IMG/VR virus record: IMGVR_UViG_3300047160_005727 | Location: 64,001-128,000 of that record | DNA from: a virus | Length of the DNA stretch: 64,000 nucleotides | Direction: 5' to 3' (one strand) | Made by a program: the position numbers and the translations under genes | In this document: piece after piece, positions 1 through 64,000 of the stretch | How the letters are laid out: every line of letters starts with the position of its first letter | How positions within the stretch are numbered: position 1 is the first letter of the stretch | The notes under the pieces: model-generated | Told to the model about the DNA's origin: nothing | Seen by the model: only the letters and a program-made list of their open reading frames with translations | The model's database searches: none

Positions 1-309
1 TCCTACGTTCAGGACGCGACCGTCGGTGACATCGACACCTATGCGACCGCAGACCTGCCGGCTGGTACGGCCACGGTCAAGTCCATTGCGGTGTGTAACT
101 ATGCGCGCAAGACCGATACCGGCTCTCGCACGATCGTTGCCGAGATCCGCTCCGGCGGTACGAACTACGCGCACACGATACCGATCCCGCTAGCTCAGAC
201 TTATGCGTATGGCTTCTCGAACTGGGGCATGAACCCATCAGGTGGCGGAGTGGCCTGGACTCCAACTTCCGTCAACGCACTCGAGGTGGGTCAGAAAGTC
301 AACAGTTAA
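1..309 (+). CDS. 5'-truncated virion structural protein (C-terminal part)
   Basis: Frame 1 is open from base 1 (SYVQDATVGDIDTY...WTPTSVNALEVGQKVNS*). Its TAA overlaps the next ATG, and the C-terminus resembles phage tail-associated beta-sandwich proteins. Confidence 0.6.
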   Translation, partial: SYVQDATVGDIDTYATADLPAGTATVKSIAVCNYARKTDTGSRTIVAEIRSGGTNYAHTIPIPLAQTYAYGFSNWGMNPSGGGVAWTPTSVNALEVGQKVNS

Positions 310-3300
310 TGCCAGACAAGGCCGGTGCACCCCCTGCTGGGACCAACTCGGTAAGTCAGACTGGCGCGCTCATCGTCAGTCAGGGGACCCCGGCTGCGCG
401 CGCAAGTCAGAAAGGTGCGCTTGTCGTCAGCCAGGGAACGCCGGCTGCACGTGCATCTTCTGCGGGTTTACTGGTCATCACCCCGTTCGTGAGCGCCAGC
501 ACACTGCCCGCGCATGTGAGTCAGACAGGTGTGCTCGTTGTCGATCAGGGAACGCCAGCAGCTCGTTCGAGCCAGACCGGTCTACTGGTCATCGTGCCAC
601 CCCCGCCTGTCACTGTCACAAAGGTACACGCGACCAGCACAGTGACGGCTGCACCTCCCACCATTGGGCCAGGTTATCACAGCATGTTCGCTACCTGGCT
701 GGGTGGCGGCGGCATGCGGACCATGGTCCTGGATACGACCCATACCACGGACACGTTGGCGGTTCACTGCTACGCTACGACCCATACCACCGACGTTCGC
801 ATATATCAGCCGGAGATCGTCACCCATCGCACCGATACGCTGTGCTTCCGCACGGTTCAGCTTCCCGAGTGGGTTCAAACGCTGTGCTGGCAGTCTGTGT
901 CCATAGCGCATCAAACCGACACCAAGCTCTGGGCTGCCATCGAGAAACCGCACAGCACCGATACCTGGATCACGCTGCTCGGCACTGTCGTCATCTTCCA
1001 TACCACTGACGTCGACTTCCACGGGTCCATGACCTGGACCCACGCGACTGACAGCTGGCTCTACCAGACGGTGCTCAAGACCCATAAGACCGACATCTGG
1101 CTCTACCAGTCGGTGCTCAAGACCCACAAGACCGACACCGCGGTCTACCAGACATCCAGCGTAGGTCACAAGACTGACAACTGGCGTTACCAGACGGTCC
1201 AGAAAGTTCATGCCACAGACATCTGGCTCTACCAGTCGGTTCTCACAACTCACAAGACCGATACGCGGGTCTATCAGACTGTCAGCCCGGCTCACAGCAC
1301 GGATACCAAGCTCTGGTGGGCGGCGTACAGGACCCATACCACCGATACCGACTTCAAAGGATCGGTAACAGTCGGGCATTCAACTGACACGCTTGTCATG
1401 AGTGCCACGCTGATCTCCTGGTGGAAGCTCGATGAAGTCGGTACCGGCCAGATCGCAGTTGACTACGGATATGCCGTTGCCAATGCGACTGATACTGCCG
1501 GCAACACGACTGACGCGAAGACAGCGCCGATCCACGCACCAACGACGTTCACCAACCCGCACTCCCGCGACTTCCCGAGCGCTACCGGTGCCGGCTTGAA
1601 TGCCGGACATCCGGCAGCGCACATGATCTACGACAACTTCACCGTGGCGTTCTGGTGCCGGCCCAGTTCGTTCTCAAGCGCGATGGGTGCTATCTCGCGG
1701 GCAGATATTACACCCAGCGCCATGGGAGGCTGGAGCTTCTACATATTCGGTACTGCTGATGGCGCCAATGTCGGCAAGGTCTCGTTCCGCGGCTTCAGTG
1801 CCAACAGTACCTACGAGCTGCTTACTGACAGCCCGATCACGGCCGGCGCCTGGACCCACATTACTGGTGTGCAGCGGTCACCTTATCACCGCTTCATCTA
1901 CGTCAATGGGATCAAGCAGTCCGGATCTGACAGCAACCCGTGGGGTATCCCCAACGCGAATACCCCGACGATCCTCGGCCAGTCTGCCGGTGCTGGGCCT
2001 TCCGGGCCTGGCATGCTGGGTACGGGCGGTCCTGGAACCATCACTGGAGTCGGCTACAACGGCGACCTCGATGATGCCCGCATCTACGCGGTCCCGCTCA
2101 CCGATGACCAGATCTATAGCCTGGGTCATGGCAATGATCCGTTCCTGGTCACGATCGTGACCCCGGCTCACATGACCGATACCGCCGTACAGACGTCGTT
2201 CACCAGGGCTCACAACACTGACATCCGGATCTACCAGACGGTCCAGAAGGCTCACAACACCGATATCCGGATCTACCAGACGGTAATGCTGGTGCACAGC
2301 ACCAACACCTACATCACGAAGCTGACTACCGTCCTGGTGCCGCACAACACCGATGTCAACCTCAAAGGCTCAGTGACCTGGAGTCACACGACTAACACAT
2401 ATATCACGCAGCTGATCCCTGAGACGATCGTTCACAACACCGACAGCGATCTCAAGGGCTCAGTGAGCTGGACTCATACTACAGACAGTCAGATCTACCA
2501 GACTGTCGAGGTCGATCACGCTACCGATGCGTTTCTCTTCCAGCTCGAAGCCGGCACCTACGTCGTGTGGCACGGCACGGATACCGACATCAAAGGATCG
2601 GTCATCGTTTCGCACACGACCGATGTGGACATCGCCAGTGATGTCGATCGAGAACACACCACTGATATCAAGCTCTGGCGCCAGGTCTTCCTGACCCACA
2701 CGACCGATGTCCGGGTCTACCAGACGGTACCCAAAACCCATCGTACAGATACCAAGCTCTGGCGAGAGGTGCTCAAGACCCACAACACCGACACACGGAT
2801 CTACCAGTCAGTATTCAAGCCCTTCACCACAGATACGCGGGTTTATAAGACCTTCAGCCAGGCCCACAAGACGGACATACGGATCTACCAGACAGGCAAC
2901 AAGGCCCACAATACCACCACGCTCGTGCGGCAGACGGTCTCGGAGGGCCATGGCACCGATACGCTCGTACGGCAGGTGTACTTCAACACTCACACGACCG
3001 ATGCCGTGAAGCAGCTGTCGGCATCCAAGGCCCATAACACTGACACGTTGATCCGTACGACGCGATCGGTGGCTCACAGCACAGATACCGCGATAGCTAA
3101 CCTCGTCCTGATCGCTCACAGGACTGACACCCTGGTTCGAGGTTCTCGAGCCTGGGTTCACAAGACTGACACCACGAAGTGGCGGTCCGTCCAGGTCGCG
3201 CATACAACTGATAGCTATAACCTGGCCAGGCCGATCGTGGCCCACACCACCGACACGGATGTGAAGGGTTCAATGAAACTGCCTAACTGGGTCCATACGC

Positions 3301-4238
3301 TGAAGCGCGGAACCTACCCCCGTGCCCACAACACGGACTCGGTGGTCTGCTACATCTACACCGTTCATCACACCACGGACATGCAGGTCATCGGCACCTG
3401 GTTCCGCGGCCACAAGACTGATACTGATATCGCCACAACCCAGTGGACGGCTCACGAGACCGACACGTCGACCTTGAAGGTGCCGGCAGCGTTGCACACG
3501 ACCGATATCATCAAGGTTCATCCCAGGAGCATCATTCACAGAACAAGCACGCTGACGGCGCAGCCGCCACTCAATGGACGCTGGGCATCGCAGCGGGTCG
3601 GAACTCGCTCACTGGCCCAGATGGCCTACAAGGAACGGCAGCAAGGCGACGCCACTTATCCGGTCGGGTTCTTGATGGTCACCGGCGGGCGGATCTCGCC
3701 AGTGCTCGGCGCCCATCCAACGGTCAAGCTGTTGCGGCCTGGCAGTACTGTTTGGGTACCGGCTAACGGCGCAGTTACCGAGTCGGATGACGGTACCGGC
3801 GACAGTCACGGATGGTACTTGCTGGCCGGCAATACCGACGATCGTCCGATGACCGGCGAGTACGTGCTGATGGCCAGCGCTCCAGGCGCCGAGACGACCT
3901 TCGTCAAGTTTGACGTCGTACTTCCCGATCCATTCGCGAATATCAGCCTCGGGCTGGATGAGCACTTTGCGATCGCTGACGTAACCCTTGGACGAGACTT
4001 CGCTTCTGCGGTTGGCTTTGTCGCCGTACGCTGCTTCCTCCAGGCAGCCCGAGCGCTCTTCTCCTGGACGACGACCTGGAAGTCGACACAGACTTCGATG
4101 ACCATAGCTGCTGAGAACAATACGACAGCGTGGCAGGCAACTGTGGTCACATCTGATCCGCCGCTGCTGCCAACCAGGGGTATGACTCCAGATCCTCCCC
4201 CGACTAAGGGGATAGACCCAGCAGAGCCGGAGCGATAG
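309..4238 (+). CDS. Long fibre-like virion protein: 15-aa H-x-T-D repeats flanking a LamG/ConA-like domain
   Basis: 1309 aa with about 46 H-x-T-[DN] repeats at ~15-aa spacing. LamG-like motifs (LISWWKLDE, FTVAFW, WTHITGV, IYVNG, YNGDLDDARIY) lie at ~1410-2130. Confidence 0.75.
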   Translation: MPDKAGAPPAGTNSVSQTGALIVSQGTPAARASQKGALVVSQGTPAARASSAGLLVITPFVSASTLPAHVSQTGVLVVDQGTPAARSSQTGLLVIVPPPPVTVTKVHATSTVTAAPPTIGPGYHSMFATWLGGGGMRTMVLDTTHTTDTLAVHCYATTHTTDVRIYQPEIVTHRTDTLCFRTVQLPEWVQTLCWQSVSIAHQTDTKLWAAIEKPHSTDTWITLLGTVVIFHTTDVDFHGSMTWTHATDSWLYQTVLKTHKTDIWLYQSVLKTHKTDTAVYQTSSVGHKTDNWRYQTVQKVHATDIWLYQSVLTTHKTDTRVYQTVSPAHSTDTKLWWAAYRTHTTDTDFKGSVTVGHSTDTLVMSATLISWWKLDEVGTGQIAVDYGYAVANATDTAGNTTDAKTAPIHAPTTFTNPHSRDFPSATGAGLNAGHPAAHMIYDNFTVAFWCRPSSFSSAMGAISRADITPSAMGGWSFYIFGTADGANVGKVSFRGFSANSTYELLTDSPITAGAWTHITGVQRSPYHRFIYVNGIKQSGSDSNPWGIPNANTPTILGQSAGAGPSGPGMLGTGGPGTITGVGYNGDLDDARIYAVPLTDDQIYSLGHGNDPFLVTIVTPAHMTDTAVQTSFTRAHNTDIRIYQTVQKAHNTDIRIYQTVMLVHSTNTYITKLTTVLVPHNTDVNLKGSVTWSHTTNTYITQLIPETIVHNTDSDLKGSVSWTHTTDSQIYQTVEVDHATDAFLFQLEAGTYVVWHGTDTDIKGSVIVSHTTDVDIASDVDREHTTDIKLWRQVFLTHTTDVRVYQTVPKTHRTDTKLWREVLKTHNTDTRIYQSVFKPFTTDTRVYKTFSQAHKTDIRIYQTGNKAHNTTTLVRQTVSEGHGTDTLVRQVYFNTHTTDAVKQLSASKAHNTDTLIRTTRSVAHSTDTAIANLVLIAHRTDTLVRGSRAWVHKTDTTKWRSVQVAHTTDSYNLARPIVAHTTDTDVKGSMKLPNWVHTLKRGTYPRAHNTDSVVCYIYTVHHTTDMQVIGTWFRGHKTDTDIATTQWTAHETDTSTLKVPAALHTTDIIKVHPRSIIHRTSTLTAQPPLNGRWASQRVGTRSLAQMAYKERQQGDATYPVGFLMVTGGRISPVLGAHPTVKLLRPGSTVWVPANGAVTESDDGTGDSHGWYLLAGNTDDRPMTGEYVLMASAPGAETTFVKFDVVLPDPFANISLGLDEHFAIADVTLGRDFASAVGFVAVRCFLQAARALFSWTTTWKSTQTSMTIAAENNTTAWQATVVTSDPPLLPTRGMTPDPPPTKGIDPAEPER
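741..1391 (+). repeat. First block of ~45-nt (15-aa) H-x-T-D coding repeats
   Basis: About 15 copies. Near-identical DNA units such as ctggctctaccag(a/t)cggtgctcaagaccca(t/c)aagaccgac occur at ~1055-1140. Confidence 0.85.
2169..3551 (+). repeat. Second block of ~45-nt (15-aa) H-x-T-D coding repeats
   Basis: About 31 copies, from HMTDT to HRTST. Confidence 0.85.
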
Positions 4239-4267
4239 GATCGAAACCGGCACGGAGGCTTTGTTCC

Positions 4268-5518
4268 ATGGCCTTTGAACCCTACACCAGAGTCAACTTC
4301 GGCCCGGTCAAGACCGGCCTGAAAACCATCGGTTACACGCTGGTAAAGGCCGGCAGGCCGATCGGCCCCCGTGTGACCCACGGGATCGAAGACCTGGGCG
4401 ACGGTCATTACGGGGCTGCGATCCTGTATCCCAGCCACTTCCGCGGCCAGCTCATCTGGGATACGGGCGGGCCTAGCCCGCAGACTATCGCCTTCGATGT
4501 CACGCCCGAGCAAGGTGCAGTCCAGATCGGGTCAGGCGCTGTCGTAAAGCGTGCTGCCCCGGTGTCTCGCCGGCCAGGGCCTCGAGTTCGGGTCAAGCAG
4601 CCACCCATCGTCTCGGCACACTCGCTGCTTGAGCCCTGCGAGACGCCGCCATCCGAGCCAGTTGTCGGCACGGTCGATACGATCCCTGTTACGCAGCGTA
4701 TTCGGACGGTCATCGTCAGCTCGAACCCGTGCCCGTCTGTTGCCTGGACAATGGTCGACTCCCAGGGCTGCCCGGTCGATCTGAGTTCGTGCTGTCCTGG
4801 CGCCCAGTGTCCAGTCCTGGGTACGCTCCGGGTCGGGCCTGACTGTCACAACTACTTCCTCGACTACTCGGCCAGTGCGTCCGACCCCGTGGCCGGGCTG
4901 ATGGTTGCCGATATCGATCCCGTGGCCCTGGGTGGGCCTGGGATCTACGTTGCTGAGATGGGCGTCTTCGATGCCGAGGGGACGTGTGTCGCCATCTCGA
5001 ACCGGTTCTTCCTGGTTGTCGAGAAGGGGCTCTTCGGTAACTTCCAGGCCAAGGGGCCACCTACCATCGCCGAGATCCGGCTGGAGCTGCGGGATAGCTC
5101 TCCCCTGGAAAGCGACCTGCTCGATGACTCGGTGGCCTGGGACAACTCCGAGATCGCGGCGGCACTGGTCAGTGCTGTCGACTACTGGAACGAGTCCTTG
5201 CCGCCGATCCCGCCCTATTACACCACCCAGAACTTCCCGTTCCGGTACTGGTGGAAGCAGGCGGCCAAGGCCATGCTCTTCCGGGTGGCTGCCGAATGGC
5301 ACCGCCGCAACCAAGTCGCCTATTCGGCCGGCGGCGTTTCGTTCGATGATCACGGCATGAAGGCCCAGCAGTATGACCAGGCAGCTGACAGCATCTGGGC
5401 CGAGTACAAGCAGTTCGTCAAGGAGCGGAAGATCTCGAACAACCTGGAGGCCGGCTGGGGCGAACTTGGCTCCGACTACGGCCGTATTTCTTATCCTGCC
5501 GGGGGCTACTGGTGGTAA
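4268..5518 (+). CDS. Putative head-tail adaptor/neck protein with N-terminal extension
   Basis: The helical C-terminal domain (PTIAEIRLELRD...DYWNESLPPI...YSAGGVSFDD) has the look of a connector protein. It lies upstream of the sheath, with SD ACGGAGG. Confidence 0.55.
   Translation: MAFEPYTRVNFGPVKTGLKTIGYTLVKAGRPIGPRVTHGIEDLGDGHYGAAILYPSHFRGQLIWDTGGPSPQTIAFDVTPEQGAVQIGSGAVVKRAAPVSRRPGPRVRVKQPPIVSAHSLLEPCETPPSEPVVGTVDTIPVTQRIRTVIVSSNPCPSVAWTMVDSQGCPVDLSSCCPGAQCPVLGTLRVGPDCHNYFLDYSASASDPVAGLMVADIDPVALGGPGIYVAEMGVFDAEGTCVAISNRFFLVVEKGLFGNFQAKGPPTIAEIRLELRDSSPLESDLLDDSVAWDNSEIAAALVSAVDYWNESLPPIPPYYTTQNFPFRYWWKQAAKAMLFRVAAEWHRRNQVAYSAGGVSFDDHGMKAQQYDQAADSIWAEYKQFVKERKISNNLEAGWGELGSDYGRISYPAGGYWW
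4688..4702. promoter_or_regulatory. 15-bp palindromic site, copy 1 (GTTACGCAGCGTATT)
   Basis: One of six RWTACGC-N-GCGTAWY copies; lies inside a CDS. Confidence 0.55.
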
Positions 5519-6423
5519 CGGACCTGACCAACTTCTATGACCGGGGGCCAGTCTTCAAGCGGCTGCGCATCGACCACATGGTGGCGGGCCAGAGCCGGCT
5601 GAGCTGGGAGATGGCACCCTGGTTCTGCGATCCGCTGCCCTGGGAGTTCTTGCCTCAGATCTCCGATACAGGCGTCGACACGTCAGTTTGGCGCGATCTT
5701 ACCGGCTGGCTGCCCAACTGGTTCACGATCATCGTCGGGCCGGTCCTGGAGGGGGGTCGCAACCTGACGACCAATTTCCGGGTTCTGTTGCGTACGCCGG
5801 CCGGGGAATACGCCTCGGAGCCTCAAAATGTCTTCGGCACATTACCCAGCAAGGGCTGGGTCCGGGCTCGTGTCATTGTCAAGAAAGAGCGGCTGCGGTT
5901 TCGTACGGCCACCGTCGTCAAGGGCTGGCTGCTCAAGCGGATGCGCACCGGCACGACGCCCGATCCGACTGATCCGCGTACCGCCGTCACCAACTATCTG
6001 ACTGGGGAGATCATCAAGACGGTTGATCCGGCCACGGTTGGTACCGAATACTTCGGCGGGTTCTATATGCCGGTGCCTTATGATCTGGATGCCGAGCCTA
6101 CCGGGCTTTACGAGCATCGCGATGAGCTGCAAGGGCGTGGCACCATCGATGATGACTCACTGGTCAGGCAGGCCCGCATCATCCATGACCCGCCGGTAGC
6201 TCACTGGGATGCCTTCGTGGCCGATCAGTCCGACCTGCGGTTTTACATTCACCGCGTAAGGCATCTTGCCGAGATCGCTTCCGTTCCGTTGGTGTCCCAG
6301 GCCGAGTTGCGGCTGGCACCATTCACCGATGTCATCTACACTGTGGAGGTTCCATTAACTCGTGAACAGTTCCGAGACCCCTGCGCCGCCCACCCCGAGC
6401 CCTACAAAGCCCGAGCGAGGTAA
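5512..6423 (+). CDS. Putative head-closure/neck protein
   Basis: 303 aa, between the adaptor and tail-terminator candidates, with a beta-rich C-terminus. Confidence 0.45.
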   Translation: MVTDLTNFYDRGPVFKRLRIDHMVAGQSRLSWEMAPWFCDPLPWEFLPQISDTGVDTSVWRDLTGWLPNWFTIIVGPVLEGGRNLTTNFRVLLRTPAGEYASEPQNVFGTLPSKGWVRARVIVKKERLRFRTATVVKGWLLKRMRTGTTPDPTDPRTAVTNYLTGEIIKTVDPATVGTEYFGGFYMPVPYDLDAEPTGLYEHRDELQGRGTIDDDSLVRQARIIHDPPVAHWDAFVADQSDLRFYIHRVRHLAEIASVPLVSQAELRLAPFTDVIYTVEVPLTREQFRDPCAAHPEPYKARAR

Positions 6424-6530
6424 GCGCATGTTGCCGCAAATGACTCCCCAGGACATGATGGACTATGAGCCGGACCCAGAACAGATCAACGTGATCCTGG
6501 GCCGACCCGCAGGCAGGGAAGCCAAAAGCA

Positions 6531-7220
6531 ATGGACGAGTACCCTTCCAACGGCGGTCCTGAGTTACGGGTCGAGCACTACTCGAACCCGTGCTCTTTCG
6601 GGCTTACGCCGATCCTGATGACCGGCTTCCTGCTTCAGTGGCTGGGCGATCACTTCTCGCGCCGCCAGAACGTCGAGCATCCAGAGCTGCGTGACATTCT
6701 CTGGAGAGCTAACACCAGAAATGGTATCCTGATCGCGAGCATTACCGACTGGGATCCCAAGGCGGTTGAGAAACGGCCCGGGATCATCATCAAGCGAAAC
6801 GCGTGGACGGCCGAGCGTCTTGCCATCGACGACCGGCTAACGCCCACTCCTGATGGCGATGAGCACTATTGCACTTTAATGCGTGGTTCTCACACCATCT
6901 TCTGTTTGGCTGGCGAGGGCGGTGAGGTCGAGATCCTCGGTGCCGAAGTGTTCCGGGAACTGCTGGGGTTCAGCTCCCTCATTCGACGCACGCTGAACCT
7001 GAACCGTTTTGGCGTCTCGGAATTAGGCCCCGTCAATGAGCTTCAAGAGGCGACGGAGAACTACGCCGTTCCGATCACCGTCGCGTACGCTTCCAGCTTG
7101 GCATGGACTCTTGAGCAGGATGTGCCCAAGCTGAAGCGGATAATGCTATCGGCGAACATATTTTCGTCAATGGATACTGGCGGCCGGCTTTGCGGGGTTT
7201 GCACCCCCGGAACCGGATAA
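6531..7220 (+). CDS. Putative tail terminator/completion protein
   Basis: 229 aa directly before the sheath; RPGIIIKR...YAVPITVAY pattern. Confidence 0.5.
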   Translation: MDEYPSNGGPELRVEHYSNPCSFGLTPILMTGFLLQWLGDHFSRRQNVEHPELRDILWRANTRNGILIASITDWDPKAVEKRPGIIIKRNAWTAERLAIDDRLTPTPDGDEHYCTLMRGSHTIFCLAGEGGEVEILGAEVFRELLGFSSLIRRTLNLNRFGVSELGPVNELQEATENYAVPITVAYASSLAWTLEQDVPKLKRIMLSANIFSSMDTGGRLCGVCTPGTG

Positions 7221-7268
7221 CAATGGACTGGACACAACCGTTCGACTGGCATGGAGGCACCGATAGCA

Positions 7269-10031
7269 ATGGCTTACATTCTGCCGCAAGTACTCGTGTT
7301 CCAGGAGTTCGATCTTGTCCCGATCGCCCTGCCGGACACGCTGCGGGCACACATTTCTGGAGCACATGCGTTCATGCTCCGGTATTCGGAGCCTAACGAG
7401 AAGCTCCTGGCCTACCTGGGCATGTATGATCCGCTCAATGATGCCATCAGCGAATGGCCCCAGCGGCCACCGGGTGGGATCGTCGATGCCAGCTACACCA
7501 AGGTTTACATCGACAACGCCAACCTTCAGTACTATCAGCGGCTTGTCCCTTCTCCTGCCGATCCTACTACCGCCGTGACGCCGGTCGGCAACAACAAGAT
7601 CCGCAGTGCTGACCAGGAGTACGGCTATGCGGCTAACGGCGTCAACTACCCACGCTTCCCTGAGCTGGGTGACCGTGATGTGCAGGTAGGTGATCGGGTG
7701 CACATCCGTGGTGTGGTCGGGACTGCAAACTATGACCTCGATACCTATGTCATGGGGATCGAGGCCGACCCGACCGGAGCATCCGTGGCCGAGCCGGAAT
7801 TCCCGGACAGCAACGGGAAGCAGCAGTCGGCTAGCGCGGTCGTCACCCCGACCGGTGTCACCAACTCGATCCTGCTCACGGTCGACAACAGCAACTACAG
7901 CGCCCTGGCCGATGGTGCGCTGGATGACACTTACAACATCGAAGTCACCCAGGCTTCGAGCGGCGGCAAGCTGGAGACCGCCCAGCTGCGGATCACCACG
8001 ACCAGTGGTAATGACGATGATCTGGTCGTGGTTCCGGCCGCGGCAGGTACGAGCTTCTCGGTGGGCAACCGTGGGTTGAAGCTGACGTTCGCTCACAGCA
8101 ATACGACTGATGATCTGCTGACCACCATGTCCTTCTCCGTGGAGGTCAAGTGTGCTTATGCGCCGGTCACTGCGGATAGCAGTACCAGCACCTATCGGGG
8201 CACCAAGTCGACGACCTACATCATCGAGTTCACCAGGGGCGGGCTGGTCAGCACTGACCATACGACCTGCCCGGCATTCACTGTCACCACCACACTGGGC
8301 GTCGATAGCAGTACCGCGCTGCCGGTTACTGATCTTACCTTGATCTATCCGGTCGGTACCCAGGGCGTGAAGGTCAAGTTCGGTGGCGCCGCGGACGGCA
8401 TCCGCAAGGGTGACAAGTTCACTATCGAAGTCGTCGCCGCACAGGATGGCCGCATCGCTGTACTTGTCCTGGCTCATAACCTGCCGGCAGACCTGGTGAC
8501 TCCGACACCAGTGGCCGATCTCGATCTGACTCTTTACGTGCAGCGGAACATCATGGTCGACGAGTCGGCCGACGGCTTCGTCAACTGGGAGCAGAACGAG
8601 ACCCAGATCCTCATTCACGGCGGGATCGTCGCTTATGACGAGACGTTCACCCTCGGCGGCGAGCCACGTCCCTTGCAGGTCATGTCCGGTGAGGTCTACG
8701 TTGAGTACCGAGCCTGGCTTTCCGATCTGGCCTCGAGTGTGGGCACGATCTACGACGTCGGCACCATCGACGACATGATCAGCGGACCGCTATCGCCCGA
8801 CAACCCGCTCAAGTGGGGCGTCTTCAAGGCGCTCTCCAACTCCAACGGCTCGGAGGTGAAGTTCACATCTGTGGCCAACCCCAATGAGATCGAGAGCTGG
8901 GTCTCGGTCCTGGAGCTGCTGATCGGCCGCAACGATGTGTACAACTTGGTGCCGCTGACCTTTGACCGTGAAGTCCTGGATCTGTACGCGGCCCATGTCA
9001 ACGATGAGTCGTCACCCGAGCAGGCACGCTGGCGCGCGGTTTGGGGGGCTATACAGGCCAAGACCACCGAAGCTGTCGTCTCCGATACGACTTCGACGAA
9101 TGGCCTGGTTGTCATGGCCGTCATCAACCCGAACAACGAAGCCTTTGAGACCTCGACCGAGAATACGCTGCTAACCGTGCCGGCCGGCAACTCTGCCTTC
9201 CTTGACAACCAGGTTCGGCCTGGCGACGTGGTGCGAACCAACTACGGTATCGACACCAGCGGCAACGAGACCTATGTCGAGTACGTCATCGACCAGGTGA
9301 TCAACGAGAACGCCGTTCTACTCATGTCTGGACCGCCGGACCCCATTACTACACCCCAGAAGATCGAAGTCTGGCGGTACATGAACAAGGACGAGATCGC
9401 CCAGGACCTGGCCATGCAGGCCGGCAGCTTTGCCAGCCGCCGGGTCAAGATGGTCTGGCCGGACGTGGTTGGCTCGGGCGGTGTACTCCAGGAAGGGTTT
9501 TACCTTGCAGCTGCCCTGGCTGGCTTGCGATCAGGTATCGTGCCGCAGCAGGGCATGACCAACCTCCAGGTCGCCGGCTTTGACGACCTTTCCCGCACCA
9601 CGAACTTCTTCGGCGGTGCCCAGCTCAACACCATGGCCGGTGCCGGTACCTGGATCGTGACCCAAGCTCCGGACGGGACGGTCTATACCCGGCACGCTCT
9701 GACTACGGACAACACCGACGTCAATTCAAGCGAAGAGATGATCACGACGAACCTGGACTCGATCTCTTATGTGTTCGCCAACCGGCTAGCACCATACATC
9801 GGCCTGATGAACGTCACCGACTCGGGCCTGATGATCCTGAGTACCGAGATCGACTCGTGCATCAACTTCCTGAAGTCCAACGGCTACGTAGCCCGGCTCG
9901 GCGGTCAGCTCGTCGATGCCACGGTCGTCAGCCTCCAACCCCACGCCATACTCCCGGACCGGGTGGTGTGCGTCATCGATGTCACGCTGCCTTATCCTCT
10001 TAACAACCTCGAAATTCACCTGGTCGTCTGA
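7269..10031 (+). CDS. Tail sheath protein
   Basis: ~920 aa starting MAYILPQVLVFQEF. The C-terminus (NLDSISY...YIG..NVT...DRVVCVIDVTLPYPLNNLEIHLVV) is typical of contractile sheaths. SD GGAGG at 7253. Confidence 0.85.
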   Translation: MAYILPQVLVFQEFDLVPIALPDTLRAHISGAHAFMLRYSEPNEKLLAYLGMYDPLNDAISEWPQRPPGGIVDASYTKVYIDNANLQYYQRLVPSPADPTTAVTPVGNNKIRSADQEYGYAANGVNYPRFPELGDRDVQVGDRVHIRGVVGTANYDLDTYVMGIEADPTGASVAEPEFPDSNGKQQSASAVVTPTGVTNSILLTVDNSNYSALADGALDDTYNIEVTQASSGGKLETAQLRITTTSGNDDDLVVVPAAAGTSFSVGNRGLKLTFAHSNTTDDLLTTMSFSVEVKCAYAPVTADSSTSTYRGTKSTTYIIEFTRGGLVSTDHTTCPAFTVTTTLGVDSSTALPVTDLTLIYPVGTQGVKVKFGGAADGIRKGDKFTIEVVAAQDGRIAVLVLAHNLPADLVTPTPVADLDLTLYVQRNIMVDESADGFVNWEQNETQILIHGGIVAYDETFTLGGEPRPLQVMSGEVYVEYRAWLSDLASSVGTIYDVGTIDDMISGPLSPDNPLKWGVFKALSNSNGSEVKFTSVANPNEIESWVSVLELLIGRNDVYNLVPLTFDREVLDLYAAHVNDESSPEQARWRAVWGAIQAKTTEAVVSDTTSTNGLVVMAVINPNNEAFETSTENTLLTVPAGNSAFLDNQVRPGDVVRTNYGIDTSGNETYVEYVIDQVINENAVLLMSGPPDPITTPQKIEVWRYMNKDEIAQDLAMQAGSFASRRVKMVWPDVVGSGGVLQEGFYLAAALAGLRSGIVPQQGMTNLQVAGFDDLSRTTNFFGGAQLNTMAGAGTWIVTQAPDGTVYTRHALTTDNTDVNSSEEMITTNLDSISYVFANRLAPYIGLMNVTDSGLMILSTEIDSCINFLKSNGYVARLGGQLVDATVVSLQPHAILPDRVVCVIDVTLPYPLNNLEIHLVV

Positions 10032-10050
10032 CACGGAGGTTTAGCCAGTC

Positions 10051-10578
10051 ATGGCCGACATTTTCAATAAAACCTCGAACCGGCTGGGTGGGGCATGGTC
10101 CGCCGATGGCGCGGCTGTATCCTTCTCCGGCCAGGCTGCCGGTCTGCTCGGCGTCGGGATGATCGTGCAGCAGGTCAACGTCGGGTACCAGCAGCAAGTC
10201 ACCCGGCTCTACGAGATCGGCTCGAACATGACCTACTACGTGGCCGGTCGTGTTCAGGGCAACATGACGATCGGCCGGGTCGTCGGGCCAGGTGTGGTCA
10301 TGTCGGCGTTCTACACCGCGTTCGGCGATGTCTGCAACGCCGCCAACAACACACTGAACCTGTATATCGGAACTGGCTGCCGCTCCTCGGGAGGGGTGAC
10401 TGCGCAGTTCACGAACGCGAGGTTCACCATCAGTTACGCTGTGCTTATCAGCGTCGGCATCTCGGTCGGCGCCATGGACATGGTGATCAACGAACAACTC
10501 CAGCTAATGTTCATCAACATGGCGAGCAGTGGAGGCGCCACCAACTCTCTGGGCAACGTCCTCGGCAATGTCGCATAG
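10051..10578 (+). CDS. Tail tube protein
   Basis: 175 aa directly after the sheath; tube-like motif QQVNVGYQQQVTRLYEIGS..YYVAGR.QG.MTIGRVVG. Confidence 0.75.
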   Translation: MADIFNKTSNRLGGAWSADGAAVSFSGQAAGLLGVGMIVQQVNVGYQQQVTRLYEIGSNMTYYVAGRVQGNMTIGRVVGPGVVMSAFYTAFGDVCNAANNTLNLYIGTGCRSSGGVTAQFTNARFTISYAVLISVGISVGAMDMVINEQLQLMFINMASSGGATNSLGNVLGNVA

Positions 10579-10647
10579 TGTTCGCGGCGGCCCACTGGGC
10601 CGCTAGGGCCCTGGTGCCCGTAACCTCACCGCAAGGTGGTCTGCACG

Positions 10648-13350
10648 ATGCATACGAACAACCAGGGGCGTCGGCCTTTGTTCGGGCCGACGTCCCAGAC
10701 AGCATACGGCTTGGACTGGCAGCGTAAAGCCAAACCCAGCGCAGCTTCAGCCCCGATCGATGACGCCCAGGGGCACGCTTACAACGTCACCAGGAACCTC
10801 GGGATCGGCCCTGAGATCTACCGCGGCAGGGTCGTCGATGTCATCGCCTATGCTCACTGCTACCGCGTGCTGCTTGAACGCAACGGCGGCGTGATCCTCT
10901 GCATGGCCCTGGTATCCGGCGGTCTGCTGCCGATCGGCCCCCATCCGATCACCTCGATCGGGCCGGGCTCCGAGGTCTACGTGATCCGTCCCCGGCCCGG
11001 CAACTTCGGGATCATCCTGGGCGGCTTCCCGTCCGCCATGACCGATCCCTCGGTCGCCCTGTCAGACTTCATCCATCAGAGCAGCCGCTGCGGTCTGCGG
11101 GTCGACAAGACCCACTCGGCGCCGTTCGGCACCAGTGATCACGGCGGTATCGGCGACTTCTCCAATGGCCGGCCGTTCGACGGCATGTCGATGGGCGAAT
11201 GGGGTGCTATCTGCGAGACCGGGCTGCGCCAGTTCCTGGATCCGTTCATGGTGCAGTGTGCCGTCGATGAAGCGACCGGCGTCTTCGTGTTCTACCACGA
11301 CCAGCTCTTGCGTTTGGCTGGCTATAACACCCAGATGTTTTCGGGTGGGCATGAGGTCGAGATCTACGTCGACCAGCGCGAGGTCCATCACTACGACGGC
11401 TTCACTCCCTACCCGTGGGAGCAGTGCGGTGCTCTCACTCCCAGCGAGGACCCATACACCGAGAACTCGCCGAAGGATACCCAGATCGACAAGCCCTACT
11501 ACGGTGCCTGGGAGCCCCAGGAAGACGACCAGATGCCGTTCCACCGCTCGCTCGGGTTTCGGGGCTACCTGGGCCAGGGCGGCAAGCGGATGGTCATGGC
11601 GCCGCCCGGACAAGGCCCCAATGTCTACGGTCAGCCAGGAGCTTACGCGGCACTGTTCGAGGAGAACATCGGGCTCGATGGTCGTTACTCGCTGCGCTCA
11701 TCCAAGGGGCTGCACATCGTCAAGTATGCTGCTATTCCGCCTGTGAAGCGGATGAAGCGGCCCGAGGATGCAGGGGGCGACAACCCTGATAACTACAAGT
11801 TTGCCGGTGTCACCGGCAGCGGTCCGGATCACAAGGTTACCGGTCAGATCAAGCCCGGCAGCGATAACCCCCATCTCCAGCAAGCTGCCGGCATCATGGA
11901 CGTGCATTCCTGGGTCTTCAACTGGTTGGGCGCGCATCCGTTCCACTACCACGAGAAGGACTGGCTGATCAAGGAAGAGACCGACACCTTCGCCCAGAAG
12001 GTCGAGGCTCCGATCAGCTATGGCGATCTGGCTCAGCAGTTCTACCTGAAGCGCCCCGATCCGGTGACCCAGAAGATCGACCAGCGTTACGGCGACGTGA
12101 ACTACTTCCCGAACCACTCGTACATCAGCATGAACGACGATGGGGGCATCTCCATCGGCGACGGCTACGGCGCCGAGATCCGCATGTGCGGCGGTCACAT
12201 CTTCCTCACGGCGCCTGGTGACGTCTGGGCCAAACCTGGGCGAAACTTCAACGTCCTGGCCGGCTACGACGCCTGCTTCCGAGCCAATAACTCGATGGAT
12301 CTGTCGGCCAGTAAGAACGATCTGCGACTGAAGGCCGAGCACAACCTGCATCTGCTCGGCGGCAACGACGGCAAGCAAGGCGGGGTGCTCATCGAGTGCA
12401 AGGCCCCCGGATCTTATGGCTACCAGAATGCCGTCGGCGAAGACGTACGGATGGGCGGCTTCCAGGTGAAGGTGGATCAGGGTGATGCCGTTATCTGGGC
12501 GACCAACATCTACCTCCGGACTGGCGGTGGTGATGTAAAGCCAGGCTTCATCACACTCGATGCCGCTGCCGGCCAGCAGCCGATCACACTCTACGCCAAT
12601 ACGATCAGCAACTATGTCAGCGGGTTCATTGCGGACAACTTCGGCACCAACGGGAACATCACGACCAGTCACGTCTGGCAGGCCGGGTCCAACATCATCG
12701 GCTCGGGCTGCTATGTGAACGGGTTCGGCATCTTCGACAACAACGTGCTCGTCAAGGGATGGGTCGAGGTCGTGGCTGGCCACTTCGCCAGCGAGTTGGC
12801 CGACTCCTTTGACGGCAAGGTTGCTTCGATGCAGGGCCTGAGCCTGTTTCTTGCCTACCAGGATCTGGCCAAGGCCGAGGCGGATGCAGCCACGGGCGTC
12901 ACTGATGCTGCGCAGTACTGGCAGAAGCTCTTTCCCAACTATCTGTACGCGGACAAAGGGGCAGGGAACGACGCTGTCATCACGGCAGTCCACTTCACTT
13001 TCCGCAACCCGAACCAGTACAAGACCAACAACTTCAAGCTCTTTGAAGATCGCTGGCAGATGATGGCGAGGCTCGCCGGCCAGACGCTGTCCAAGTGGGA
13101 AGAGAAGTCGATCACCGGTGGCTCCGAGGAGACCATGCCTTACCCCGGCAAGAAGCCGTGGAAGGATGATAGCACCTTCATGACGATGGACCTCCAGCTC
13201 TATGACCCCAAACAAGGGGCCTCGATCCCTCGAACCAAGTCAGCAGGGACGGACACGTCGCCGAGAGTGACCGAGGATAAGTACGAGCAGCCTCAGTTCA
13301 AGGACCCGCAACCACAGCCGCCTTCCAGTGGATACATGGTTGTCATTTGA
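10648..13350 (+). CDS. Baseplate central spike (gp5/VgrG-like)
   Basis: N-terminal OB-fold-like segment (GRVVDVIAYAHCYRV) and beta-helix-like repeats (SYISMNDDGGISIGDGYGAEIRMCGGHIFLTAPGDV...). Confidence 0.6.
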   Translation: MHTNNQGRRPLFGPTSQTAYGLDWQRKAKPSAASAPIDDAQGHAYNVTRNLGIGPEIYRGRVVDVIAYAHCYRVLLERNGGVILCMALVSGGLLPIGPHPITSIGPGSEVYVIRPRPGNFGIILGGFPSAMTDPSVALSDFIHQSSRCGLRVDKTHSAPFGTSDHGGIGDFSNGRPFDGMSMGEWGAICETGLRQFLDPFMVQCAVDEATGVFVFYHDQLLRLAGYNTQMFSGGHEVEIYVDQREVHHYDGFTPYPWEQCGALTPSEDPYTENSPKDTQIDKPYYGAWEPQEDDQMPFHRSLGFRGYLGQGGKRMVMAPPGQGPNVYGQPGAYAALFEENIGLDGRYSLRSSKGLHIVKYAAIPPVKRMKRPEDAGGDNPDNYKFAGVTGSGPDHKVTGQIKPGSDNPHLQQAAGIMDVHSWVFNWLGAHPFHYHEKDWLIKEETDTFAQKVEAPISYGDLAQQFYLKRPDPVTQKIDQRYGDVNYFPNHSYISMNDDGGISIGDGYGAEIRMCGGHIFLTAPGDVWAKPGRNFNVLAGYDACFRANNSMDLSASKNDLRLKAEHNLHLLGGNDGKQGGVLIECKAPGSYGYQNAVGEDVRMGGFQVKVDQGDAVIWATNIYLRTGGGDVKPGFITLDAAAGQQPITLYANTISNYVSGFIADNFGTNGNITTSHVWQAGSNIIGSGCYVNGFGIFDNNVLVKGWVEVVAGHFASELADSFDGKVASMQGLSLFLAYQDLAKAEADAATGVTDAAQYWQKLFPNYLYADKGAGNDAVITAVHFTFRNPNQYKTNNFKLFEDRWQMMARLAGQTLSKWEEKSITGGSEETMPYPGKKPWKDDSTFMTMDLQLYDPKQGASIPRTKSAGTDTSPRVTEDKYEQPQFKDPQPQPPSSGYMVVI

Positions 13351-13360
13351 GGATCAAACG

Positions 13361-14638
13361 ATGGCTGAAAAGAAGAAACTCGATCTGCGCAGCCGGCCCA
13401 AGACACCACCGCCGGCAGCAGCCCCGGTGACTGTTCAGCGAGATGCCTTGGGGCCTGATGTCTACAAGCCGGGGCAAGTGCTGGATCCGCGGTACCTGAC
13501 TCCTTTCGAGCGACAGCAGCTGGAGTCGATCGGCTGGGAAGAGGGCTCGCCGGTGCCGGGCAATGCTGCCGAACTGATCAAGGCGGTCCAAGAGGAAGCG
13601 ACTGCCGAAGGCGTCTTGCCGGTGCCGGCCGATACACCGCCGCTGACAATGCCCGACCCCATCGACATCAGCAGGTTACCTGCCGCGAAACAAAAGGAGC
13701 TGTACGCGGCGATCAAGAAGGCCGGCCAGTACCAGAAGCAGCTTGCCGAACAGGGCGCCGCTGTTGCTAACCTGAACCCCGACATCGCCGAGGCCGTACG
13801 GGTAGCCGACGATGTCGCGCGAGCCAACAACCCGCCGCGTGGCATCACTGTCGTCGACGACCGGCCGTTCCGAGCACCCCAGGCATCTACTGCTACTGCT
13901 ACTGCTACAGCTCAGAAACCCCGGCCGAAGGGCTGGCCCAAGCCTGAGCCCCCGGCGCCTGAGCCCCCACCAGAGCCGATACCACAGCCGGGTCCGGCAG
14001 GTTGGAAGCGACCCGCACCGCCACCATTCGAGCCGCCGCCGAGCGAGCCGCCATCTAGCCCACCGATCGGCGATCTCTCGGACGCTGGTGGGGTTGGGAT
14101 CACTCACTGCCCGCATTGCAGCTGGGACCTGAAGCAGGATGATCCCAGCGATCCAACTGATGCCGATAAGCGGGTCTATCTGATGGCCGCCCTGGCCGGG
14201 CCTGGCCATCGTTTCGCCCGCGAGACTTCACTGCTGGGTGGGACGGTCAAAGTTGGCTACCGTGAGCTGACCGGCGGCGAGGCCGACGCCGCCTTGACCC
14301 AGATCGCCGAGGACGTTCGCAGGAACCGGGTCGTCGGCGACGGCGAATGGTGGCAGCGGCTGATGGACTACCGCATGACCCAGGCCATCGAATACATCGA
14401 CATCAATGGCGTGGGTCGCGTGTACGAGGGTGTCGAACTGGACGAGATCGAGTCGGATGACGGTAACCTGACGGCGTTCCCGGCGCTGGTAGGACACCTG
14501 CTAACTAATGTCCTGCACAGTGAGAGTCTGCGGCGGGCGGTCGGTCAGGGATACATGCGGTTTCAGCGGTTATGCGAGAAGCTCGAAGCCAATGCGGACT
14601 CAGAGTCTTTCTGGAACGGGATCGGTTCGCCTCGCTGA
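13361..14638 (+). CDS. Putative tail assembly chaperone (long, Pro-rich linker, CPHC)
   Basis: Two genes upstream of the tape measure. Chaperone-like C-terminal domain (VKVGYRELTGGEAD...) ending ESFWNGIGSPR. Confidence 0.5.
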   Translation: MAEKKKLDLRSRPKTPPPAAAPVTVQRDALGPDVYKPGQVLDPRYLTPFERQQLESIGWEEGSPVPGNAAELIKAVQEEATAEGVLPVPADTPPLTMPDPIDISRLPAAKQKELYAAIKKAGQYQKQLAEQGAAVANLNPDIAEAVRVADDVARANNPPRGITVVDDRPFRAPQASTATATATAQKPRPKGWPKPEPPAPEPPPEPIPQPGPAGWKRPAPPPFEPPPSEPPSSPPIGDLSDAGGVGITHCPHCSWDLKQDDPSDPTDADKRVYLMAALAGPGHRFARETSLLGGTVKVGYRELTGGEADAALTQIAEDVRRNRVVGDGEWWQRLMDYRMTQAIEYIDINGVGRVYEGVELDEIESDDGNLTAFPALVGHLLTNVLHSESLRRAVGQGYMRFQRLCEKLEANADSESFWNGIGSPR

Positions 14639-15066
14639 TGGTGCAGGCTGCCGCAGCTGGGGTCGTAGACTTCAGCCGGGCCGATCCCGACGATCCCAAG
14701 TGGTGGCGGCACTTGCGTTTGGTCCTCGATCAACTGGAGCGGAACCACCTCAAGGAATATCATCGGCTGTACAATGAGCGGGTCATATCGGTGCTGTCCC
14801 GCGCCGATCTGGCCAGAGAGTCAGGGGAAAAGTTACTGGAGGAGTCTGACTCACGGATCGACAATATCGCCAAGATCATGTTTCCGTGGGCCGATCTGGA
14901 CCGTACAACGATACGGCAGGAGCAAGCCAAGCAATTACGCGAGCTTTGGGAGTCCTGGTTCGGCAAGCTGGATGATCCTGATACGCAACGGCGGATCCAG
15001 GTTACGGCAGACTGGCTGAGGAACACCGCTGCAAGGCGGAAGACCCCAGGGACGGGGAGGCGTTGA
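14638..15066 (+). CDS. Putative tail assembly chaperone second part (gpT-like)
   Basis: In the -1 frame relative to the upstream gene, open from at least 14572, with TGATG overlaps at both ends; immediately before the tape measure. Confidence 0.5.
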   Translation: MVQAAAAGVVDFSRADPDDPKWWRHLRLVLDQLERNHLKEYHRLYNERVISVLSRADLARESGEKLLEESDSRIDNIAKIMFPWADLDRTTIRQEQAKQLRELWESWFGKLDDPDTQRRIQVTADWLRNTAARRKTPGTGRR

Positions 15067-18000
15067 TGTCGACCGGCTACCAGCAACCACTGCTCGACGA
15101 GCTAGCCATGAACCGCGGGCTCTTCGGCGGTTCGCTTGAGCCCAGGCAGCGCCTCGACTTCAACTTCACCGACGCCGGTATGGGCGGGATGTTTGGCAGC
15201 CTCGCGCCCATGGTAATGAACCCCATGATCAGCCATTTCTTTGGTCATGGTGGCATCATGCCGGCCCAGTTTGCGCCCCAGCAGGGGCTCTACGACCAGT
15301 GGCGGGCCAAGCAGTACTGGCAGCAGCGCCAGACGGCCATGGCGACTGCCAGCCAGCAGGACCGGGAAACCTACGTTCAGATGTTCCGGGGCATCTCTCA
15401 AATGCAGGGAACCCCGTGGGGCATCGAACAGCAGCGATCGGCCAACATCATGGCCGGTGACCTGGCATACATGGCTCCCTTCCTGGCCCAGGCGATGCCC
15501 GAGACCTTCGATGCCCTGCACGGCACGCGGGGCTCGGCGACGGTCATGTCCACATTCCTGCACCGTGCTGGCATCACCGGTGTTGACCCAGCGACTGGCC
15601 GCACCGGGATCACAGGTGACTCGGCCGGGATCTTGGCCGCCGAGATGCACAAGCGGTTCTTCGGTGTCGATGCCGACCTGACTGGCTGGAAAGGCATGTC
15701 AGCCGGCCGTGCGGGCGCTCTCTACGAAGAGATGAATACTCGCGGCCTGATGGGCACATCGATCGGTGCTATGAGCCGGCAGGAGCAGGTTCAGCGGCTC
15801 AGCCAGACGACCGGCCGGGACATGGCGGATCTCGAGAACATCCGCAAGCTGGATCCGACCCAGTTTGAGGGGATGCTGCGGACCTTCGACGCCAACCGGA
15901 TCGGCAACCGGCTCAAGGAGATGTCCGGCGCTGTTGCTGCCATGCGTGAGATCTTCGGCGACATGGGCAAGCCCAACGCTCCCATGAAGGAGCTGATCGA
16001 GGGCCTCGACAAGCTGACCCAGGGCGGCATGGCGACCATGACCCCGGCCCAGCTGGAGCAGACCGTCCGGAATACCCAGGTCATCGCGCGCACCAGCGGT
16101 CTTGGTATGCAGGCACTCGAAGGTCTGACGGCTCAGGGAGCCCAGCTAGCTCGGATGCAGGGGCTGGATGCGCGCTTCGGCATCACGTCGGCTCAGGGTG
16201 CTGCCGAGTTCGGTGCCGCCTATGGTCAGGTAGGCGGCGGCGCCGCCGGGGGTTGGGGCCGCGCCGGTCGTGATCAGCTGACGCTTCTGGATCAGCAGCT
16301 CCGGGTCAACGCGGCAGCCTCGCCGATGGCCAACCGGCTGGGTGCCATCATGCGGATCGCCGAGACCCAGGGGGAAGGGCTCAAGGGTCCGCTCGCGAAT
16401 GTGGCCGAGGCGGTCAGGAACCATCAGGACACGTTTCTCAATGAGCGTGGCGAGCGAGAAACGCTGAATATGAACGAGGCCCGGTTCATGCAGCTTGCCG
16501 CCGCCAGCAATGTCGATCGGGGCACGGCGATGTCCTTTCTGCGGGCCAACGCCGCCAACCAGGAGCAGGTCGACCGCTACAACATCACCGATCTTGCCAG
16601 GCGACGGCAGGGTGACGAGGTTCGCAACGTCGTAGCTCAGAGTATGCGTGAGACGCTTCGTAACCAGCTGAACGCTGCCGGCGTTACCGGCGAGCGTGCC
16701 CGGGATATCGCATGGACTGCATCCAATGCGCAGGCACAAGCCCTGACTGACATGCCGGTCGAGACCCGTGTCAACGACCAGACACGTAATGCAGCCCTGG
16801 GAGCCGCCACCCGTACAGCCGTGGTCGCCCAGCTCCGGAAGGAGGGCATGAGCGAAGAGCAGGCTACAGCCGAGTTCGAGCGGATGTTTCCCCAGGCGCA
16901 GCTCAACATGACGGTAGCGGGCGGATACGGCCGAGCTATGCAGCGGTTTGCCAGCGATCCGGCCTTGAAAGGCTACGGCGGTCTGGCCCGTGCGCTCGAC
17001 CTGAACAACCCACGAGTCCAGGAGCGGCAGGCATTTCTGCGGGCAGAGAACGCAGCCGAGGCCGCCATGGGTAAAGCTCTGGGCGGACTGGGTGCAGCCG
17101 GACCGCTAGCCAGGATCATGGACGAGATCCAGAACCCGTCAGGCGATATCGGCACAGCGATCAAGAAAGCCCTGGGTGGTGTGGATCCGGCAGAAGTTCG
17201 CGAGCGGCTAGCTGCCATCAACCCAGAGGATCTCTCCAAGGAAGGCGGGCCTGGGGCCAAGGAGCGGCTAGCCGTGATCATGGAGGAGGTCATCACGACG
17301 ACCAGGCAGTTCGAGCAGAAGCGGCCTGAAGGTATGTCGGATGCAGACTGGCAGAAGCGGCGTGAAGCCCTTCGGGTTCGTGTATCGGCGCTGCGGGCTG
17401 GCGGTGAAGCGGCTCAGACCCAGACTAAAACCGAGCTGGTCGCAGCCAACATCATTTCTGGTGATGCTACTCCTGAAGCCGTGAGACAAGCTGCCCAGGA
17501 TGTTGCAACTGGTAAGAAAGGCTCGCCGGAACTCCGTAAACGGATCCTGGCTTTGCGTGCTGCTGGTGCCGGTGTCGACGCTGCATTCGTCAAGCGGCAG
17601 CAGCTGAGTGCGCTACGAAGTGCAGGTGTCGCAGAAAAGGATCTTGAGGACGCACTGGCTGGCAAGGATGTTCCAGGCATGAACCAGGAGCTTCGTGACC
17701 GGCTCCTGGATATAGGATCGGCAACCGGTGGGATAGACGTCAAGGCAGAGCGTGCTGGCATCACCACCGGGGCCCAGGTCGGCGAGAAGCAGCTGGGCGA
17801 CGTGATGAACCAGCGCGCATTCCTGGAGTCTGATGCCGCTATACCGGCGGTCGGCACTGAAGGTCGGGACGACATCATCCGGGAGCGCGAGCGACATGCC
17901 GGCGCTGTCATCGATCGCGGTCAGCGCTGGATGGACGTGCTGCTCGGCGACACAGCTTCGATGAAGAACCTGGGCGCCGGCGGCTTTGATCTGGCCAAGG

Positions 18001-18776
18001 GCACTCGCGACAAGCAAACAGAGATGTCCGGGCTCGCTCGCCGTGCTGGACTGGACCTGACTAAGGTCCTGGCAGGCACTGTCGATGAGTCCAAGCTGAC
18101 CGACAAGCAGCGGGAAGCCATCGCAAAGATCCGTGGGCTCGATACCGAGGTCAAGGACTCGACGGCACGGATGGTTCAGATGATGACGGCCAAAGATAAG
18201 AAGCCTATGGGCAAGGATGAGATCGAGCGCCACGAGAAATGGCTAGCCGAGGAGAAGCGGTCCGACGAAGAGAAGAACAAGGAGGTCGTCAGCGATATCG
18301 TTGGTAAGGATCTGACTGGCGCTGGCGACCAGGACGCAGTAGCAAAGGAGATAGGGACAGGTCCCGAGGCTGCGGAGCGGCGGCAAGAGCTGCAACGGAT
18401 GTTCAAGGCTCGTGGTGACCTCCTGAAACTGGCTCAGGGACATGGCGTCAAGACCGTCGAAGAGTTCACCAAGCGATGGAGAACTGAGTCCGGGGTCGCC
18501 AAGTTCTTCAGGATGGGCGTCGCCGGCGAAGAGGGCGATAAGGCCGAGCGGTTGATCAGGGAGTCAGGCGCCCTGTCCGAGGGCGGAGGGGCTGATAGTG
18601 TCCGCGCTGCCCTTTCTCAGATCAAGGGAAGAGAAGCCGAGGAGAGCAGCAAGATGGCAGCCGGGGCCGGCGGCAAGATGCAGATGTCCGGCAAGGTAAC
18701 GGTCGATATGCAGAACAACACGATGGACATGTCCGGGTCCAATGCCCAGATGAATTCGACGCCTGTGGGAGGTTGA
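15066..18776 (+). CDS. Tape measure protein
   Basis: ~1236 aa, Ala/Gly/Met/Gln-rich and helical, in the canonical position after the chaperones. Confidence 0.75.
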   Translation: MSTGYQQPLLDELAMNRGLFGGSLEPRQRLDFNFTDAGMGGMFGSLAPMVMNPMISHFFGHGGIMPAQFAPQQGLYDQWRAKQYWQQRQTAMATASQQDRETYVQMFRGISQMQGTPWGIEQQRSANIMAGDLAYMAPFLAQAMPETFDALHGTRGSATVMSTFLHRAGITGVDPATGRTGITGDSAGILAAEMHKRFFGVDADLTGWKGMSAGRAGALYEEMNTRGLMGTSIGAMSRQEQVQRLSQTTGRDMADLENIRKLDPTQFEGMLRTFDANRIGNRLKEMSGAVAAMREIFGDMGKPNAPMKELIEGLDKLTQGGMATMTPAQLEQTVRNTQVIARTSGLGMQALEGLTAQGAQLARMQGLDARFGITSAQGAAEFGAAYGQVGGGAAGGWGRAGRDQLTLLDQQLRVNAAASPMANRLGAIMRIAETQGEGLKGPLANVAEAVRNHQDTFLNERGERETLNMNEARFMQLAAASNVDRGTAMSFLRANAANQEQVDRYNITDLARRRQGDEVRNVVAQSMRETLRNQLNAAGVTGERARDIAWTASNAQAQALTDMPVETRVNDQTRNAALGAATRTAVVAQLRKEGMSEEQATAEFERMFPQAQLNMTVAGGYGRAMQRFASDPALKGYGGLARALDLNNPRVQERQAFLRAENAAEAAMGKALGGLGAAGPLARIMDEIQNPSGDIGTAIKKALGGVDPAEVRERLAAINPEDLSKEGGPGAKERLAVIMEEVITTTRQFEQKRPEGMSDADWQKRREALRVRVSALRAGGEAAQTQTKTELVAANIISGDATPEAVRQAAQDVATGKKGSPELRKRILALRAAGAGVDAAFVKRQQLSALRSAGVAEKDLEDALAGKDVPGMNQELRDRLLDIGSATGGIDVKAERAGITTGAQVGEKQLGDVMNQRAFLESDAAIPAVGTEGRDDIIRERERHAGAVIDRGQRWMDVLLGDTASMKNLGAGGFDLAKGTRDKQTEMSGLARRAGLDLTKVLAGTVDESKLTDKQREAIAKIRGLDTEVKDSTARMVQMMTAKDKKPMGKDEIERHEKWLAEEKRSDEEKNKEVVSDIVGKDLTGAGDQDAVAKEIGTGPEAAERRQELQRMFKARGDLLKLAQGHGVKTVEEFTKRWRTESGVAKFFRMGVAGEEGDKAERLIRESGALSEGGGADSVRAALSQIKGREAEESSKMAAGAGGKMQMSGKVTVDMQNNTMDMSGSNAQMNSTPVGG

Positions 18777-18777
18777 G

Positions 18778-19554
18778 GTGCCTGAGATATTCAACAACCA
18801 ACCTGGCGTCGTGGTCGTGCTCAAGACGGGAGGCAGCAGCTCCAACCCGTTCCGCATGACCATCGATGGCTTGAATACCGGACAGTCGACCGGGCTCATC
18901 GTGACCGAGCTGGCTGTTCAACGGCATGGCAACTTCCAGTTCCTGCATACGCTCAAGGACCTGATCTATGTCTACAGTTTCGGCGAGCGGATCGGTCAGA
19001 TCAGGGCCAGCGGCATGGCCTTCGCGAAGATGTGCAGCGGTGGGCAGGAAGGGTTGAGCGGGATCCTGGACTATTACGAGCAGTACCGGCTCGAGAACCG
19101 GGCGACGCCGATATCGATCGCCATCGGCACCAGCGGGAACGGTCGGTTCCGCGCCTTCCTGACCGAGCTGAACGCCGAGATCTCCCGCCCTGAAGCGCAG
19201 CTGGCCCAGTTCGGCTTGCAGTTCCATGCACTGCCCAGTGCCAAGTCATCGAGCGGCGGCGGCGCCGGAGGTGCCGGTGGAGGTGCAGGCGGCGGAGGTG
19301 GTGGAGGTGGCGGGACAGCTGGTACCGGCACTACTGCCGGGGGTGGTGCCGGTCGTGGCGGTGGCGGAGGTGCCGGCGGTACTGCCGGTCCTGGTGGCGG
19401 CGGTGGTGGCGGAGGTGGAGGTGGAGGTGGTACTGCGGGCGGTGGCGGCGGTGCCGCTGGTACTGCCGCTTTTGGTCTCGACGGTCTTCGTAGTGGTCAG
19501 ACTCGTGGTGGTCTCAGCGTAACTGGCGGCATCATTAGCCTGCCGCCGCGGTAA
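18778..19554 (+). CDS. Tube-initiator-like baseplate protein with poly-Gly C-terminus
   Basis: The N-terminal ~150 aa parallel the tube protein (IFN..., FQFLHTL..IYVYSFGERIG). About 70 aa of Gly/Ala/Thr follow. Confidence 0.55.
   Translation: MPEIFNNQPGVVVVLKTGGSSSNPFRMTIDGLNTGQSTGLIVTELAVQRHGNFQFLHTLKDLIYVYSFGERIGQIRASGMAFAKMCSGGQEGLSGILDYYEQYRLENRATPISIAIGTSGNGRFRAFLTELNAEISRPEAQLAQFGLQFHALPSAKSSSGGGAGGAGGGAGGGGGGGGGTAGTGTTAGGGAGRGGGGGAGGTAGPGGGGGGGGGGGGGTAGGGGGAAGTAAFGLDGLRSGQTRGGLSVTGGIISLPPR
19255..19461 (+). repeat. GGN-rich low-complexity tract coding poly-Gly
   Basis: Runs of ggc/ggt/gga codons interspersed with gcc/act. Confidence 0.85.
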
Positions 19555-19558
19555 GAGG

Positions 19559-20353
19559 GTGACAGTTTTGATCAACCATGTGCGAACACTCCTGTTGAAC
19601 ATGCCAGCGTCGTCCATGACCCCGATGGGGGAGTACGTACCGCTGGAGTTCAACACAGTGGCGGTGCCGTCGGCTGTGCAGCGCGCTCGTGACATCCTGT
19701 TCGGACCACGACCGGATGCCACGATGCTCGACTACCGACTTCGCCAGTATATGACCATGCTGCATTCGACCGAGCTGGTCGAGTTCGTCACTGCCCAGGA
19801 TCCACGGATCACCTATGCACCTGGTAGTCGGGCCATGTCGGACTTCGATCCCGCAGCGGTCGTCACGCCAGTTGAAAACAGCATCGAGCTGTTCATCACC
19901 GGCAACTTGCCCAGGACTGCTGACGGTCGGATGTCATGCCTGTGGCAAGTCAAGGCCATGGTTGCCGGCTCGACGTCGGTGTCGGTAACCCGTCGCAGTG
20001 CACCACCTGGCACATCCATCTACCCCATCACCTACACCGGCGGCCTGTCGAACGAGTTCCCGCTGACCGGCTCGCCGCTCCTGGCCAGCTTCCAGGACGA
20101 AGGCGTTGTCGATGGGATCACCTGGAATGTCAGCTGCCTGGCAATGCCTCTTCGAGATCCAGGCCAGGTTGCTGCCGACCTGGGAGCTACAGGCGCGAAT
20201 ATCATGCCCTTTCTTTTCGGTATTGGCGCGCAGGAGCCGTACCGCACCTGGCAGAACCTTTGGGCGTCGAACCAGCCGCTGCCGTACCGGCTGGGGGCAG
20301 CACTACTGGCCGTAGCGGCACGGACCGATGAAGCTCGTTTGAGGATAAACTGA
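19559..20353 (+). CDS. Putative baseplate protein
   Basis: 264 aa in the tail operon; begins MTVLINHVRTLLLN. Confidence 0.45.
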   Translation: MTVLINHVRTLLLNMPASSMTPMGEYVPLEFNTVAVPSAVQRARDILFGPRPDATMLDYRLRQYMTMLHSTELVEFVTAQDPRITYAPGSRAMSDFDPAAVVTPVENSIELFITGNLPRTADGRMSCLWQVKAMVAGSTSVSVTRRSAPPGTSIYPITYTGGLSNEFPLTGSPLLASFQDEGVVDGITWNVSCLAMPLRDPGQVAADLGATGANIMPFLFGIGAQEPYRTWQNLWASNQPLPYRLGAALLAVAARTDEARLRIN

Positions 20354-22014
20354 TGCCATCGACTGCACCCTGGGCACGTTACGATCCACGGATCCGGCTC
20401 GTCGTCGACGGCAAAGAGATGCCCTGCATCCGCTGCAACGTCGACTACGAGTTGAACGCGATCCCCCAGGCATCGGCTACGCTCGCCGTGGGCCGTAGCT
20501 TCGACAACGAGACTTCGCCGGTGCACGCACTGGTCGAGAACTTCGTCGACCGGGCGCCGGCCCAGATCTACATCACGCCTAACGCGAAAGGCCAGGATCC
20601 ACAGTCGGCCAAGCAGGCAAACGATCTCGGCCTTTCCGGCAAGGAAGTCCGGATCTTCGATGGCTTCGTCACGGCGGCCGGCTTTACCCGTTCGCGAGGC
20701 ACTGCGCAGTTCAATATCCAGATGGAGCACTGGCTATCCGAGCTGGGGTTCAGCTCGATCTTCTCCAAGAGTAGCCATCCCGGTAACCCTGGTCAGTATT
20801 CCTTCGGGGCGCTGGGGCCGATGGGCAGCGACACCGGCTCACCTTTCTCTGACTTCGGTCTCGCCTACAACTTCATCACTGCTGACAGCATTACCAACGA
20901 CTTCTGGGGCGAAGGGCTCAAGCCGTTCTTCATGGAGCTTTGCAAACAGGACTCCTTCTGGTACTGGGAGCCGGAAGTCGGAGGTGGTGGGGGCGCCAAC
21001 GATGGCGCGCTGGCTGCACTCAAGCGGTTCAACAGCAAGTGTCAGCAGAAGCTAGCTGTCGCCATGGCGCTGGACGCAGATGTTGTATCCAACATCACGA
21101 TCCACGCCGGCGCTGCCGTCGGCACGCCTGACCAGATCGCTAACCAGACGCTCTGGGATGTTCTGGTCAGTACATTCGGTGCCCAGTATCTGTTCTACAT
21201 CGTACCGCGAGTTGAAGACGCCATCGTGGCGGCGTTCACACCCGGCTACCGGCAGAGCTTCATCACCATCAATGCCGATGAAGAGACCCAGGTCGAATGG
21301 ATGCGCGGTCTAGGCCGACCCATCCGCGGTGTCGGCATCCTGGCTGGCGTCGAGTCCTCGTGTGGAACAGCACTACCAGGACAACCTGCTCCATCTCAGT
21401 TGGGTATCGGTGGCTACTTTTCGCCCTACAAGACCGCTGCACCAGTAACGACCGGGCCGCCTGCGCCGGGACCTCCGGGCATCATCATTATCAAGCAAGG
21501 CCCGGACTGGATGACCAAGCTGTATGCCCCTGCGAAATATGCCCAGGAGTCTACCGGCGCTGGCGGCGGACCTATCAGCACCGCTGTCAACCCGGACGGT
21601 GGCAAACCACCAAAGGACGGCAGCCCGACGGATGCAGTAACTGCGCGGTTGAAGGACGTCGTCAAGCCGTTCCTGGACAACTTCGCACAAGCCCACTACG
21701 CCCTGGAGAAGCTCCGTACCCGGCAGGCAGTCTGCTCGTGCCCGTTCCGCCTGGATATCGCTCCTGGTTCGAGTGTCAAGGTCCAGAACGAAGGTGAGAC
21801 CCACGTGGGTAACGACCCGCTGGCTGCCCCATTCTATGCCCACGTAGCTCGCGTCTCGATCGCCGTGGACGCCGAGCAGCCCATGATCGGTACATCGCTT
21901 CACCTGTCCCACATTCGCAGCGAGAAGGAGAATAGCGACGACAAGACATCGATCGCCAAGCATCCGCTCTACAAGGATACTTTCCTGGGGTGCGCTCTGG
22001 TTGATACTAAGTGA
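20353..22014 (+). CDS. Putative baseplate hub protein (gp27/gpD-like)
   Basis: 553 aa; hub-like motifs VDYELNAIPQASATLAVG, IFDGFVT and FRLDIAPGSSVKV. Confidence 0.6.
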   Translation: MPSTAPWARYDPRIRLVVDGKEMPCIRCNVDYELNAIPQASATLAVGRSFDNETSPVHALVENFVDRAPAQIYITPNAKGQDPQSAKQANDLGLSGKEVRIFDGFVTAAGFTRSRGTAQFNIQMEHWLSELGFSSIFSKSSHPGNPGQYSFGALGPMGSDTGSPFSDFGLAYNFITADSITNDFWGEGLKPFFMELCKQDSFWYWEPEVGGGGGANDGALAALKRFNSKCQQKLAVAMALDADVVSNITIHAGAAVGTPDQIANQTLWDVLVSTFGAQYLFYIVPRVEDAIVAAFTPGYRQSFITINADEETQVEWMRGLGRPIRGVGILAGVESSCGTALPGQPAPSQLGIGGYFSPYKTAAPVTTGPPAPGPPGIIIIKQGPDWMTKLYAPAKYAQESTGAGGGPISTAVNPDGGKPPKDGSPTDAVTARLKDVVKPFLDNFAQAHYALEKLRTRQAVCSCPFRLDIAPGSSVKVQNEGETHVGNDPLAAPFYAHVARVSIAVDAEQPMIGTSLHLSHIRSEKENSDDKTSIAKHPLYKDTFLGCALVDTK

Positions 22015-22016
22015 GT

Positions 22017-22031
22017 GTTACGCGGCGTATC
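22017..22031. promoter_or_regulatory. 15-bp palindromic site, copy 2 (GTTACGCGGCGTATC), abutting the sigma-factor RBS
   Basis: Intergenic, directly before SD GGAGG and ATG 22041; identical to the copy at 62561. Confidence 0.65.
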
Positions 22032-22040
22032 GGAGGGACC

Positions 22041-22832
22041 ATGCCCAGCACTTTCAAGCCAGTCAAGATCGATGACTTCTCCAGTCCGGGTAACCGGCTC
22101 GAACCCAAGTTCGCGCCGGCTTTCCATACCTGGTCGGCCGATCCCAGCCCGGCCAACTCCGACCAGTTCCTGAAAGCCATCGATCCGATCGTCCAGGAAG
22201 GGCTGAACGTCTATGGGGGACGCAACGCCAACCCGATGATGCGGAGCCGGGCCCGCCGGATCGCCCTCGATGCCGCCACCAAGTACGATCCCAGCAAGGC
22301 CAGCCTGAAGACCCACCTGATGGCCCATCTTCAGGGCCTGCGTCGCTACGGCGCGCAGCAGAACCAGGTGATCCATGTTCCCGAGGCCGTGGCCCTCGAT
22401 CAGCATCACCTGGGCGAAGCCGAGGCCGAGCTGAGCGATCAGCTGGGTCGTGATCCCTCTGACGCCGAGCTAGCCGATCATATGGGGCTCTCCCGCCGGC
22501 GCATCGCCCACATCCGTGGCTACCGTCCAGCGGTACCCGAGGGGCGGTTGGCCTCCCTGTCTGATGAAGATGAAGAAGGGGGTGCCGGAGGCGGGTTCGA
22601 GCCGGCCGTGGAAGGCCCGGACCGGTCTATGCTTCGTGCCCAGTTCCTTTATCATGACCTTGACCCGCACGACCAGGTGATCCTGGAGTACGGCATGGGT
22701 TTGAACGGGTCACCCAAGCTGCCGGCCGCCCAGATCGCCCGACGGCTGCGGATCTCGCCGGGTGCTGTCAGCCAGCGGGCAGCGCGCATCCAGCAGATGC
22801 TCGATGAGTTCGAGGACACCAACGTGCTGTGA
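22041..22832 (+). CDS. Phage RNA polymerase sigma factor (sigma-70 family, FliA/WhiG-like)
   Basis: Region 2 (ALDAATKYDPSKASLKTHL), region 3 (LGRDPSDAELADHMG) and region 4 HTH (AAQIARRLRISPGAVSQR). Confidence 0.85.
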   Translation: MPSTFKPVKIDDFSSPGNRLEPKFAPAFHTWSADPSPANSDQFLKAIDPIVQEGLNVYGGRNANPMMRSRARRIALDAATKYDPSKASLKTHLMAHLQGLRRYGAQQNQVIHVPEAVALDQHHLGEAEAELSDQLGRDPSDAELADHMGLSRRRIAHIRGYRPAVPEGRLASLSDEDEEGGAGGGFEPAVEGPDRSMLRAQFLYHDLDPHDQVILEYGMGLNGSPKLPAAQIARRLRISPGAVSQRAARIQQMLDEFEDTNVL

Positions 22833-22839
22833 GGATGAC

Positions 22840-23286
22840 ATGCCAAGCAAGGGTAAGATCCACGACGTATTCCAGAACGACATTCAGCAGCTTACTACCC
22901 AGGCCGGGCAGCAAGCGGACATGATCCGGGGCAAGGGAACCCGCCCTTGGAACGATCCGAAGTGGTCGGATGCCAGTAAGCCCAAGAGCCCGCTCGATAT
23001 TCCTGGCATCACGGACGGCTTCAACCGTGACCAGATCGACACCAACTACGGCCAGCTGATCCAGTCTGGCTCCGATGCCGGCACTGTCGGCGATGTGATC
23101 TGCGTCAAGACACAGGGTGACTACATCGCCGAGATGGAGCGGGGCTACCGGGCCAGGCATGCCACGCCGGTTCGGTGCATCGGCCACGCAATGGCTCGGC
23201 GTAAGGGTCATTCGATGACCAACGGCGTATTCCAGGGCGGCGTGCTCAAGCATGTCCAGGATGCGCTGAAGGGAGGCCAGAGTTGA
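22840..23286 (+). CDS. Hypothetical protein in baseplate operon
   Basis: 148 aa, SD GAGGA, closely spaced with its neighbours. Confidence 0.6.
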   Translation: MPSKGKIHDVFQNDIQQLTTQAGQQADMIRGKGTRPWNDPKWSDASKPKSPLDIPGITDGFNRDQIDTNYGQLIQSGSDAGTVGDVICVKTQGDYIAEMERGYRARHATPVRCIGHAMARRKGHSMTNGVFQGGVLKHVQDALKGGQS

Positions 23287-23795
23287 ACGGCGACCCACGG
23301 GTCTACGATGTTCTGGCACTTCAAGGCGCCAAGCCCATTGGTGAGGTTCTGCTCCAGCAGATCCTCTTCACCGATGCTGCCGCGGGTATGCTCTGCACCG
23401 GGATCCAGAAGCTGGCCCAGCGGTTTGTACTGGAACTGCTCACCGAGCTGGGCTCGATGCTTTATCTGCCCAACCGCGGTACCAGGTTCCTGATCCAGTT
23501 CTACCAGGGCTTGCTCCGCACCGAGACCGATGTCTTCATCGCATTCAACCTCGCCCTGAACGATCTCGAGTTGAGCCTGACCGCCGAGGAGCTGGATACC
23601 GATCCGCTCGACGAGCGATACGGCAGTGCCAACCTGGACTCGGTACTCATCACCAACGGCAACATCATCATGCACGTTACGTTGCGGAGTCTGGCTGGTA
23701 GGTCCCGCCAGGTGATCATGCCCATCTCGACTACGCCCGGCATCGTTGCCACGCCGACCGGGACGACGCCTGAAGTGCTCACGACCACAGTCTGA
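23283..23795 (+). CDS. Baseplate wedge subunit (gp25/gpW-like)
   Basis: GIQKLAQRFVLELLTELGS....P.RGT motif typical of gp25-like proteins; precedes the J-like gene. Confidence 0.7.
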   Translation: MNGDPRVYDVLALQGAKPIGEVLLQQILFTDAAAGMLCTGIQKLAQRFVLELLTELGSMLYLPNRGTRFLIQFYQGLLRTETDVFIAFNLALNDLELSLTAEELDTDPLDERYGSANLDSVLITNGNIIMHVTLRSLAGRSRQVIMPISTTPGIVATPTGTTPEVLTTTV

Positions 23796-23806
23796 CGGAG
23801 GCTCGT

Positions 23807-25504
23807 ATGGCTGACATTCTTGATGTCCTGGATCTATCGACGGTCGACCCGGCCCTCGTGGCCCAGGTGCAGTCGCAGCTCTCCGAGCGGATGGCCGAGC
23901 AGTTCCCCGAGCTGGAGACCAAGCGCGGGGTGATCCATGACATCGTCCTCTACCTGACGGCGATCCTGGGTGCCGAGCAGCGAACCCGCATGGAGCTGCT
24001 ACGCGAGTCGTCCAGTCTACAGGCGATCTCCCAGAACCCGCAGCTGAGTGATGACACGATCGTCGATGTGGCACTATCCAACTTCCGGATCACCCGCGAG
24101 CCCGGTACAGCTGCCTCCGGTACGATCACCATCGTCCTCAACGCCCTGGTACCGGTCGTCATACCGGCTGATAACCAGTTCTCGTCCGGCGGCATCATCT
24201 TCACACCAGGTCTGGCCTATGCTGCACGGCTCAGTGCCGACACGGCCACCACGGCCACAGATCGTGTGCTTCGTCCAGTTGGCGACGGCACCTACGCCTT
24301 CTCGATCCCGGTGACTGCTCAGGATACGGGCTCGGCCGGCATGCTGCGCCGCGGGGCCGGACTGACCACTCTCGACCCGATCCCTTACTTCAACCGGGCG
24401 TTTGCCGAGAGTGACTTCACGGGCGGCTTCGACCCCGAGACCAATGCCGAGATGATCGCCCGGCTTCAAAGCGGCCTGGCAGCTCAAGCATGGTCGAACC
24501 GGGTCACGATCGACGCTTCGATCCGGGCTATGCCCGAGTTCGCCCGCATCCTTCAGATGTCGATCATCGGCGCTGGTGACGCCGAGATGCTCCGCGACAA
24601 GCACACCATCATGCCGATCGCCAACTTCGGCCGGGTGGATCTCTACGTGCGCACCCAGGACCTGCCGTTATCGCAGGCCATCTACGATCCGCCGACGTCG
24701 AGTGTGCCGGCACCTACGACGAAGACAGCCACGCTGATCCAGAAGACCGCCGAGGGCGGGATCTGGCAGTTCTCGATCGGCTCGGCTGATGCTCCCGGCT
24801 TCTACCAGGTCGATCGGGTCGGGCCGATCCAGACGGCACAGGATGATGCCGGCTACGAAGTGATCGGCGATGTACGCGGGATAGATCTCAACTATCCCGG
24901 CTTCGTGCCCGATATCGTCCTACCGATCGAGGCCGTCTACAGCCGTTACCAGGCGGCGACGATCCAGTTTCTGGACACGGATACGCCGGTTGCCAACCTG
25001 GTCGAGAACGAGTCCACGGCTGCTTACTACGTCACGGTGCTGGGCATGCCGCTGATCGCTGAGCTGCAAGACACCGTCTCCGGGCGCTCGTTCGGCGCCC
25101 CGGCTGGCGATGCACTGGCCAAGGCCCCGATACCGTGCTTCCTGACCATTAGCTTCAACATCAACAAGCGGGCCTCGGTCGTCGTCGATCAGCCGACCAT
25201 CGACGGCATCTGCATCAGTGTGGCCCAGCTGGTCAACTCGCTAGGCTTTCCCGGGCAGCTCTACGCCAGTCTGATATCCGACCTGGTTCAGCAGCAGCTT
25301 CCCGATGGTGCCTACCTCGGGGCCATCGATATGTTCGGCACCATCCGGCGGCCAGATGGTTCCTTGCGGCGAATTCGCAGCACCGAAGTCCTGGTGATCC
25401 CTGACGAGCCCAGTCTCATGGTCACGCCGCGTACCGTGGCCTTCATACTCGATCCCCTTGCCGTCGGCGTATCAGTCATCGACGCGGATATGCCCGACAT
25501 TTAA
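23807..25504 (+). CDS. Baseplate J-like protein
   Basis: LSNFRITREPGTAASGTITI, FTGGFDPETNAEMIARL and GRVDLYVRT are baseplate J hallmarks. Confidence 0.85.
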   Translation: MADILDVLDLSTVDPALVAQVQSQLSERMAEQFPELETKRGVIHDIVLYLTAILGAEQRTRMELLRESSSLQAISQNPQLSDDTIVDVALSNFRITREPGTAASGTITIVLNALVPVVIPADNQFSSGGIIFTPGLAYAARLSADTATTATDRVLRPVGDGTYAFSIPVTAQDTGSAGMLRRGAGLTTLDPIPYFNRAFAESDFTGGFDPETNAEMIARLQSGLAAQAWSNRVTIDASIRAMPEFARILQMSIIGAGDAEMLRDKHTIMPIANFGRVDLYVRTQDLPLSQAIYDPPTSSVPAPTTKTATLIQKTAEGGIWQFSIGSADAPGFYQVDRVGPIQTAQDDAGYEVIGDVRGIDLNYPGFVPDIVLPIEAVYSRYQAATIQFLDTDTPVANLVENESTAAYYVTVLGMPLIAELQDTVSGRSFGAPAGDALAKAPIPCFLTISFNINKRASVVVDQPTIDGICISVAQLVNSLGFPGQLYASLISDLVQQQLPDGAYLGAIDMFGTIRRPDGSLRRIRSTEVLVIPDEPSLMVTPRTVAFILDPLAVGVSVIDADMPDI

Positions 25505-25518
25505 CCCGAGGAGGAGTC

Positions 25519-26004
25519 ATGAAGACGATCCATGCTCTCCAGAGTCGGCGTAAACATATCCGTGACTTCATCACCAAACTACTGGAGGCTCATTTCGACC
25601 CCGATACAACCAGGCCAACATTGGGCGGCCTGGCTGGTTGTCTGACCGACGAAGAGCCTGATAACTTGCCTCGCGACGAGGAGCTGGTCATCGAACCTTC
25701 ACCTCAGTTGCCGCACCCGACCGGCATACTGCGCCGTAACGGTGGCAACGATATCTGGGCCCACTTGGCCGACACAGAATACTACCTGCACATTCCGCAC
25801 GATCTCGTAGTCCGCTACAAGTTCGAGGTGTCCGGCGACTATGTGGCACTGGTCATTCATTCGGTATCACGGCTCGCGGGGCTAGAACTCTCCAAGGACT
25901 TCTCTGAAGTTCCAGTCGATCGAATGATCATCGAGCCGCCGTTGGTTGTGATGCTTACGCCTGATCAATACAACTGCGAGGATGTCGAGATCGAGATCCC
26001 ATGA
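25519..26004 (+). CDS. Hypothetical protein inserted in baseplate operon
   Basis: 161 aa, strong SD GAGGAGGAG. Confidence 0.6.
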   Translation: MKTIHALQSRRKHIRDFITKLLEAHFDPDTTRPTLGGLAGCLTDEEPDNLPRDEELVIEPSPQLPHPTGILRRNGGNDIWAHLADTEYYLHIPHDLVVRYKFEVSGDYVALVIHSVSRLAGLELSKDFSEVPVDRMIIEPPLVVMLTPDQYNCEDVEIEIP

Positions 26005-27533
26005 CTTACACGTACGTCGACAGTGATCTGCACAACTCCCGCAAGCTCCTGAGCCTGTTGGGCAGCTTCTGGTCGAGCCTGTTCCTGGGCGTCGATCAGG
26101 TTCAGGAACACTGCGTCGGTGTTGGCGAGGCCGGCTATCAGGCCAGCATCGACCTGGCGGAGACGATCCATTCCGTCGGTCGCCCCACCGTGCCCGTCTT
26201 TCATACCGAGCAGTGGTATTCCTATCCGGTCCTCAAGTCCGAGATGGGTGTTGCCCCGGTGCTCTACGGCGGCCAAGGCTCCGGGCTCTTCGGCGGCGGC
26301 CTGAGCTATGGCTCAAGCGTGGCGCCGGTGTACTCGTGGAACTGCCCGGTTGCCAACGTCGATCTGATCTTCAACCGGATCTACGACCCGTCGGCCACGT
26401 TCACCCGCGGGCTGGACTTCGTCATCGATAGCGGGCGGCTCGTCTTTCTCGCCAACCCTTTCGAGGATGCCCGGTTCATCCCCGAGCCCGTTCTGGACAG
26501 CATGGGCCAGGAGATCGATAGCCAGCTAACCCTGTGGTTGTTCCGGCCCGCTGTCGACTATCAGCACATCTGGACCCAGTTCGGCTACATCATGGGTATC
26601 CGGCTGGACTCGTCCCAGGAATACAAAGACCTGATCAATGCCTTGCTGGATGCGATCACCGGCTGCACTGCGACCGAACAGCTCGATGAAGTCCTGGCGG
26701 CCGTGACCGGCTGTCCGCTGGCGCGCGGCAATGAGGTTGTTCAGGATGTCACCCTCTTCGCCAATGACTTGCTGGTGATCACCGATCAGTGGGCTTATCG
26801 CTACCCGACGACAGCCAACCCAGTGGTTCAGATCGGCGACAAAGTCGAGCAGGGCGACTCGCTCGTCGATACGGTCGAGACCTGGTACCTGAACCACGGC
26901 ACTGTTCCGGACTGGCTGTACGCGCTTTCGCTTGGTCCGGGTCTGCTCTCGACCGGCTACCTGTCTGATCTCACGTTCAGCAATACCGAGACGCCACTGG
27001 TCGTCGAGATGGCTGACGATGGCTATACCAAGGTCAGCTGGGCTCTGGGTGGGTTCCCTGCCGACGTGACCGAGTTCTGGAACGAAGTCCATCGCCGGGG
27101 TGTGAGCAGCGGTACGACCCTGGCCCATCTGCTCGATCTCCGGGAGTCGCCGATCGGTGAGCCGGGGCCGGACAGCTTGCCTTCGGCGATCAACCCACTG
27201 ACGTTCTTGGCTGCCAACTACTTGCGGCATAACGCTTTGCTTGTCAGGATCAAGACCGGCGGGTTCGGCGAGGGGGCGCTGGGCCTGGCACAGCTCAGAC
27301 ATCTCCGGCGGATCATACCACCACACGAGATGATCCTGATCGTGATGGAAATGCCGGTCGTGGAGGACTCTGTTATAGTGGACGGCGTCGACGGGCTTGT
27401 TGATGAAACGCTATTGTCCTACAGTGCCGGTGAGCCGTTCTATGAGCCAGCTGATCCTAGTCTTAATGTGGGTGACGGTCCTTCCATCGCTTCTATTATT
27501 CTGGGCACCTGCTACTCGGAGGCTGACTGGTGA
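26001..27533 (+). CDS. Putative baseplate wedge protein (gpI/gp7-like position)
   Basis: 510 aa after J; LLGSFWS at the N-terminus and LRRIIPPH near the C-terminus, as in gpI-like proteins. Confidence 0.55.
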   Translation: MTYTYVDSDLHNSRKLLSLLGSFWSSLFLGVDQVQEHCVGVGEAGYQASIDLAETIHSVGRPTVPVFHTEQWYSYPVLKSEMGVAPVLYGGQGSGLFGGGLSYGSSVAPVYSWNCPVANVDLIFNRIYDPSATFTRGLDFVIDSGRLVFLANPFEDARFIPEPVLDSMGQEIDSQLTLWLFRPAVDYQHIWTQFGYIMGIRLDSSQEYKDLINALLDAITGCTATEQLDEVLAAVTGCPLARGNEVVQDVTLFANDLLVITDQWAYRYPTTANPVVQIGDKVEQGDSLVDTVETWYLNHGTVPDWLYALSLGPGLLSTGYLSDLTFSNTETPLVVEMADDGYTKVSWALGGFPADVTEFWNEVHRRGVSSGTTLAHLLDLRESPIGEPGPDSLPSAINPLTFLAANYLRHNALLVRIKTGGFGEGALGLAQLRHLRRIIPPHEMILIVMEMPVVEDSVIVDGVDGLVDETLLSYSAGEPFYEPADPSLNVGDGPSIASIILGTCYSEADW

Positions 27534-27778
27534 AGACGACGCCCGGCATACCACGAACCAGGCAGCTGTTCCGTGAGATCGGTCCTGGCACGAACTTTCA
27601 GGCCGAATGGCACGGGAAGGTGGCCGACTACCTGACCACAGACCTGATCCGAGCCGCACCGGATAGCAGTAAGCCATGGGACCGTCGTGCAGCGGTCAAC
27701 CTGGAAACCGGTGAGACTGTATGGTTTGCCGACGATCAGACAGTTACACCCACGATCATGCAAGCTGGCCCAGCCTGA
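27530..27778 (+). CDS. Small hypothetical protein
   Basis: 82 aa, GTGA overlap with the upstream stop, SD GGAGG. Confidence 0.5.
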   Translation: MKTTPGIPRTRQLFREIGPGTNFQAEWHGKVADYLTTDLIRAAPDSSKPWDRRAAVNLETGETVWFADDQTVTPTIMQAGPA

Positions 27779-27805
27779 CGAACATTCAGCAAGGATGCAA
27801 CGCAC

Positions 27806-28402
27806 ATGGATGGACCCATCGCTTCCGGCCAGCACATGGCCTTCCACGTCGATGATAAGACGGGGCTCTGGACCCCAAGGCAGAAGCTGTTCACACCCAA
27901 CACGCTTCTGTATACCTGGGGCAACATCGTCTCGCGCTGCTGCGGGATGGGCGACATGGCATACAAGGTGTCGGTGATGTACCTGGAGTTCGAGAACAAC
28001 AGCGACGGTGGGCCGATCTCGGTCCCGTCGTTCAACCGCGAAGACGGCATCGAGTACTACAACAACTTGTCATCCAACCCGTGGCGCGACTATCTCCGGG
28101 TGCCGATCAGACCCTACCCGGACATCGTCGTTGCTCCGGGGTTTGAGCAGTATCTCGACCCGGACGAGGGCAACTGCTGTGTCTTCTTCGCTCAAAGCCA
28201 GGGCTCATTCGGTGTGCATGGCGTCGCCTTCTCCGATGGTGTGCACTCGATAGTTTACGGGGTGGCCTTGGCGGCTGCGCCGGTCACCAACGATCCGACT
28301 CAAGATGTACTGTTCGCCAGAAGTTACTACCAGTCAGAGAACCAGGTTCCCAAGGTGCCCTCGGGTCAGATCGGCGTCCAGTATCCGATGACCTTCAAGT
28401 GA
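27806..28402 (+). CDS. Putative tail-collar/baseplate-fibre junction protein
   Basis: 198 aa; C-terminal LFARSYY...K...QIGVQY resembles tail-collar-like proteins. Confidence 0.45.
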   Translation: MDGPIASGQHMAFHVDDKTGLWTPRQKLFTPNTLLYTWGNIVSRCCGMGDMAYKVSVMYLEFENNSDGGPISVPSFNREDGIEYYNNLSSNPWRDYLRVPIRPYPDIVVAPGFEQYLDPDEGNCCVFFAQSQGSFGVHGVAFSDGVHSIVYGVALAAAPVTNDPTQDVLFARSYYQSENQVPKVPSGQIGVQYPMTFK

Positions 28403-28419
28403 GCCCAAGGAGGGGTCTT

Positions 28420-30270
28420 ATGCCCGGCGGCGTATGGATCAACCGGATCCGGCACGTCAGTGATGGTGAGGCGGTCAATGGCGCCATCGACAGCCGGCCA
28501 ACCCGCGCTCTCGAGGGTAACGGCCAGTACCTGAAGGATCGCATCGACTCGGCCGAGCTGGGTGAAGCTGTCTGTGCGTACGGCGAGACGGTCGAACCCG
28601 ATGCCCTAGTCGGCATGGCCGTCTACCGCAACAACGTCACCGCCCGCTACGAGCGAGCCCTGGCCGCCGTCACGACGGATCGGAAGTCCGGGACGCTTGT
28701 GCCTGCACCATCGTCAGACTGCATCGGCATTGTCGTCTTCAAGTGGAACGCCACCAAGGCCGACATCCTGCTGGCTGGCCGGCGGACTGTCGACATCTCG
28801 CAAGCTGTCGCCTACGCTTCCCCGCCCAACAGCGCCCCGCCAGGCCGGTACTATCTCTCCGCAGCAACGCCTGGCATGCTCGTCCAGCAGAAGCCGCCAG
28901 TCTCGGTCTCGGTACTGGTCTACACCGATGACGGCATCGCGATCGTCCAGCCGATCCAGCGCGACTTCATGGAAGATCACATCCACTACAGGTTCCGGCT
29001 GTATTCGCAGCCAGCCGGGTTGCGGAGCCTTGTCGATGGCGGCATCGTTTCGATCGACACGCCTGACGTGACTAAGTATGGCTGGCTGCCGGTCGACCAC
29101 TTCGATAGCAGCATCGTGCCGACTGGGGCGGTCTTCGGCTACAACCTGGCCACCCATCCCGAGCTGGCCCGGGTCTTCCCGCCGATCCCGCCGGACGCGG
29201 CTGCCATCTTTCTCGACCGCGGTCAGAACCACGCAGGCGGTACACTGATACCGATGGGCCCCGGTGGCCTATGCATCGTCGATCGCAATGGCATCTGGTG
29301 GATGAGCGACTGTGCGGGCGATGCCCCCTGGCCTGATGCCTGGGTCGCCAGCGATCCTCAGATCCCACCACTGACGTATGATCCGCCGCCGCTGGTAGCT
29401 ACGGACCCACCCGAATGTCCTCGCGCGGAAGAGTTCAAGATCATCCTGTCCTACACTGTGATGGTCTTCACCACCGAGAAGACGGTGGTGACCAGCCTGC
29501 GGCCGGCACCGAACAGTCCGCTGGTCTTCACCAACTGTGACGGTCAGGATGCGACGACCGGCGACCTGTGTGCCGATCTCGACCTGGCATTCCTGGTGGA
29601 TACCTCCGAGATGATCCCGGGCTGCGTGGTCTTCAAGGAGCTGGATAACGAGACCTTCAAGCAGGGCTACGTCGTCGAGGGGCTGAAGCAAGGTCTGGGC
29701 TGCTCTCTCATATCACTCAGCGGTCTGGTCACGCCCGATGGTATCTATCAGGGGGTCGTTGAGGTCACGCTGGATACCTCGTCCGGCGAGCGCGAGCTAC
29801 CAGCCGATCTGATCCGCCTGGCACAGACTCAAGAACGGTTTCACCTGGACATCCCGTATATCGGCTTCGACCCTGGCCGCGATACCAGCCTGCGGATGCG
29901 GTTCTACGTACCGACCGACGGCATACCAGACAGCTCCCAGGTGGCGATCCGGATGCAGCTCCTGGGGCGAGCCGGCGCTACACTGCCATCGCTGGGGTTG
30001 AGCTACCGCAAGTTGCAACGACCGCCACTGCCGCCATGGACACCGGTCAACCTACCGGGACTGGCCGCCGAGGTCCCATTGGCCATCGATACCGCCAAGC
30101 CAGTCGGCGTCGACCAGTACATCGAGGTTCAGAGCACTGATCAGATCCCAGTGGTAAAGGGCGACACGATCCTTGTCACCCTGACTCGGCTTTCTACCGA
30201 CGGTTATGTCGGCGAGGTCGGACTTATGCGGCCGGTCGGTGTCCTGACAAGCACGACATCGGGAGCATGA
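28420..30270 (+). CDS. Virion structural protein (fibre/baseplate)
   Basis: 616 aa; fibre-anchor-like N-terminus (DGEAVNGAIDSRPTRALEGNGQYLKDRID); SD AGGAGG. Confidence 0.55.
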   Translation: MPGGVWINRIRHVSDGEAVNGAIDSRPTRALEGNGQYLKDRIDSAELGEAVCAYGETVEPDALVGMAVYRNNVTARYERALAAVTTDRKSGTLVPAPSSDCIGIVVFKWNATKADILLAGRRTVDISQAVAYASPPNSAPPGRYYLSAATPGMLVQQKPPVSVSVLVYTDDGIAIVQPIQRDFMEDHIHYRFRLYSQPAGLRSLVDGGIVSIDTPDVTKYGWLPVDHFDSSIVPTGAVFGYNLATHPELARVFPPIPPDAAAIFLDRGQNHAGGTLIPMGPGGLCIVDRNGIWWMSDCAGDAPWPDAWVASDPQIPPLTYDPPPLVATDPPECPRAEEFKIILSYTVMVFTTEKTVVTSLRPAPNSPLVFTNCDGQDATTGDLCADLDLAFLVDTSEMIPGCVVFKELDNETFKQGYVVEGLKQGLGCSLISLSGLVTPDGIYQGVVEVTLDTSSGERELPADLIRLAQTQERFHLDIPYIGFDPGRDTSLRMRFYVPTDGIPDSSQVAIRMQLLGRAGATLPSLGLSYRKLQRPPLPPWTPVNLPGLAAEVPLAIDTAKPVGVDQYIEVQSTDQIPVVKGDTILVTLTRLSTDGYVGEVGLMRPVGVLTSTTSGA

Positions 30271-30271
30271 C

Positions 30272-31219
30272 ATGCCGGTTGGCATCTGGAACCTCGAATG
30301 GTTAAACCATAACTCGCAGCGTTCTTATCCGTTGGCCGAAGATGCCACCAAGACGGATCAGACCGGCACGTTCAAGCTGCCCGATGACTTCATATTGGGG
30401 CTCTACCTGCCCGTCCACGCCGGTCTCGACATCGATGTCGAGAACTTCTTCATCCGCTCGATCTCGGTGTTCGCGACCGGCTACAACATTTCGATCGGCT
30501 ACGACGACGGCACAGGCAACGTGACGGTCGTAGCTACGGCTGTGATCAGCCAAGCTGCCCACACGGCCAACATGTCCTACGCGCTGCCAGGCGTCAACGC
30601 TTTCGATGACACGGTGGGCAAGCTCGTCATCGGCATTCTGGACTCGATCAACCAGCAACCTTCCGGTCAGTTCTTCTTCGACTACGCGGGCGGTAAGCTC
30701 GATGCCGACTGCATCCGGCCGATCATCCGCGGTATCCAGTCGATCCGCACCCTGAACAACGGCGAGCTGAGCGCGCCGATAACCGGGCACGTCATCTTCT
30801 CGGCGGGCTCGAACTTCCAGCTGTCGGTTACCCAGGTGCCGGGTCTGCCGGCCGAGATCCGCTTTGATGCCATCGACGGTGCCGGCCTGACCGAGGACTG
30901 CGCCTGCGAGGATACCACTGTCGGTCCCATCAAGACGATCAACAGTATCGGCCCCGATAGCTACGGCAACTTCACCCTGAACGGCATCAACTGCCTGGAG
31001 ATCCAGAAGATCGACAACGGGATCCAGCTCAATGACACCTGCTCGTCACCGTGCTGTGGCTGTGCTGAGCTGGAGCAGCTCACCAAAGAGATCGAGATGG
31101 TCAGCACCGCCGAGTCGACCCTGGAGAACTTCGTCAACCAGCTAGCGCTCCAGATGACCAACTTCAGTCAGACTGTTTTGGGCTCAAAACTAAACGACAC
31201 TGGGTGCGTGCAGTGTTAA
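30272..31219 (+). CDS. Cys-rich virion protein, paralog 1
   Basis: EWLNHNSQRSYPL N-motif; IKTINSIGPDSYGNF; CSSPCCGC followed by a coiled coil. Confidence 0.65.
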   Translation: MPVGIWNLEWLNHNSQRSYPLAEDATKTDQTGTFKLPDDFILGLYLPVHAGLDIDVENFFIRSISVFATGYNISIGYDDGTGNVTVVATAVISQAAHTANMSYALPGVNAFDDTVGKLVIGILDSINQQPSGQFFFDYAGGKLDADCIRPIIRGIQSIRTLNNGELSAPITGHVIFSAGSNFQLSVTQVPGLPAEIRFDAIDGAGLTEDCACEDTTVGPIKTINSIGPDSYGNFTLNGINCLEIQKIDNGIQLNDTCSSPCCGCAELEQLTKEIEMVSTAESTLENFVNQLALQMTNFSQTVLGSKLNDTGCVQC

Positions 31220-32574
31220 TACTCCCAACCGGCGGTAGAGGCATCGGTGTCGAAGGCAACGGGTCAAATTACCCGTTTGTCCAGCCAAGTGCTGACATCG
31301 TCGGCCTGCTCGCTGATCTCTGGCTGGCCCACGAGTACCGTGACGTCGTGCTGCCGCTGAAGGTTTCCTGGATGGCGGGTTTCCAGGCGGCATTCGACGG
31401 TAACAATACCCGCGTGCAGATCCAGATCACTGACGCTGAGGACACGCCTGTCTTCGACTCGACGGACGTGAACCCGGCGAACTACACCATGAAGGACTGG
31501 GGTGAGCGGCTACGGATCCACGAGTGGTACTACCCACCTAACTCTGTCTGCCGGGTCGTACAGCATCGTGCCGTTCCTGATCCGCCGCCGGCCTGGCCTG
31601 GCTGGCCTGTGCAGATCTATCCCGAAAACGGTGTGCTCGATGAGCGGACCTCGGAGCTGATGCCCGAGCGACTGCTGACCATCCAGGAGAAGAAGAGCGG
31701 TGTCACGGTCGCAGGCGAGATCATCTTCGTCAACGGCTGGAACGTCGAGATCGACAATACGGCTTACCCGGAGCCGCTCCGGAACACGACTGCGATGTCT
31801 TTCAGCGCCAATGCCGGCGGCGGTCCTGGCCGCTACCCCGGCTGCCAGACTCCCGATGTCGTCTTTCGTACGATCAACGGTATACCTCCGGATCCCCGTG
31901 GCAACTTCAACCTCGCGGCCGACGGCTGCTATTACGTTCGGCAACCGGTTGGCGTCGGGACCGACGGCAAGGCCGTGCCGGTACCGGCCTCGCTGGATCT
32001 GGGCAATGACTGCGGCCCGTGCTGCGACTGTGACGCCTATGTCAGCGTTCAGAAGGCCCTCCTGAACCTCGAAGCCAAGCAGCGGTCTGTCGGCACTCTT
32101 GCCGAGAAGACGCGGGACGATCTGATCGCGGCCATCGACCGCTGGAACAAGTCGAAGGAGTGTACTGAGAATAACATATTGACAATAACAGCTGTAGGTA
32201 CGGCGATGACTTATGTCGACTTCAATGCCATCATTTGCAACACGGCGAAGGGTTGCATGCTCGACCAGAAACTGACCGTGCAGATCACCAGCAACCCGCA
32301 AAACACATGGATGCCGGTGCCTGGTACGACCTACATCACGAAGCCTGCCAGCACGCAACTGATACCTTACACACCGTCCACGCCGGCCCCCGGTACCGTG
32401 GGCGCTCACTTCGATGCGATCAACCCCGGGGCCTTTGGCCTCATAAGGGTCCGAGCCCGCGGCGCTACCAGTATGAACCCAACGGGGACGACAGTGACAT
32501 TTCTGGCGACGACGTGGCCGGTCAAGAACCCGCTCGCCAAGCACACCGCCACATGCACGATACCATTGCTCTAG
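31204..32574 (+). CDS. Cys-rich virion protein, paralog 2
   Basis: GSNYPF N-motif; RTINGIPPDPRGNF; CGPCCDC followed by a coiled coil. The start may be GTG 31213. Confidence 0.65.
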   Translation: MRAVLILPTGGRGIGVEGNGSNYPFVQPSADIVGLLADLWLAHEYRDVVLPLKVSWMAGFQAAFDGNNTRVQIQITDAEDTPVFDSTDVNPANYTMKDWGERLRIHEWYYPPNSVCRVVQHRAVPDPPPAWPGWPVQIYPENGVLDERTSELMPERLLTIQEKKSGVTVAGEIIFVNGWNVEIDNTAYPEPLRNTTAMSFSANAGGGPGRYPGCQTPDVVFRTINGIPPDPRGNFNLAADGCYYVRQPVGVGTDGKAVPVPASLDLGNDCGPCCDCDAYVSVQKALLNLEAKQRSVGTLAEKTRDDLIAAIDRWNKSKECTENNILTITAVGTAMTYVDFNAIICNTAKGCMLDQKLTVQITSNPQNTWMPVPGTTYITKPASTQLIPYTPSTPAPGTVGAHFDAINPGAFGLIRVRARGATSMNPTGTTVTFLATTWPVKNPLAKHTATCTIPLL

Positions 32575-32583
32575 GAGACCTGG

Positions 32584-35016
32584 ATGGCCTCGATCAACCC
32601 GGACTGGTACGCCGGCAACGCGACCCGAGCCTATCCGCTCGATGACGCGGCGACCGCGCGCGACGATGCCGGGAAGGAGCTGCCGTCCCAGATCCTGGTC
32701 GACTGCCGGATCAAGTTCCCCTCGAACCTGGGGCAGTATGCCTACGTCAGTGGCGTGACCGTCAGCCCGAACCTCGTCACGGTCATCATGTTGGCAACCT
32801 CCAATGCGGTTCGTATGCCCGGAGGTATACAACCCGTCAGCGCGCCTGACCAACCTCTGTGTGCTGTCTCACTGCCGATGCCGGTCGTACCCTACCGTCA
32901 CTATCCGATCCAGCCGATGGCCGATGGCGTGGGAGGCTGGCTGGTATTCGGCCGCGGGATCGATGAGTCCTATTCGGGTCGGTTCAGTACGCCCGGGCAG
33001 ACGATCTTGCTGCCACGCGTGGCTTCGGCCTACGATCCGCTGCCGATCCCGACCCTGGGCAAGCTCGGTGTGGATCCACCCCTGACTGGCGTGATCCAAC
33101 TGCTGGGAGCTACCGATCTGGAGGTAGTGCAGGACACCCGCGAGATCCCCATCAACGGCACGCCGGTCATCGTCGACGCCATCATCATCCGCCTGGTCGA
33201 CAGCTTGAACCGCAACGTCTTCAGCCTTTACACAGGTCCGTGCGGCGGCCGGCCCGAAAGCGACTCCTGCAACAAGCCGGCGGTCGAGTCGATCAACGGC
33301 GTCGTGCCTGACTGCGACGGCAACCTGACCATCAACTTCCAGGGTGTGAACGTCTACGACTATCTCAACGGCGGCGGGCAAGCTCTGGATCTTCCGCTGG
33401 GCATGGCCGAGGTCTGTCTGGGCCAGGACTATCTGCCCGACAAGGATGGGAACCTGCCCAGTGACTTTCCTGGCGACTGCCAGCCTGGGCCGCAGGGGCC
33501 GCAAGCACCGCCCGGTGGTGAGACGCCGCCTATTGTTCTGCCGCCGGGCTGCTTCCCGATCCCGTTCTGCGAGAGCTTCGACGAGCCCACGGTGCCGACG
33601 ACATGGGTCGTGCCATTTGGCCCGTTCAACCTGGACGCTGACGACTCGCCGGTCGAGCCCTGCGGTCTGACGTCTCCGGGTGGTACACCGATCAACCAGA
33701 GCTACGCCACCACACCAACACAGCTGAATGCGTCGGTCTGGAACTGCGTCTACAGCGTGCGGCCTGACAGTACATCGCCCTTGCGCTGCACGGTGCACCT
33801 CAAGCTGATGCCCGGTACCAATGTCAACGGCGGCATCATCTGGAACTACTTTCTGGCTGATCCCTGGGAAACTCCCCCGTCAATGACCTTCCTGTGGGTC
33901 GGGATCGATATGAGCCGGAACGCCCTGGGGATCGGCATCTTTAACGGCACCACTGTAGTGATGTCCGAGTGGGTCACGTTCCCGACAGGCAACGTGCCCA
34001 AGGTCGGCGAATGGTACGAGCTGAGTGTCTATGCTCTCGCTGATCCTGAGTTCTGGGCCCCACCCTACAACCTGTACCAGCAGTACATCACCCTGAGCGG
34101 GGTCACGGATACGGCGTTCCAGAAGATGACGCCGATGTTCAAGTTCGCGATGAACTCTTACGGCGGACTGGCCGGAGTCGGAGCGAACAACGCGCATACC
34201 CGGTTCAGCTGGTTCAAGCTCGAGTACATCGACGCACCGCTGGGCTGTGTTCCGCTGCCTTACTACGACACTTTCGACGGCACGATCCCGACAGCATGGA
34301 TAGCTGAGTTCGGAACCTGGGTGGTCGAGAACGATGACTCGCCGGACGAGCTTTACGGACTGAGCGCTCCAGGATCCGGCGTACCGCCGGGTGTGCAGGC
34401 CGGCTTCATCGAGACACCGCCGTTCCATCGTGGGGCCAGGACCGAGGCAACACCCGCTACCGTCCCCATCAACCGGAGCTATACCGCCATCGATCAGTCG
34501 ATGCGCAACGTGTCGATATGGGACTGCGGGTACGACTGCCGGGACGGGCTGTTCATATCGACCGCTTTCAAGATGATGCCTGGCAGCCAGATCAATGGTG
34601 GCATTGTCTTCAACTGGCTCGACAACAACCCGGACTTCAAGCGGCCGACCTACATGATGGCCACACTGGACCTCACCGGTAACCGCATAGGGATCTATTA
34701 CTACTACGGTGCTACGGCCACGATGAGCGAGTGGGTGAACCTGGAGAGCAACGTGCCCAAGGCTGGCGAGTGGTACCACATGAAGGTCCAGCTCTACCCC
34801 GACGCCGCGAATGGCGGCGCGCCCTTCTGGCTGTACCACGTCATCGTGACCGTTACTGGCGTTACGGATACAGCCTTCAAGGCGGTGTCGACTGACTTCC
34901 CGCAGGACCTTGCCTATCCCGGCAGTAAGGTCGGCCTCGGGACGACCTACGGTCATACCCGGTTCAGCTGGTTCCGGGTGGCGAGTACTGACGAACCACC
35001 ACCGGGGACACCCTAA
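32584..35016 (+). CDS. Cys-rich virion protein, paralog 3, with two tandem ConA-like domains (candidate receptor-binding protein)
   Basis: DWYAGNATRAYPL; ESINGVVPDCDGNL; a duplicated domain ending HTRFSWF at 33550-34224 and 34246-34983. Confidence 0.7.
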   Translation: MASINPDWYAGNATRAYPLDDAATARDDAGKELPSQILVDCRIKFPSNLGQYAYVSGVTVSPNLVTVIMLATSNAVRMPGGIQPVSAPDQPLCAVSLPMPVVPYRHYPIQPMADGVGGWLVFGRGIDESYSGRFSTPGQTILLPRVASAYDPLPIPTLGKLGVDPPLTGVIQLLGATDLEVVQDTREIPINGTPVIVDAIIIRLVDSLNRNVFSLYTGPCGGRPESDSCNKPAVESINGVVPDCDGNLTINFQGVNVYDYLNGGGQALDLPLGMAEVCLGQDYLPDKDGNLPSDFPGDCQPGPQGPQAPPGGETPPIVLPPGCFPIPFCESFDEPTVPTTWVVPFGPFNLDADDSPVEPCGLTSPGGTPINQSYATTPTQLNASVWNCVYSVRPDSTSPLRCTVHLKLMPGTNVNGGIIWNYFLADPWETPPSMTFLWVGIDMSRNALGIGIFNGTTVVMSEWVTFPTGNVPKVGEWYELSVYALADPEFWAPPYNLYQQYITLSGVTDTAFQKMTPMFKFAMNSYGGLAGVGANNAHTRFSWFKLEYIDAPLGCVPLPYYDTFDGTIPTAWIAEFGTWVVENDDSPDELYGLSAPGSGVPPGVQAGFIETPPFHRGARTEATPATVPINRSYTAIDQSMRNVSIWDCGYDCRDGLFISTAFKMMPGSQINGGIVFNWLDNNPDFKRPTYMMATLDLTGNRIGIYYYYGATATMSEWVNLESNVPKAGEWYHMKVQLYPDAANGGAPFWLYHVIVTVTGVTDTAFKAVSTDFPQDLAYPGSKVGLGTTYGHTRFSWFRVASTDEPPPGTP

Positions 35017-35780
35017 TGAGGATCATCCATCCGGAATATCGCAACGAGCATCAGAACACGAACTACCCGTTCGCGGACACGGCCACCTTGCTCAGCCGCG
35101 ACAAGATCGCCTTGTCCCAGGGCATGTTCATCGATGCTTCGATCTTCCCGATCGGTGGCGGGCCACGGCCATACATCTCGTCGCTTCAGGTCGGCAACCG
35201 GCTCGTCACGATCTGGATCGGCGATACCTCGAACAGCCAGCTCGCCGCGGGCTCGTTCGATCCGCTGGCACCGCCCGACATGATCGGCCTGGTTGACGTG
35301 TACGGCCGGCCCGCTGGGCTGTTCGTGACCGATCCCATCCAGCTGGCGGCCGCCCAGTCCTGGTCTTCGGGTACGCACACGTTCGACATCGGGACCACCG
35401 AGTTCGCCGCCAGCTGCACGATCTCCACGCCGGAGCCGGGCGTGCGCGGCCTGATCGCTGCGCAAGGGCTTCTGCTCACTGGCGACGCCTGGCTCGTCGG
35501 CGAAGACGGCGTGGTGCTCAGCGTCGACCCAGACGATGGCTCCAACATCGTGGTCGACGTGGTGGGTGATCCGCTCTACGCGCGCCGGCAGTGTGCACCG
35601 GCGGGCCTGTTCAACACCCCGCGGTTCATCAAGACGATCAACGGCGTGCTGCCTGATGCCGAGGGCAACTTCCAGTTTTCAGTCGCTACGCTCACCGCCA
35701 GTGATACGATCCTGCGCATTATTCCTGAGCCACCCGATACGCTGCGTATTAGCCTGGTGGGTAAGTCGGTTCAAGGTTGA
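35016..35780 (+). CDS. Virion protein, paralog 4
   Basis: EYRNEHQNTNYPF; IKTINGVLPDAEGNF. Confidence 0.65.
   Translation: MRIIHPEYRNEHQNTNYPFADTATLLSRDKIALSQGMFIDASIFPIGGGPRPYISSLQVGNRLVTIWIGDTSNSQLAAGSFDPLAPPDMIGLVDVYGRPAGLFVTDPIQLAAAQSWSSGTHTFDIGTTEFAASCTISTPEPGVRGLIAAQGLLLTGDAWLVGEDGVVLSVDPDDGSNIVVDVVGDPLYARRQCAPAGLFNTPRFIKTINGVLPDAEGNFQFSVATLTASDTILRIIPEPPDTLRISLVGKSVQG
35736..35750. promoter_or_regulatory. 15-bp palindromic site, copy 3 (GATACGCTGCGTATT)
   Basis: Matches RWTACGC-N-GCGTAWY; 40 nt before ATG 35790. Confidence 0.55.
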
Positions 35781-35789
35781 GAGAGTCAG

Positions 35790-37242
35790 ATGCCGCTACC
35801 AGGGTTTTACAATGACAACGGAGCGCGGTCCTACCCGCTGGTGCCGTGGTCCAATGCGCTTCTGGGTGTGCCGGTGGTACCGCTTGCAACGCAGATCAGC
35901 AACTGGAACGCCACCAACGTGACTGTTACCCCAGGGCAGTGGGAAACCGAGAGCGGTGCAGGACGGGGCGGCGGTTACTGGCTGAGTACGTCGCCGTCGA
36001 CAGGCGGATCAGGGAGCGTCATCTGGCAGTTCGCTGTGGTTCCAGGCCGGCAGTACCAGGTCGCGGCGACATGGCCTGGCGACCCGAAGCAGGCGAGTAA
36101 CGCCCGCTTCACCATCATGGAGACCGAGGGCGAGGGCCAGGGCTACTTCCCGCTGGCGGAAGTTCGAGTTGACCAGCGGGTCGTACCGTCCCAGATCACG
36201 GATGCTGACAACGTCGGCTGGCTTGTCCTGGGGAACGTCACACCGATCCGCACCACCCTGCTCGTCGCCGTCAACGACGACTCCGACTTCCCGGCAGTGG
36301 GCGATGCGGTCTGGGTCGAGGACATCACGCCGCCCGATCTCTCTACCCCGGTCATGATCATGCCGCCCATGAGCACCCTGCTCGACTTTGGCTGCATGGT
36401 CGGTCTTGACGCCGAGTTTGATAGTAGCATGCATGTAGTATATCTGCATGGTATCATGCGTATCGGTGACAGGTTCTGGTTCGACTTCCGCTCGGATGCT
36501 CCTGGGCTACTGGGTCATGCATTGATATTCACCCGTACACTAGGTGACGTCGAATACACGACCGACTACGTCGAGGCGTCGCCGCTGAGTGCCCCAGCAG
36601 AGCCTTTGGATGCCCCGCAGGGCTCCCAGGGTTTGCTCTGGCAAGGCTTCCTGGTTACCGGCCTATTGGACGACCTTGCGGCCGTGATGCCCACAGACGG
36701 GGCTATGACAGCCACCACAGGCCCGCAAGTCGAGCCGGCACTGGTTCAGAACCTGGGACGTAGCTACGTCCGGACGATCAACCTGGCGAACCAGGACCGC
36801 ACCCATGCAACACCCCCGGCTGGCTGCCCCGGCAGCGACGACACAGGTGCCGACTACCCCTACGTCATCGCCGCTACCAACCTGACGGGTGATCTCCGGT
36901 TCCGGGAGGGCTACAACGTCGCGATCCGGCAGAGCGCGCGGAACAACTCCCTGACCTTCCTGTCGGTCCAAGGCGCTGGCGCTGGCGCCCCCTGCAATGA
37001 AGTGCCGGTCTATCCCGGCGAGCAGCCCCCGAGCGACAGCAGCCTGCTCACGGGCGGGCCAGCCTGCGACGAGGTTGTCAACAGCATCAACGGGCTGGCG
37101 TCCAACCTGATCTACCTCGCGGCCGGGCTAGGTGTGCTGATCACTATCCCGTCTGACGCCGCGAACACGCTCACGGTCGACATGAACCGCCACGACATGA
37201 CGGTCTGCGGCCCAGTCCAGGTTGTATTCGAGGAGCTGCCTG

Positions 37243-37250
<8 letters not shown>
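35790..37250 (+). CDS. Virion protein, paralog 5, with inserted golvesin/xanthan-lyase C-terminal-like beta-sandwich domain
   Basis: [13 protein letters not shown]; VNSING; inserted domain [20 protein letters not shown]...VDQR...GWLVLG...GDAVWVE at ~35934-36320. Confidence 0.65.
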
Positions 37251-38270
<1,020 letters not shown>

Positions 38271-38274
<4 letters not shown>

Positions 38275-38300
38275 AGATCTGGTAGAAGCATGTCATACAT
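38271..38300 (+). promoter_or_regulatory. Putative promoter, copy 1 (CTGAA-N16-GTCATACA)
   Basis: Motif shared with 40650, 41677 and 52802; followed by a hairpin at 38301-38328. Confidence 0.6.
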
Positions 38301-38395
38301 CGGTAGAGGCCGTCCCCGGCCTTTACTGACCGATCCACAAAGGAGACTGACCATGGACGACCCTCATGGGATGATGTCCATCAGCAACCGGGAGG

Positions 38396-38944
38396 ATGCC
38401 GATGGCGAAACCCAGACCGACCATTGCTGACCTGCCTTTCAAGCGCATGTCCAGATACGACCACGACCAGTGGCGTCTGAGACGCATTCACGTGGCCGAT
38501 ACGTATACCTTGTTCGAGATGCTACTCCTCGGGATCTGTCTTCTCGAAGACAAGATCAAGAGCGGTAGAGGTATCAGCATACGTTCAGTTTATCGCTTGG
38601 CCAACGTGCTTCGCATGCTGGACTACGTTACTGGTTGGCCCAGTGGTAGGCTCAGCCGCCGGTACCGCCGGCGCGCTGAGAAGATCATCGACGGAGCACT
38701 GTTTGGAGATCTTGTTACGAAAGGAAACAGAGTTACAGTGAGAAAACACTACCGCAACGGTAACCCGATCGGCTTGATCCATTGCGGTTGTGATGACTGC
38801 AACCCGAGCATGATCAACGGGAAGCTCAGCCACGAGCGTGGCTGCCGCGATGCCTGGCGGGACTACAAGCGCAAGTGCACTGTTTGCAGGGCGGAATTCT
38901 ATCCGCCTGATCAGGACGAAAGAAACTGTCATCGACATCGTTGA
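38396..38944 (+). CDS. Hypothetical Cys/His-rich protein
   Basis: 182 aa; CDDC...INGKLSHERGC and CTVC...C motifs. Confidence 0.6.
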   Translation: MPMAKPRPTIADLPFKRMSRYDHDQWRLRRIHVADTYTLFEMLLLGICLLEDKIKSGRGISIRSVYRLANVLRMLDYVTGWPSGRLSRRYRRRAEKIIDGALFGDLVTKGNRVTVRKHYRNGNPIGLIHCGCDDCNPSMINGKLSHERGCRDAWRDYKRKCTVCRAEFYPPDQDERNCHRHR

Positions 38945-38949
38945 ATGCT

Positions 38950-38981
38950 GGTCGTCCCGTGTGGGGCGGCCTTTCTTTTTT
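38950..38981 (+). terminator. Intrinsic terminator
   Basis: GGTCGTCCC-GTGT-GGGGCGGCC followed by TTTCTTTTTT. Confidence 0.75.
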
Positions 38982-38996
38982 AACTAAGGAGTGCGT

Positions 38997-39476
38997 ATGG
39001 CGAAACGCAGAAAAGTTCCGGAGGAACCCGTCGAAGATGTGAAGGAACGCATCGAAGTATTGTTCAGCGTCGAGGTAAAGAAGAACTTCTGGACGGGGAG
39101 ATACCCCAAGTCGGAATACATCTACGCTGTTCAAGATGGTTGCGGAGGGACTTTCGACTTCGAGAAGAAGATATTCGTGCCGCCAAAGGAAGAGCCAGCA
39201 CTAGGGCCCTGTGAGCCGAAGAAGAAACTTCTGCCACAGAAACCGTTTGCTGAACCGATAAGCCTGAAGGATCGTGTGCAATGGGGAGGCACGATAACCC
39301 GGTCTGCGACCATCTTTTTTGTGGGTTATGCCAACCGGCTCTACACTTTCAAACTCTACAGCGTCGCGCAGGCTGTGGAAGTCATGTGCCGCACAATGGT
39401 CTGTGGCTATCCAGACGGAGTGCCTCCCGACATTTACGGCGACGGTCTCGGTAATATCCACGTCAGCTCTAACTAA
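38997..39476 (+). CDS. Hypothetical protein
   Basis: 159 aa, SD AAGGAG, bracketed by similar terminators. Confidence 0.65.
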   Translation: MAKRRKVPEEPVEDVKERIEVLFSVEVKKNFWTGRYPKSEYIYAVQDGCGGTFDFEKKIFVPPKEEPALGPCEPKKKLLPQKPFAEPISLKDRVQWGGTITRSATIFFVGYANRLYTFKLYSVAQAVEVMCRTMVCGYPDGVPPDIYGDGLGNIHVSSN

Positions 39477-39478
39477 GT

Positions 39479-39520
39479 GGGTGGTCGCCCCGCGAGGGGC
39501 GGCCACTTCCCCTTTTTCTT
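39479..39520 (+). terminator. Intrinsic terminator
   Basis: GGGTGGTCGCCCC-GCGA-GGGGCGGCCACTT followed by a T-rich tail. Confidence 0.75.
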
Positions 39521-39536
39521 AGGCTATAGGACTGTC

Positions 39537-39767
39537 ATGAAAGACATGAATGGTAATTCATCCCGGGACCAGCACTGCTTCTGGTTGTTCCTGCTGCACT
39601 TCATCGTCGGCGCCAGCAGCTTTGGCTTCTGGTGTGACTCTCCTACCGATGTCAACCTCTGCTGGATGATCTACTGCAATGTGATGGCGATCATGATCCT
39701 CATCTACCAGGCGGTGTCGCGTGCCGCGGCAAAGCGACAGGCGAAAGAAGACGAAGCCTTCTTCTGA
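39537..39767 (+). CDS. Small two-TM membrane protein
   Basis: Two hydrophobic stretches (CFWLFLLHFIVGA; LCWMIYCNVMAIMILIY). Confidence 0.5.
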   Translation: MKDMNGNSSRDQHCFWLFLLHFIVGASSFGFWCDSPTDVNLCWMIYCNVMAIMILIYQAVSRAAAKRQAKEDEAFF

Positions 39768-39782
39768 GCCGGCTCGTCCGCT

Positions 39783-40337
39783 ATGCTGACAGGCGGAAAT
39801 ACTGGCATGGAGGACCACAGGATGCGCGCCAAGACAGCTGACACGAAAGATATCACCGAAGTCGCGGTTTCCCACGATACCACCACGGTCATCAGCGCCT
39901 CGGGTATACGCTCGATCACACTTGTGCCCACGTTCCAGCGCGGCTACGTGCCCAATGTGATCGACGGCTTCCGGTTCACGCTCCAGGTCACTGGGGCGAT
40001 CCAGATGCCGACCAAGATCTTCCGCTACCGGCTCGTGCCCACCCAGGTGAAAGCCACCACCAGCGAGCCGCCGACCGCCGTCGAACTCAAGGGTGCGTTT
40101 GATGGCGTCTGTAGCCCGGCCGATCTCGAGGACTTCCCCGAGGACTGGCCGGCCCAGAATGCCCGGCCGTCCTGGTACCGGCTCGACATGGTGGATCTCA
40201 TCGTGCGCAGCCGATCGATCGCCGACGAAGCATACAAGGCGATCATCTACGAGATCGAGCGGCTGATCGATACGCTCAACACCATGGATCAACAGGATGT
40301 AGCAGCCACGATCACCATCGGACCGGAGGTACCATGA
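39783..40337 (+). CDS. Hypothetical protein
   Basis: Strong GC3 bias; overlaps the next start (ATGA). The true start may be downstream. Confidence 0.65.
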   Translation: MLTGGNTGMEDHRMRAKTADTKDITEVAVSHDTTTVISASGIRSITLVPTFQRGYVPNVIDGFRFTLQVTGAIQMPTKIFRYRLVPTQVKATTSEPPTAVELKGAFDGVCSPADLEDFPEDWPAQNARPSWYRLDMVDLIVRSRSIADEAYKAIIYEIERLIDTLNTMDQQDVAATITIGPEVP

Positions 40338-40645
40338 TCGCCAGCAATACGCTGCGTAACATTATCACGATCGAGAACAGCACGATCGACGCCCTGGTCG
40401 TCAACGTGGCGTTCCAGCGTGAGTTTCCCTTCCTGGCTGGCCTGGTTCAGCCCAAGAAGACCAGTCGCTGCGGGCGTTGCCGCAAGAAGCAGCGGGCAAC
40501 CCTGACCGAATACCGGAATTTCAAGAACGCCGTGGCGTCCATGATCCCCCAGGACAAGATACGCTTCAAGCAATTCATGGGCTGCAAACAGGTTAGGGTA
40601 GTTCACGTCAACCCCGCCAACAAGGTCGTCGACCGGACTTTCTAG
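40334..40645 (+). CDS. Small basic CxxC protein
   Basis: 103 aa; RCGRCRKK; SD GGAGG. Confidence 0.65.
   Translation: MIASNTLRNIITIENSTIDALVVNVAFQREFPFLAGLVQPKKTSRCGRCRKKQRATLTEYRNFKNAVASMIPQDKIRFKQFMGCKQVRVVHVNPANKVVDRTF
40346..40360. promoter_or_regulatory. 15-bp palindromic site, copy 4 (AATACGCTGCGTAAC)
   Basis: Exact reverse complement of copy 1; 12 nt after ATG 40334. Confidence 0.6.
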
Positions 40646-40649
40646 CACC

Positions 40650-40680
40650 CTAAACTGCGTCCGCGTTCATGTCATACATC
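40650..40680 (+). promoter_or_regulatory. Putative promoter, copy 2 (CTAAA-N16-GTCATACA)
   Basis: Shares CATGTCATACATC exactly with copy 1; followed by a hairpin. Confidence 0.65.
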
Positions 40681-40821
40681 ATTGGAGCCACTTAGGTGGC
40701 GATCCATCGGCCCGTGCGTTAGAGTACGGAAGCTACCATGAGGTCCGGGCCGGAACGAAGCACGTTGCTACACGGGTATCACTAGGTACCCGACCCCGTG
40801 GCTGCGGCCACGGGTGTTTTT
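40681..40821 (+). ncRNA. Candidate ~140-nt structured small RNA or attenuating leader
   Basis: Lies between the promoter motif and a terminator, has no substantial ORF, and contains several consecutive hairpins. Confidence 0.55.
40795..40821 (+). terminator. Intrinsic terminator
   Basis: CCCGTGGC-TGCG-GCCACGGG followed by TGTTTTT. Confidence 0.75.
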
Positions 40822-40908
40822 ACTGTGCAGTTGCGCAGGAAGCGCTCGTGCCGGGACCTCGTCGTGTTCGAGACGGGTTCTATCCAGTTTTTAGCATGGA
40901 GCATCTGC

Positions 40909-41604
40909 ATGAAGCGACGTTTCTTCTGCACTGCGCTGGCGATGTTGGCCGCGACTGTCATCGGCATGGGATCGGTGCAAGCCGGTACCGTTGTCATGAC
41001 GGACTCGGGCAACATCGGCCAGTTCAGGGCAACCAACATGGGAGTGAGTGGGGGGACGGCAACGGTCGTCTTTGATATCCCCAACTTCACCTCCCAGTTG
41101 AACACGGTCAACGGGTTGTTCCTGGCAACACCCGAGCAGACCGCTGTTCCTGGGCCGGTCACACTGCTCGTGACCTCGACAGGGCCGGAGACCTACAACC
41201 TCAGCCTTGTGCCCTCGACGTATGAGCAGACGATCGGAGCGACCCCTGCGACCCAGGCCATTCTGGACTTCACCCTTACCAAGGGTGTAGCTCCGGATGT
41301 GTTGCCCAACTTTTTCAACATGTCAGGGGCTATCACAAGTCTGGTCACCAACAGCAACCCCAACCTCGACTTCTCGAAGTTCGAGCCGGGCGGGTTCCAG
41401 AATGTCACCCTGACCGCCACGTCGTTCCAGAACGCGGCGAGCTTCGCGGGTTTCCTTGCCACTCCTGGCGCTGTCGCTGTGGGGAACGGCTCGTTCAGCC
41501 AGTCGGCTGTGCCCGAACCGGCCTCAGCGGCCTTGTTGGGTATTGGCCTCAGCGGGATATTCGCATTGCAGCGACTGTTCCGTAGATCAGCTTGCAAGGC
41601 GTAG
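40909..41604 (+). CDS. PEP-CTERM sorting-domain surface protein
   Basis: Signal peptide MKRRFFCTALAMLAATVIGMGSVQA, a Ser/Thr/Asn-rich body, and C-terminal VPEPASAALLGIGLSGIFALQRLFRR. Confidence 0.92.
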   Translation: MKRRFFCTALAMLAATVIGMGSVQAGTVVMTDSGNIGQFRATNMGVSGGTATVVFDIPNFTSQLNTVNGLFLATPEQTAVPGPVTLLVTSTGPETYNLSLVPSTYEQTIGATPATQAILDFTLTKGVAPDVLPNFFNMSGAITSLVTNSNPNLDFSKFEPGGFQNVTLTATSFQNAASFAGFLATPGAVAVGNGSFSQSAVPEPASAALLGIGLSGIFALQRLFRRSACKA

Positions 41605-41633
41605 GGTTATCGCTAGTCACGGTAACCTCACTG

Positions 41634-41671
41634 AGCAGCCCGGTCTGGCTTCGGTCAGGCCGGGCTGTTTT
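41634..41671 (+). terminator. Intrinsic terminator
   Basis: AGCAGCCCGGTCTGGC-TTCG-GTCAGGCCGGGCTGTT followed by a T run. Confidence 0.85.
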
Positions 41672-41676
41672 ATGCG

Positions 41677-41707
41677 CTAAACTTCGGGCCTTTTCTGGTC
41701 ATATACA
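41677..41707 (+). promoter_or_regulatory. Putative promoter, copy 3 (CTAAA-N16-GTCATATA)
   Basis: Directly after the terminator; followed by a hairpin at ~41709-41737. Confidence 0.6.
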
Positions 41708-41767
41708 AGTGGACCCCGCCTATGTCGGGCGGGCCACGTTGTAAGACCGATACGGAGATCCGGACAA

Positions 41768-42075
41768 TGATGGAGTATCACTGTCTGAACGTCAGCAAGG
41801 ACGTCTACAAGCTCGAACTGTTACCCAGAGGTTGCGGCCTCTGTGAACGGTGCGGTGATCAGGAGGCTGAACGCCATGTTCAGTCAGTGATCGCCGGCGA
41901 GCAGTTTGATGAGCAGCTCTGCGACATGTGCGCAGATAAGGCCATCAAATGGAAGCCGGAGGTTGAACCGGTTCCACGGCAACGACCAGCTGCGACCAAC
42001 GTCTCCTCCCGTGTTCTCGAACGGGCAAGACGTACCGCAGACTACCGTGGTTCCTGGCGAAGCCTCGTCCGCTGA
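41768..42075 (+). CDS. Small zinc-finger protein
   Basis: CGLCERC...LCDMC motifs; start uncertain. Confidence 0.5.
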
Positions 42076-42314
42076 CCGACCCACGCGGCCGTCCGCGCCG
42101 TAGCTCACTAGCACCTTGTCTGGTGCGTGGTGCGCGCTGGCGGCTCGCGTTCCTTCCGCATACCGACCAAGAGTGACAAGACAACCCCGAGCCAGGGGCC
42201 GTCACTCCTCACTCCTTCTTGGTCGGTCGGTAGTGCAGTTTCAGAGTGACGGTCCCGAACTTCAAAGACCGACCAGTTCGTTTTGTTTTTTCTCAACCGA
42301 AAGGAAGACCGACC
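42076..42314 (+). ncRNA. Candidate structured leader/attenuator RNA
   Basis: 13-bp stem 42195-42207/42244-42256, terminator-like hairpin 42256-42291 and alternative 11-bp pairing 42162-42172/42217-42227. Confidence 0.5.
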
Positions 42315-43583
42315 ATGCCTCGCAGTTTCAATAAGTCCGGTTCGAGTTCCAAGTCCGCTTCTTCAGCACAGGAAAGACCGACCATGCCTACCAAAGGCAA
42401 AGCCGCCCCAGCCGGCAACAAAGCTGGGAAAACCGCATCGGCCGGCAAGTCCGAGAAACGCAGCAACGGTAAGGCCGCCCAGGCCGCTTCAGTCAAAGAC
42501 TCGAAGCAAAAGGGACGCATCACAAAGGGCAAGCCGGCTACCGGCGCGCCCGCTCCGGAGCAGAACGTCAACCCGACGCCTGTTCCGGATCCGGTCGTCA
42601 ACCAGACGGCCGCCCCGGAAGCCACACCGCCTGGCGATGTGGCACCTCCGGTTGAAACGCCTCCGGTGGAGGCCCCGGTTGAGGTGCCGGTTGAAACACC
42701 TCCGGTTGGAGAGCCTGTAGTCCCGACCAACGTGGACATCAAGCTCGAAGAGGTCGTCGAGGTGCCGGTCGATCCCGTCGTGATCGCGGAGCAGACCGAG
42801 GAGGAGAAGATCGCGGCAGCGGCTGACAACGTCAAGAAGACGCGTCAGCAGGCTGCGGAAGCCAAGCGGCAGGCCAAGGAGTCCGTGAAGGCCGAACGTG
42901 CTGCCAGGTTGTCCCTCGCGGGTCTCGACCCGAAGAACTGGGATGCCGATGGCACCTTCGCCCGGAACGGCAAGAAGTTCCTGGCCGGCATGATCGGCCT
43001 GGTTCGGCTTGCCGCCGAGGGGCTCTGGAAGTTCCTGGTCTTCGGCTGGGAGCGGTTCATCGGCCTGTTCGGGAAGTACCGGTGGATGGGCTATGCCGGT
43101 GTGGGTGTGGGTAGCGTCATGGCGACGGCCCTGCTGGTGTACAGCGTCATGTGGATGTACAGCCCGTACGTCCGGACCACTGAACCAGTATTCGTGGCTG
43201 ACGAGCTGTCGAACGTCCCGCCCACCAAACTGAACATCCAGGCGGGCAACCCGGATAGCATCCCCAACGGCCAGGTCCGTGAGGAAGTCATCCGGCTCGA
43301 TGGTAACTCCAAGGCCATGATGACAGCTGTCCGCGAAACGGGCACGCTGATCAGTCACACCAAGGGTGCGGCCATGTGGGTTGAGCAAGCAGGGAACGGT
43401 GATGTCTACGTTCACCTGCGGTCTCTGTCTTGGGAAAGCCATGTGCTGACCCCGGGCAAGAACCAGTTGCTCAATGCCGCCCAGACGAGCAACGGGCGGT
43501 TCAATGCCAAGTTGATCAAGGTCAACGATGCATTGAATAGCAGTGAGAGTTTCAGCTCTGGCGCGTACGTCGCCAACCGCTGA
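42315..43583 (+). CDS. Membrane protein with Lys/Ala-rich and Pro/Glu/Val-rich N-terminal regions
   Basis: SD AAAGGA, with a second in-frame ATG at 42384. Coiled coil, then TM segment GYAGVGVGSVMATALLVYSVMWMY. Confidence 0.75.
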   Translation: MPRSFNKSGSSSKSASSAQERPTMPTKGKAAPAGNKAGKTASAGKSEKRSNGKAAQAASVKDSKQKGRITKGKPATGAPAPEQNVNPTPVPDPVVNQTAAPEATPPGDVAPPVETPPVEAPVEVPVETPPVGEPVVPTNVDIKLEEVVEVPVDPVVIAEQTEEEKIAAAADNVKKTRQQAAEAKRQAKESVKAERAARLSLAGLDPKNWDADGTFARNGKKFLAGMIGLVRLAAEGLWKFLVFGWERFIGLFGKYRWMGYAGVGVGSVMATALLVYSVMWMYSPYVRTTEPVFVADELSNVPPTKLNIQAGNPDSIPNGQVREEVIRLDGNSKAMMTAVRETGTLISHTKGAAMWVEQAGNGDVYVHLRSLSWESHVLTPGKNQLLNAAQTSNGRFNAKLIKVNDALNSSESFSSGAYVANR

Positions 43584-43599
43584 GCTAGGTCAAGGCCCT

Positions 43600-43647
43600 G
43601 GACGGACGGTGGCTGCGCAAGCAGCTGCCGTCCGTTCCTTTCTTTTA
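43600..43647 (+). terminator. Intrinsic terminator (GCAA loop)
   Basis: GGACGGTGGCTGC-GCAA-GCAGCTGCCGTCC followed by TTTCTTTTA. Confidence 0.8.
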
Positions 43648-43665
43648 CGCATCGGGTGACCTAGC

Positions 43666-43968
43666 ATGAAAACTCAATTGGAAAAGGATGCACAGCTGGG
43701 TCGGGTGACACGCGTCGTGCTGTTCTGGCTCGGCATCATTATCGTGCTCATCTCGATCTATCCCAGCTTCGTGCTTTGCAGGACGCTGTGGTATCTGGCC
43801 TACGACTATCTCGGTTACGGCGGTTTGATCGCCTTGGTGATCGGCGCTGTGATCGTGTTTCTCGCAGGCTGTGCTGGTGCAAGTTTTGTCGGCCGGACGT
43901 GGTGGCTGGCAGGTTTAGGCGAGCGTGCTCTGAATGGTGACGAGCATGCCGACGCAACCAAGGAGTAG
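43666..43968 (+). CDS. Small membrane protein
   Basis: 100 aa with two long hydrophobic segments. Confidence 0.6.
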   Translation: MKTQLEKDAQLGRVTRVVLFWLGIIIVLISIYPSFVLCRTLWYLAYDYLGYGGLIALVIGAVIVFLAGCAGASFVGRTWWLAGLGERALNGDEHADATKE

Positions 43969-43970
43969 CA

Positions 43971-44321
43971 ATGGACGATCAGGTCAGTCGGCTCATTCAC
44001 AAGTTCAACCTCCGACATGAGGTCGAGGAGTTTGTCCGCCGACGGGCGGTCGAGCTGAGTGAGCAGAAGACGCCGTTTCGCTTCGAGGGTTCGGGTAAGC
44101 GGTGCGGCTCGAAGGAGCCGCATGCCCCGCACATCTCGGGTGAACCGTACAGCACGGTGCGCTACGGCATGCTTCAGACGTTCTGCCGGGGTGTATCCGG
44201 CGAGGGCATGGAGATCATTTCCGATCTCAACCATGTAGGAAGTGCTGAGTCACCTGCACGGTTTCACGGGCATTTCATCGGTACGGCAAAGGTTTCAGAG
44301 CCTGCTGCCGATCCGGCTTGA
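43971..44321 (+). CDS. Hypothetical protein
   Basis: 116 aa, SD AAGGAG; C...H.PH...C motif. Confidence 0.6.
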   Translation: MDDQVSRLIHKFNLRHEVEEFVRRRAVELSEQKTPFRFEGSGKRCGSKEPHAPHISGEPYSTVRYGMLQTFCRGVSGEGMEIISDLNHVGSAESPARFHGHFIGTAKVSEPAADPA

Positions 44322-44342
44322 CAAGGTCAACCCACAGTTCCG

Positions 44343-44391
44343 GGGACGGTGGCCGCGCAAGCGGTCATCGTCCCATCTCACTTTCTTTTAT
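44343..44391 (+). terminator. Hairpin/terminator (GCAA loop), paralog of 43600
   Basis: GGGACGGTGGCCGC-GCAA-GCGGTCATCGTCCC, then CTTTCTTTTA. Confidence 0.65.
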
Positions 44392-44440
44392 GCCTCGAAT
44401 GACCGACCAAACAGACCGACCAACCACAGGAAACACGCAG

Positions 44441-44755
44441 ATGAAAGACTGGTTCGTTCGTGAGATCAAGCGTACGGCGAAGGGTTTTGTTCGCTTCGTA
44501 GCGCAGACGGCGGCTGCCCTTCTGTTCGGCATCGTCGTCGCAGTTGTCCTTCACTTCACTGGGATCTATAAAGCTGGTGCCAGTGTTAAACCACTACCGG
44601 CCGAGATCGAGACAGTGCATCGGCCAGCTCCCGAAAAGGTGCCGATGAACAAGTGGTCAGAAGAGGAGCGTATGCTTGTAAGAGCGTATATCGAGAAGCA
44701 TGGAATGGATGCGACGATCAAGGCGCTGCAAGAACATCGAAGTCTGTCACAATAA
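44441..44755 (+). CDS. Small single-TM protein
   Basis: 104 aa; AAALLFGIVVAVVLHF. Confidence 0.6.
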   Translation: MKDWFVREIKRTAKGFVRFVAQTAAALLFGIVVAVVLHFTGIYKAGASVKPLPAEIETVHRPAPEKVPMNKWSEEERMLVRAYIEKHGMDATIKALQEHRSLSQ

Positions 44756-44775
44756 CCCCGACGCGTTCGGGGTCG

Positions 44776-44855
44776 GAGCGAGTCGCTCCATGGGTACTAT
44801 CTTCCGGGTGCATCCCAAAGCATCCAACAGATGGTACTCATGGAGCGGCTCGCTC
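44776..44855 (+). other. Long intergenic RNA hairpin (27-bp stem)
   Basis: 44776-44802 pairs with 44829-44855; the only non-Watson-Crick pairs are three G-U. Confidence 0.7.
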
Positions 44856-44982
44856 ATCTTCTTCAGCTGACTGCCATTTGTTTTAGCTCTTAGTTTTATC
44901 TATCAGCCATGGTTGATCGTCGCACGCCCGCCATGTAGGATGGCCCCGGAGGAACCGGACAACCAACCAACAGGAGCTAGAC

Positions 44983-45267
44983 ATGGCGCTGGAGCTTGTA
45001 GATCAGCCAGAGGGTACCAAGGTCACCGTCAACGGCCCGAAGGCCACGGTAACCATCCAGGGAGACACGCCGGCCTCGGTGGGCAACACGGAGGCCAAGC
45101 AGATGGCGCTCAACGCGGCGCGGCCATTCCTCAGCAAGCCCGGCATCTCGAGTGTGAGCGGGCCTTATCCGGTGGATGCGGATGGCAACCAGCTCGAAGA
45201 CCCAACCAAGCCACGTCCCGAGGGTTTCCGGTTCCGTCAAGACTTCACGATACAGGAGGGAATGTGA
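44983..45267 (+). CDS. Hypothetical protein
   Basis: 94 aa, SD AGGAG. Confidence 0.7.
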   Translation: MALELVDQPEGTKVTVNGPKATVTIQGDTPASVGNTEAKQMALNAARPFLSKPGISSVSGPYPVDADGNQLEDPTKPRPEGFRFRQDFTIQEGM

Positions 45268-45800
45268 CAGCAAAGGTTCATGCCAGTCTCACCAAGTCAG
45301 AGGTGCAAGCGATCTTCCAGCTTGTCATCAAGTACAAGCAGCCGCCAGACCTGGAGGCAGAGCTATCTACGGCCGAGGCCCTTCTTCTTGTGGCGGCTGA
45401 TCTCCTCAAGACCTACGGCTTCGATCCCGCGTACGTGCTGACAGTTGCGAGCCGGCTGTGGAGCTGGCTCGGAGCCGACGATCGCCAGGTTCTGATGATC
45501 AACATCGTCGACCGCCGCTACGTCGGCTGGAACCCTGGCCCCATCTCCTTGACCGACATGATAACCGGCGGCGAGGTCGGTCCCGAGCAAGCGCTGTCCA
45601 GCCGTGTGCTGGAGTCAGTCTGTTACAACATCTACGAGCTGCTCGATCGTCGCAAGGCGATGGCCCGCGGCGAGCGGGGGTCGCTCTGGGAGGGTAAGGA
45701 TGCCGCAGGTAAAGCCACATGTGGTGCGCCGGGCGGAGGTAGCGCCGACCTGGGAGAACCCCAAGTCGTTTGCGACGACCTTGGTGCACCTATTCCATGA
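45264..45800 (+). CDS. Hypothetical protein
   Basis: GTG start overlapping the upstream stop, SD AGGAGG; 178 aa. Confidence 0.6.
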   Translation: MTAKVHASLTKSEVQAIFQLVIKYKQPPDLEAELSTAEALLLVAADLLKTYGFDPAYVLTVASRLWSWLGADDRQVLMINIVDRRYVGWNPGPISLTDMITGGEVGPEQALSSRVLESVCYNIYELLDRRKAMARGERGSLWEGKDAAGKATCGAPGGGSADLGEPQVVCDDLGAPIP

Positions 45801-46428
45801 CGAGTATTACGATCCCAAAGATCCGCCAAGGGAGAGCTGCTACACATGGCACCCAGGGACGATCCTGCTCGAGATCCGCGACGACTTCGGCGTCGAGCTG
45901 CCACCGGCCAATTTCGCCCGGCTCATGGCGGGGATCCACCTGCTCACATCGGACGCCTTCTACAAGAGCGTTCCCACCTTCATCGAGATCTGCAACGTCC
46001 TCTCTGGTGGGATCTACGACCCGGCCACCTGGGATCCCGCCGATGCTCTGGAATGTGCCTGGGGTATCACGGAGGCGATGCTGCTAGCGCCGCCCGACGA
46101 TGACGATGAAGAACCTTTTTCTGAAGAGATCCGCGCTTACATCGGCGCGGCACTGGACGAGGAGGGTATACTCGACCCACCAGACGTGCTTCGGATCGCG
46201 ATCCGAGGTGACGGTCATCGCTCGGCTGCCCAGGTCTCGTCGCAGTTCGACGACCACGAGACCCGGACATCCATTGCACAGACGGAGGCTGCGAAGGTCG
46301 CTGAGATCAACGGTCACATCAAGTCGAACCTGCGGATGCTGACTGCACAGCTGGCAGCGTTGCACCTGGCTCATGGCGATGCCGGGGCGCTGGCAGGCAA
46401 ACTCGCCCGTACATTGGGCAAGGAGTGA
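45700..46428 (+). CDS. Hypothetical protein
   Basis: 242 aa with strong codon bias; overlaps the upstream gene by 101 nt. Confidence 0.7.
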   Translation: MPQVKPHVVRRAEVAPTWENPKSFATTLVHLFHDEYYDPKDPPRESCYTWHPGTILLEIRDDFGVELPPANFARLMAGIHLLTSDAFYKSVPTFIEICNVLSGGIYDPATWDPADALECAWGITEAMLLAPPDDDDEEPFSEEIRAYIGAALDEEGILDPPDVLRIAIRGDGHRSAAQVSSQFDDHETRTSIAQTEAAKVAEINGHIKSNLRMLTAQLAALHLAHGDAGALAGKLARTLGKE

Positions 46429-46431
46429 GAG

Positions 46432-46815
46432 ATGCCACTTACGAACCAGAAGCTGGCGGTAGCCAAGCAATGGGTGGTCTCGAAGCAGGGCAAGTTTGCC
46501 ACCGTCGGTGGCGGGCTCGGCATCAGACCCAAGATCTACGACAACGCGGCTGCCGCCCAGTACGCCATCCAGACCAACCCCAGGCTCCGGGGTGGGGTCG
46601 TGGTCCCCTACACGATGGAGTCCAAGGCTGCTTTCGATGCCGAAGCCAACAAGGTCAACGCGGCTGCTGCGAAGACCCCCGGCAAGGCACCTGGGCCTAG
46701 CCAGGCGACGCCTGGCGTGTTCGCTACCACTACCAAGTCCAAGGCAGTGAAACCCAAGGCGACGGCTGCACCTGTCGCTCCGGGTAAACGTGCTGCCGCT
46801 GGCAAAGTAAAATGA
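46432..46815 (+). CDS. Basic Lys/Ala-rich protein (histone-like tail)
   Basis: C-terminus TTKSKAVKPKATAAPVAPGKRAAAGKVK; SD AAGGAG. Confidence 0.65.
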   Translation: MPLTNQKLAVAKQWVVSKQGKFATVGGGLGIRPKIYDNAAAAQYAIQTNPRLRGGVVVPYTMESKAAFDAEANKVNAAAAKTPGKAPGPSQATPGVFATTTKSKAVKPKATAAPVAPGKRAAAGKVK

Positions 46816-46834
46816 AAGACCCACCGGGGTCGCT

Positions 46835-46874
46835 ACGCCCGCCGCGCGGCACGCCCCGTGGTGGGCGTTGTTTT
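46835..46874 (+). terminator. Probable intrinsic terminator
   Basis: ACGCCCGCCGCG...CGTGGTGGGCGT followed by TGTTTT. Confidence 0.5.
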
Positions 46875-46912
46875 GCGCAGCTATTCTGATGGCATAGCCA
46901 AACGAGGACCAA

Positions 46913-48643
46913 ATGCCCGCAGCTAACCAGAACCCACAGCCACCCAAGGTCAACCCGGACTTCGAGAGGCGCGCTCAGATCCTCTGGGGTTCAAGCCAAA
47001 GCGCGGTGTCCGTCCGGACTACCGAGGATGGCCGGTTCATCCGCGACATCCAGACAGTCATGTCGAAGATCGCCCCTGACTGTGCAACCGTGATCTGGGA
47101 CAGAGCCCGCGGCTTCAACTGGGACCGCATCGACGAGCATACCCACGTCAAGAAGCCACTACCGTTCGGTAATGGTTCAGACTACACCAACATGCTGGTA
47201 GCCCTGGAGGCTGTTGCCAAGCTGGAGTCGGGGAAGATGCGGAAGGGAGTGTTCGTCTTCCTGGATCCGCACGACGTCTTCGATGACCTGACCGAAGGCC
47301 CGGCCTGCCGGCGGGTCGTCAAGACGATGATCAACGATCTACAGCTCTGCACACCCAAGAACGACGACACTGGCGATCCAGGGCACCGGCGTCAGATCAT
47401 CTTCGTGTCACCGGTGCCGATCCACCGAGAGCTGCACGAGTACGTCGTGCCGCTCGACTACCCTCGTCCCACCGAGGAAGAGCACGAAGAGACGGTCAAG
47501 GTCGTCGAGAGCGGTACCTCCGGCAAGAAGTGCTCAGACGAGATCCGGGAAGCCCTTGCTGCAATAGGCATCGGCCTGACCTGGATCCAGTTCGAGAACG
47601 CCGTGGCCGAGGCCACTCACGCGCACAAGGGCTTCGAGCCCGCTGTGCTGGATACGGTCGAGCAGAAGAAGGCTGACCTGATCGCCCAGCAGGGCTTTCT
47701 TACCTACGTCCCGTTCAACCGGCTACCCAAGGATGGCGAGGTTCGCGGCTTCGAGGAAGTCCATGAGTTCCTGGCCATGCAGGCCCAGTCCTACAAACAG
47801 GAAGTCATGGGCCTGGACAGGCCCAAGGGCATGCTGCTCATGGGAGTGGCCGGCACCGGCAAGAGCATGATGGGCAAGCTGGCTGCCCGCATCTTCTACA
47901 ACGCAACCGGCAAGCGGTTTCCGGTCTACCTGCTCAACGTGCCGGCTCTGTTCGGCGGCATCGTGGGCCAGACCGAGGCCAATGTCCGCTGGGTCACCGA
48001 GACCCTGAGTGCTCAGGGCCACTACCTGCTGGTGATCGATGAGCTGGAGAAGATGCTTGCGACTGGCGGCTACAACGGCGACTCGGGTGTCTCGCTGAGA
48101 GCGGTCGGCCAGATCCTGTCGTGGCTGTCCGAGCGGGTCAACAACCCGAACGACAAGGGCTACATCATCGGTACCCTGAACACGATCGAGGGCATCAGGC
48201 CGGAGTTCTTCCGCCGGTTCGACGCCGCCTTCTACACCGATCTACCTTACCCTGAGATCCGCAAGGAGATCATCACCAGCCACTTCCAGCGGCGTGGTGT
48301 GAACGTCGCCAAGCTGGTTGGTGCGGATGGCACGCCACTGACTGGCGATGACTGGGACGCGCTCATTACCGGCACCGAGAACTTCATCGGCTCCGAGCTG
48401 GAGGATGTCGTCACCCAGTCGCGGGCGCTGGCTGCTTACAAGCGCGGCGTCTCCGTACCGATCTTCGAGGAGATCGAGCAGACGGTCAGGAACCGGGCTC
48501 AGAACATCGTGGCCAAGACCCACAAGCACGATGTGGACTCCGTTCGTGACTACTGCAAGTCGTCAGCCCGCCCTGTCTACGTCCAGAAGGTGACCGCGAA
48601 CAAGATCGCCAAGCGGTCGCGCCAGGTAAACACTGGAGAGTGA
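46913..48643 (+). CDS. AAA+ ATPase, Ycf46-like
   Basis: Degenerate N-terminal domain (VRTTEDGR, FVFLDPH), Walker A GVAGTGKS, Walker B LLVIDELEK, DSGVS, and RPEFFRRFD. Confidence 0.9.
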   Translation: MPAANQNPQPPKVNPDFERRAQILWGSSQSAVSVRTTEDGRFIRDIQTVMSKIAPDCATVIWDRARGFNWDRIDEHTHVKKPLPFGNGSDYTNMLVALEAVAKLESGKMRKGVFVFLDPHDVFDDLTEGPACRRVVKTMINDLQLCTPKNDDTGDPGHRRQIIFVSPVPIHRELHEYVVPLDYPRPTEEEHEETVKVVESGTSGKKCSDEIREALAAIGIGLTWIQFENAVAEATHAHKGFEPAVLDTVEQKKADLIAQQGFLTYVPFNRLPKDGEVRGFEEVHEFLAMQAQSYKQEVMGLDRPKGMLLMGVAGTGKSMMGKLAARIFYNATGKRFPVYLLNVPALFGGIVGQTEANVRWVTETLSAQGHYLLVIDELEKMLATGGYNGDSGVSLRAVGQILSWLSERVNNPNDKGYIIGTLNTIEGIRPEFFRRFDAAFYTDLPYPEIRKEIITSHFQRRGVNVAKLVGADGTPLTGDDWDALITGTENFIGSELEDVVTQSRALAAYKRGVSVPIFEEIEQTVRNRAQNIVAKTHKHDVDSVRDYCKSSARPVYVQKVTANKIAKRSRQVNTGE

Positions 48644-48644
48644 C

Positions 48645-48839
48645 ATGCCCAAGCAGATCATCTTCGATATCGATCCGGCGACCGGTGGTGTGACCATCGA
48701 GGCCAAGGGCTTCAAGGGCCCCGAGTGCAAGACCGCTACCGCTCCCTACGAGAAGCTCTTCGGAACCCCCGAGTCTGATACGCCCACCAAGGAGATGGGC
48801 GCCAAGACCGTGGAGCATGTCAAGCAGACCCAGGGGTAG
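48645..48839 (+). CDS. DUF2997-like small protein
   Basis: IIFDIDPATGGVTIEAKGFKGPECKTATAPYEKLFG matches the recalled DUF2997 pattern; next to a Ycf46-like ATPase. Confidence 0.75.
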   Translation: MPKQIIFDIDPATGGVTIEAKGFKGPECKTATAPYEKLFGTPESDTPTKEMGAKTVEHVKQTQG

Positions 48840-48841
48840 CC

Positions 48842-49201
48842 ATGCTGAAAGAGCTGGTCTTTGATATCGGCCCGGACGGGATCGTTCGCTACATACACAG
48901 CGACGAAGCCGTTCGACTGGCGGCCGGGCTCGGCCGTCCAGTCATCAACCGGGCCAGCCATGTCGAGTACGACAACGAGAAGGGTGGATGGACGGCCGAC
49001 ATGTCCCCGTTAGGATCATCTACGATCCTCGGCCCGTTCACCACCAGGGATGAAGCCCTCGAACGTGAGCATACATGGCTCATGGAAAACATGCCGGCGC
49101 TGCTATGTGGGCAGTGTCGCGAAGCTGACCTTCCATTGGAGTCCCGACATGAGTACAGCCACCATGGCACCGATGAACGTAACCTCGGACATGTCAGATG
49201 A
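48842..49201 (+). CDS. Conserved hypothetical protein of the AAA/DUF2997 cluster
   Basis: IGPDG.VR....LGRP.I.RASHVE....GW.ADMSP....LGPF..R.EAL..E..WL motif, recalled from Planctomycete AAA clusters. Confidence 0.65.
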   Translation: MLKELVFDIGPDGIVRYIHSDEAVRLAAGLGRPVINRASHVEYDNEKGGWTADMSPLGSSTILGPFTTRDEALEREHTWLMENMPALLCGQCREADLPLESRHEYSHHGTDERNLGHVR

Positions 49202-50183
49202 TACCCCGGTCGACAGCATCAAGCTGGACACGGACATCTATCTGATCTCTATCAAAAAGCACTACTGGAGCGGCGAGCACGTGCTCGATGACAGGGCCAA
49301 GGCCCGGGTCGAAGTCAAGGGCCAGACGGTTGACTCCGATCTGCTCAAGAAGTCGACCGTGCTCTTGATCCCCAAGAAGCTGCGGAGCGTGTTGACGCCT
49401 GGCTACTCGGCGGTCGATAGCGTGATCATCCGGTACACTACTAACTTCACCGGTGCCCGGGCGCTCGCTGCGGCATCCAAGGCTGCCTTCTTCAAGGACC
49501 TGAAGGAAGCTCGGGCCATCCTGGACGAATGCGTCGAGAGCTTCGTCGAGCGCTATCCCGACGAGGTCATCGAGTACAACAAGGCGCGTTGGGAGAAGAC
49601 CCTGGGCGATGACTATCCGTTGTTCATCGGTCGGTTGATCCCGAGCGCCGACGCTGTTGGTTCGCGGTACGGCTACAGTGTCCGCGACATCCGCCGGCTG
49701 GAAGCCCCCAGCGCCGAGTACAAGGCGCTGCTCAAGCTCGACAAGGAGATGCTCGCTGAGGTCCGCAAGAACAAGCGAGCCGACTACGAGGCGGCCATGG
49801 ATGAGCTGGTGTCCGGTCCTCGACTGACACTGGCTTCAGCCATGGACGATCTGATCAAGCAGCTCTCTGCGGGCAAGATCCTCAAGCGGGGGTCATTCAA
49901 CGGCGTGCTGGATGCTATCGCTCTCAACCGGGCGTTCGCCGGCACCATCACCGATGCCAAGTTGCTGGCGGCAGCAACGGCACTCGAGAAGAAGATCGGC
50001 GAGGCGATCGAAGATGCCGAGACCAACGTGAGCAGCACCCAGACCTGGTCTGATCTGCTCTGGAAGCACAAGGCGACGCTCACCGAGGCCATCGGGCCTG
50101 TGGCTGAAGCCACCAAGGACTCCGCTGCGGTGGAGCAGGTCCGTCGACACCTGAATGCGAGGGTACGCCCGGTCGACGTGTGA
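49149..50183 (+). CDS. DUF3150-like helical protein
   Basis: 344 aa; I...YWSG...LL.....LLIPK..R pattern; mostly helical; start uncertain. Confidence 0.55.
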   Translation: MSTATMAPMNVTSDMSDDTPVDSIKLDTDIYLISIKKHYWSGEHVLDDRAKARVEVKGQTVDSDLLKKSTVLLIPKKLRSVLTPGYSAVDSVIIRYTTNFTGARALAAASKAAFFKDLKEARAILDECVESFVERYPDEVIEYNKARWEKTLGDDYPLFIGRLIPSADAVGSRYGYSVRDIRRLEAPSAEYKALLKLDKEMLAEVRKNKRADYEAAMDELVSGPRLTLASAMDDLIKQLSAGKILKRGSFNGVLDAIALNRAFAGTITDAKLLAAATALEKKIGEAIEDAETNVSSTQTWSDLLWKHKATLTEAIGPVAEATKDSAAVEQVRRHLNARVRPVDV

Positions 50184-50208
50184 GAGGTGAAGTTGACGGA
50201 GCCCTCAC

Positions 50209-50817
50209 GTGGGCATAAAGATCATCTACGAAGTGCCGGCTGCGGCCGGCACTGCCTTCACCTACTCGGTTCAAAGGCATGAAGACGGGGCGTTCTTCGA
50301 CTTCGAGCAGAAAACATTTCGTCCGCTCGAATGTATTGCGCCGCACGCAGCCCGTAGGCTGCTTCGCCGCGGCGTCAGAGGTCTGTTCGCTAACTTCAAG
50401 CACTCGGAGGTCGGCAAAAAGTATATCATCCTCGTCGTGGAAGCTAGCCCGCACGGCTCGATCATCGCCGAGGTGCCGGTAACCGACTACGGGAAAGGAC
50501 AGCACATGGATCCGAGTTACCGGAAAGGTAAGAAGTTCGTGGACGGCAAGGCGATCGATGCCAAGTATCGTCTCGTCGTCTTCGGTGATGATGGATCCAC
50601 CGTCTATACCGCTACTCTGTGGGAAGACGGTACCACTTCGTGCAACTGCCCGCGGTGGGGGCCGAAGCAGCCTGGCCTGGGTCGTAGATGTATCCATTCC
50701 GTACGGGCCGCGAAACTCACCGCCAATGTCGACGAGACCGGCGAGCAGCCGGGCCCGCCGCCACCAACTCCTGGTAATAACCCGTTCCGGCGGCGCTCCC
50801 GATCTATCGATACCTGA
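50209..50817 (+). CDS. SWIM-type zinc-finger protein 1
   Basis: SCNCPRW...RRCIH; possible internal start at ATG 50505. Confidence 0.7.
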   Translation: MGIKIIYEVPAAAGTAFTYSVQRHEDGAFFDFEQKTFRPLECIAPHAARRLLRRGVRGLFANFKHSEVGKKYIILVVEASPHGSIIAEVPVTDYGKGQHMDPSYRKGKKFVDGKAIDAKYRLVVFGDDGSTVYTATLWEDGTTSCNCPRWGPKQPGLGRRCIHSVRAAKLTANVDETGEQPGPPPPTPGNNPFRRRSRSIDT

Positions 50818-50836
50818 GCGCCCAAGGAGGATCAGC

Positions 50837-51157
50837 GTGAAACCATCTTTTCGGAGGGGCAAGAAGTTCCTCGGCGACGAGACTGTCGAACCCAAGCACC
50901 GGCTCATTACGTTCGGCAGCGACGGCGTCACCGTCTATACAGCTACCTTGTGGGTCGACGGCACTACCTCGTGTAACTGCCCGGCCTGGCGGTTCGCCAA
51001 GGGTGACACCCGGAAGTGTAAGCACTCCCTGCGTGCTGCCAGCTTGACCGCCACCATCGACGAGACAGGCACCATTCGCGCTACATCGGCCGCCACGGAG
51101 GAGTCCCAGATGGGATCCAGCCCGTTCAAGCGGCGCACCCGATCGGTGGATACCTGA
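50837..51157 (+). CDS. SWIM-type zinc-finger protein 2 (paralog)
   Basis: GTG start with SD AAGGAGG; SCNCPAW...RKCKH. Confidence 0.75.
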   Translation: MKPSFRRGKKFLGDETVEPKHRLITFGSDGVTVYTATLWVDGTTSCNCPAWRFAKGDTRKCKHSLRAASLTATIDETGTIRATSAATEESQMGSSPFKRRTRSVDT

Positions 51158-51432
51158 TGTTCCACGTCAAGTACCGAGACTTCTTCAAGAAGCTCGTGAT
51201 CATGGAGGGGCGATCCGACTACGAGGACGCCGTGTCCGAAGCGGAAGACTGCGCGAGCGCAGGCCATGCCGAGGTGGAGATCCTCGTTTCCCTTGGAACT
51301 GCCGACGAGAACATGGAGCTGGCCGAGGCTGACTCCCGTCGCTTCATCGCAACGGGAGTAGAGCGCGGATGGCCCAAAGACGGCGGCCTCGACTCTTTGG
51401 CGATCCCCACATCGCCAAGCTCGGGGGGTTGA
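51157..51432 (+). CDS. Hypothetical acidic protein
   Basis: 91 aa, TGATG coupling. Confidence 0.55.
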   Translation: MFHVKYRDFFKKLVIMEGRSDYEDAVSEAEDCASAGHAEVEILVSLGTADENMELAEADSRRFIATGVERGWPKDGGLDSLAIPTSPSSGG

Positions 51433-52151
51433 TCTACCCGTTCTCCATCCCGGCTCGCCGAACATGTCCGGGTAAGAGCCGCTTCTGTGCTGCGCTATGC
51501 TACGCCGACACCGGGTTCTTCGTGATGGAGAACGTCAAGCGCAAGCACATTGCTAACCTGAAGCGGACCCGCGAAGCCAGCTTCGTCGACGACGTCGTAG
51601 CCGAGATCAAGTCGCGATGCATCGCCGTCGCCCGCGTTCACATGGCGGGTGACTTTTACTCGGCCGCCTACGGCTGGAAGTGGGTCTCGATCGTACGCCA
51701 GTGCCACCGCACCACGTTCCTCTGCTACACACGGAGCTGGACGCAGGATGCGATCATGCCGGCCCTGGCCAAGCTAGCTACCATGAAGAACATGCATCTG
51801 TGGTTCTCCACAGATCACCAGATGCCTGATGCCCCAGCTATCCCCGGGGTGCGGATCGCCTACCTGATGGCGCGAGACGAGGACCCATCCCAGGTTCCGC
51901 CCGGTCAGCACCTTGTCTTCCGCGATAATGAACACCCGCCCATGAAGCGGGCCAACGGCGTGCTTGTTTGCCCTTATGAACAGGGCATCGACCGCCAGGT
52001 TAAGATCACGTGTTCGAGTTGTCGTATTTGTTGGACGCCAGAAAGGAAGAACCATGGCAACGAAGAAGAGAACCCGCGCAAGTCGCACTGCGAAGCCCTC
52101 CGTCGGCGCCTCCGCCAGCGGAAAGCCAAGCGAACCCGCCGGCCACGGTGA
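51369..52151 (+). CDS. GP88-like protein (divergent radical-SAM-like Cys motif)
   Basis: FSIPA..TCPG....C...CYA, RVHMAGDFYS, CYTRSW, and C-terminal CP...TCSSCRIC. Confidence 0.7.
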   Translation: MAQRRRPRLFGDPHIAKLGGLIYPFSIPARRTCPGKSRFCAALCYADTGFFVMENVKRKHIANLKRTREASFVDDVVAEIKSRCIAVARVHMAGDFYSAAYGWKWVSIVRQCHRTTFLCYTRSWTQDAIMPALAKLATMKNMHLWFSTDHQMPDAPAIPGVRIAYLMARDEDPSQVPPGQHLVFRDNEHPPMKRANGVLVCPYEQGIDRQVKITCSSCRICWTPERKNHGNEEENPRKSHCEALRRRLRQRKAKRTRRPR

Positions 52152-52812
52152 GGGTCACATCCCGCCGACCAATGGCACGGAGCTACTGCTGGCCGACTCG
52201 GCGGCTCCCAATACGCACATCCATCTCAACGTGGGCGTCAGCGACCTGGTCAAGGTGCTCACGGTACACGCCAAGCAGCGGCTGCGGCCGCAGCTGGAAG
52301 CCAAGGTCGCCGAGATCAACCAGCTGGGCAACGAGATCCAGACCAAAGGCGTTGAGCTGAATGCGTTGTTCGTCAACGCCGAGGTCGATCCCGAACTCAC
52401 CAAGCGTTGCGAGGTGCTGCTTGAGGTGGCTGCGCAGCTGAACATCCGGCTCTCCTACGAGGTGACCAAGGTCAACTTCAGTCCAGAGACGTTGAAGTAC
52501 ACCATCAACATCCAGTTCCGTGGCGATATGCGCAGCAGCCACGTGGCTGGCATCGACAGCAACGATGAGGCCATCGAACTGCGCGACGGGATCGCCGAGC
52601 TACACGCTGCGCAGCACGTCTTGCGGCGGGAGGCCAAGGATCTGAGCGAGCAGCTCAAGCCGGAGAACCTCGACGAGAACATGCACTACGTCGTCACCAA
52701 GAACGAGCTGTATCAGACCGAGCTGGGCACCACCAAGCTCGATGCGAACCTGGCGGCTGTCGATGGCTTGATCGACAAGGCGCTCGGGCTGAAGCAGCTC
52801 ACTAAAAGCTGA
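52054..52812 (+). CDS. Hypothetical coiled-coil protein
   Basis: 252 aa, SD AAAGGA. Confidence 0.7.
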   Translation: MATKKRTRASRTAKPSVGASASGKPSEPAGHGEGHIPPTNGTELLLADSAAPNTHIHLNVGVSDLVKVLTVHAKQRLRPQLEAKVAEINQLGNEIQTKGVELNALFVNAEVDPELTKRCEVLLEVAAQLNIRLSYEVTKVNFSPETLKYTINIQFRGDMRSSHVAGIDSNDEAIELRDGIAELHAAQHVLRREAKDLSEQLKPENLDENMHYVVTKNELYQTELGTTKLDANLAAVDGLIDKALGLKQLTKS

Positions 52813-52831
52813 CACGTAAAGCTGTCATCTA
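52802..52831 (+). promoter_or_regulatory. Putative promoter, copy 4 (CTAAA-N17-GTCATCTA)
   Basis: Followed by the hairpin GGCTCAGT-TGCG-ACTGAGCC (52840-52859). Confidence 0.5.
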
Positions 52832-52892
52832 TCTGTGAAGGCTCAGTTGCGACTGAGCCATCCATCTTTTCTTTGACCAAGGAGGCTTTACA

Positions 52893-53663
52893 TTGGCCAC
52901 GAAGTCCATAGCCGAGGTTGTTACGCCGCGTATCCCCGGGCCGATCAAGGTAAACGATGCCGGGGCTCACGGACCGTTTGCTTTTGTCAGAGGCATGCAC
53001 CGGCTGATGTTTGACGAAGACTCGTTCGTCATCGTGCTGCACGGGGCGTTCAACGCGTTCGGGTTGATCGGGCCCGAGCACAACGGGATCAGCATCGTCT
53101 GCGAGAACAACAGCCGGGAAGTCATCATGACCCACCACCGCGCTCCGTCGGGAGGTGGGAAAGTCACCGATGATCAGCGCCGCGAGTACGAGCGGATCTG
53201 TGGTATGAACCAAGACGAGTTCAAGGAGTTCGTCAACAGTCATCCCAAGGTGCAATACAAGATCATGCTTCCCAAACTACGGCCGATCGTCAAACCGAAG
53301 CTAGGCTTCCAGTCTGCCGACTTCGCCGCTACCAAGTTCGCCACGGCGACAGACAAGCGACTGTTCATCGAGGACCTGATCCAGTTCTTTTGCAACCATT
53401 GTGAACGTGATCAGTTCACCCGCCGTATCTACGACGGGTTGTACCTGCATCTCGGACACATCGCCCACTACAACCTGCACCAGTTCTACAACACGTGGTT
53501 CGAGGAACCGGTCATGCGCGTCCAGTTCCTGGAGCATCACGAGAAGTACCCGGTACCTGGCGACTGGCGTGACGTCGCTGACGCATTCCAAGCGTGGATC
53601 ATGGGCAAGGAAGGCCAGGCAGTCCTCAAACACTATCGAAAGGAAGCAGGGCATGAGTCGTAG
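52893..53663 (+). CDS. Hypothetical two-domain protein
   Basis: TTG start with SD AAGGAGG; C-terminal GHIAHYN..QFY..WF motif. Confidence 0.7.
   Translation: MATKSIAEVVTPRIPGPIKVNDAGAHGPFAFVRGMHRLMFDEDSFVIVLHGAFNAFGLIGPEHNGISIVCENNSREVIMTHHRAPSGGGKVTDDQRREYERICGMNQDEFKEFVNSHPKVQYKIMLPKLRPIVKPKLGFQSADFAATKFATATDKRLFIEDLIQFFCNHCERDQFTRRIYDGLYLHLGHIAHYNLHQFYNTWFEEPVMRVQFLEHHEKYPVPGDWRDVADAFQAWIMGKEGQAVLKHYRKEAGHES
52920..52934. promoter_or_regulatory. 15-bp palindromic site, copy 5 (GTTACGCCGCGTATC)
   Basis: 27 nt after start 52893. Confidence 0.6.
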
Positions 53664-54855
53664 GCGTAGACGATACGGCGGCTCCGATCCTGACCTGCCA
53701 GCTGCGAAAGAGCTGGCAGGTCCGGTGGTCGGGGCCAAGATCCTGGGTGCTCGCTACCGCGAAGAGGGCTGCATCGCTCTGGGTCATGACTCGGAGCGGT
53801 GGCGGCTCACCGACGACATCAACGCGCTACTGGAAGATGATAGCCAGTTCATTGCTGGCGACTCACTTCAGGATATCAAGAACATACTCGAGATCAGGTT
53901 CCCGTCTCCGGTACCTGGCGTGAGCATGATCGAGATCTGTAGCAAGCACGACCTGAAACGGCACAACATGCCGTTCGGTGACGCGGTGATCAAGGCAGTC
54001 AGGAAGAACCCGCACTACAACGACTACCGCTACGGTGATAAGTACATCGTGAGCTGGCTGCCTGATCCGATCGGGATCCTCACCGGGTTCTCCATGACCA
54101 ACGATCTCTTGATCACCAAGGAAACCGAAGAGCATCTCCGCGAGGACGATGACTTCTACAGCTCGGACCTGGTGATCGGACGACGTGATAACTGGTACTC
54201 GATCGTCAAGTACCGTCCGACCAAGGCTGCGGCTCGCCGCAAGACCAAGGTCACCATCAAGAAGAATGACGATCATGCTACGGCCCTGCTCGTGGCTGGC
54301 CGCGATCTGAGGGTTGCTGCCGGGCAGGCCCACAACTCGCTGCGCGACGAGCTGGATAGCCTGGGTGTGAACCTGGTCATCTCGCGAGCTGACTCACCGA
54401 AGCACGGCTACTACCACAGCACCACCTACGACGAGGGCTCGACCTCGAACGTCAGGGACCTGCGTGCCATGCTAGTAGTTCATGCTGCTCTACGGGGCAA
54501 GCACGCCTATCGCTACAATGCGGAGTGGCTGAACTTCCTCCAGCTGATCAAGATCCGGCCCAAGGATCTTGACGATGACAAGTGGGGCAACTACCAGGAC
54601 GTCAAGCCATGGCTCGAAGTCGAGTGCAAGCGCAAGCTGCTGAAGCCGACCAAGATCATGACTGACGCCAAGGAAGCTGCTGCGGCAGCTGAACTCAAGT
54701 CCCGGACCTGCGCTTCCTGCGGCGCGGTCAAGGACTATACCTACGAGTTATTCACGCCCCCTGGAGAGCAAGTCCCCACGCTCTGTGAAAACTGCTGGGA
54801 GGCCAAGTTTGAAGTTCCTGATGAACAACTATCAGCCGATAGCTTGTCCGCCTGA
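53653..54855 (+). CDS. Hypothetical protein with C-terminal C4 zinc finger
   Basis: 400 aa; CASC...CENC. Confidence 0.7.
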   Translation: MSRRRRRYGGSDPDLPAAKELAGPVVGAKILGARYREEGCIALGHDSERWRLTDDINALLEDDSQFIAGDSLQDIKNILEIRFPSPVPGVSMIEICSKHDLKRHNMPFGDAVIKAVRKNPHYNDYRYGDKYIVSWLPDPIGILTGFSMTNDLLITKETEEHLREDDDFYSSDLVIGRRDNWYSIVKYRPTKAAARRKTKVTIKKNDDHATALLVAGRDLRVAAGQAHNSLRDELDSLGVNLVISRADSPKHGYYHSTTYDEGSTSNVRDLRAMLVVHAALRGKHAYRYNAEWLNFLQLIKIRPKDLDDDKWGNYQDVKPWLEVECKRKLLKPTKIMTDAKEAAAAAELKSRTCASCGAVKDYTYELFTPPGEQVPTLCENCWEAKFEVPDEQLSADSLSA

Positions 54856-54994
54856 TGAAGACCCGCCCCGTCCGTGGCCACCGCGGCAGACGGGCGGGCT
54901 CACAGGCTGCTTGTTCGGTTGTGTGCTCATGGCCGTCGTGTTGGCGGTCATCGTCTGGTTCCTGGTCGCCCTGATCAGGGCAATGAAAGGATAG
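54821..54994 (+). CDS. Small single-TM protein
   Basis: GCLFGCVLMAVVLAVIVWFLVALI. Confidence 0.5.
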   Translation: MNNYQPIACPPDEDPPRPWPPRQTGGLTGCLFGCVLMAVVLAVIVWFLVALIRAMKG

Positions 54995-54996
54995 CT

Positions 54997-55302
54997 ATGG
55001 GTATCGCCAGGCACGGTCCTGAGTTCAGTCCGGTGTCTCGCGAAGATAAGGTCAACGAGTGGGCTGCGGCCATCCAGACTGGCCTCCGGCATCAGGGCGG
55101 TGATCCGGTCACTGATGCCGAGGCCCTTACTTACGCAGATCGGTTCTGGATAAACCTGGAACATCGCTGCGTATCAGTCAAGGCCATCATGAGGGTGCCC
55201 GGAGTCAAGGCTGTCGAGTTTGCTTTAGCTGTGGACGACAAGCTGGTTCTGCTTGTCAGTGCCGCCGAACCCGAGGAGGAACATGAAACCAAGGATAGCT
55301 GA
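54997..55302 (+). CDS. Hypothetical protein
   Basis: 101 aa, SD AAAGGA. Confidence 0.55.
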   Translation: MGIARHGPEFSPVSREDKVNEWAAAIQTGLRHQGGDPVTDAEALTYADRFWINLEHRCVSVKAIMRVPGVKAVEFALAVDDKLVLLVSAAEPEEEHETKDS

Positions 55303-55546
55303 CAGGACCCTGGGCATCGGGCCCCACGATGCCCCGGAGTCGGTCTGTCGTCTCATTAACTGCACCATCAAGTTCAAGAATGGTGATAAGTGGGATCAAG
55401 CTGTCGTGGGCGCTCAGCTTGTGATCAACCACGCTGCCTTGCGGCTGCTGGTTCAGAAAGCCCATGACAACAAGTCGCGGAAGTCCAGCGACGGAGCGCT
55501 GACCGTGTATGCGCTTGGCCGCAAAGGGGCTACGCATGCCCCATGA
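55283..55546 (+). CDS. Hypothetical protein
   Basis: 87 aa, SD GAGGAGG. Confidence 0.6.
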   Translation: MKPRIADRTLGIGPHDAPESVCRLINCTIKFKNGDKWDQAVVGAQLVINHAALRLLVQKAHDNKSRKSSDGALTVYALGRKGATHAP

Positions 55547-56027
55547 ACCCGCTCTCAAACAAGGAGACGTCGTCGAGGTTTTCGGGTGGGTCATGCTCAG
55601 CAAGATCGAAGCTGGTCGCTACCGCATCAAGCGGGTCGAGGTTCACCACGGGTTGTTGACGTACGCTTTCGCCAAACCCAATGGCTCGAAGGTCATCATC
55701 AACCACTACTGCGACAGCGTAGATCCCTGGCTCCGTACGAGCCGTGATGATCCTGACCTCAACAAGATCGTCCGCGTTGTCATGAAGTCCAAGGGACAGC
55801 GCCTGCTCGCCGCAGGCGACTTGTGCCCGACTCCAGACTGCGGTCATGTCCTGATGATCGCTTCGCCTTCGGGCGGATATCTGGAGTGCCCCTCGGGGCA
55901 TGTCCACGCAACGCGGATCCGCTGCCAGTCATCAGGCTGTCGGCGGCTCGCTACTTCGTTTCAGTTCTACGTTGGCTCGGGGCACAAGGCGACTTGTGCC
56001 GACCACGATGGCTGGCCGTTTCCGTAG
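55536..56027 (+). CDS. Hypothetical protein with Cys/His-rich C-terminus
   Basis: CPTPDC...CPSGH...CQSSGC...CADH. Confidence 0.6.
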   Translation: MPHEPALKQGDVVEVFGWVMLSKIEAGRYRIKRVEVHHGLLTYAFAKPNGSKVIINHYCDSVDPWLRTSRDDPDLNKIVRVVMKSKGQRLLAAGDLCPTPDCGHVLMIASPSGGYLECPSGHVHATRIRCQSSGCRRLATSFQFYVGSGHKATCADHDGWPFP

Positions 56028-56028
56028 T

Positions 56029-56877
56029 TTACTTCCAGATCATCTCGGGAAGTTCTTTGTTCTCTGCGAGAGCCGCGTAGAGTGCGAGGGTGTTCGAGTG
56101 CTCTTCGATGAGTGCCCGCTGCGTATAGAAAGCGAAGTGTGAGAACAGGGCTTCACCGCAGATCATCGATGGCCGTCGCACTGCTGCCGGCTTCTCGCAG
56201 GACAACCACAACTCTTCATCCCTCCCTACCGCTCCCTCGAACTCGGCGAAGTCTTTGCCCAGCCACGAGATGACGTTGATCGAGCACCGCTCGTAGCCCG
56301 AAAGCAGATGGTTGTCGAAGGTGTACCGGTACATCTCACCGGCGTTCAAGTGCTGGAAGAATAACTCATGGAAGATGCGGACGTTCGCGGGTTCCTTCCA
56401 TGAGAATGGGCACTCGCAAATGTAGGTCAGGGGCCCGACGTCGAGTGGGATGGCGCCGTGTTCCCGGTGGAGGAAGTTGCAAATGCTGTTGTTGATGACG
56501 TTGCCGTGGATCAGGAATGGCTCGGGGTGAGCGACCCGGCAAGCGACGATCTTCTCGATGGCGTTGGAGGCCATCCAGATGATGTCGTCGTCGAGCCGAA
56601 CATAGACTGTGTCAGGATCACAAGCGTGCTTGTAGAAGTTACAGATCGTGTAGCCGCTGAATGGCTCGGACGGCTTGGGTTCGTTGTAGCGCACCTCGTA
56701 GAAGTCAGGGAAGTCAGCCACGAGCTGTACCATGTACGCGATGTCATCCGCATCGGCGGTGTTCACCCACCAGACATGCTTGTTGATGACGTGCCGGTTA
56801 CGCAGCAGGTGCTGGTGCATGATGTGCATGTACCTACGCCGGCCAGCCGGCGTTACTGTGACGACTCGGTGTCGCAT
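56029..56877 (-). CDS. Glycosyltransferase-like protein (GT-A fold)
   Basis: N-terminal VTVTPAGRRRYM, DxD-type motif VYVRLDDDIIW, and HFAFYTQR. Confidence 0.75.
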   Translation of the reverse strand: MRHRVVTVTPAGRRRYMHIMHQHLLRNRHVINKHVWWVNTADADDIAYMVQLVADFPDFYEVRYNEPKPSEPFSGYTICNFYKHACDPDTVYVRLDDDIIWMASNAIEKIVACRVAHPEPFLIHGNVINNSICNFLHREHGAIPLDVGPLTYICECPFSWKEPANVRIFHELFFQHLNAGEMYRYTFDNHLLSGYERCSINVISWLGKDFAEFEGAVGRDEELWLSCEKPAAVRRPSMICGEALFSHFAFYTQRALIEEHSNTLALYAALAENKELPEMIWK

Positions 56878-57536
56878 TTACACACCCACCAGGAATGATC
56901 GTGATATAAGACGTTCATCCCGCCTGATGTTCGCGCTGAAAAGTTCTTGACAGCATTGACAACTCCGGGCCAGAAGCGTTCATCGTAGTCATCGCCACAC
57001 ATGATGCCGCCGACTTCGAGCAGCTGCCAGTAGTTGTTCATGTCGCGCGTCACGTCCTCCTCGTCGTGCGATGCGTCGATGTAGATGAACTGCGCTGTGT
57101 ACCCAAACCTGCGCAGGAGCCTGAAGCCGATGTCGCTCGTGGTTGGGAGTGGAATGATCGCGTCCCGATAGCCTTTGTGGATGACGTTTGCCAGGAAGTG
57201 GTGATAGGTCGTCGGATGACCATACTGCCGCCTCATGGTGGTCGACCAGTCGGGGCTGTCCGGAGCGGGCGGCCATGCTTCCAGCGAGCCCAGCCAGGTA
57301 TCGACACAGATCATCTCGAATGGACGGCCCATTGCTTTCATGGCATCGGCCATGAAGAATGCCGAGTTTCCCAGCCAGGTACCGACCTCGATGATCCGCG
57401 ATGGTGCGACGTTGTTTATAAGCCCGAGAGCTTGTTTGGGGAGGTTGAAAGCGGTGGCGTAGTGAAGAGGGTATTCCCATGACGGGAAGCCTTCGTATGG
57501 ATCAGTCCCGAATAAGCGTTCCAGTAGTCGCGTCAT
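56853..57536 (-). CDS. Class I SAM-dependent methyltransferase (Methyltransf_24-like)
   Basis: IIEVGTWLGNSA, CVDTWLG, IYIDASH, GGIMCGDDY. Confidence 0.9.
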   Translation of the reverse strand: MTRLLERLFGTDPYEGFPSWEYPLHYATAFNLPKQALGLINNVAPSRIIEVGTWLGNSAFFMADAMKAMGRPFEMICVDTWLGSLEAWPPAPDSPDWSTTMRRQYGHPTTYHHFLANVIHKGYRDAIIPLPTTSDIGFRLLRRFGYTAQFIYIDASHDEEDVTRDMNNYWQLLEVGGIMCGDDYDERFWPGVVNAVKNFSARTSGGMNVLYHDHSWWVCKCDTESSQ

Positions 57537-58192
57537 GGTTTCCTGATCCACCAGGAACAGTCAGCGTTCGTGAACCCGAGCGGGCAGCCTGTCCGCTTCA
57601 CGAGTTCATCAACTGCGGCGATGACTGCGGGCGTGGAAGAGTAGTCGTCGCCGCACAGGATACCACCTGGCTCAACCAACTCCCAGTAGTTGTTGACGTC
57701 CTGTGCTACATCGGCCTTGATATGCGAGCCATCGATAAAGATGAACTGCGCCGTGTAATTCAGGCCGGCCAGGATCTCGTAGGCGATAGCGCTGGTGGTC
57801 GGGAAGGGAACGATCTTATCTTGGAGCCCCTTCTTGATGACGTTTGCCAGGAACTGATAGTAGACCGTCGGGTAGCCATAGCGGGGTTTCAAGCCACGGC
57901 ATTCGGGGATGACCTTGACGATCTCCGGCATCCACATCTCTTTCAAGCCGAGCCAGGTATCGACGCAGATCATCTCGAACTGGATGTCCATGGCCAACAG
58001 TCTGTCGGTCATGAAGAATGCTGAGTTGCCCTTCCAGGTACCGACCTCGATGATCCGGGTCGGCCTGACCTCATGGACAAGATCAAGGGCGATCGCAGCC
58101 AGGTTGAAGCCGGCGTGATCCAGCTCGAGTAAGTCGGCCGGAAAGCCGTCGTACGGGTTTGTCTCGAAGAGCTGCTCAAGCATTCCCATCAT
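57533..58192 (-). CDS. Class I SAM-dependent methyltransferase (Methyltransf_24-like), paralog
   Basis: IIEVGTWKGNSA, CVDTWLG, IFIDGSH, GGILCGDDY. Confidence 0.9.
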   Translation of the reverse strand: MMGMLEQLFETNPYDGFPADLLELDHAGFNLAAIALDLVHEVRPTRIIEVGTWKGNSAFFMTDRLLAMDIQFEMICVDTWLGLKEMWMPEIVKVIPECRGLKPRYGYPTVYYQFLANVIKKGLQDKIVPFPTTSAIAYEILAGLNYTAQFIFIDGSHIKADVAQDVNNYWELVEPGGILCGDDYSSTPAVIAAVDELVKRTGCPLGFTNADCSWWIRKP

Positions 58193-58398
58193 CAGGCTCG
58201 CACAGAGCTGAGCAGCTCCCAGACACCAAAAGCTCGGCACAAATACAGGACAACGATCAAGACCAGCAGGCCATAAGCCAGGGTGATGATCCACCGCGGA
58301 TAGCTGAGCTTCGGCCCCAGAAACTTGTCGGCCAGGGCGATCAAACCCGCTGCAATGATAAACGCGACGACGACTAGCAGGACTTGAAGCAAACTCAC
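58192..58398 (-). CDS. Small two-TM membrane protein
   Basis: 68 aa with two hydrophobic helices; overlaps both neighbours. Confidence 0.65.
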   Translation of the reverse strand: MSLLQVLLVVVAFIIAAGLIALADKFLGPKLSYPRWIITLAYGLLVLIVVLYLCRAFGVWELLSSVRA

Positions 58399-59570
58399 AG
58401 AGCACCTCCCGATCGGTGAGCGGCAGCCAGCGTCAGCAGGTCGTGACTGGTGAGCCCTTCGCGGGCGCCGGCCTCTTTGGCGAACGTGCGTATGCCGACA
58501 TCTTTACACAGCTCATCGAAGGCACGAGCATCACCCAGAGGCAGGGTCGGGATGATCTCGGCGGCCTTGGTGGCGTCGACGTGAATGCCATCGCCGTTGA
58601 CGGCGTCGGCCAGTTCGTCGCCCATGTAACGCCGCACGTCCTTGGTCCGCAGTCGGGCCAGGTCGTCACGATCGTAGACCGCGCCTGTTGTGGTGTGCAA
58701 ATGCTGTTCCGCCAGCGACGAAGCTGTCTTGCGAGTGATGACGAATAGCACATCCTCGGCGCGCGGTACCGTCGGGCTGTACTCGCGGATGTGCAGATGC
58801 CGATCCAGCTTGTCGATCGTCTCGGCAACTTTAGCCAGGCTGGTTGGTCGCCGCGACGTCTGGGGGTCTTTCATGATCAGCGCCGCCATCTTCATCAGCT
58901 CGTCGGCCAGGACCGGATCCTGGGAGCGAGCGATCGTGGCCCTGTCGGTGACGAGCTTGGCTGCCTGGGCCGCACTGCATCCGCCGAAGCCGGCGGTCCG
59001 CTCGAGAAACTCGTCGTGGTCACCCAAGGCAGCGCCATAGCGCGCAGCCTTCTGGAGTACCTTGCGCGCCATCAACTGGCGATCGGGGAAGGTGAACTCA
59101 TCACGCCATTTGTGCAGATACTCAGCCGCGGTCTTGACCTCGATCGCGTTGCGCAAAGGCAGGTGCCGCTCCTTGCCTTGTACCCAGGCAAAGTCGTCGT
59201 CGGTCAGCTTGGAGAGATCGTCTCTCGCCATGACCGCAGCCTTCTTCTTCAGGTCGGCGACCGGAGTCGCTATGCTCCAGTAGTCGGCTGCTTCCATGAG
59301 GCGGGCTTCGATCTTGGCCGCATCAAGTTTTGGCAGGGCCGCCTGCTTCTCGTAGAAGAAGCATGATGACAACCAGGTTGCAGCCTTGGTATGCATGGGG
59401 TAGCGTCGGTTGCGCTGGTCAGCGAACAGATGGGGCATAAGCCCATCCTGACCGCACAACTGATCAACGGAAGCGCTTTTGACAAACTCAGGTGCCTCAT
59501 AGAGCTGGCAAATGCGATACTGCTCCTGCCCATTGAGGTCAAGCGTCTGATCAAGGATCGGCTGTGTCAC
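58395..59570 (-). CDS. Conserved phage protein, possibly head-associated
   Basis: GTG start with SD GGGAGG; internal repeat RYPMHTKAATWLS / RHLPLRNAIEVKTAA; several K-x-A sites. Confidence 0.6.
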   Translation of the reverse strand: MTQPILDQTLDLNGQEQYRICQLYEAPEFVKSASVDQLCGQDGLMPHLFADQRNRRYPMHTKAATWLSSCFFYEKQAALPKLDAAKIEARLMEAADYWSIATPVADLKKKAAVMARDDLSKLTDDDFAWVQGKERHLPLRNAIEVKTAAEYLHKWRDEFTFPDRQLMARKVLQKAARYGAALGDHDEFLERTAGFGGCSAAQAAKLVTDRATIARSQDPVLADELMKMAALIMKDPQTSRRPTSLAKVAETIDKLDRHLHIREYSPTVPRAEDVLFVITRKTASSLAEQHLHTTTGAVYDRDDLARLRTKDVRRYMGDELADAVNGDGIHVDATKAAEIIPTLPLGDARAFDELCKDVGIRTFAKEAGAREGLTSHDLLTLAAAHRSGGAL

Positions 59571-62278
59571 GGCAACGTCCCTCCCTGAACAACTACATTC
59601 CGTGGACGAGCGTCTTACCGGTACTCGGCGTGACGATCGACGGTTCGGCACTCCCGACCGTCGTGTGCTGCCCTGTGTGCCAGCGTCAAGCGCTCACAGT
59701 TTACAAAGAGCCGGCCAAGTACGGCCAGTGGTACCATTGTACCGGATGCGGGTTCGCTGGTGATGGCGTCGAGCTGACAGCAGCTGTTGGTGAGATCTCG
59801 CCGGGCAGTGCCCTGCTCAAGCTGGCTGCCCGTGGGCTGCCTATACCGGAAGAGATACTGACGCCTGCCGAGGTCGATCGCTACGTCAAGAAGGTCGAGT
59901 TTCGCAAGCGAGTTCTGGCCTTCTGGGAGAAGGCTCGTACGAACACTGATGATATCGGCAACACAGGCCCGGCCCAGCGCCGGCTAGGCATCGCTCCCGG
60001 CGCCATGCACTCACCCGAATGGCCCAAGCGAGGTGGCCGGTTCGTAGGCCACTGCAAGCACATCGACGTTGAAGAGCTGCTGCGTCCTGCCGTCATGAAC
60101 TATCGACACAAGGTCGGCAGAAACAGTACCGGAAACGTGGGCTGGTGCCCGCTGTTCGTAGGCCGAGGTTGGGGTGATCTCCTGGTCATCCCGTACCAGG
60201 ATGTGCCAGGTCGTATCTCCGGGCTCCTGGTCGTCGGCCGCGAAGCTGTTTGGCCTACAGACTTCGTCTTTGCCCACTGCACTACAGCTGGCAGGCCGTG
60301 GGCTACCGGCATAGCAATGTTCGACGCAGCTGTGCCGCTGCATCACGAGTTTGGCGACACAGTCTTCGTGCTCGAAGATCCGGTTCTGGCGGTACGGATC
60401 CAACTCCGGCATCTAGCATCGTCCGATGTGCCACTACCACTCGTGGGATCGTGGGGCTCGCCGGAGATGCAGTCCATCTGGACGGCTCGGCCGAAGCGGA
60501 ACCTGGTGCACTGGTCACCTGAACCAGACGGTAAGCTGATCGCGCGAGCGCGACTCTCCGGCGGGCGCGTTGCGTTGGCGCCGACCGGTACAGCCGTCGC
60601 GGGGCATCTGGAGCGATGCAGGCCGACACTGGCTCTCCAGAACATGTTGGCGGCTGCCAAGCCCTGGGATGACAGCCTGGAGGTTCTCCTTGGCCAGTTG
60701 GCGCCGGCCAAGGCCGAAGAGATGGTTCTCGGGTTGAAGCTCAAGCCCGACGAAACTTCGAGCTTCCTGCGCGCTTGTGCTGACGATACACGTGTACGTT
60801 TGGCCGCTCTGTTCACAGATGCAGGTAAGCCCCGAGGTGTGACCATCAGCGGCAAGACGGTCACCGAGTCCGGCGGGGCCTGGCGGGTCGCCAAGACTGG
60901 AGAGCTAGTCCTTGATGCCGTCCTGCGGATCGAGCAGGTGATCCGGTCGGCCTCTGGCAGTGTCTCTTATCGCGGCCGCATCGAATACAAGGGGCAGTCA
61001 GTGCCGTTCTGGGCACCGGACAAGGAGATCGAGAAGGATACGATGCGCTGGATCCGGACCAAGGTGGGTCAGGCTGGGCTCGGCGAAGTCATACTCGGCA
61101 GCATCTTCTGGTCCAGGCATCTCATGGGTATCGCACAGCAGCTCGAACCTCCGCAGGCTGTACGAGGTCTTGACGTCGTTGGGTGGGATGATGCTCGTAA
61201 CGCCTTCGCGCTGCCCAAGTTTGTGCTTCACGGCAACGGCGACATCGTGGCACCTGACTACGTCGTGCCGCCCGAGGCTATTATCCCTGGTGCCGGTTTG
61301 GCACCACCAGAAGCTCTAACACCCAGGGCCCGGGTAGACCTGGTATGGGGTGATACACCCAACGAGCTGTTCTGGGCGGCGGCCACTTGCCTGCTCACGG
61401 ACATCTTGGCGCCAGCTTTGGGGCTGCCCAGGTCTTCGATCGCTCTGGTTGGTGATGGCGCCATTGGTGTTGGCGCCGCCACGGCGCTGGCATTCGGTTG
61501 CATCACGGCAAAGATACCGACCGAGTATAACACTGTCATATCTATGCACACTTATGAACTGTTGAGCGCACATCGCTGGCCAACCCTGATGCGACGGCCT
61601 GATGCCCCGACTGCTACCTTGAACGCCCGTGGCATAGCGCAGTTTCCGAACGGGATCGTCGCAGCTGTCACATCGCTGGCAGCAGATACACTGGCGCTGA
61701 CTGGTGGCTGGCATGTGATCACGGGCAACCAGCCTGCATCTACAGCGCGTGCCGCTGAACATGGTGCCACGATACTCCGAGCATACTTGAAGGACATCTG
61801 TGATCGGCGGCTAACCCTGGAAGTCACCAGTACACTGCTCGACGCAGTCCACGCCGATCTGGTCGCCTGGTACGGCCGGGTGGCTGCTCCGCGCGCCGTC
61901 ATCGGATCAAGGAAGTACATCTGCGCCGACGATCCATCGGAACATCCAAACCGGTTCGGCCGGCTTGTATGCCGCTTGATCGCTTGTGGGGAGCTACGCC
62001 TGGCCCAGCCGGGCACCAACAACCTGAAGGTCATCGCCAGACTGGGGGATGACCGGGTTCACATTCCAAAGTGGAGCTTCAACGAAAGCCTCACCAAGAA
62101 GCACGCCATCGCGTTGGATGCCGACGCGATCTCTACGCGGCTACGCGCAGCAGGGATCCTGCTCGAGGAGCGGGAGCAAGACTACACGCCTGGCTGGGTC
62201 GTCTCCGAACGCTGGCTGCGCCAGTTTACGGACGGCCGCCAGCAGGATGACAAGAACGACTTCAGCGTTGTCACTTAG
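59564..62278 (+). CDS. Large primase/helicase-like protein with N-terminal zinc finger (catalytic motifs look degenerate)
   Basis: CPVC...WYHCTGCGFAGDGVEL resembles the DnaG CHC2 finger; LLVIPYQDVPGRISGL; DUF927-like middle (VVGWD...F.LP). Confidence 0.55.
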   Translation: MSRQRPSLNNYIPWTSVLPVLGVTIDGSALPTVVCCPVCQRQALTVYKEPAKYGQWYHCTGCGFAGDGVELTAAVGEISPGSALLKLAARGLPIPEEILTPAEVDRYVKKVEFRKRVLAFWEKARTNTDDIGNTGPAQRRLGIAPGAMHSPEWPKRGGRFVGHCKHIDVEELLRPAVMNYRHKVGRNSTGNVGWCPLFVGRGWGDLLVIPYQDVPGRISGLLVVGREAVWPTDFVFAHCTTAGRPWATGIAMFDAAVPLHHEFGDTVFVLEDPVLAVRIQLRHLASSDVPLPLVGSWGSPEMQSIWTARPKRNLVHWSPEPDGKLIARARLSGGRVALAPTGTAVAGHLERCRPTLALQNMLAAAKPWDDSLEVLLGQLAPAKAEEMVLGLKLKPDETSSFLRACADDTRVRLAALFTDAGKPRGVTISGKTVTESGGAWRVAKTGELVLDAVLRIEQVIRSASGSVSYRGRIEYKGQSVPFWAPDKEIEKDTMRWIRTKVGQAGLGEVILGSIFWSRHLMGIAQQLEPPQAVRGLDVVGWDDARNAFALPKFVLHGNGDIVAPDYVVPPEAIIPGAGLAPPEALTPRARVDLVWGDTPNELFWAAATCLLTDILAPALGLPRSSIALVGDGAIGVGAATALAFGCITAKIPTEYNTVISMHTYELLSAHRWPTLMRRPDAPTATLNARGIAQFPNGIVAAVTSLAADTLALTGGWHVITGNQPASTARAAEHGATILRAYLKDICDRRLTLEVTSTLLDAVHADLVAWYGRVAAPRAVIGSRKYICADDPSEHPNRFGRLVCRLIACGELRLAQPGTNNLKVIARLGDDRVHIPKWSFNESLTKKHAIALDADAISTRLRAAGILLEEREQDYTPGWVVSERWLRQFTDGRQQDDKNDFSVVT

Positions 62279-62288
62279 GAGCATTAAC

Positions 62289-62558
62289 ATGAGCGGTCCG
62301 TTCAACTGGAGTAGTTTCCAACAAGTCCACCCTACCCGCGCCGAGGTCCAGCGCGCATCCGAGGTGGGAGAAGACGAAGACGACCTCGACGACATCGAAG
62401 AAGTGGAAGATGACGATGACTTCGATGACGATGATGATGATGATGACGAACTTGACGACGATCTTGATGACGACGACGATGACGACATCGACGATGACGA
62501 AGACGACGAAGACGACGAGCCGGCCGACATCGAGGATGCGCTGGAAGAGGTCGTCTGA
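62289..62558 (+). CDS. Small, extremely acidic (poly-Asp) protein
   Basis: 89 aa, about 50 of them D/E; SD AGGAG. Confidence 0.75.
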   Translation: MSGPFNWSSFQQVHPTRAEVQRASEVGEDEDDLDDIEEVEDDDDFDDDDDDDDELDDDLDDDDDDDIDDDEDDEDDEPADIEDALEEVV

Positions 62559-62560
62559 CC

Positions 62561-62575
62561 GTTACGCGGCGTATC
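62561..62575. promoter_or_regulatory. 15-bp palindromic site, copy 6 (GTTACGCGGCGTATC)
   Basis: Intergenic, just before SD GGAGG and ATG 62589; identical to copy 2. Confidence 0.65.
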
Positions 62576-62588
62576 AGGGAGGAGCAAC

Positions 62589-62819
62589 ATGGCCGGGATC
62601 TGGATCAGTGGCGCTGTCATCATCACGTCCGTGATCTCGATCATGGTCATCCGATGGTGGCCTGTTCGCAGGCCGCCATCGGCCTCCCCGTCTGATCCGC
62701 GTGTTCGCTGTTGGCGCCAGCACGTCAAGGGCCGGAGAAGTATCCGCCATCCGCGCGGACATCGTCATCGGTCCATCCCACCTCGGCATTCCCGGCCTGT
62801 CGAACCTGATAAGCCGTGA
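62589..62819 (+). CDS. Small TM protein (uncertain)
   Basis: Strong SD and hydrophobic N-terminus, but its 3' end overlaps the terminase end by 95 nt. Confidence 0.4.
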   Translation: MAGIWISGAVIITSVISIMVIRWWPVRRPPSASPSDPRVRCWRQHVKGRRSIRHPRGHRHRSIPPRHSRPVEPDKP

Positions 62820-64000
62820 GTCGGTAGTTGGCGCCGATCGCGAAGTCGGGCCAGGCATCGTTGGCGTGCCAAATGGCCGCACAGCCCAAATTCACCGCCT
62901 GGGCGAAGTCGTCGGTAAAACCCTGCGCGCGCTTGATGAGGTAAATATCGCCTGCATGCGTTCCTGGCCGTTTTTCGTCGATCAGCGCTAAAAAGTCGTG
63001 AAGCAGTCCTGGGATGTCATCGGACTTGAAGTCATATTTGAAGAAACGGACCAGTCGCAGCTTTATCGAAGAAGTTACGTAAAGCAGGCTACGGGTCTTA
63101 TCCAGCGAATACCAGGTTCGCTGGTGCTGGACCGTAGGCTGATGAAACGTCATGAGCGAGTGAGTTGCCGATCGGACATACTGGATCGGAATGATCCGGT
63201 CGAGTGGTACACCAGCCTGCACCAGGAATGTCTCACGGAGGATGCCAGCGCCGGTATAGTCGTGTGCGACGTACGAGGGCTCGAACAGCTTGAAGTAGTT
63301 GAGGATCTCCTTGGCTTCCTGGATGTGCTCATGGGGGTTCAAGAGCCGTCGGCCCCAGAGCACATCGATCTTACCGTCGTTGCGAAACCCGAGCAGGGCC
63401 AAGACCGTGAATGACACCCCGTCTTCACCACCGCCGCCCCAGTCGATCCCCAGCACGGTCGTCCGGTAGGTGCGCAGCCACGCGAAGACTTCTTCGCACG
63501 GCTCCAGCGGGTTGTTCTCCCAGGGTAGCTCGGCCGCGGCCTGGAGATCAGGCAGCGTCAGCAGCTGGTTGCCCGTTGCCGATGACTCGCCCAGGATCTC
63601 GTTGATGAAAACGTGCGGTGCCGTGTTCGCGGCACCTTCCCGCTTCTGGAGCAGTTCTGACCATTTCTTGGGGATCGCGTAGTGCAGGGGCATGATCGGC
63701 TGGGGCACATGTAGTCCCAAGCGGTCCCAGCGGCGATCAGGGTGCCGGTGCACCCAGCGGCCATATCGCGGGTTGATCGGTTTTCGGCATTTGTGGCAGA
63801 TGGTGCCCGGGCTGGCCTCGGAGATGTCATCCCGGAACGGGCCCAGCATCTTCTCCAGGTGATGCTCCAGGCTGGCGATATTCCAAGTACCGCAGGCGAA
63901 ACACGGCGTGAACCACTCGGCCCGGCTCGATCTCATCCACTCCCCGTGAATGAAGTTATCGAGTGTCTTAGGGGTGCCCGTGATCTGGGTGATCCCGTAC
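62725..64000 (-). CDS. terL: Terminase large subunit (gpA-like), 5'-truncated
   Basis: Frame open to the window edge (TGTPKTLDN), two CxxC pairs, GRWV, FINEILG, nuclease motif VLGIDWG, and DDFAQAVN. Confidence 0.85.
   Translation of the reverse strand, partial: YGITQITGTPKTLDNFIHGEWMRSSRAEWFTPCFACGTWNIASLEHHLEKMLGPFRDDISEASPGTICHKCRKPINPRYGRWVHRHPDRRWDRLGLHVPQPIMPLHYAIPKKWSELLQKREGAANTAPHVFINEILGESSATGNQLLTLPDLQAAAELPWENNPLEPCEEVFAWLRTYRTTVLGIDWGGGGEDGVSFTVLALLGFRNDGKIDVLWGRRLLNPHEHIQEAKEILNYFKLFEPSYVAHDYTGAGILRETFLVQAGVPLDRIIPIQYVRSATHSLMTFHQPTVQHQRTWYSLDKTRSLLYVTSSIKLRLVRFFKYDFKSDDIPGLLHDFLALIDEKRPGTHAGDIYLIKRAQGFTDDFAQAVNLGCAAIWHANDAWPDFAIGANYRLTAYQVRQAGNAEVGWTDDDVRADGGYFSGP

What the first reader, a model, noticed from the sequence alone, without database searches (positions are those of the whole stretch)
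4688..62575. Six dispersed copies of a 15-bp palindrome RWTACGC-N-GCGTAWY: an unrecognised regulon or genome-organising site
Seen at 4688, 22017, 35736, 40346, 52920 and 62561. Copies 2 and 6 are identical, and copy 4 is the exact reverse complement of copy 1. A rough hand estimate for the 10-base core at ~62% GC gives under 0.1 chance copies per 64 kb. Four copies lie inside CDSs, often using T-ending codons that are less common here (GTT, CGT, ATT). Five are within ~55 nt of a start codon, and two abut an SD, including that of the sigma factor. Inference: a site for a dimeric DNA-binding protein, either an operator or a matS/parS-like organising site.
Basis: partly seen in the sequence, partly recalled or inferred. 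Interest (0 to 1): 0.8.

Follow-up and report, generated by a model that had tools for sequence, protein, structure and literature searches.

The report
Evenly spaced palindrome array in phage
A large uncultured phage that carries its own RNA polymerase writes one strict 17-base palindrome about every 12-16 kb along its genome; it is most likely the docking site of an unidentified paired DNA-binding protein, an ordinary-looking kind of phage repeat whose function nobody has yet worked out.

Summary
TACGC-N-GCGTA occurs 6 times in the window and 12 times in the 141-kb contig. Chance gives 0.02-0.2, and a codon-shuffled control gives 0.33. It is by far the most over-represented palindrome in the genome.

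The full logo is YGW-TACGC-N-GCGTA-WCR, and no other conserved element sits at a fixed distance. The motif is all-or-none: one-mismatch copies occur only at chance level.

Three relatives at about 72% DNA identity carry 6, 14 and 10 copies. More distant relatives carry none. Half or more of the sites sit at orthologous positions, against an 8-9% background. These include the sites ahead of the sigma-factor gene and ahead of the RNA-polymerase operon.

Spacing is more even than chance (P about 0.001). In one neighbourhood the site has moved between genomes but has not been lost.

The RNA hairpin is negligible, so the motif is most likely read as duplex DNA by a dimer. I found no binder: the phage has no ParB, MatP, integrase or Cro/CI-type protein.

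My best reading is a genome-wide docking array that acts by segment on transcription. It is not a classical operator regulon.

The closest published parallels are the Cluster O mycobacteriophage 17-bp repeats, KorB operators and stoperators. This scan has already noted similar arrays in other phages.

The parts
4688..4702 (.). Palindrome copy 1 (GTTACGC-A-GCGTATT). It lies inside CDS 4268-5518, at 34% of the gene.
   Evidence: The codons are GTT ACG CAG CGT ATT, encoding V-T-Q-R-I. The site is intact at the orthologous place in G001. In G002 and G004 the V-T-x-R peptide is kept with other codons and there is no site.
22017..22031 (.). Palindrome copy 2. It is intergenic, 2 nt after the stop of CDS 20353-22014 and directly before the SD and ATG of the sigma-factor gene.
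   Evidence: The site is intact at the same place in G001 and G002. In G004 it has decayed by one base, GCGTA to GCATA.
22041..22832 (+). Phage sigma factor (263 aa, regions 3 and 4). It is the only DNA-sequence-specificity protein I found conserved in all four genomes.
   Evidence: Pfam Sigma70_r3 and r4; PHROG 351; 80-85% identity in G001, G002 and G004, and 38% in G003.
35736..35750 (.). Palindrome copy 3. It lies in the last 45 nt of CDS 35016-35780, 40 nt before the start at 35790.
   Evidence: The site is intact in G004. In G001 and G002 only the left half or less remains.
40346..40360 (.). Palindrome copy 4. It lies 12 nt into CDS 40334-40645 and just after the stop of CDS 39822-40337. 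It is specific to this genome.
   Evidence: The orthologous sequence in G001, G002 and G004 aligns but has no site.
52920..52934 (.). Palindrome copy 5. It lies 27 nt after a TTG start with a strong SD (52893), about 50 nt after a hairpin plus T-run.
   Evidence: A site lies at the equivalent place in G002 (187107) and G004 (58169), although the flanks do not align.
62561..62575 (.). Palindrome copy 6. It lies 2 nt after the stop of the + strand gene 62289-62558, at a convergent junction with the - strand gene 62725-64662.
   Evidence: The site is intact in G002 and decayed by one base in G004. The downstream small ORF is not conserved. A strong hairpin lies about 80 nt downstream.

Best explanation
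The copies are docking sites for one highly specific homodimeric DNA-binding protein. Each monomer reads a TACGC half-site plus the YGW flank, and the central base pair is not read. The protein is probably phage-encoded but is not yet identified.

Selection does not keep a set of promoter-proximal operators. It keeps an array of about one perfect site per 10-16 kb segment of the whole chromosome. A site is written just behind a stop codon where an intergenic gap exists. In long genes it is written into the coding sequence with rare codons.

The bound protein is inferred to act over its segment. It could be a boundary or roadblock, or a nucleation or loading point. Its effect would be on transcription by the phage's own RNA polymerase along the long co-directional gene arrays. 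The segments that start with the polymerase operon and the sigma gene are among those marked.

Shown here: enrichment, strictness, conservation, spacing, polarity, and the lack of an RNA structure. Inferred: protein binding, a dimer, action at a distance, and a transcriptional output.
For: - Enrichment is 60-130 fold, and this is the top palindrome in the genome. It survives the codon-shuffle control.
- The logo is a 17-bp dyad with no other conserved position within +/-40 nt.
- The motif is all-or-none in four genomes. Perfect copies number 12, 6, 14 and 10 against 0.1-0.2 expected. One-mismatch copies number 2, 1, 2 and 4 against 1.8-3.8 expected.
- The site is conserved at orthologous places: 6 of 11 in G002 and 5 of 8 in G001, against an 8-9% background.
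- In the conserved Y-A-A-Y site, the only base inside the core that changes among four genomes is the central N.
- Only 25 CDS places could encode the motif by synonymous choice, and 8 of them do, using rare codons.
- Spacing is more even than random: G002 P=0.0003-0.003 and G000 P=0.0006-0.005.
- In one roughly 6-kb neighbourhood each genome has exactly one site, at three different positions.
- Deep in-CDS sites fall mostly in 4.7-5.7 kb genes.
- Of 24 independent loci, 11-16 are intergenic or at a gene edge, against 10% non-coding DNA.
- The upstream flank is better kept than the downstream flank: 24/24 against 16/24, P=0.004.
- Sites head the RNA-polymerase operon and the sigma gene.
- The RNA hairpin is only -0.8 kcal/mol and no better than shuffles. 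There is no Rfam match.
Against: - No binding protein was found. ParB_N, MatP, integrase and Cro/CI-type HTH proteins are all absent from Pfam scans of 217 of my 227 gene calls in the complete relative. Two proteins under 55 aa, three under 420 aa that cross locus boundaries and five large ones were not scanned.
- The only other candidates are a wHTH protein and a second sigma factor confined to G002, and a 593-aa Bro-N protein seen only in G002 and G004.
- The intergenic bias could simply reflect how few coding positions can carry the motif.
- Spacing is not significantly even in G001 and G004.
- The flank polarity is modest and may partly reflect overlapping TGA or TAA stop codons.
- No expression data exist for these uncultured phages.
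Confidence: 0.5

Rival explanations
1. The palindrome is a transcription signal read by the phage RNA polymerase holoenzyme or an accessory factor. It would be either a middle or late promoter class or a sequence-specific termination or pause signal that punctuates the long operons.
For: - Strict conservation like T7 or T4-late promoters.
- Short intergenic location just ahead of SD and start in many loci, including the RNAP operon and the sigma gene.
- Polarity relative to transcription.
- Operon-scale spacing.
- The only clear promoter class, GCTAAA-N16-GTCATAYA, has just 6 copies in 141 kb and sits in early or small-RNA regions, so other signals must exist.
- For termination: sites lie 1-14 nt after stop codons and at 3 of 4 independent convergent junctions.
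Against: - Near-perfect dyad symmetry is not expected of a promoter.
- No -10 or -35-like position is conserved around it.
- Against a promoter: one copy is followed 14 nt later by an intrinsic terminator (G001 40094). Two copies face into the 3' ends of convergent genes with no conserved downstream ORF.
- Against a terminator: five or six loci lie deep inside genes and would truncate them, one of them conserved in four genomes. The hairpin is too weak to terminate. Most copies are followed within 5-30 nt by the next gene's start, with no room for a new promoter.
Confidence: 0.2
2. The copies form a classical operator regulon. A phage or host repressor or activator binds next to promoters of a defined gene set, as the first reader's 'regulon' option proposed.
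For: The 17-bp dyad has the format of lambda-type operators. Several copies abut an SD or start codon, including that of sigma.
Against: - There is no gradation of site strength.
- No promoter elements lie nearby.
- The downstream genes have no common theme: MazG, sigma, unknown proteins and a glycosyltransferase interior.
- Some sites lie deep in long genes and at convergent junctions.
- Even spacing and positional turnover point to a regional need rather than a gene-specific one.
- No matching regulator is encoded.
Confidence: 0.12
3. The copies are sites of a DNA transaction rather than of gene control. Possibilities are site-specific nicks as in T5-like phages, multiple replication or priming origins, recombination hot-spots that shuffle modules, or targets of a site-specific nuclease or modification enzyme.
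For: - Enzyme-like all-or-none specificity.
- Even spacing.
- Several copies abut blocks of variable gene content, upstream of 23170 and downstream of 126563 and 139495.
- Cluster O repeats were reported to flank deletions (PMC4351075).
- The phage encodes an N6/N4 DNA methylase and a Rad50-like ATPase.
Against: - No AT-rich unwinding element or iteron cluster lies beside the copies.
- Nick sites known to me are asymmetric and not under strong positive selection.
- The polarity and stop-codon proximity are unexplained by this reading.
- No data on DNA ends or modification are available.
Confidence: 0.1
4. The motif acts in the mRNA, as a small hairpin bound by a protein. It would serve translational control, processing or 3'-end protection between cistrons.
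For: Placement 1-14 nt behind stop codons and just ahead of ribosome-binding sites, and polarity relative to transcription.
Against: - The stem is 4 bp with a 3-nt loop, at -0.8 kcal/mol and no better than shuffled sequence.
- The innermost C and G are invariant although they cannot pair across one base.
- The W positions at +/-6 are not complementary more often than chance.
- There are no G-U type variants.
- Deep in-CDS copies and a copy in the sense strand of a minus-strand gene do not fit.
- There is no Rfam family.
Confidence: 0.03

Closest known systems
17-bp dyad repeats of Cluster O mycobacteriophages (TGTTCGG-NNN-CCGAACA; PMC4351075)
   Same: One strictly conserved 17-bp palindrome is dispersed over the whole phage genome. 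The mix of positions is similar: short intergenic gaps, the first codons of genes, and gene interiors (14, 10 and 10 of 34 in Corndog). There is no orientation signal in the central bases. The binder and function are unknown, and the authors also suggested a dimeric regulator.
   Different: Density is about ten times lower here: one per 12-16 kb against more than 30 per genome in Cluster O (the roughly 70-kb genome size is from my own knowledge). The sequence and spacer differ (1 nt against 3 nt). The host phage is an unrelated jumbo-type myovirus with its own RNA polymerase and sigma factor. Spacing here is demonstrably even, and the sites are not concentrated in one arm.
KorB and its OB operators on IncP plasmid RK2 (PMC11790492)
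   Same: The site is an odd-length palindrome with an unread central base (OB core TTTAGC-G-GCTAAA). Copies are perfect and dispersed around the replicon, some of them far from promoters. KorB acts over distances of kilobases on transcription.
   Different: KorB is a ParB-family CTP clamp. No ParB_N domain is encoded in the complete relative or in this contig. No KorA-like partner site was seen. The replicon is a phage, not a plasmid. That RK2 has 12 OB sites is from my own knowledge.
Stoperators of mycobacteriophage L5 and Cluster A phages, and of Streptomyces phage R4 (PMC9283540, PMC10276819)
   Same: Many near-identical repressor sites are spread through the genome in short intergenic gaps, away from promoters. 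There is a relation to the direction of transcription. They block elongation rather than initiation.
   Different: Stoperators are asymmetric 13-mers bound by a monomer, about one per 2 kb, in temperate phages that use the host polymerase. Here the site is a symmetric dimer-type site at about one per 14 kb. No integrase is encoded, and the phage brings its own polymerase.
Start-associated sequences (SAS and ESAS) of Cluster K mycobacteriophages (PMC11373665)
   Same: A conserved short sequence is repeated just upstream of the start codons of a subset of genes, with an unexplained role.
   Different: SAS is asymmetric, lies 3-9 bp from the start codon and extends the ribosome-binding site. Here the distance to the start varies from 5 to more than 100 nt, and a third of the copies are not near any start.
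matS/MatP and parS/ParB chromosome-organising sites
   Same: Short strict palindromes serve as specific landmarks. Copies inside genes are tolerated. The function depends on position on the chromosome rather than on the neighbouring gene.
   Different: Those sites are confined to one chromosomal region, whereas these span the whole genome at even intervals. No MatP or ParB homologue is encoded. Here there is a strong bias to gene ends.

Membership tests
ParB/KorB with parS/OB sites | A ParB_N (CTP-binding) domain protein encoded on the same replicon | tested here: not met
   A six-frame HMM search with PF02195 found no match at E<=0.01 in G000, G001 or the complete G002. The control genomes were positive.
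ParB/KorB with parS/OB sites | A strict palindromic site of 13-16 bp in multiple perfect copies | tested here: met
   The 17-bp dyad has 12, 6, 14 and 10 perfect copies, and no excess of one-mismatch copies.
matS/MatP | A MatP protein, and sites confined to one macrodomain | tested here: not met
   PF06303 is absent. The sites span the whole 226-kb genome.
Stoperators (Cluster A mycobacteriophage type) | An asymmetric site bound by a monomer and oriented with transcription | tested here: not met
   The core is a perfect dyad. Only a weak flank polarity is present.
Stoperators (Cluster A mycobacteriophage type) | A temperate phage with an immunity repressor and integrase | tested here: not met
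   No Phage_integrase match in the complete relative. No repressor-type HTH in Pfam scans. Serine integrases were not searched separately.
Stoperators (Cluster A mycobacteriophage type) | Sites in short intergenic gaps away from promoters | tested here: met
   Most intergenic copies lie 1-14 nt after a stop codon and 5-32 nt before the next start, with no promoter-like element.
Cluster O-type dispersed dyad repeats | One 17-bp dyad-symmetric sequence repeated throughout a phage genome, partly intergenic and partly in ORFs | tested here: met
   compared with the description in PMC4351075. The family is defined by description only, and its function is unknown.
Cluster O-type dispersed dyad repeats | High density (more than 30 copies per genome, as stated in PMC4351075) | tested here: not met
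   There are 12 copies per 141 kb and 14 per 226 kb.
Phage-polymerase promoter (T7 or T4-late type) | An asymmetric signal at a fixed distance from the transcript start, always facing a downstream gene | tested here: inconclusive
   There is no asymmetry in the core and no added conserved positions. Three loci face a terminator or a convergent gene. Transcript starts cannot be mapped with these tools.
Structured RNA element or intrinsic terminator | A stable hairpin, with a U-run for terminators | tested here: not met
   The hairpin is -0.8 kcal/mol and not better than shuffles. No T-run follows. There is no Rfam match.

The most novel reading that the evidence does not exclude
The phage uses a ParB-independent 'ruler' that keeps one perfect docking site per 10-16 kb segment and replaces a lost site nearby. 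Through it, a new kind of DNA-binding protein would divide the whole viral chromosome into separately controlled transcription or topological segments for the phage's own RNA polymerase. Together with the similar arrays this scan has noted in other phages, that would point to a widespread, undescribed layer of viral chromosome organisation.
Probability: 0.2. Interest if true: 0.8.

Novelty: new member of a known kind. Interest (0 to 1): 0.45.

Why it matters
Dispersed, strictly conserved palindromes have been described in a few phages and plasmids. Only KorB operators and stoperators have a known mechanism. The Cluster O repeats remain unexplained in the 2015 paper I read.

This case adds a clean example in a very different virus: a jumbo-type phage with its own two-gene RNA polymerase and sigma factor. 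It offers three useful properties:
- all-or-none site strictness;
- spacing that is measurably even;
- a site that moves within a neighbourhood without being lost.

These properties argue that the unit under selection is a chromosome segment, not a gene. If the binding protein were found, it would show how a large virus controls or organises 200 kb of DNA without the ParB machinery.

By itself, with no binder and no culture, it is one more member of a recurring but unexplained class.

Tried and rejected
**Binder search**
- ParB_N, MatP and tyrosine integrase are absent.
- Pfam scans covered 217 of 227 gene calls of the complete relative, in three batches. Five large proteins, three under 420 aa that cross locus boundaries and two under 55 aa were not scanned.
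- A 'CII-like' hit turned out to be a MazG pyrophosphatase.
- The HTH_20 protein and a second sigma factor are confined to G002.
- A Bro-N protein is present in G002 and G004, but no other homologues were found for a co-occurrence test.
- ESM Atlas gave nothing for two conserved small proteins.
- Pfam found nothing in the genes downstream of sites or in early-region proteins.

**More relatives**
- Two IMG/VR pattern scans found only the four known genomes with repeated copies.
- A metagenome scan with a sigma profile found eight more distant relatives, none with the motif.
- G003 has no palindrome of its own that stands out.

**Other attempts**
- Host identification through a phage PEP-CTERM protein failed, so the motif could not be counted in a host genome.
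- An intrinsic-terminator scan was too noisy to use genome-wide.
- Phylogenetic profiling against G003 was uninformative, because only 40 proteins are detectably shared.
- Phage Arash was fetched only in part. At 31% identity it is too distant, and its sigma gene has no upstream gap.

**Readings considered and rejected**
- LacI-type operator: these have even-length centres.
- Cruciform: the arms are too short.
- Restriction-site avoidance: the motif is enriched, not avoided.
Full report
**What is there**

The 15-mer RWTACGC-N-GCGTAWY occurs at the six stated places and nowhere else in the window. The 10-base core occurs 6 times against 0.02 expected. Allowing one mismatch adds one copy against 1.35 expected.

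The window is bases 64001-128000 of a 141-kb IMG/VR phage contig, estimated 68% complete. The contig holds 12 copies. Among all 5-Nx-5 palindromes, this one is far ahead of the rest: 12 observed against 0.09 expected, with the next best at 3 copies. A third-order Markov model expects 0.2.

Shuffling synonymous codons within each gene gives 0.33 in-CDS copies (maximum 2 in 200 trials) against 8 observed.

I aligned 32 copies from three genomes. The logo is YGW-TACGC-N-GCGTA-WCR, and no other informative position lies within 40 nt on either side.

**The genome**

Nearly all genes lie on the + strand. The phage is a contractile-tailed virus, with tail sheath and baseplate hits. It encodes:
- a sigma factor at window 22041-22832;
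- a fused beta/beta'-N RNA-polymerase subunit at contig 26514-30983.

The nearest isolates are Vibrio phages D69, D148 and D181 and Salmonella phage Arash, at about 31% identity. In Arash the polymerase and sigma factor are found in virions (PMC10585845). No tyrosine integrase is present.

**Relatives**

A search with the sigma protein found G001 (103 kb), G002 (226 kb, complete) and the distant G003. A pattern scan added G004 (161 kb).

| Genome | Size | Copies of the motif | Source |
|---|---|---|---|
| G000 (this contig) | 141 kb | 12 | |
| G001 | 103 kb | 6 | |
| G002 | 226 kb, complete | 14 | |
| G004 | 161 kb | 10 | |
| G003 | 130 kb | 0 | |

G003 has no palindrome of its own that stands out. 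Eight more distant sigma-bearing metagenome contigs also lack the motif. No other IMG/VR contig carries it repeatedly.

The four genomes are syntenic at about 72% DNA identity. G004 runs across the ends of G002, so its 'provirus' label looks wrong and the genome is circularly permuted.

**Strictness**

In all four genomes perfect copies are in 50-100 fold excess, while one-mismatch copies are at chance level.

Two of G004's four one-mismatch copies are decayed orthologues. They sit ahead of sigma and at the convergent junction. Both have the same GCGTA-to-GCATA change and intact flanks. A single mismatch therefore seems to end selection on a site.

**Conservation**

- Of the G000 sites that can be placed in G002, 6 of 11 are intact.
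- In G001, 5 of 8 are intact.
- The background is 8-9%. This is the fraction of aligned 11-mers that keep the same ten positions.

Conserved loci include:
- the gap ahead of sigma;
- the gap ahead of the five-gene operon that ends with the polymerase subunit;
- a 16-19 nt gap between two genes at contig 42143;
- a site inside a glycosyltransferase-methyltransferase gene, intact in all four genomes.

In that last site the codons TAC GCN GCG TAT encode Y-A-A-Y. The only base inside the core that varies is the central N.

At window 4688 the peptide V-T-x-R is kept in G002 and G004 with common codons and no site. G000 and G001 spell the site with GTT, CGT and ATT. Selection is therefore on the DNA sequence.

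**Position**

I count 24 independent loci in the four genomes. Between 11 and 16 are intergenic or at a gene edge, while only 10% of the DNA is non-coding. Intergenic copies usually begin 1-14 nt after the upstream stop codon, even where the gap is long. They end 5-32 nt before the next start.

This bias is weaker evidence than it looks. Only 25 coding positions in the contig could carry the motif through synonymous choice, and 8 of them do.

Deep in-CDS copies fall mostly in genes of 4.7-5.7 kb. Three of four independent convergent junctions carry a copy. One copy follows an intrinsic terminator by about 6 nt, and another precedes one by 14 nt.

**Spacing**

Intervals are more even than random. 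Probabilities are for the coefficient of variation or the minimum gap, and they hold when positions are restricted to gene junctions.

| Genome | P (random spacing) | Result |
|---|---|---|
| G002 | 0.0003-0.003 | significant |
| G000 | 0.0006-0.005 | significant |
| G001 | 0.11-0.56 | not significant |
| G004 | 0.09-0.22 | not significant |

In one roughly 6-kb neighbourhood each genome has exactly one copy, at three different places. G004 has it at 7414. G002 has it at 135826, inside a 1883-aa gene. G000 and G001 have it in the next gene. This looks like replacement under a regional requirement.

**Polarity**

The core is symmetric and the central base shows no strand preference. The flank on the upstream side, relative to transcription, is better kept. 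Y at -8 is found in 24/24 loci against 16/24 for its mirror (P=0.004). G at -7 is found in 21/24 against 14/24. Overlapping TGA or TAA stop codons explain only part of this.

**RNA or DNA**

The possible hairpin is a 4-bp stem with a 3-nt loop, at -0.8 kcal/mol. The six window copies fold no better than shuffled sequence. The invariant inner C and G cannot pair. The W positions are not complementary. There is no Rfam match. Recognition as duplex DNA by a two-fold symmetric protein is the simplest reading.

**Other signals**

A separate, classical bipartite promoter, GCTAAA-N16-GTCATAYA, resembles sigma-28-type promoters. It occurs six times in the contig, in long gaps next to terminators and small-RNA genes. 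The palindrome is therefore not the phage's standard sigma-dependent promoter.

**The binder**

I could not name it. ParB_N, MatP and integrase searches were negative, with positive controls.

Pfam scans covered 217 of 227 gene calls of the complete relative. The ten left out are two proteins under 55 aa, three under 420 aa that cross locus boundaries, and five large ones. The scans gave only these candidates:
- the conserved sigma factor;
- a second sigma factor and a winged-helix protein, both confined to G002;
- a weak HARE-HTH hit;
- a 593-aa Bro-N protein, shared by G002 and G004 and placed behind a GTCATATA promoter.

No further homologues of the Bro-N protein exist in IMG/VR for a co-occurrence test. 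The host is unknown, so a host factor cannot be excluded.

**Reading**

Strict dyad symmetry, DNA-level selection and all-or-none sites point to docking of one very specific dimer. Even spacing, neighbourhood turnover, use of a third of all possible coding positions, and copies in the longest genes point to a need for one site per segment. They do not point to control of particular genes.

Proximity to stop codons, flank polarity, and copies ahead of the polymerase and sigma genes suggest the output concerns transcription along the co-directional arrays.

I therefore favour a genome-wide docking array that acts by segment, as a boundary, roadblock or nucleation point (0.5). The alternatives are:
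- a signal read by the polymerase itself (0.2);
- a classical operator regulon (0.12);
- a DNA-transaction site (0.1);
- an RNA element (0.03).

**Comparison with known systems**

The nearest published description is the 17-bp dyad repeat of Cluster O mycobacteriophages. It has the same three-way split of positions and an unknown function (PMC4351075).

KorB and its OB sites are the nearest system with a mechanism (PMC11790492), but the defining ParB domain is absent here. Stoperators share the intergenic, non-promoter placement (PMC9283540, PMC10276819). They are asymmetric, dense, and belong to temperate phages. Cluster K start-associated sequences are tied to start codons in a way these copies are not (PMC11373665).

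From memory only, phage phiC31 has 17-bp conserved inverted repeats in intergenic regions that are bound by its repressor. I could not retrieve that paper.

Earlier notes of this scan describe similar evenly spaced palindrome arrays in several other phage genomes. This is one more member of a recurring class, not a singular find.

Noticed in passing
window 40651-40678 and 41678-41705; also contig 32657, 33339, 34053 and 133902; probable weaker copy with -10 at window 38292: A classical bipartite promoter, GCTAAA-N16-GTCATAYA, resembles sigma-28-type promoters. It sits in long intergenic gaps, often just after terminators and ahead of small RNAs or small genes. It is conserved in G001 and G002. 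It is probably the promoter class of the phage sigma factor.
   Followed up: partly
window 4236-4242 (upstream of the gene at 4268), window 49011, and equivalents in G001 and G002: The heptamer TAGGATC is enriched in intergenic DNA. TAGGAT occurs 18 times against 2.8 expected in three genomes. It usually lies 12-40 nt upstream of a start codon. It could be a -10-like TAnnnT element or a second dispersed signal.
   Followed up: partly
window 62289-62558: An 89-aa protein is made almost wholly of Asp and Glu over its last 60 residues. It is encoded directly upstream of palindrome copy 6. It is a possible DNA mimic or chaperone, and it has no Pfam match.
   Followed up: no
window 40909-41604 (+) and contig 139465-140220 (-): Two phage proteins carry a signal peptide and a PEP-CTERM sorting motif. 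This suggests a host with an exosortase system. In the second protein the palindrome is written into the Arg-rich tail (I-R-R-V) after the PEP-CTERM helix.
   Followed up: partly
G002 (reverse-oriented) 205055-205924: A second sigma factor (regions 2 and 4, 289 aa) is present only in G002. It is inserted after the ribonucleotide reductase gene. G000 and G004 lack it at the same place.
   Followed up: partly
G004 whole record (L167-L175): The record is labelled 'provirus' but has no host flanks. It is collinear with G002 across G002's contig ends, so the genome is circularly permuted or terminally redundant.
   Followed up: partly
contig 12322-17946 (L177) and 7595-12325: Two giant multidomain proteins were seen. 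One combines LigD 3'-phosphoesterase, an SNF2-type helicase and an intein. The other contains a 2H phosphoesterase. Each carries one in-frame palindrome copy.
   Followed up: no
L223 and L230 (low-GC metagenome relatives), about 45-50 nt upstream of their sigma genes: An inverted repeat, CATCCG-N7-CGGATG, precedes the sigma gene in two distant relatives that lack the TACGC palindrome.
   Followed up: no

Follow-up and report, generated by a model that had tools for sequence, protein, structure and literature searches.

The late promoter pR' of phage lambda is followed by the terminator tR', so that a 194-nt '6S' transcript is formed, and the system works through Q antitermination. Transcripts can also be protected at their beginning, as 5'-terminal stem-loops shield bacterial and phage mRNAs from 5'-end-dependent decay, for example in the ompA leader and the T7 phi10 leader.

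In phage 201phi2-1, ONT-cappable-seq detected termination sites immediately downstream of start sites, and premature termination just after promoters was mapped together with 5'UTR-derived RNAs shorter than 250 nt (PMC11512511). Eight of 11 small RNAs of this phage arose by premature termination in 5' UTRs, antitermination was suspected, and one RNA of the 201phi2-1/phiKZ type, sRNA005, was conserved across genera (PMC11512511). As related in the same paper, 5'UTR-derived small RNAs were also reported for phiKZ (Putzeys et al. 2024, via PMC11512511). In T4-type phages PeSLs were described, which are promoter/stem-loop cassettes with sigma-70 early promoters and with stem-loops that are terminators (PMC2839356, PMC4122927). 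Recombination between PeSL repeats was proposed for gain and loss of genes in these phages (PMC2839356).

We analyzed a stretch of 64,000 nucleotides, further called the window, which corresponds to bases 64001-128000 of the 141-kb IMG/VR virus record IMGVR_UViG_3300047160_005727. The record, estimated to be approximately 68% complete, has a G+C content of about 60%, and nearly all of its long ORFs lie on the + strand. It encodes an RNA polymerase beta-like protein (PF00562, E 1e-56). The source is an uncultured soil phage with a genome of roughly 200 kb. The subject of our analysis was the 141-nt stretch at 40681-40821, which is located upstream of a PEP-CTERM gene, as had been predicted.

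A collagen-like tail-fibre gene (37222-38274) precedes this locus. Five small ORFs without a family match are placed between it and the leader, and the last of them is a 103-aa gene (40334-40645) directly upstream of the promoter motif described below. The 103-aa protein is basic, with invariant Cys46, Cys49 and His91, and belongs to no Pfam or PHROG family. In a large protein collection it has 20 homologues, all from uncultured large phages or short metagenome contigs, and the identical protein is encoded by 8 contigs. The gene is present with or without a PEP-CTERM cassette behind it. On the other side of the locus, the PEP-CTERM gene and its conserved ribosome-binding region (AUGGAGCAU...AUG) occupy 40896-41604 of the + strand. 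The gene itself (40909-41604) encodes 231 aa with a signal peptide and a PEP-CTERM anchor (PF07589, E 2.5e-4, above the cut-off). The frame is open upstream as far as a GTG within the stem of the terminator (40798-40908, 37 extra codons). Judging from the homologues and the conserved ribosome site, the true start is the ATG at 40909. The gene is followed by a terminator (41636-41667); 10 nt behind it the promoter motif recurs at 41677, so that this composite spans 41636-41703 of the + strand.

Five nucleotides past the stop codon of the 103-aa gene we found a promoter-like motif, CTAAAC-N16-TGTCATACA (40650-40678, + strand). We observed that its general form, CTAAA-N15-18-GTCAT[AC], had 3 matches in the window (0.07 expected) and 8 matches in the 141-kb record, all of them on the + strand and none on the - strand. 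Two related phage genomes contained 6 further matches, and reversed-pattern controls gave 0. The sites come after stop codons or terminators and ahead of ribosome sites. A consensus scan of 39500-42500 detected no sigma-70-like promoter, and between the terminator of the leader and the ATG there was no second promoter of either the sigma-70 or the phage type. In the complete genome of a 226-kb relative, a 301-aa ORF matched the Pfam domain Sigma70_r2 above its cut-off (L019, G001:C1:20648-20791, - strand); no Sigma70_r2 match was found in the available 68% of the genome of the window phage. A phage sigma factor could be the source of the non-sigma-70 promoter motif.

Hairpins of unrelated sequence were present within a few bases of all distinct motif sites (15 of 15, in three phages and one metagenome contig). 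The 40-mers after motif sites folded with a mean of -13.9 kcal/mol, compared with -9.4 kcal/mol for random 40-mers of the genome (Mann-Whitney p = 2e-5). At our locus this position is taken by hairpin 1 (40683-40706, + strand; UGGA-GCCAC UUAG GUGGC-GA-UCCA; -11.5 kcal/mol), a stem-loop at the inferred start of the transcript. Since a hairpin follows every motif site, we regard hairpin 1 as a class-wide 5'-terminal stem-loop and not as a feature specific for this locus. By analogy with the protected leaders mentioned above, it may stabilise the RNA.

We calculated a folding energy of -68.5 kcal/mol for the 141-nt stretch, while dinucleotide shuffles gave -50.3 +/- 3.8 kcal/mol (z = -4.75; 0 of 200 shuffles were as good). 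The opposite strand was less stable (z = -2.85). After removal of the terminator the remaining part, 40681-40793, was still unusually structured (z = -3.4). The hairpin arms named in the original prediction were all found in place, namely GCCAC/GTGGC (40687-91/40696-700), CGGC/GCCG (40708-11/40749-52), CCGTGC/GTACGG (40712-17/40724-29), AGCA/TGCT (40759-62/40766-69) and GGGTATC/GGTACCC (40774-80/40785-91), and so was the duplicated CACGGGT, with copies at 40771 and 40809. Two of the elements held only in part. The letters of the proposed multibranch with CCGTGC/GTACGG are present, but the minimum-energy fold prefers CGGCCCG/CGGGCCG by 6.3 kcal/mol. The AGCA/TGCT hairpin, which we call hairpin 3 (40759-40769, + strand; AGCA-CGU-UGCU), exists but is marginal, at -1.2 kcal/mol. 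Hairpin 2 (40712-40729, + strand; CCGUGC-GUUAGA-GUACGG) thus competes in the window with the more favourable pairing at 40708-40752; it is the sole leader-internal piece conserved in related PEP-CTERM leaders. Hairpin 4 (40773-40792, + strand; CGGGUAUC-ACUA-GGUACCCG) is stable, with -11.3 kcal/mol and pair probabilities of 0.98-1.0. In one fold we also saw pairing of the leader with the start codon, which was rejected as unstable across fold windows and at chance level.

The prediction that the stretch holds no substantial ORF agreed with our results, as there was no ORF of at least 30 aa inside it. The only ORFs were the in-frame GTG extension of the downstream gene and a 15-codon ORF (MRSGPERSTLLHGYH) at 40738-40785 of the + strand. 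The latter is preceded by a weak Shine-Dalgarno-like GGAAG with 5 nt spacing and has no regulatory codon run. Its stop codon lies within hairpin 4, 10 nt ahead of the terminator. Its role as a leader peptide is doubtful.

The stretch ends with an intrinsic terminator (40795-40821, + strand; -17.2 kcal/mol), which consists of an 8-bp stem with 7 G-C pairs, a C(UGCG)G tetraloop and UGUUUUU. The stem (40795-40814) and the tail (TGTTTTTACT) were found independently by a consensus scan, and the terminator sequence that had been proposed was thereby confirmed. It has the G+C-rich stem, the short loop and the adjoining U-tract on the transcribed strand that are expected of an intrinsic terminator; the reverse strand of the terminator has no T-run. 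We scanned the whole 141-kb record for perfect stems of at least 6 bp, with at least 60% G-C and a T-rich tail. The + strand had 11 such sites, and in about six of these, the terminator at 40795 included, the stem was 8 bp or longer. From approximately 13 kb before the window to 40795 the scan found no strong terminator on the + strand, only a weak 6-bp site at 38953. Therefore, by these criteria, the terminator at 40795 is the first strong stop after approximately 54 kb of co-oriented genes.

We wanted to compare this leader with leaders of related phages. Our pattern scans yielded two orthologous leaders, one in the 226-kb phage (L002) and one in a soil contig (L007), and the comparison is limited to them. 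The metagenome scan found only the soil contigs L006 and L007, which were identical in the leader and were therefore counted as one. Searches of 50,697 phage records for relatives by blastn and tblastn gave no match, as did a search of genome contigs with the alignments of the 103-aa and PEP-CTERM proteins, and further IMG/VR scans returned the L002 contig again and no other. A 161-kb phage (L009) was rejected as a source of an orthologous leader, as it has no PEP-CTERM gene and its leader matches the next unit of the window, at 41677.

The 103-aa gene of L002 and L007 is followed by the promoter motif, hairpin 1, hairpin 2, approximately 35 nt and then the ribosome site AGYATGGAGYAT with the ATG of the PEP-CTERM gene. 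The block AGYATGGAGYAT is conserved across the leaders of the window, L002 and L007, and the PEP-CTERM protein is 60% identical to its L002 and L007 homologues, with the same start position. Both promoter boxes are also conserved in L002 and L007, and the spacer between the boxes is divergent. Neither of the two relatives has a terminator between the promoter and the ATG. Since their promoter and hairpins 1 and 2 run without a terminator into the ribosome site and the ATG, we conclude that the promoter belongs to the PEP-CTERM gene. The equivalent terminator in L002 and L007 is placed after the PEP-CTERM gene, and in L009 directly after the 103-aa gene. The order of a hairpin and then a promoter behind the PEP-CTERM gene is present in L002 and L007 as well.

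The leader is approximately 228 nt long in the window and approximately 85-90 nt long in L002 and L007. Only the first 48 nt or so, that is the 5' hairpin and hairpin 2, are kept in these relatives. Conservation is thus confined to the 5' third of the element, and the remainder is absent from the relatives. In the alignment, a block of approximately 145 nt (roughly 40729-40874, + strand), in which hairpins 3 and 4, the terminator and an additional hairpin are located, stands opposite one long gap in both L002 and L007. The 15-codon ORF sits entirely in this lineage-specific block. A conserved structured RNA with covariation was not supported. Neither orthologous leader has hairpin 3, hairpin 4 or the terminator, so that these parts cannot show covariation, and hairpin 2 is the only common piece, so we found no conserved, covarying sensor domain. 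Hairpin 2, which is single-copy in each genome, has 8 bp in L002 and in L007, and its outer two pairs differ on both sides between them (U-A versus C-G). Among the three sequences, 2 of 8 pairs change on both sides and 2 of 8 on one side, which is not significant (109 of 500 shuffles).

The loop and 3' arm of hairpin 2 in L002 and L007 (GUGGAGUACGGAA) resemble the real ribosome-binding region (AUGGAGUAUCGGAA). The resembling segments are located at L002:2950-2962 and 2985-2999 and at L007:265-277 and 301-313. From the sequence, the loop in the relatives looks like a duplicated or mimicked Shine-Dalgarno on display. The hairpin 2 of the window has lost the GGAG, and its loop is GUUAGA.

Folded alone, the lineage-specific block had a z of -4.40, and it is structured beyond chance also outside the terminator (z of -3.1 to -4.4). 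Mere insertion of a terminator does not require this extra structure, which could therefore indicate a function of the block itself. At its ends the block has an inverted repeat of 23 nt, which is imperfect (40735-40757 and 40843-40865, 74% complementary). The two related phage genomes contained no DNA similar to the block, the phage's own genome has it in a single copy, and a scan of IMG/VR for both repeat cores with the appropriate spacing gave no match. A miniature inverted-repeat element was rejected as its identity, since none of these searches found another copy.

One copy of the promoter/hairpin motif stands at each end of the PEP-CTERM cassette as a whole (40650-41703), which consists of the motif, the leader, the gene and its terminator. 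In L009 the cassette is missing exactly between the motif copies (L009:2780-2970; L002:2880-3810), and the order there is the 103-aa gene, a terminator, the promoter motif and a homologue of the 41677 unit of the window. As the gap extends from motif to motif, the whole cassette is an insertion or deletion between relatives. By analogy with phage promoter repeats described before, this suggests that the cassette may be gained or lost modularly by recombination between the repeats.

Other units of the same genome, outside the window, also carry the promoter motif. At L024:1338-1497 (G000 33338-33497) the motif is followed by approximately 90 nt and a terminator-like hairpin, CGTGGGG...CCCCACG, with an interrupted U-tail; behind the hairpin are GGAGGAG and the ATG of a 143-aa gene, a layout like that of the PEP-CTERM leader. 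At L024:657-1323 (G000 32656-33323) the motif precedes approximately 380 nt without a convincing ORF and a strong terminator. This stretch folded with a z of -2.95 and had no Rfam or tRNA match. A second non-coding stretch lies behind it and ends in an A-run/T-run hairpin; neither of the two is similar to the PEP-CTERM leader element. Kinship of the leader with these tandem non-coding RNAs (G000 32.7-33.3 kb) was considered and rejected, as the local alignment score was reached by 132 of 500 shuffles. At L024:1926-2046 (G000 33925-34045) we observed approximately six tandem units of about 10 nt, GCAAGCGACW and variants, enclosed by an inverted repeat of about 15 nt (GGATGTAACGGTTGC / GCAACCGTTACATCC), with T-runs and a copy of the promoter motif behind them.

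On balance we think it probable, if by a modest measure, that the locus is the 5' leader of the PEP-CTERM gene, in which a lineage-specific premature terminator acts as an insulator and throttle and releases a 5'UTR-derived RNA of approximately 140 nt. This reading is drawn from sequence comparison and predicted folds. In silico the locus has the geometry of a 5'UTR-derived short RNA, with the promoter motif reaching to 40678 and the terminator to 40821, in front of an ATG at 40909. The phage-class promoter at 40650-40678 would start an RNA at about 40681-40684, which would open with its 5'-terminal hairpin and continue with the second hairpin common to related phages. In the lineage of the window phage alone approximately 145 nt appear to have been added to the leader, with two more hairpins and the strong terminator at 40795-40821. 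Provided that the divergent polymerase of the phage obeys hairpin-plus-U terminators, most transcripts from the cassette promoter would stop at 40821, and so would read-through from the long upstream block of structural genes. This would yield a stable RNA of about 140 nt derived from the 5'UTR and leave only the read-through fraction for the PEP-CTERM gene. The terminator would thus work in cis, both as an insulator and as a throttle. The PEP-CTERM ORF is intact and has retained the signal peptide and the anchor, and the intact ORF argues for some read-through past 40821. We are probably dealing with a short by-product RNA and throttling of a gene rather than with a conserved new RNA family.

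The original prediction had offered two roles for the element, a small RNA with its own promoter and terminator, or an attenuator or riboswitch. The former stands as far as anatomy is concerned, since we found the promoter-like motif, the structured non-coding body and the terminator; the element is, however, not conserved as a unit. The anatomy of an attenuator within a leader fits as well, whereas the riboswitch is left without an Rfam match or a conserved sensor. Taken together, a regulated checkpoint, at which antitermination or translation of the leader ORF permits passage, or a trans-acting RNA of 140 nt, is in our opinion unlikely. In a regulated attenuator the stop at 40821 would be lifted under certain conditions, which would make the PEP-CTERM gene conditional or set its timing. 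Candidates for such a switch would be an antitermination factor of the phage, binding of a ligand or protein to the leader, and a ribosome that translates the 15-codon ORF. The terminator separates the gene from its only recognisable promoter, which is odd unless the terminator is regulated, and the authors of the 201phi2-1 study took promoter-proximal terminators as hints of antitermination (PMC11512511). The particular switch that had been predicted, pairing of CACGGG with CCCGUG, was rejected on energy. The fold in which we forced it had -55.7 kcal/mol against the minimum of -68.5 kcal/mol, that is 12.8 kcal/mol worse, and at equilibrium the terminator pairs formed with a probability close to 1 (0.92-1.0). 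Complements of the terminator arm within the upstream 114 nt are not rare, occurring in approximately 6% of mononucleotide shuffles, and we found no antiterminator fold that would exclude the terminator and be similarly stable. In nascent RNA that does not yet include the 3' arm of the terminator, the pairing GCUAC:GUGGC can lengthen hairpin 4 (-17.2 kcal/mol) and sequester part of the 5' arm of the terminator, yet at equilibrium the complete terminator is far more favourable. Similarly, a ribosome stopping at the end of the 15-codon ORF would cover the 5' arm of the terminator, and a stop codon 10 nt ahead of the terminator is the geometry of translation-coupled read-through, but the ribosome site of this ORF is weak, a regulatory codon run is lacking and no antiterminator gene was identified. 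As to a sensor, Rfam gave no match at the gathering score in the whole window, so that no known riboswitch or leader family was detected, c-di-GMP riboswitches, which had been suggested, included. With E up to 10 in 40400-41100 only COG3610-DE appeared, with 15.4 bits against a gathering score of 73.5 bits, which is chance. ARAGORN detected no tRNA or tmRNA. The whole putative sensor is absent in the relatives, which leaves no conserved aptamer. Considering these results, a regulated attenuator by itself seems rather unlikely.

A free-standing phage sRNA would act in trans, its approximately 140 nt pairing with host or phage mRNAs or binding a protein, and the gene downstream would be incidental. 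An abundant and stable RNA is favoured by the promoter-like motif, the stable 5' hairpin, the structured body and the strong terminator. In silico the element is an independent unit with its own promoter and terminator, and the genome has other promoter-to-terminator non-coding units under the same motif. We nevertheless consider this quite unlikely, a shade more so than the attenuator, because the two relatives with the same gene pair do not share the element as a whole, and nearly all bases of the element are paired, so there is no obvious single-stranded seed. Moreover, the best complementarity to the start region of the PEP-CTERM gene was 8 bp, which was equalled by 473 of 1000 shuffles, and the element is single-copy and unrelated to the tandem non-coding RNAs of the genome (132 of 500 shuffles). 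Finally, the block may be an inert relic of a recent insertion, for example a miniature inverted-repeat element or what is left of a deleted gene and its terminator, without any selected role and with a structure that is a by-product of its origin. Its lineage specificity and the inverted repeat at its ends would agree with this, as would the indel-prone nature of the region, where L009 lacks the whole PEP-CTERM cassette between two promoter copies. By our own estimate, however, an inverted repeat of this quality is hardly above what chance would give in 350 nt of GC-rich DNA. No second copy was found in the phage's own genome, in the two related genomes or, by a terminal-repeat pattern, in IMG/VR, and the terminator is intact and canonical. 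An inert relic is, in our view, improbable.

For the present, the locus is an ordinary-looking leader with a terminator, and its main use is in annotating transcription units of this uncultured phage group. Read as a throttled leader, it would illustrate how a large soil phage wires an accessory cassette for a surface protein, with a phage-class promoter, a protective 5' hairpin and a newly acquired leader terminator. If the short RNA or the read-through were regulated, this would be a young and datable case of the birth of an attenuator or of a 5'UTR-derived sRNA by insertion of a terminator block. If the checkpoint were real, a host-envelope (exosortase-sorted) protein would be made only at a set stage. 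Either the checkpoint or the trans-acting RNA would represent a lineage-specific riboregulator without a catalogued family, recently born by insertion into a leader.

When compared with pR' and tR' of lambda, the leader has the same short terminated transcript after a promoter, and what is served lies past the terminator. In our phage this is a single accessory gene instead of a late operon, and its promoter differs from the sigma-70 type; neither a gene like Q nor a Q-binding element or a promoter-proximal pause signal was identified. The ompA and T7 phi10 leaders share with our phages a hairpin a few nucleotides from the transcript start at all 15 sites, although the phage start sites are inferred from the motif and the stabilising effect is putative. 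Like the PeSLs, the repeated composite of promoter and stem-loop flanks indel-prone accessory genes, and the PEP-CTERM cassette is bounded by two motif copies and absent in L009 exactly between them. It differs from PeSLs in its motif, which is CTAAA-N15-18-GTCAT[AC] and not the sigma-70 early consensus, and in its stem-loops, which follow the promoter and have no U-tracts; recombination between the copies is putative here.

The phages 201phi2-1 and phiKZ are, like ours, large phages with their own RNA polymerase, in which transcription stops shortly after the promoter and ahead of the coding sequence, and the product is a structured RNA shorter than 250 nt. Their RNAs were mapped experimentally, whereas our leader RNA is predicted, and the promoter motif is different. 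Moreover, sRNA005 is conserved across genera, while in our leader conservation is limited to the first 48 nt or so. In summary, when the RNAs are compared by description and not by sequence, the predicted leader RNA of the PEP-CTERM gene matches the class of 5'UTR-derived short RNAs of 201phi2-1 and phiKZ.

Follow-up and report, generated by a model that had tools for sequence, protein, structure and literature searches.

In the 240-nt spacer 42076-42314 of a large phage genome, comparative analysis identifies a conserved, strand-specific RNA hairpin with a loop sequence that co-evolves with short boxes located at or near ribosome binding sites (RBSs). We consider it on balance probable that the element represents a new leader-RNA family in which pairing of the loop with the RBS would control translation of the downstream membrane-protein gene, an upstream box acting as competitor. 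To date the RNA family, previously uncatalogued, is known from a single clade of large, uncultured phages of myovirus-like type. For this element, transcription, transcript ends and processing (if any) are predictions from the nucleotide sequence.

The window, that is the whole 64,000-nt stretch of DNA analysed, corresponds to bases 64001-128000 of a 141-kb IMG/VR virus record from a myovirus-like phage (completeness estimate ~68%), and it encodes tail-sheath and baseplate genes. The spacer lies in a zone of small gene cassettes with intrinsic terminators between them, flanked by a Zn-ribbon ORF on one side and an orphan membrane-protein gene on the other. The Zn-ribbon ORF, the spacer and the membrane-protein gene probably form one unit, started by a promoter-like motif at 41677, as judged from the following features.
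41677..41708, + strand: promoter-like motif CTAAA-N16-GTCATATA (pattern scan; putative function).
41767..42075, + strand: Zn-ribbon ORF of 102 aa with the pattern CxxCxxC...CxxC; TGA stop at 42073-42075.
42315..43583, + strand: membrane-protein gene; the product (422 or 399 aa) has an N-terminus rich in K/A/P, TM segments and a C-terminal domain.
43600..43647, + strand: canonical intrinsic terminator at the end of the unit, a 17-bp stem followed by CTTTCTTTTA (terminator scan).

The pattern scan located the promoter-like motif at the orthologous site in all seven related phages described below. As this conserved motif is upstream of the Zn-ribbon ORF, the element is probably intercistronic in this phage and not a strict 5' leader; the term leader, used in the initial annotation, applies literally to two relatives, in which the element is a true 5' UTR. 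The Zn-ribbon ORF gave a weak, sub-threshold match to DUF7685. It is present between the promoter-like motif and the hairpin in six of the eight phages, is highly divergent among them (24-45% identity), and was not detected in the element's unit of L036 and L038.

In its general form CTRAA-N16/17-GTCATAYA, the motif has about 4-8 copies in a genome, all of them on the + strand and most with a hairpin after them; its positions are orthologous in 8/8 phages. The sites recorded were as follows.
Window, + strand: 41677, 38271, 40650 and 52802.
Relatives, + strand: L005 5107; L006 2795; L036 6441; L038 5260.
Further relatives, + strand: L040 4823; L037 4751; L041 5030.

Outside the window, at G000 32650-34100 (L043 12650-14100), three extra promoter-like motifs precede about 650 nt with terminators and no obvious ORF; the covariance model of the hairpin (R1, below) does not match this region. 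In L035 an rve-family transposase gene (783-1316) occupies the place that the variable cassette takes up in the other phages, ahead of two conserved genes (94 aa and 185 aa). The phage of the window is a recurrent environmental phage: at least nine contigs (including L030, L031 and L032), drawn from several samples of ENA and JGI, carry it with an identical Zn-ribbon protein, and it occurs in ENA ERZ27255420, ERZ27255807 and ERZ272572xx and in JGI 3300031545. The spacer is identical in three other contigs of it, which add no variation.

The spacer and its immediate flanks contain the following features.
42074..42081, + strand: GACCGACC, a copy of the box that shares bases with the TGA stop of the Zn-ribbon ORF.
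42083..42150, + strand: hairpin U, a long imperfect hairpin directly 3' of the Zn-ribbon ORF (MFE and centroid fold).
42162..42172, + strand: upstream box ACCGACCAAGA, an 11-nt perfect Watson-Crick complement of the loop of hairpin A.
42195..42256, + strand: hairpin A, the conserved element, with a 13-bp stem and a 36-nt loop (folding; covariance model R1).
42211..42219, + strand: CU tract ACTCCTTCT, adjoining the anti-box (invariant columns of alignments A4 and A5).
42217..42231, + strand: anti-box TCTTGGTCGGTCGGT in the loop of hairpin A, the sole copy of this orientation in the region.
42256..42295, + strand: weak, terminator-like 6-bp hairpin (arms 42256-42261 and 42275-42280) and T tract (42281-42295).
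42267-42275, 42307-42315 and 42376-42384, + strand: GACCGACCA boxes of 9 nt each, perfect complements.
42300..42317, + strand: first RBS module, with the Shine-Dalgarno (SD) sequence AAAGGAAG, the box 42307-42315 and the ATG at 42315.
42370..42386, + strand: second RBS module, with the SD AGGAAAG, the box 42376-42384 and the ATG at 42384, in frame and 69 nt downstream of the first.

Stem A is formed by GGGGCCGTCACTC (42195-42207) and GAGTGACGGTCCC (42244-42256) through 13 pairs, one of which is G·U. Its loop displays TTGGTCGGTCGGT, the complement of the single upstream box over 11 nt and of the three downstream GACCGACCA boxes, and in the isolated hairpin the core of the anti-box has a mean unpaired probability of 0.75. 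The strongest predicted partner of the loop is the upstream box (-25.1 kcal/mol). The downstream box 42267-42275 fills the 13-nt loop of the weak hairpin 42256-42280 and the first base of its 3' arm; TTTTGTTTTTT, with 10 T in 11 nt, comes next. This small hairpin was not called by the terminator scan because its loop exceeds 8 nt. The two RBS modules are part of a 31-nt duplication (42290-42320 and 42359-42389). The initial annotation, made from the sequence alone, had described stem A, the 11-nt upstream complement, the box within the terminator-like hairpin followed by the T tract, and the boxes between SD and ATG at 42307 and 42376, and all of these were located exactly where it had placed them. 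The multibranch fold that it had proposed for 42083-42150 was instead a single long imperfect hairpin, the hairpin U listed above, in both the MFE and the centroid structure.

A hairpin at the position of hairpin U, after the Zn-ribbon stop, is also present in L005 (5516-5585) and L006 (3235-3300); these two share the apical sequence TCTTCCGYCGCATGACGGRG, to which the window hairpin U is unrelated in sequence, and two G·U pairs in the L006 stem fit the + strand only.

The proposal of mutually exclusive pairings was substantiated by the energies of two alternative folds. Across 42155-42260, the upstream box and the adjacent GAGTGAC (42172-42178) compete with stem A: pairing them with the loop sequence and with GTCAC of stem A gave -37.6 kcal/mol, against -32.3 kcal/mol with stem A enforced. 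When the downstream flank was included the two states became nearly equal (-43.7 kcal/mol for the upstream-box fold and -43.2 kcal/mol for stem A). The weak hairpin forms in both states, as computed by nested folding.

Further copies of the box are found on either side of the unit.
38345-38355: box variant GACTGACCATG.
38415..38423, + strand: exact box copy, 19 nt inside ORF 38396-38944.
44401-44409 and 44414-44422, + strand: tandem box copies preceding a gene for a small TM protein, 5' of its SD and ATG (44441).

The predicted duplex of the loop with the tandem boxes 44401..44422 has an energy of -23.6 kcal/mol. Allowing at most one mismatch, AAGACCGACCA occurs eight times in the window against 1.26 expected, a count reached in none of 100 shuffles, and the six exact + strand copies of GACCGACCA in the 141-kb genome all fall within 38415-44422 of the window. 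The 266 nt of flanks around the hairpin contain four complementary sites of at least 8 nt; none of 1000 dinucleotide shuffles reached four. A genome-wide run-length scan for targets that allowed G·U pairs was too noisy and did not rank the local boxes at the top. A role of the box as a phage promoter was rejected, given that its copies cluster in one 6-kb region and are not spread genome-wide, that its sequence differs between close relatives and that two copies abut an ATG.

Two other sequence relationships were noted in this part of the genome. The + strand of ORF 35790-37250 contains, at 36397-36409, CATGGTCGGTCTT, a 13-nt perfect complement of AAGACCGACCATG, which is present in both RBS modules (42305-42317 and 42374-42386). 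About 0.004 matches of this kind are expected per genome, and no equivalent was seen in the L005 homologue; the site is either a second anti-box or a product of chance. In addition, two terminator-plus-spacer elements, 43604-43666 and 44344-44409, are ~80% identical (GGACGGTGGCYGCGCAAGC...CTTTCTTTTAYGC); the latter continues into the tandem boxes (44401 and 44414), and at the end of the former GACCTAGCATG forms a degenerate box placed on the start codon of the 43666 gene.

The putatively regulated gene has two in-frame ATGs, 42315 and 42384, that give products of 422 and 399 aa. The recorded 399-aa product starts at 42384, and the gene callers applied to other contigs of the same phage start at 42315. 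The homologue in L040 begins with MPTPKK and the second start of the window gives MPTKGK; judging from this resemblance, the first RBS module looks like a later duplication. No Pfam family matched the membrane protein, and it retrieved only itself among 5.8 billion proteins and in a tblastn search of phage records and IMG/VR; the protein atlas gave no usable lead, and blastn of 41000-44500 against plasmids found nothing. Weak homologues were seen in L005 and L006, and the genes of L040, L037 and L041 link to these only via one another. Directly downstream of the element, the gene encodes a TM protein in every case whose sequence was inspected.

Since the membrane protein itself yielded no relatives, conserved neighbouring genes were used to reach related phages. 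The AAA ATPase (46913-48643) led to two IMG/VR phages, L005 and L006. A profile of it gave two relatives only in IMG/VR and no match in genome contigs; two distant matches (28-32% identity) in metagenome contigs were left out. Homologues of the protein encoded by 45604-46428 number in the hundreds; L036, L037, L038, L040 and L041 were obtained from the contigs that carry them. The contigs L167, L168 and L035 lack the upstream region and were left out of the comparison of the element. The element was present in all seven related phage contigs, each of which has a G+C-rich stem, a CU tract and a single-copy short sequence in the loop that exactly complements the 2-4 direct boxes of the same phage. 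The CU tract CUCCUUCU, which together with the phage-specific anti-box of 9-12 nt that comes after it is carried by the apical loop and upper stem, is the best-conserved part, and its stretch CTCCTTCT is the one near-invariant sequence of the element (alignments A4 and A5); we take this stretch to resemble the anti-SD of the 16S rRNA 3' tail. A minus-strand ORF, 41945-42205, lies behind the SD-like complement of the CU tract and was discarded as an explanation, its spacing and the ORF itself being not conserved in L005 and L006.

A covariance model (R1) scored the window hairpin A at 43.3 bits (E 2e-6 to 6e-6) and found a single copy in every genome or locus, on the + strand without exception, with scores of 43-87 bits; G000, G001 and G002 were searched in full. 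It had no match in 669 kb of unrelated viral DNA containing the CU-tract 15-mer. A scan of IMG/VR with this 15-mer returned random matches, which served as a negative control: R1 rejected 80 of 80 such loci. RNAalifold recovered the stem, and both partners were changed in 7 of its 16 pairs. The model-fitted alignment, which leans towards the structure, has both-side changes at 10 of the 16 stem pairs, and 87% of its cells pair against 33-59% when the partners are slid. The covariation score was 0.44 against 0.26 in shuffles, of which none in 500 reached 0.44. The initial annotation had held that lack of conservation would speak against a switch; the element is kept in seven relatives, and its stem covaries.

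The stem includes 17 G·U cells, which would be C·A mismatches if read from the other strand, and the sole minus-strand match of R1, in L038, scored 22.7 bits against 74 bits. The G·U pairs that fit the + strand only and the weakness of this minus-strand match indicate that the structure is formed by an RNA with the same orientation as the genes. In the relatives the CU tract is paired inside the hairpin (unpaired probability 0.0-0.26), as is part of the anti-box (0.5-0.65). Binding of a target would therefore require opening of the upper stem, that is, strand invasion.

Rfam searches, which had been suggested at the outset, gave no known family: cmscan of 36000-48000 at E<=1 had no family match, and that of three leaders (G000 locus L002, L038 and L005) at E<=10 had none to the C4, CI and IsrK antisense RNA family. 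The sole weak match on hairpin A, to LhrC, is at chance level (21.7 bits against a threshold of 110; E 4.1). A metabolite-binding riboswitch was discarded, as there is no Rfam match and the CU tract is the only conserved sequence, the rest being variable.

The box has a different sequence in most of the lineages.
Window: GACCGACCA.
L005: ACCTCGACCA.
L006: CCCCAACAA.
L036: CCCCTAACCAA.
L038: CCCGACCAA.
L040: CCCCGACAC.
L037 and L041: CCCTGACCA.

Watson-Crick runs of 8 nt or more were counted between each anti-box and the flanks of the eight loci. In the resulting 8x8 matrix, which is essentially diagonal, an anti-box has 2-4 sites of 9-12 nt in its own flanks and mostly none in those of the other phages; off-diagonal matches occur between L037 and L041 and between the window and L038, the closest pairs. 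At each locus, 0-3 of 1000 dinucleotide shuffles reached the observed number of sites, and a second copy in the anti-orientation was found at none of the eight. Duplex energies barely separate own-phage pairs (diagonal mean -23.6 kcal/mol) from cross-phage pairs (-20.0 kcal/mol). As these energies and the G·U-allowing scan discriminate poorly, specificity rests on the exact Watson-Crick runs and on their clustering.

All boxes considered here are on the + strand. Downstream boxes occur in 8/8 loci, the first of them 10-24 nt 3' of the stem, and an upstream box of 10-11 nt is present in 5/8 loci, 10-22 nt before the stem. The position with respect to the start of the next gene varies: the window and L040 (AAGGAACCCGACAATG) have the box between SD and ATG, and it abuts the SD GGAG in L036 and L038 (…ACCAAGGAG…), for which the predicted duplexes span the box plus the SD (-28.6 and -29.4 kcal/mol). 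In L006 the box is 19 nt upstream of the start codon, and in L005, L037 and L041 the nearest box is 31-46 nt upstream of it, with the SD not covered. L006 has further boxes before four cassette genes. Its best distant site, 2.9 kb from the hairpin, forms 15 pairs including two G·U (-26.6 kcal/mol) and precedes the homologue of the window's membrane protein.

These observations suggest a mechanism in which the anti-box of the loop would pair with the RBS-proximal boxes, and also with the SD where box and SD are adjacent. Such pairing would occlude ribosome binding and keep the membrane protein off, and pairing with the upstream box would sequester the anti-box and relieve the block; in this phage the latter pairing would also compete with stem A. 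The hairpin RNA may well, in addition, act in trans on other mRNAs that bear boxes, in the way that P4 CI RNA and P1/P7 c4 RNA target sequences of their own operons. Trans action is suggested by the boxes that precede nearby genes, up to 2-3 kb away in two genomes, together with the phage-specific matching code; the distant boxes at 44401, 44414 and L006 6736 are compatible with it as possible trans targets. The initial annotation had offered an attenuator, a kissing loop or an anti-RBS switch as the means of controlling the membrane protein. The co-variation of loop and boxes across eight lineages favours the kissing and anti-RBS forms, and the attenuator is not conserved.

If the main function here were attenuation, kissing of the anti-box with the box in the weak hairpin 42256-42280, or its pairing with the upstream box, would decide read-through into the gene. 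The T tract after the small hairpin, the location of a box in its loop and first 3'-arm base, and the two near-isoenergetic folds of the region would suit this; U-rich stretches follow hairpin A in L038, L036 and L005 as well, and P4 CI RNA acts through antisense-dependent termination according to PMC4825925, citing Sabbattini 1995. Yet the small hairpin with its T tract around the box is absent in 7/7 relatives, and what is conserved across them is boxes at the RBS. It has 6 pairs only and a 13-nt loop, escapes the terminator scan, and forms in both nested states, so that the switch does not obviously control it. The terminator-like hairpin is confined to this phage, and attenuation is thus not the mechanism conserved in the family; control of termination is at most a local addition here, and as the main function it is distinctly unlikely.

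The boxes might alternatively be sites of a sequence-specific RNA- or DNA-binding protein, the Zn-ribbon protein being the candidate, with the inverted copy in the loop an extra site or decoy. The position of the very divergent Zn-ribbon gene in six of eight phages and the boxes before several cassette genes would fit such a protein, and translational repressors such as T4 RegA typically have target sites scattered near RBSs, as in a regulon; a change in protein specificity would also make direct and inverted copies co-vary. L036 and L038, however, carry the full element with no detectable Zn-ribbon gene in the unit, and an RNA-binding protein would not recognise the complement of its site. 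A DNA-binding protein, for its part, gives no reason for a single inverted copy placed beside a CU tract in a covarying, strand-specific hairpin in 8/8 lineages; the sites are not palindromic, and their location between SD and ATG in the window and L040 would be odd for an operator. We regard the protein reading as unlikely. It is very improbable that the repeats are non-regulatory, i.e. remnants of local duplication or boundaries of cassette exchange with an incidentally complementary loop. The cassette zone is indeed variable, L006 has extra genes between box copies, and the RBS module duplicated over 31 nt and the tandem copies (e.g. CCCCTAACCAAaCCCCTAACCAA) look recent, but the inverted copy has matched the direct ones across at least six box sequences and is always at the same place in the covarying hairpin. 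Deletion between the flanking direct copies would lose the hairpin, yet it is always retained.

Among known systems, the closest in layout is the CI RNA of P4, an antisense element in the untranslated leader of its own operon with targets both up- and downstream, as described in PMC4825925, which cites Sabbattini et al. 1995 (PMC176756). The order of upstream box, anti-box hairpin and downstream boxes matches the seqA-seqB-seqC order given there. There is no homology of sequence or structure, nor an Rfam match even at E<=10. P4 CI terminates transcription prematurely, whereas the conserved targets here are on or next to the RBS. P4 is moreover a satellite in which replication functions are regulated; the genomes described here are large and virus-like, and the genes concerned encode membrane proteins.

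In P1, one target of the c4 RNA overlaps the RBS of the first downstream gene, icd, and P1 and P7 differ by matched changes in the c4 RNA and its targets, which the phage-specific box/anti-box pairs parallel. The present element differs from c4 in having no match to the Rfam C4 family RF01695, one loop determinant and not two, and an adjoining conserved CU tract; for lysogeny control or an antirepressor gene there is no evidence here. Co-transcription of c4, the antisense RNA of the immI operon, with its targets is known from Citron & Schuster 1990 (PMID 1696181), in the form in which PMC8201110 cites that work. Two traits of the C4 family are found in the element: an antisense determinant embedded in the leader with same-strand targets upstream (5/8) and downstream (8/8), and related phages that differ by matched changes in RNA and target (the 8x8 matrix). 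IsrK of the Gifsy-1 prophage is a short leader RNA that acts on the read-through mRNA of the same promoter and changes the accessibility of a downstream RBS (PMC4825925), and it is a precedent for a leader element acting both in cis and in trans. It activates translation by opening a structure, whereas occlusion is the simpler reading here, and there is no homology. As membership of the Rfam families of C4, CI or IsrK was not found, the element is filed as a separate family that would work like those systems.

The C/U-rich loops of Listeria LhrC and staphylococcal RsaE pair with Shine-Dalgarno sequences. The likeness lies in the CU-rich, anti-SD-like tract in or beside the hairpin loop and in the predicted duplexes that cover the SD in L036 and L038; the differences are that the CU tract is here joined to a variable specificity sequence matching SD-side boxes, and that in the relatives it is mostly paired within the hairpin. 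Small membrane proteins are subject to post-transcriptional control in hok/sok type I toxin-antitoxin and holin-type systems. The downstream products here are likewise TM proteins (51, 84 and 340-490 aa), and the proposed RNA pairing is at the translation-initiation region; unlike in type I systems, the antisense element is on the same strand and transcript and is not a convergent or divergent gene. Across the sequences compared, the distinguishing feature of the element is the fusion of a conserved, anti-SD-like CU tract to a variable specificity sequence.

A more speculative extension, doubtful as it stands, is that of a trans-acting riboregulator with an address code, composed of a constant anti-SD-like part and a fast-diversifying 9-12-nt specificity sequence, that would turn a small membrane-protein regulon on or off. 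The code, divergent among co-circulating relatives, would then decide whose genes are silenced in co-infection or superinfection, and would constitute an RNA-based determinant of immunity or exclusion in this clade of large phages.

If loop-to-RBS control is correct, it adds a new family of structured RNAs to the short list of well-understood phage systems in which antisense control is embedded in a leader (P4 CI, P1/P7 c4 and IsrK), and would be the first such control in a clade of large uncultured soil phages. The at least six matched box/anti-box codes carried on one scaffold amount to a natural compensatory-mutation experiment, and the series of elements may supply orthogonal translational switches. 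For the phages themselves, the orphan membrane-protein targets hint at tight post-transcriptional control of potentially harmful products, with proteins for lysis timing, exclusion or remodelling of the host envelope as candidates, and would thereby offer a handle on their function.

Follow-up and report, generated by a model that had tools for sequence, protein, structure and literature searches.

A C-terminal motif shared by an ATPase and its neighbours

Why should a AAA+ ATPase and proteins of unrelated fold encoded downstream of it end in the same few residues? The question is raised by a 64,000-nucleotide stretch of viral DNA (the window; positions 64,001 to 128,000 of the IMG/VR record IMGVR_UViG_3300047160_005727), in which the motif R-x-R-x-[VI]-[DN]-[TV] ends the ATPase, a DUF3150-like protein and two SWIM zinc-finger proteins. 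The operon, with coordinates counted from the first nucleotide of the window, consists of the following features.

46913..48643, + strand: Cdc48/p97-like tandem AAA+ ATPase, 576 aa (PF00004, phrog_8638, AF2 model, Foldseek)
48614..48634, + strand: ATPase tag RSRQVNT, then G-E and the stop codon; the end reads K-RSRQVNT-GE
48645..48839, + strand: DUF2997 protein, 64 aa, untagged (PF11211, alignment A3)
48842..49201, + strand: "RASHVE" protein, 119 aa, untagged (alignments A4 and A6; AF2 pLDDT 81.7)
49149..50183, + strand: DUF3150-like protein, 344 aa from the start conserved among relatives (PF11348 faint, alignment A5)
50160..50180, + strand: DUF3150-like tag RVRPVDV at the extreme C-terminus; the end reads A-RVRPVDV
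50209..50817, + strand: SWIM-1, 202 aa, with an N-terminal domain, a SWIM-type CxC...CxH module, a Pro-rich linker and the tag
50794..50814, + strand: SWIM-1 tag RSRSIDT at the extreme C-terminus; the end reads R-RSRSIDT
50837..51157, + strand: SWIM-2, 106 aa, GTG start (taken from the sequence and consistent with the translation), aligning with SWIM-1 residues ~100-202
51134..51154, + strand: SWIM-2 tag RTRSVDT at the extreme C-terminus; the end reads K-RTRSVDT

The four C-termini had been read by an initial annotation, and all are borne out by the translated sequence. The whole 141,143-bp record, which is 68% complete, was scanned with the motif in six frames (2009 stop-to-stop ORFs of at least 40 aa), and the five matches comprised the four operon C-termini and one internal match in a 908-aa ORF. 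The expression was composed after the four tails had been seen; per-ORF shuffles (n = 200) gave a mean of 0.045 C-terminal matches and a maximum of two, against the four observed.

Chance, paralogy or a signal at the DNA level could in principle produce such a resemblance, and the post hoc origin of the expression, the kinship of the two SWIM proteins and the ATPase's T-G-E codons (ACT GGA GAG), which resemble the Shine-Dalgarno sequence (GGAGAG) of the next gene, speak for a reading of this kind. In alignment A1, SWIM-2 proves to be paralogous to SWIM-1, corresponding to the latter's C-terminal half together with the tail, and the tag occurrences are therefore three independent ones rather than four; the earlier statement that the ATPase and three downstream proteins are tagged holds, as does the count of three unrelated folds, but two of the downstream carriers are one family. 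Overlap with the Shine-Dalgarno-like GGAGAG is limited to the G-E that follows the ATPase motif. The four copies use differing codons, and relatives vary these codons synonymously with the residues unchanged, which rules out a DNA-level cause. Against chance and paralogy stand the shuffles, the three unrelated folds, and conservation and co-variation in independent lineages; with the permutation test of co-variation described below, the shuffles and the codon comparison refute this reading, which we regard as having practically no prospect of being correct.

The ATPase and the proteins encoded beside it

PF00004 matches residues 307-442 of the ATPase (E=4e-15), and the match to phrog_8638 spans its full length. 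There is a single Walker A motif (GVAGTGKS, residue 311) and a single Walker B motif (LLVIDE, residue 372), and the arginines of the second region of homology, R434/R435, are kept in alignment A2; the presence of all three elements in one AAA domain marks the protein, judged by its sequence, as a classical-clade AAA+ ATPase. The D1 domain is degenerate and lacks a P-loop, and D2 is of the active type, giving one active ring. In Foldseek, the AF2 model (pLDDT 87.6) aligned with the D1-D2 portions of p97, Cdc48 and Rix7 over ~580 columns (E ~1e-18, TM 0.5-0.58). The N-terminal cofactor-binding domain is absent, the D1-like domain standing at the start of the protein in the AF2 model and in the Foldseek alignments, and TIGR01243, the curated Cdc48 family score, reached 46.5 bits against a cut-off of 802.65. 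As modelled, the ATPase would work like Cdc48, yet it is not a member of the Cdc48/p97 subfamily. Its pore loop is GGIVGQTE, which we take to be Ycf46-like.

Of the two untagged proteins, the first matches PF11211 with 40.7 bits (cut-off 24.1; 39.9 bits in the genome-level profile search), and in alignment A3 its Cys28 is invariant and its Q-x-Q-G end conserved. For the RASHVE protein, the AF2 model gives a small core of three strands and a helix. VIA-align returned weak matches of this fold to AP2/GCC-box, the lambda Int N-domain and WGR (Z 3.2-4.2), with HicB among many other rows, and Foldseek gave no match at E<=0.001. At E<=0.001 the RASHVE-like family comprises 4209 cluster representatives, and it was covered by no Pfam model. 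The protein is a candidate tag reader or DNA-binding subunit. A resemblance to the BIRC6 UBC domain (PDB profile, E=0.023) was dropped, as fold searches gave it no support.

The first 53 nt of the DUF3150-like gene lie within the end of the RASHVE gene. Its product matches PF11348 at E=0.0045 with 16.8 bits, below the cut-off of 24.9, and the matches of its relatives are faint as well; in the ESM Atlas, its neighbour clusters are 14-25% PF11348. PDB profile searches with the DUF2997 and DUF3150 proteins gave nothing usable. The SWIM signature, CxCx(n)CxH, is present, and its residues C145, C147, C161 and H163 are invariant in 24 sequences (A1); neither SWIM protein matched a Pfam family at E<=0.01, and the PDB profile search was empty. 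A K/A-rich histone-like protein is encoded nearby, at 46432-46815.

Conservation of the tail

Across 24 SWIM homologues of ~50% identity (A1), R196, R198, V200, D201 and T202 are at least 90% conserved, and the tail is nearly invariant behind a variable Pro-rich linker. ATPase homologues at 74-82% identity keep KRSRQVNTG[DE], and RVRPVDV is kept by the DUF3150-like protein in three loci (L001, L002 and L013) with synonymous codon changes, so that conservation among homologues, on which the initial annotation had staked its proposal, is found for SWIM, ATPase and DUF3150-like relatives alike. Because the tag is near-invariant behind a variable linker and its codons differ synonymously, it must be selected at the protein level. 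It has the usual properties of a short linear motif: it is short, lies in a disordered region, is conserved against a variable flank and occurs on unrelated proteins. Throughout the ATPase family there is a broader tail pattern, R-x-aliphatic-[DEN]-aliphatic/Thr, and the tag is the spelling of it that is specific to this lineage.

The tails had been described as mostly following a linker. This fits the SWIM proteins, in which ~25-30 flexible residues precede the SWIM-1 tag, and the ATPase, whose tail has a pLDDT of ~50 and is disordered in the monomer model; in the DUF3150-like protein, the tag starts only ~8 residues past conserved sequence that appears helix-like in alignment A5.

Spacing of this kind bears on the proposal of a degron-like substrate tag, in which the tail is engaged by the central pore of the AAA+ ring and the proteins that bear it are unfolded or remodelled ("tag-and-remodel"). 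The ATPase is of the classical-clade, Cdc48-like unfoldase type with one active ring, the flexible residues of SWIM-1 are a usable initiation region, and ClpX offers a precedent, recognizing the basic C-terminal RRKKAI of MuA as it remodels the transpososome. However, the ATPase bears the tag itself, and the ~8-residue spacer of the DUF3150-like protein is probably too short to reach the pore loops. Pores, moreover, usually recognize sequence loosely, which is hard to square with co-variation as tight and lineage-specific as this. Neither the phage nor its complete relative encodes a ClpP or proteasome partner: the profiles PF00227 and PF00574 had no match in this record or in the relatives G001 (complete) and G002, whereas control profiles did match. 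We consider threading of the tail unlikely to be the explanation; it is weaker than docking given the tag on the ATPase itself and a DUF3150-like tail so near to helix-like sequence.

Co-variation between ATPase and partner tails

In operons whose ATPases are 31-57% identical, the spelling of the tail shifts, and it shifts jointly on the ATPase and its partners. The tails of one locus read VNTGE, RVRTVDVD and RRVVDTD (L005), and those of another KRALTLQ and PRALTF (L011); elsewhere, TE ends four proteins after an RR..R run (L007), or GRE.R..LD occurs on four proteins (L012). IMG/VR alone contains 186 relatives, and loci from it co-vary likewise, for example RAINLN/RAVVLD/RAVVLN and SRAATLDL/SRASVLEL/SRAAMLEL. 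Cross-family tail similarity was 21.8 within operons and 14.1 between them, and none of 5000 permutations reached the within-operon value. The DUF3150 and SWIM tails match their own ATPase better than a foreign one; those of the DUF2997, DUF1257 and RASHVE-like proteins match their own no better than a foreign one. When ATPases were crudely split into those with and without the tail and compared with gene content, crisp tails accompanied DUF3150 and SWIM, an association that probably reflects phylogeny.

Co-variation of this kind might also be due to a host factor or to the pairing of one tail with another. If the tails paired with one another and had no separate reader, for instance as an intermolecular beta-zipper gluing the ATPase to its partners, homotypic contacts would likewise yield co-variation within operons, and the alternating R-x-R-x-V-D-T pattern suits a beta-strand with R, R, V and T on one face. 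A tail of seven residues is short for a stable homotypic assembly, however, and the ATPase copies (N/Q, with extra residues) differ systematically from the partner copies (D/E); mutual pairing thus appears very improbable. Because N replaces D and two residues follow, the ATPase and partner tails may bind in non-identical ways, a point against the docking of both at one site.

The tails might be ligands of nucleic acid or of a host factor, such as an unfoldase, a clamp or an SSB-like hub, with their spelling following the host. The tails are arginine-rich, and the neighbours have a DNA-associated look (the protein at 46432-46815, the SWIM fingers and the faint AP2/Int-N resemblance of the RASHVE protein). 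Yet the spelling of L011, [KP]-R-A-L-T-[LF], is scarcely basic, and specific aliphatic and acidic positions co-vary that would be unneeded for binding nucleic acid. Basic tails with the core also span much of the ATPase family and so, presumably, different hosts, which indicates a ligand internal to the module. Binding by a host factor or nucleic acid is accordingly a poor prospect, although not as poor as mutual pairing.

A probable docking motif for a common partner

Since related phages keep the tail and alter it in step, we lean towards the tag being an address for one shared partner; on balance, and as far as sequence can tell, it is probably a short linear docking motif (an "address tail"). 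Flexible C-terminal tails would bring the ATPase and a changing set of partners to the same site on the common partner, the partners being the DUF3150-like protein and the two SWIM zinc-finger proteins here and at least six more proteins in complete relatives. A single reader would impose co-evolution on the tails. The tail of the ATPase may be the ancestral ligand, of which partners later gained copies, as suggested by the basic tails with this core that are found in much of the ATPase family. The job of the module is probably the remodelling or extraction of protein assemblies. It possibly acts on DNA, as the K/A-rich histone-like neighbour, the SWIM fingers and the faint AP2/Int-N resemblance of the RASHVE protein may hint.

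The motif had been seen at the end of no other protein. This holds for the present record, but not for the lineage: in the complete (100%) relative G001, of 226 kb, six additional proteins end in the strict motif, and their region is missing from the 68%-complete record, which has no counterparts of the G001 genes at 163-210 kb. Three of the six keep the motif in G002 at 63-89% identity, in one case four residues from the end. One more G001 protein, in which 10 residues follow the motif, was left out of the count because its orthologue in the window (14524-15066) lacks the motif. The six proteins had no Pfam, PHROG or NCBIfam match, and for the 664-aa one a comparison with the PDB gave no convincing match. 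What stands of the proposed dedicated docking or substrate tag is thus a selected tail on unrelated folds, tied to an AAA+ module by conservation and co-variation; its confinement to the operon does not.

What could read the putative docking motif? Across ~87 loci, the DUF2997, DUF1257 and RASHVE-like proteins never bear an ATPase-like tail, and DUF2997 is present in 75 of 89 loci. Their presence at almost all loci, together with their consistent lack of a tag, keeps the DUF2997 and RASHVE proteins as candidate readers. Five compact loci are without a detectable DUF2997 but hold small divergent candidates; RASHVE-like genes were undetected in four tail-sharing loci (L028, L030, L036 and L053), and the present record, at 68% completeness, has no DUF1257. 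Gene presence and absence across loci thus single out no reader. The reader may, tentatively, lie on the ATPase ring, at a site where the tails of the partners would mimic or exchange with the ATPase's own. Recognition by DUF2997, with or without DUF1257 or RASHVE-like proteins, is a less likely possibility, and that something else serves as the reader appears doubtful still further.

Should the ring read the tail, cofactors would be coupled to a Cdc48-type machine in a novel manner. A bolder version, to which we attach little weight, is a lineage-private recruitment code of a widespread Cdc48/Ycf46-like segregase: at least 10 phage proteins would be addressed to the ring through the site otherwise occupied by the tail of a neighbouring subunit (tail exchange), lineages would re-spell the code so that co-infecting relatives cannot cross-recruit, and the principle might extend to the Ycf46/Ycf35/DUF2997 proteins of cyanobacteria and plastids. 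The co-evolving tail also provides an experimental handle, in that the seven-residue peptide can serve as bait for the hub. A list of tagged proteins would define the partners or clients of the machine, and as a rule of annotation the C-terminus of an ATPase of this family can locate its partners genome-wide.

Relation to known systems

A literature search found no paper describing this shared tail. p97 cofactors dock through the Arg-rich VBM and VIM motifs, and the C-terminal tail of p97 is bound by PUB/PUL domains. Here too an Arg-rich linear motif occurs on unrelated proteins and the disordered ATPase tail would itself dock, and the phage ATPase resembles the p97 D1-D2 fold. However, it lacks a p97-type N domain, where VBM and VIM bind, and VBM and VIM are helical and internal rather than C-terminal. 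The C-terminal tail of SspB binds ClpX, and Clp adaptors use tethering tails; the tails of SspB and MuA are similarly short C-terminal peptides behind flexible linkers that address an AAA+ unfoldase, the MuA signal being basic and then aliphatic. Their unfoldase is not known to carry the motif, whereas the phage ATPase is its most constant carrier.

The tails of proteasome activators (HbYX of PAN, Rpt and Cdc48; GQYL of mycobacterial Mpa and the unrelated Bpa) are a case in which AAA+ and unrelated proteins likewise share a C-terminal motif for a common partner, and Bpa was discovered through a genome search for the C-terminal motif of Mpa (PMC8223512). The phage tag differs from these in its pattern, Arg-x-aliphatic-acidic-aliphatic/Thr with no penultimate aromatic residue and with ends in V-D-T, V-D-V or V-N-T-G-E; in the position of the ATPase copy, which stops short of the C-terminus; in the drift of its spelling between lineages; and in that neither the phage nor its complete relative has a gene for a 20S or ClpP-type ring.

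Core families are held in common with the Ycf46 (AAA+)/Ycf35 (DUF1257)/DUF2997 trio of cyanobacteria and plastids. In contrast to that trio, the phage record has no DUF1257, and it adds DUF3150-like, SWIM and RASHVE-like genes. No paper giving a function for DUF2997, DUF1257 or DUF3150 was found. Phages are rich in members of the Ycf46-like ATPase, DUF2997, DUF1257, DUF3150 and RASHVE-like families, which in part also occur in cyanobacteria and plastids; DUF2997 adjoins DUF1257 in cyanobacteria (PMC4284462), and the DUF2997 profile has matches in Synechococcus elongatus.

Gene Content of the Operon

The genes concerned form part of a single plus-strand string within an IMG/VR virus record of 141,143 bp (68% complete according to CheckV), of which the window represents positions 64001-128000:

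45604-46428, +, 274-aa protein
46432-46815, +, K/A/P-rich, histone-H1-like 127-aa protein directly upstream of the ATPase
46913-48643, +, AAA+ ATPase
48645-48839, +, DUF2997
48842-49201, +, 'RASHVE' protein (119 aa)
49149-50183, +, DUF3150-like protein
50209-50817, +, SWIM-1
50837-51157, +, SWIM-2 (GTG start)
51157-51432, +, 91-aa protein
51369-52151, +, Cys-rich GP88-family protein (GP88 / DUF7227, PF17338 E=6e-34)

In many relatives (homologous loci L006, L007, L008, L012 and L013) a GP88 / DUF7227 protein occupies the syntenic position downstream of the module, and AAPKAAAK-type repeat proteins stand at the position of 46432-46815 in L007:7754-7900 and L008:2676-2852. Upstream of the module, a protein of ~93 aa (window 44983-45267) is conserved in ~20 loci (among them L005:6253-6534, L013:6155-6439 and L012:6593-6862); its conserved end, [FY]-R-x-D-[FWY]-x-[IV]-x-x-G-[ML], is its own and shows no co-variation with the tag described below.

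A Rare and Conserved C-Terminal Tag

The initial annotation had ascribed the C-terminal tag R-x-R-x-[VI]-[DN]-[TV] to the ATPase, the DUF3150-like protein, SWIM-1 and SWIM-2, and all four C-termini read exactly as it gave them. When R.R.[VI][DN][TV] was run against the record's proteome (2009 six-frame ORFs of at least 40 aa, covering the entire record), four of the five matches were these C-termini and the fifth was internal; shuffling each ORF yielded a mean expectation of 0.045 C-terminal matches. Because SWIM-2 duplicates the second half of SWIM-1 together with its tail, the independent occurrences number three (ATPase, DUF3150-like, SWIM). The codons of the four tails differ, and synonymous sites vary between relatives while the tail residues are kept, indicating that the constraint is on the peptide rather than the DNA. 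The sole DNA-level coincidence is the T-G-E that follows the ATPase motif, encoded by ACT GGA GAG (the last three ATPase codons), which contains a GGAGAG resembling a Shine-Dalgarno sequence for DUF2997, four bases ahead of that gene's ATG (window 48632-48647). This site may account for the G-[DE] after the ATPase copy of the tag; relatives have GGAGAC, GGTGAC or GGGGAA at this place.

All four proteins carry the motif in L001, L002 and L013, and ATPases of 74-82% identity retain K-R-S-R-Q-V-N-T-G-[DE]. A set of 24 SWIM homologues (~50% identity) shows hardly any change in the terminal P-F-[RK]-R-R-S-R-x-V-D-T, whereas neither the length nor the sequence of the preceding Pro-rich linker is constant.

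The tag also occurs beyond the operon. In G001, a relative genome of 226,073 bp that is 100% complete and has an ATPase 75% identical, the strict motif terminates six more proteins of 114 to 664 aa at 163-210 kb, each time preceded by a P/G/S/A-rich segment (L101:11603-13767, L102:952-2946, L103:4316-4819 and L103:18948-19700, on stretches of that genome; three are adjacent genes). In G002, a second relative (78% complete), the orthologues of three of the six, 63-89% identical, keep the motif; it forms the extreme C-terminus in two and stands four residues short of the end in the third. None of the six matches Pfam, PHROG or NCBIfam, and the 664-aa protein, the only one searched against the PDB, has no convincing match there. 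Colinearity of the record with G001 is limited to 21-136 kb of that genome, and the record lacks the region of these six genes; the claim that no other protein carries the tag is thus correct for this record and probably wrong for the phage.

Co-Variation of Tails Within Operons

In distant operons the spelling of the tail differs, but it shifts jointly on the ATPase and its partners.

Tail spellings in distant homologous operons (locus; ATPase identity; ATPase tail; partner tails)
L005; 57%; VVNTGE; RVRTVDVD, RRVVDTD
L006; 54%; RRRVAEAGEN; RVRRVAVD, RQRRVDID
L007; 35-36%; RRGGKSTE; RRGRVTE, RRAFRITE, RRGGRVTE
L011; 34%; KRALTLQ; PRALTF
L012; 31-32%; GRERRDVGLDA; GREARGLDL, GRELRGIMLE, GRSARELDI

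When each lineage was represented by one operon, tails of different families were more alike within operons (mean similarity 21.8) than between them (14.1), and more alike even than orthologous tails compared across operons (15.7); none of 5000 label shuffles reached the observed value. Scanning IMG/VR with the ATPase alignment added 80 further loci, many of which show such joint change in other spellings, such as R-[SA]-I-N-L-N / R-A-[VI]-[VL]-L-D / R-A-[VI]-[VL]-L-[DN] or SRAATLDL / SRASVLEL / SRAAMLEL. Common to these spellings is a core of R-x-aliphatic-[D/E/N]-aliphatic or Thr; where partner tails show D or E, the ATPase copies tend towards N or Q, and they are longer by one to three residues.

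Clustering the ORFs of ~87 loci placed the ATPase in 87, DUF2997 in 75, DUF1257 in 70, DUF3150 in 49, RASHVE-like proteins in 40 and SWIM proteins in 20. Across these loci the tails of DUF2997, DUF1257 and RASHVE-like proteins are no closer to their own ATPase tail than to foreign ones, whereas DUF3150 tails score 15.1 against their own and 11.2 against foreign ATPases, and SWIM tails 18.5 and 12.7 (57% versus 13% scoring at least 18). The module therefore consists of an untagged core and tagged accessories.

Possible Function of the Tag

The tag is a peptide under selection, C-terminal in position, spread over unrelated folds and co-varying within operons. The best-supported reading is that the tag serves as a docking tail: a short linear motif, carried on flexible ends, through which the ATPase and its partners would be brought to a common binding site. 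Co-variation of the tails points to a single reader. Since basic tails with this core extend through the ATPase family, well past the lineages with tagged partners, the ATPase tail is taken to be the ligand that came first, and the tails of the partners to be copied from it. The reader could be a site on the ATPase ring in which the tail of the same subunit or of a neighbour ordinarily sits, or a member of the untagged core, for which DUF2997, as the most widespread, would be the first candidate; both are compatible with the evidence. Threading of the tag through the ATPase pore, also raised by the initial annotation, is less likely, as the ATPase itself carries the tag, the DUF3150-like tail appears very short, and the tight lineage-specific spelling is untypical of pore recognition. 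The likeness of a docking tail to the HbYX/GQYL tails (PMC8223512) is functional only, because the phage encodes neither a proteasome nor a ring of ClpP type, and nor does its complete relative.

Literature searches turned up no paper that describes a tail shared within this module, and none that gives a function for DUF2997, DUF1257 or DUF3150. The spelling R-x-R-x-[VI]-[DN]-[TV], the permutation test and the tagged-versus-untagged census are new, as is the demonstration from a complete relative that the tag occurs well outside the operon.

Features of the Module Proteins

The AF2 model of the ATPase (pLDDT 87.6, falling to ~50 over the final 16 residues) aligns over ~580 columns with D1-D2 of p97, Cdc48 and Rix7. 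The single Walker A and single Walker B both lie in the second domain, which leaves D1 degenerate; the pore loop is GGIVGQTE. A Cdc48-type N domain is lacking, and the score against the CDC48 model is far under its cut-off. In a homologue, P0035 (883 aa; 63% identical across roughly half of the query), intein/homing-endonuclease domains (PF05204, PF05203, PF14528) lie inside the AAA+ gene. For the DUF3150-like protein the Pfam score lies below the cut-off, but relatives and Atlas neighbours back the assignment. In the SWIM proteins the signature CxC..CxH does not vary.

The RASHVE-like family has 4209 representatives and no Pfam model. The fold of the 'RASHVE' protein of this operon, a hairpin with a three-strand-and-helix core (pLDDT 81.7), finds only weak matches, to AP2/GCC-box, lambda Int N-domain and WGR structures (Z<=4.2). 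One representative, P0196 (242 aa), fuses the domain to an HNH_3 homing-endonuclease domain, and this arrangement usually involves AP2-type DNA-binding domains, which provides a lead, and only a lead, towards a putative DNA-binding role. The RASHVE gene extends 53 nt into the DUF3150-like gene (window 49149-49201) if the latter begins at the start that relatives conserve; the overlap in L013 is only 4 nt, and the extra 20-odd C-terminal residues here are not conserved.

DUF2997 (64 aa, beside an unfoldase-type ATPase) has a single invariant cysteine, C28, and within the lineage a conserved C-terminal Q-x-Q-G (alignment A3). One stop-to-stop ORF, L026:8356-9027, is hit by the profile of DUF1257 (E=1.5e-32) and weakly by that of DUF2997 (E=0.0076), and may be a natural fusion of these two untagged core proteins.
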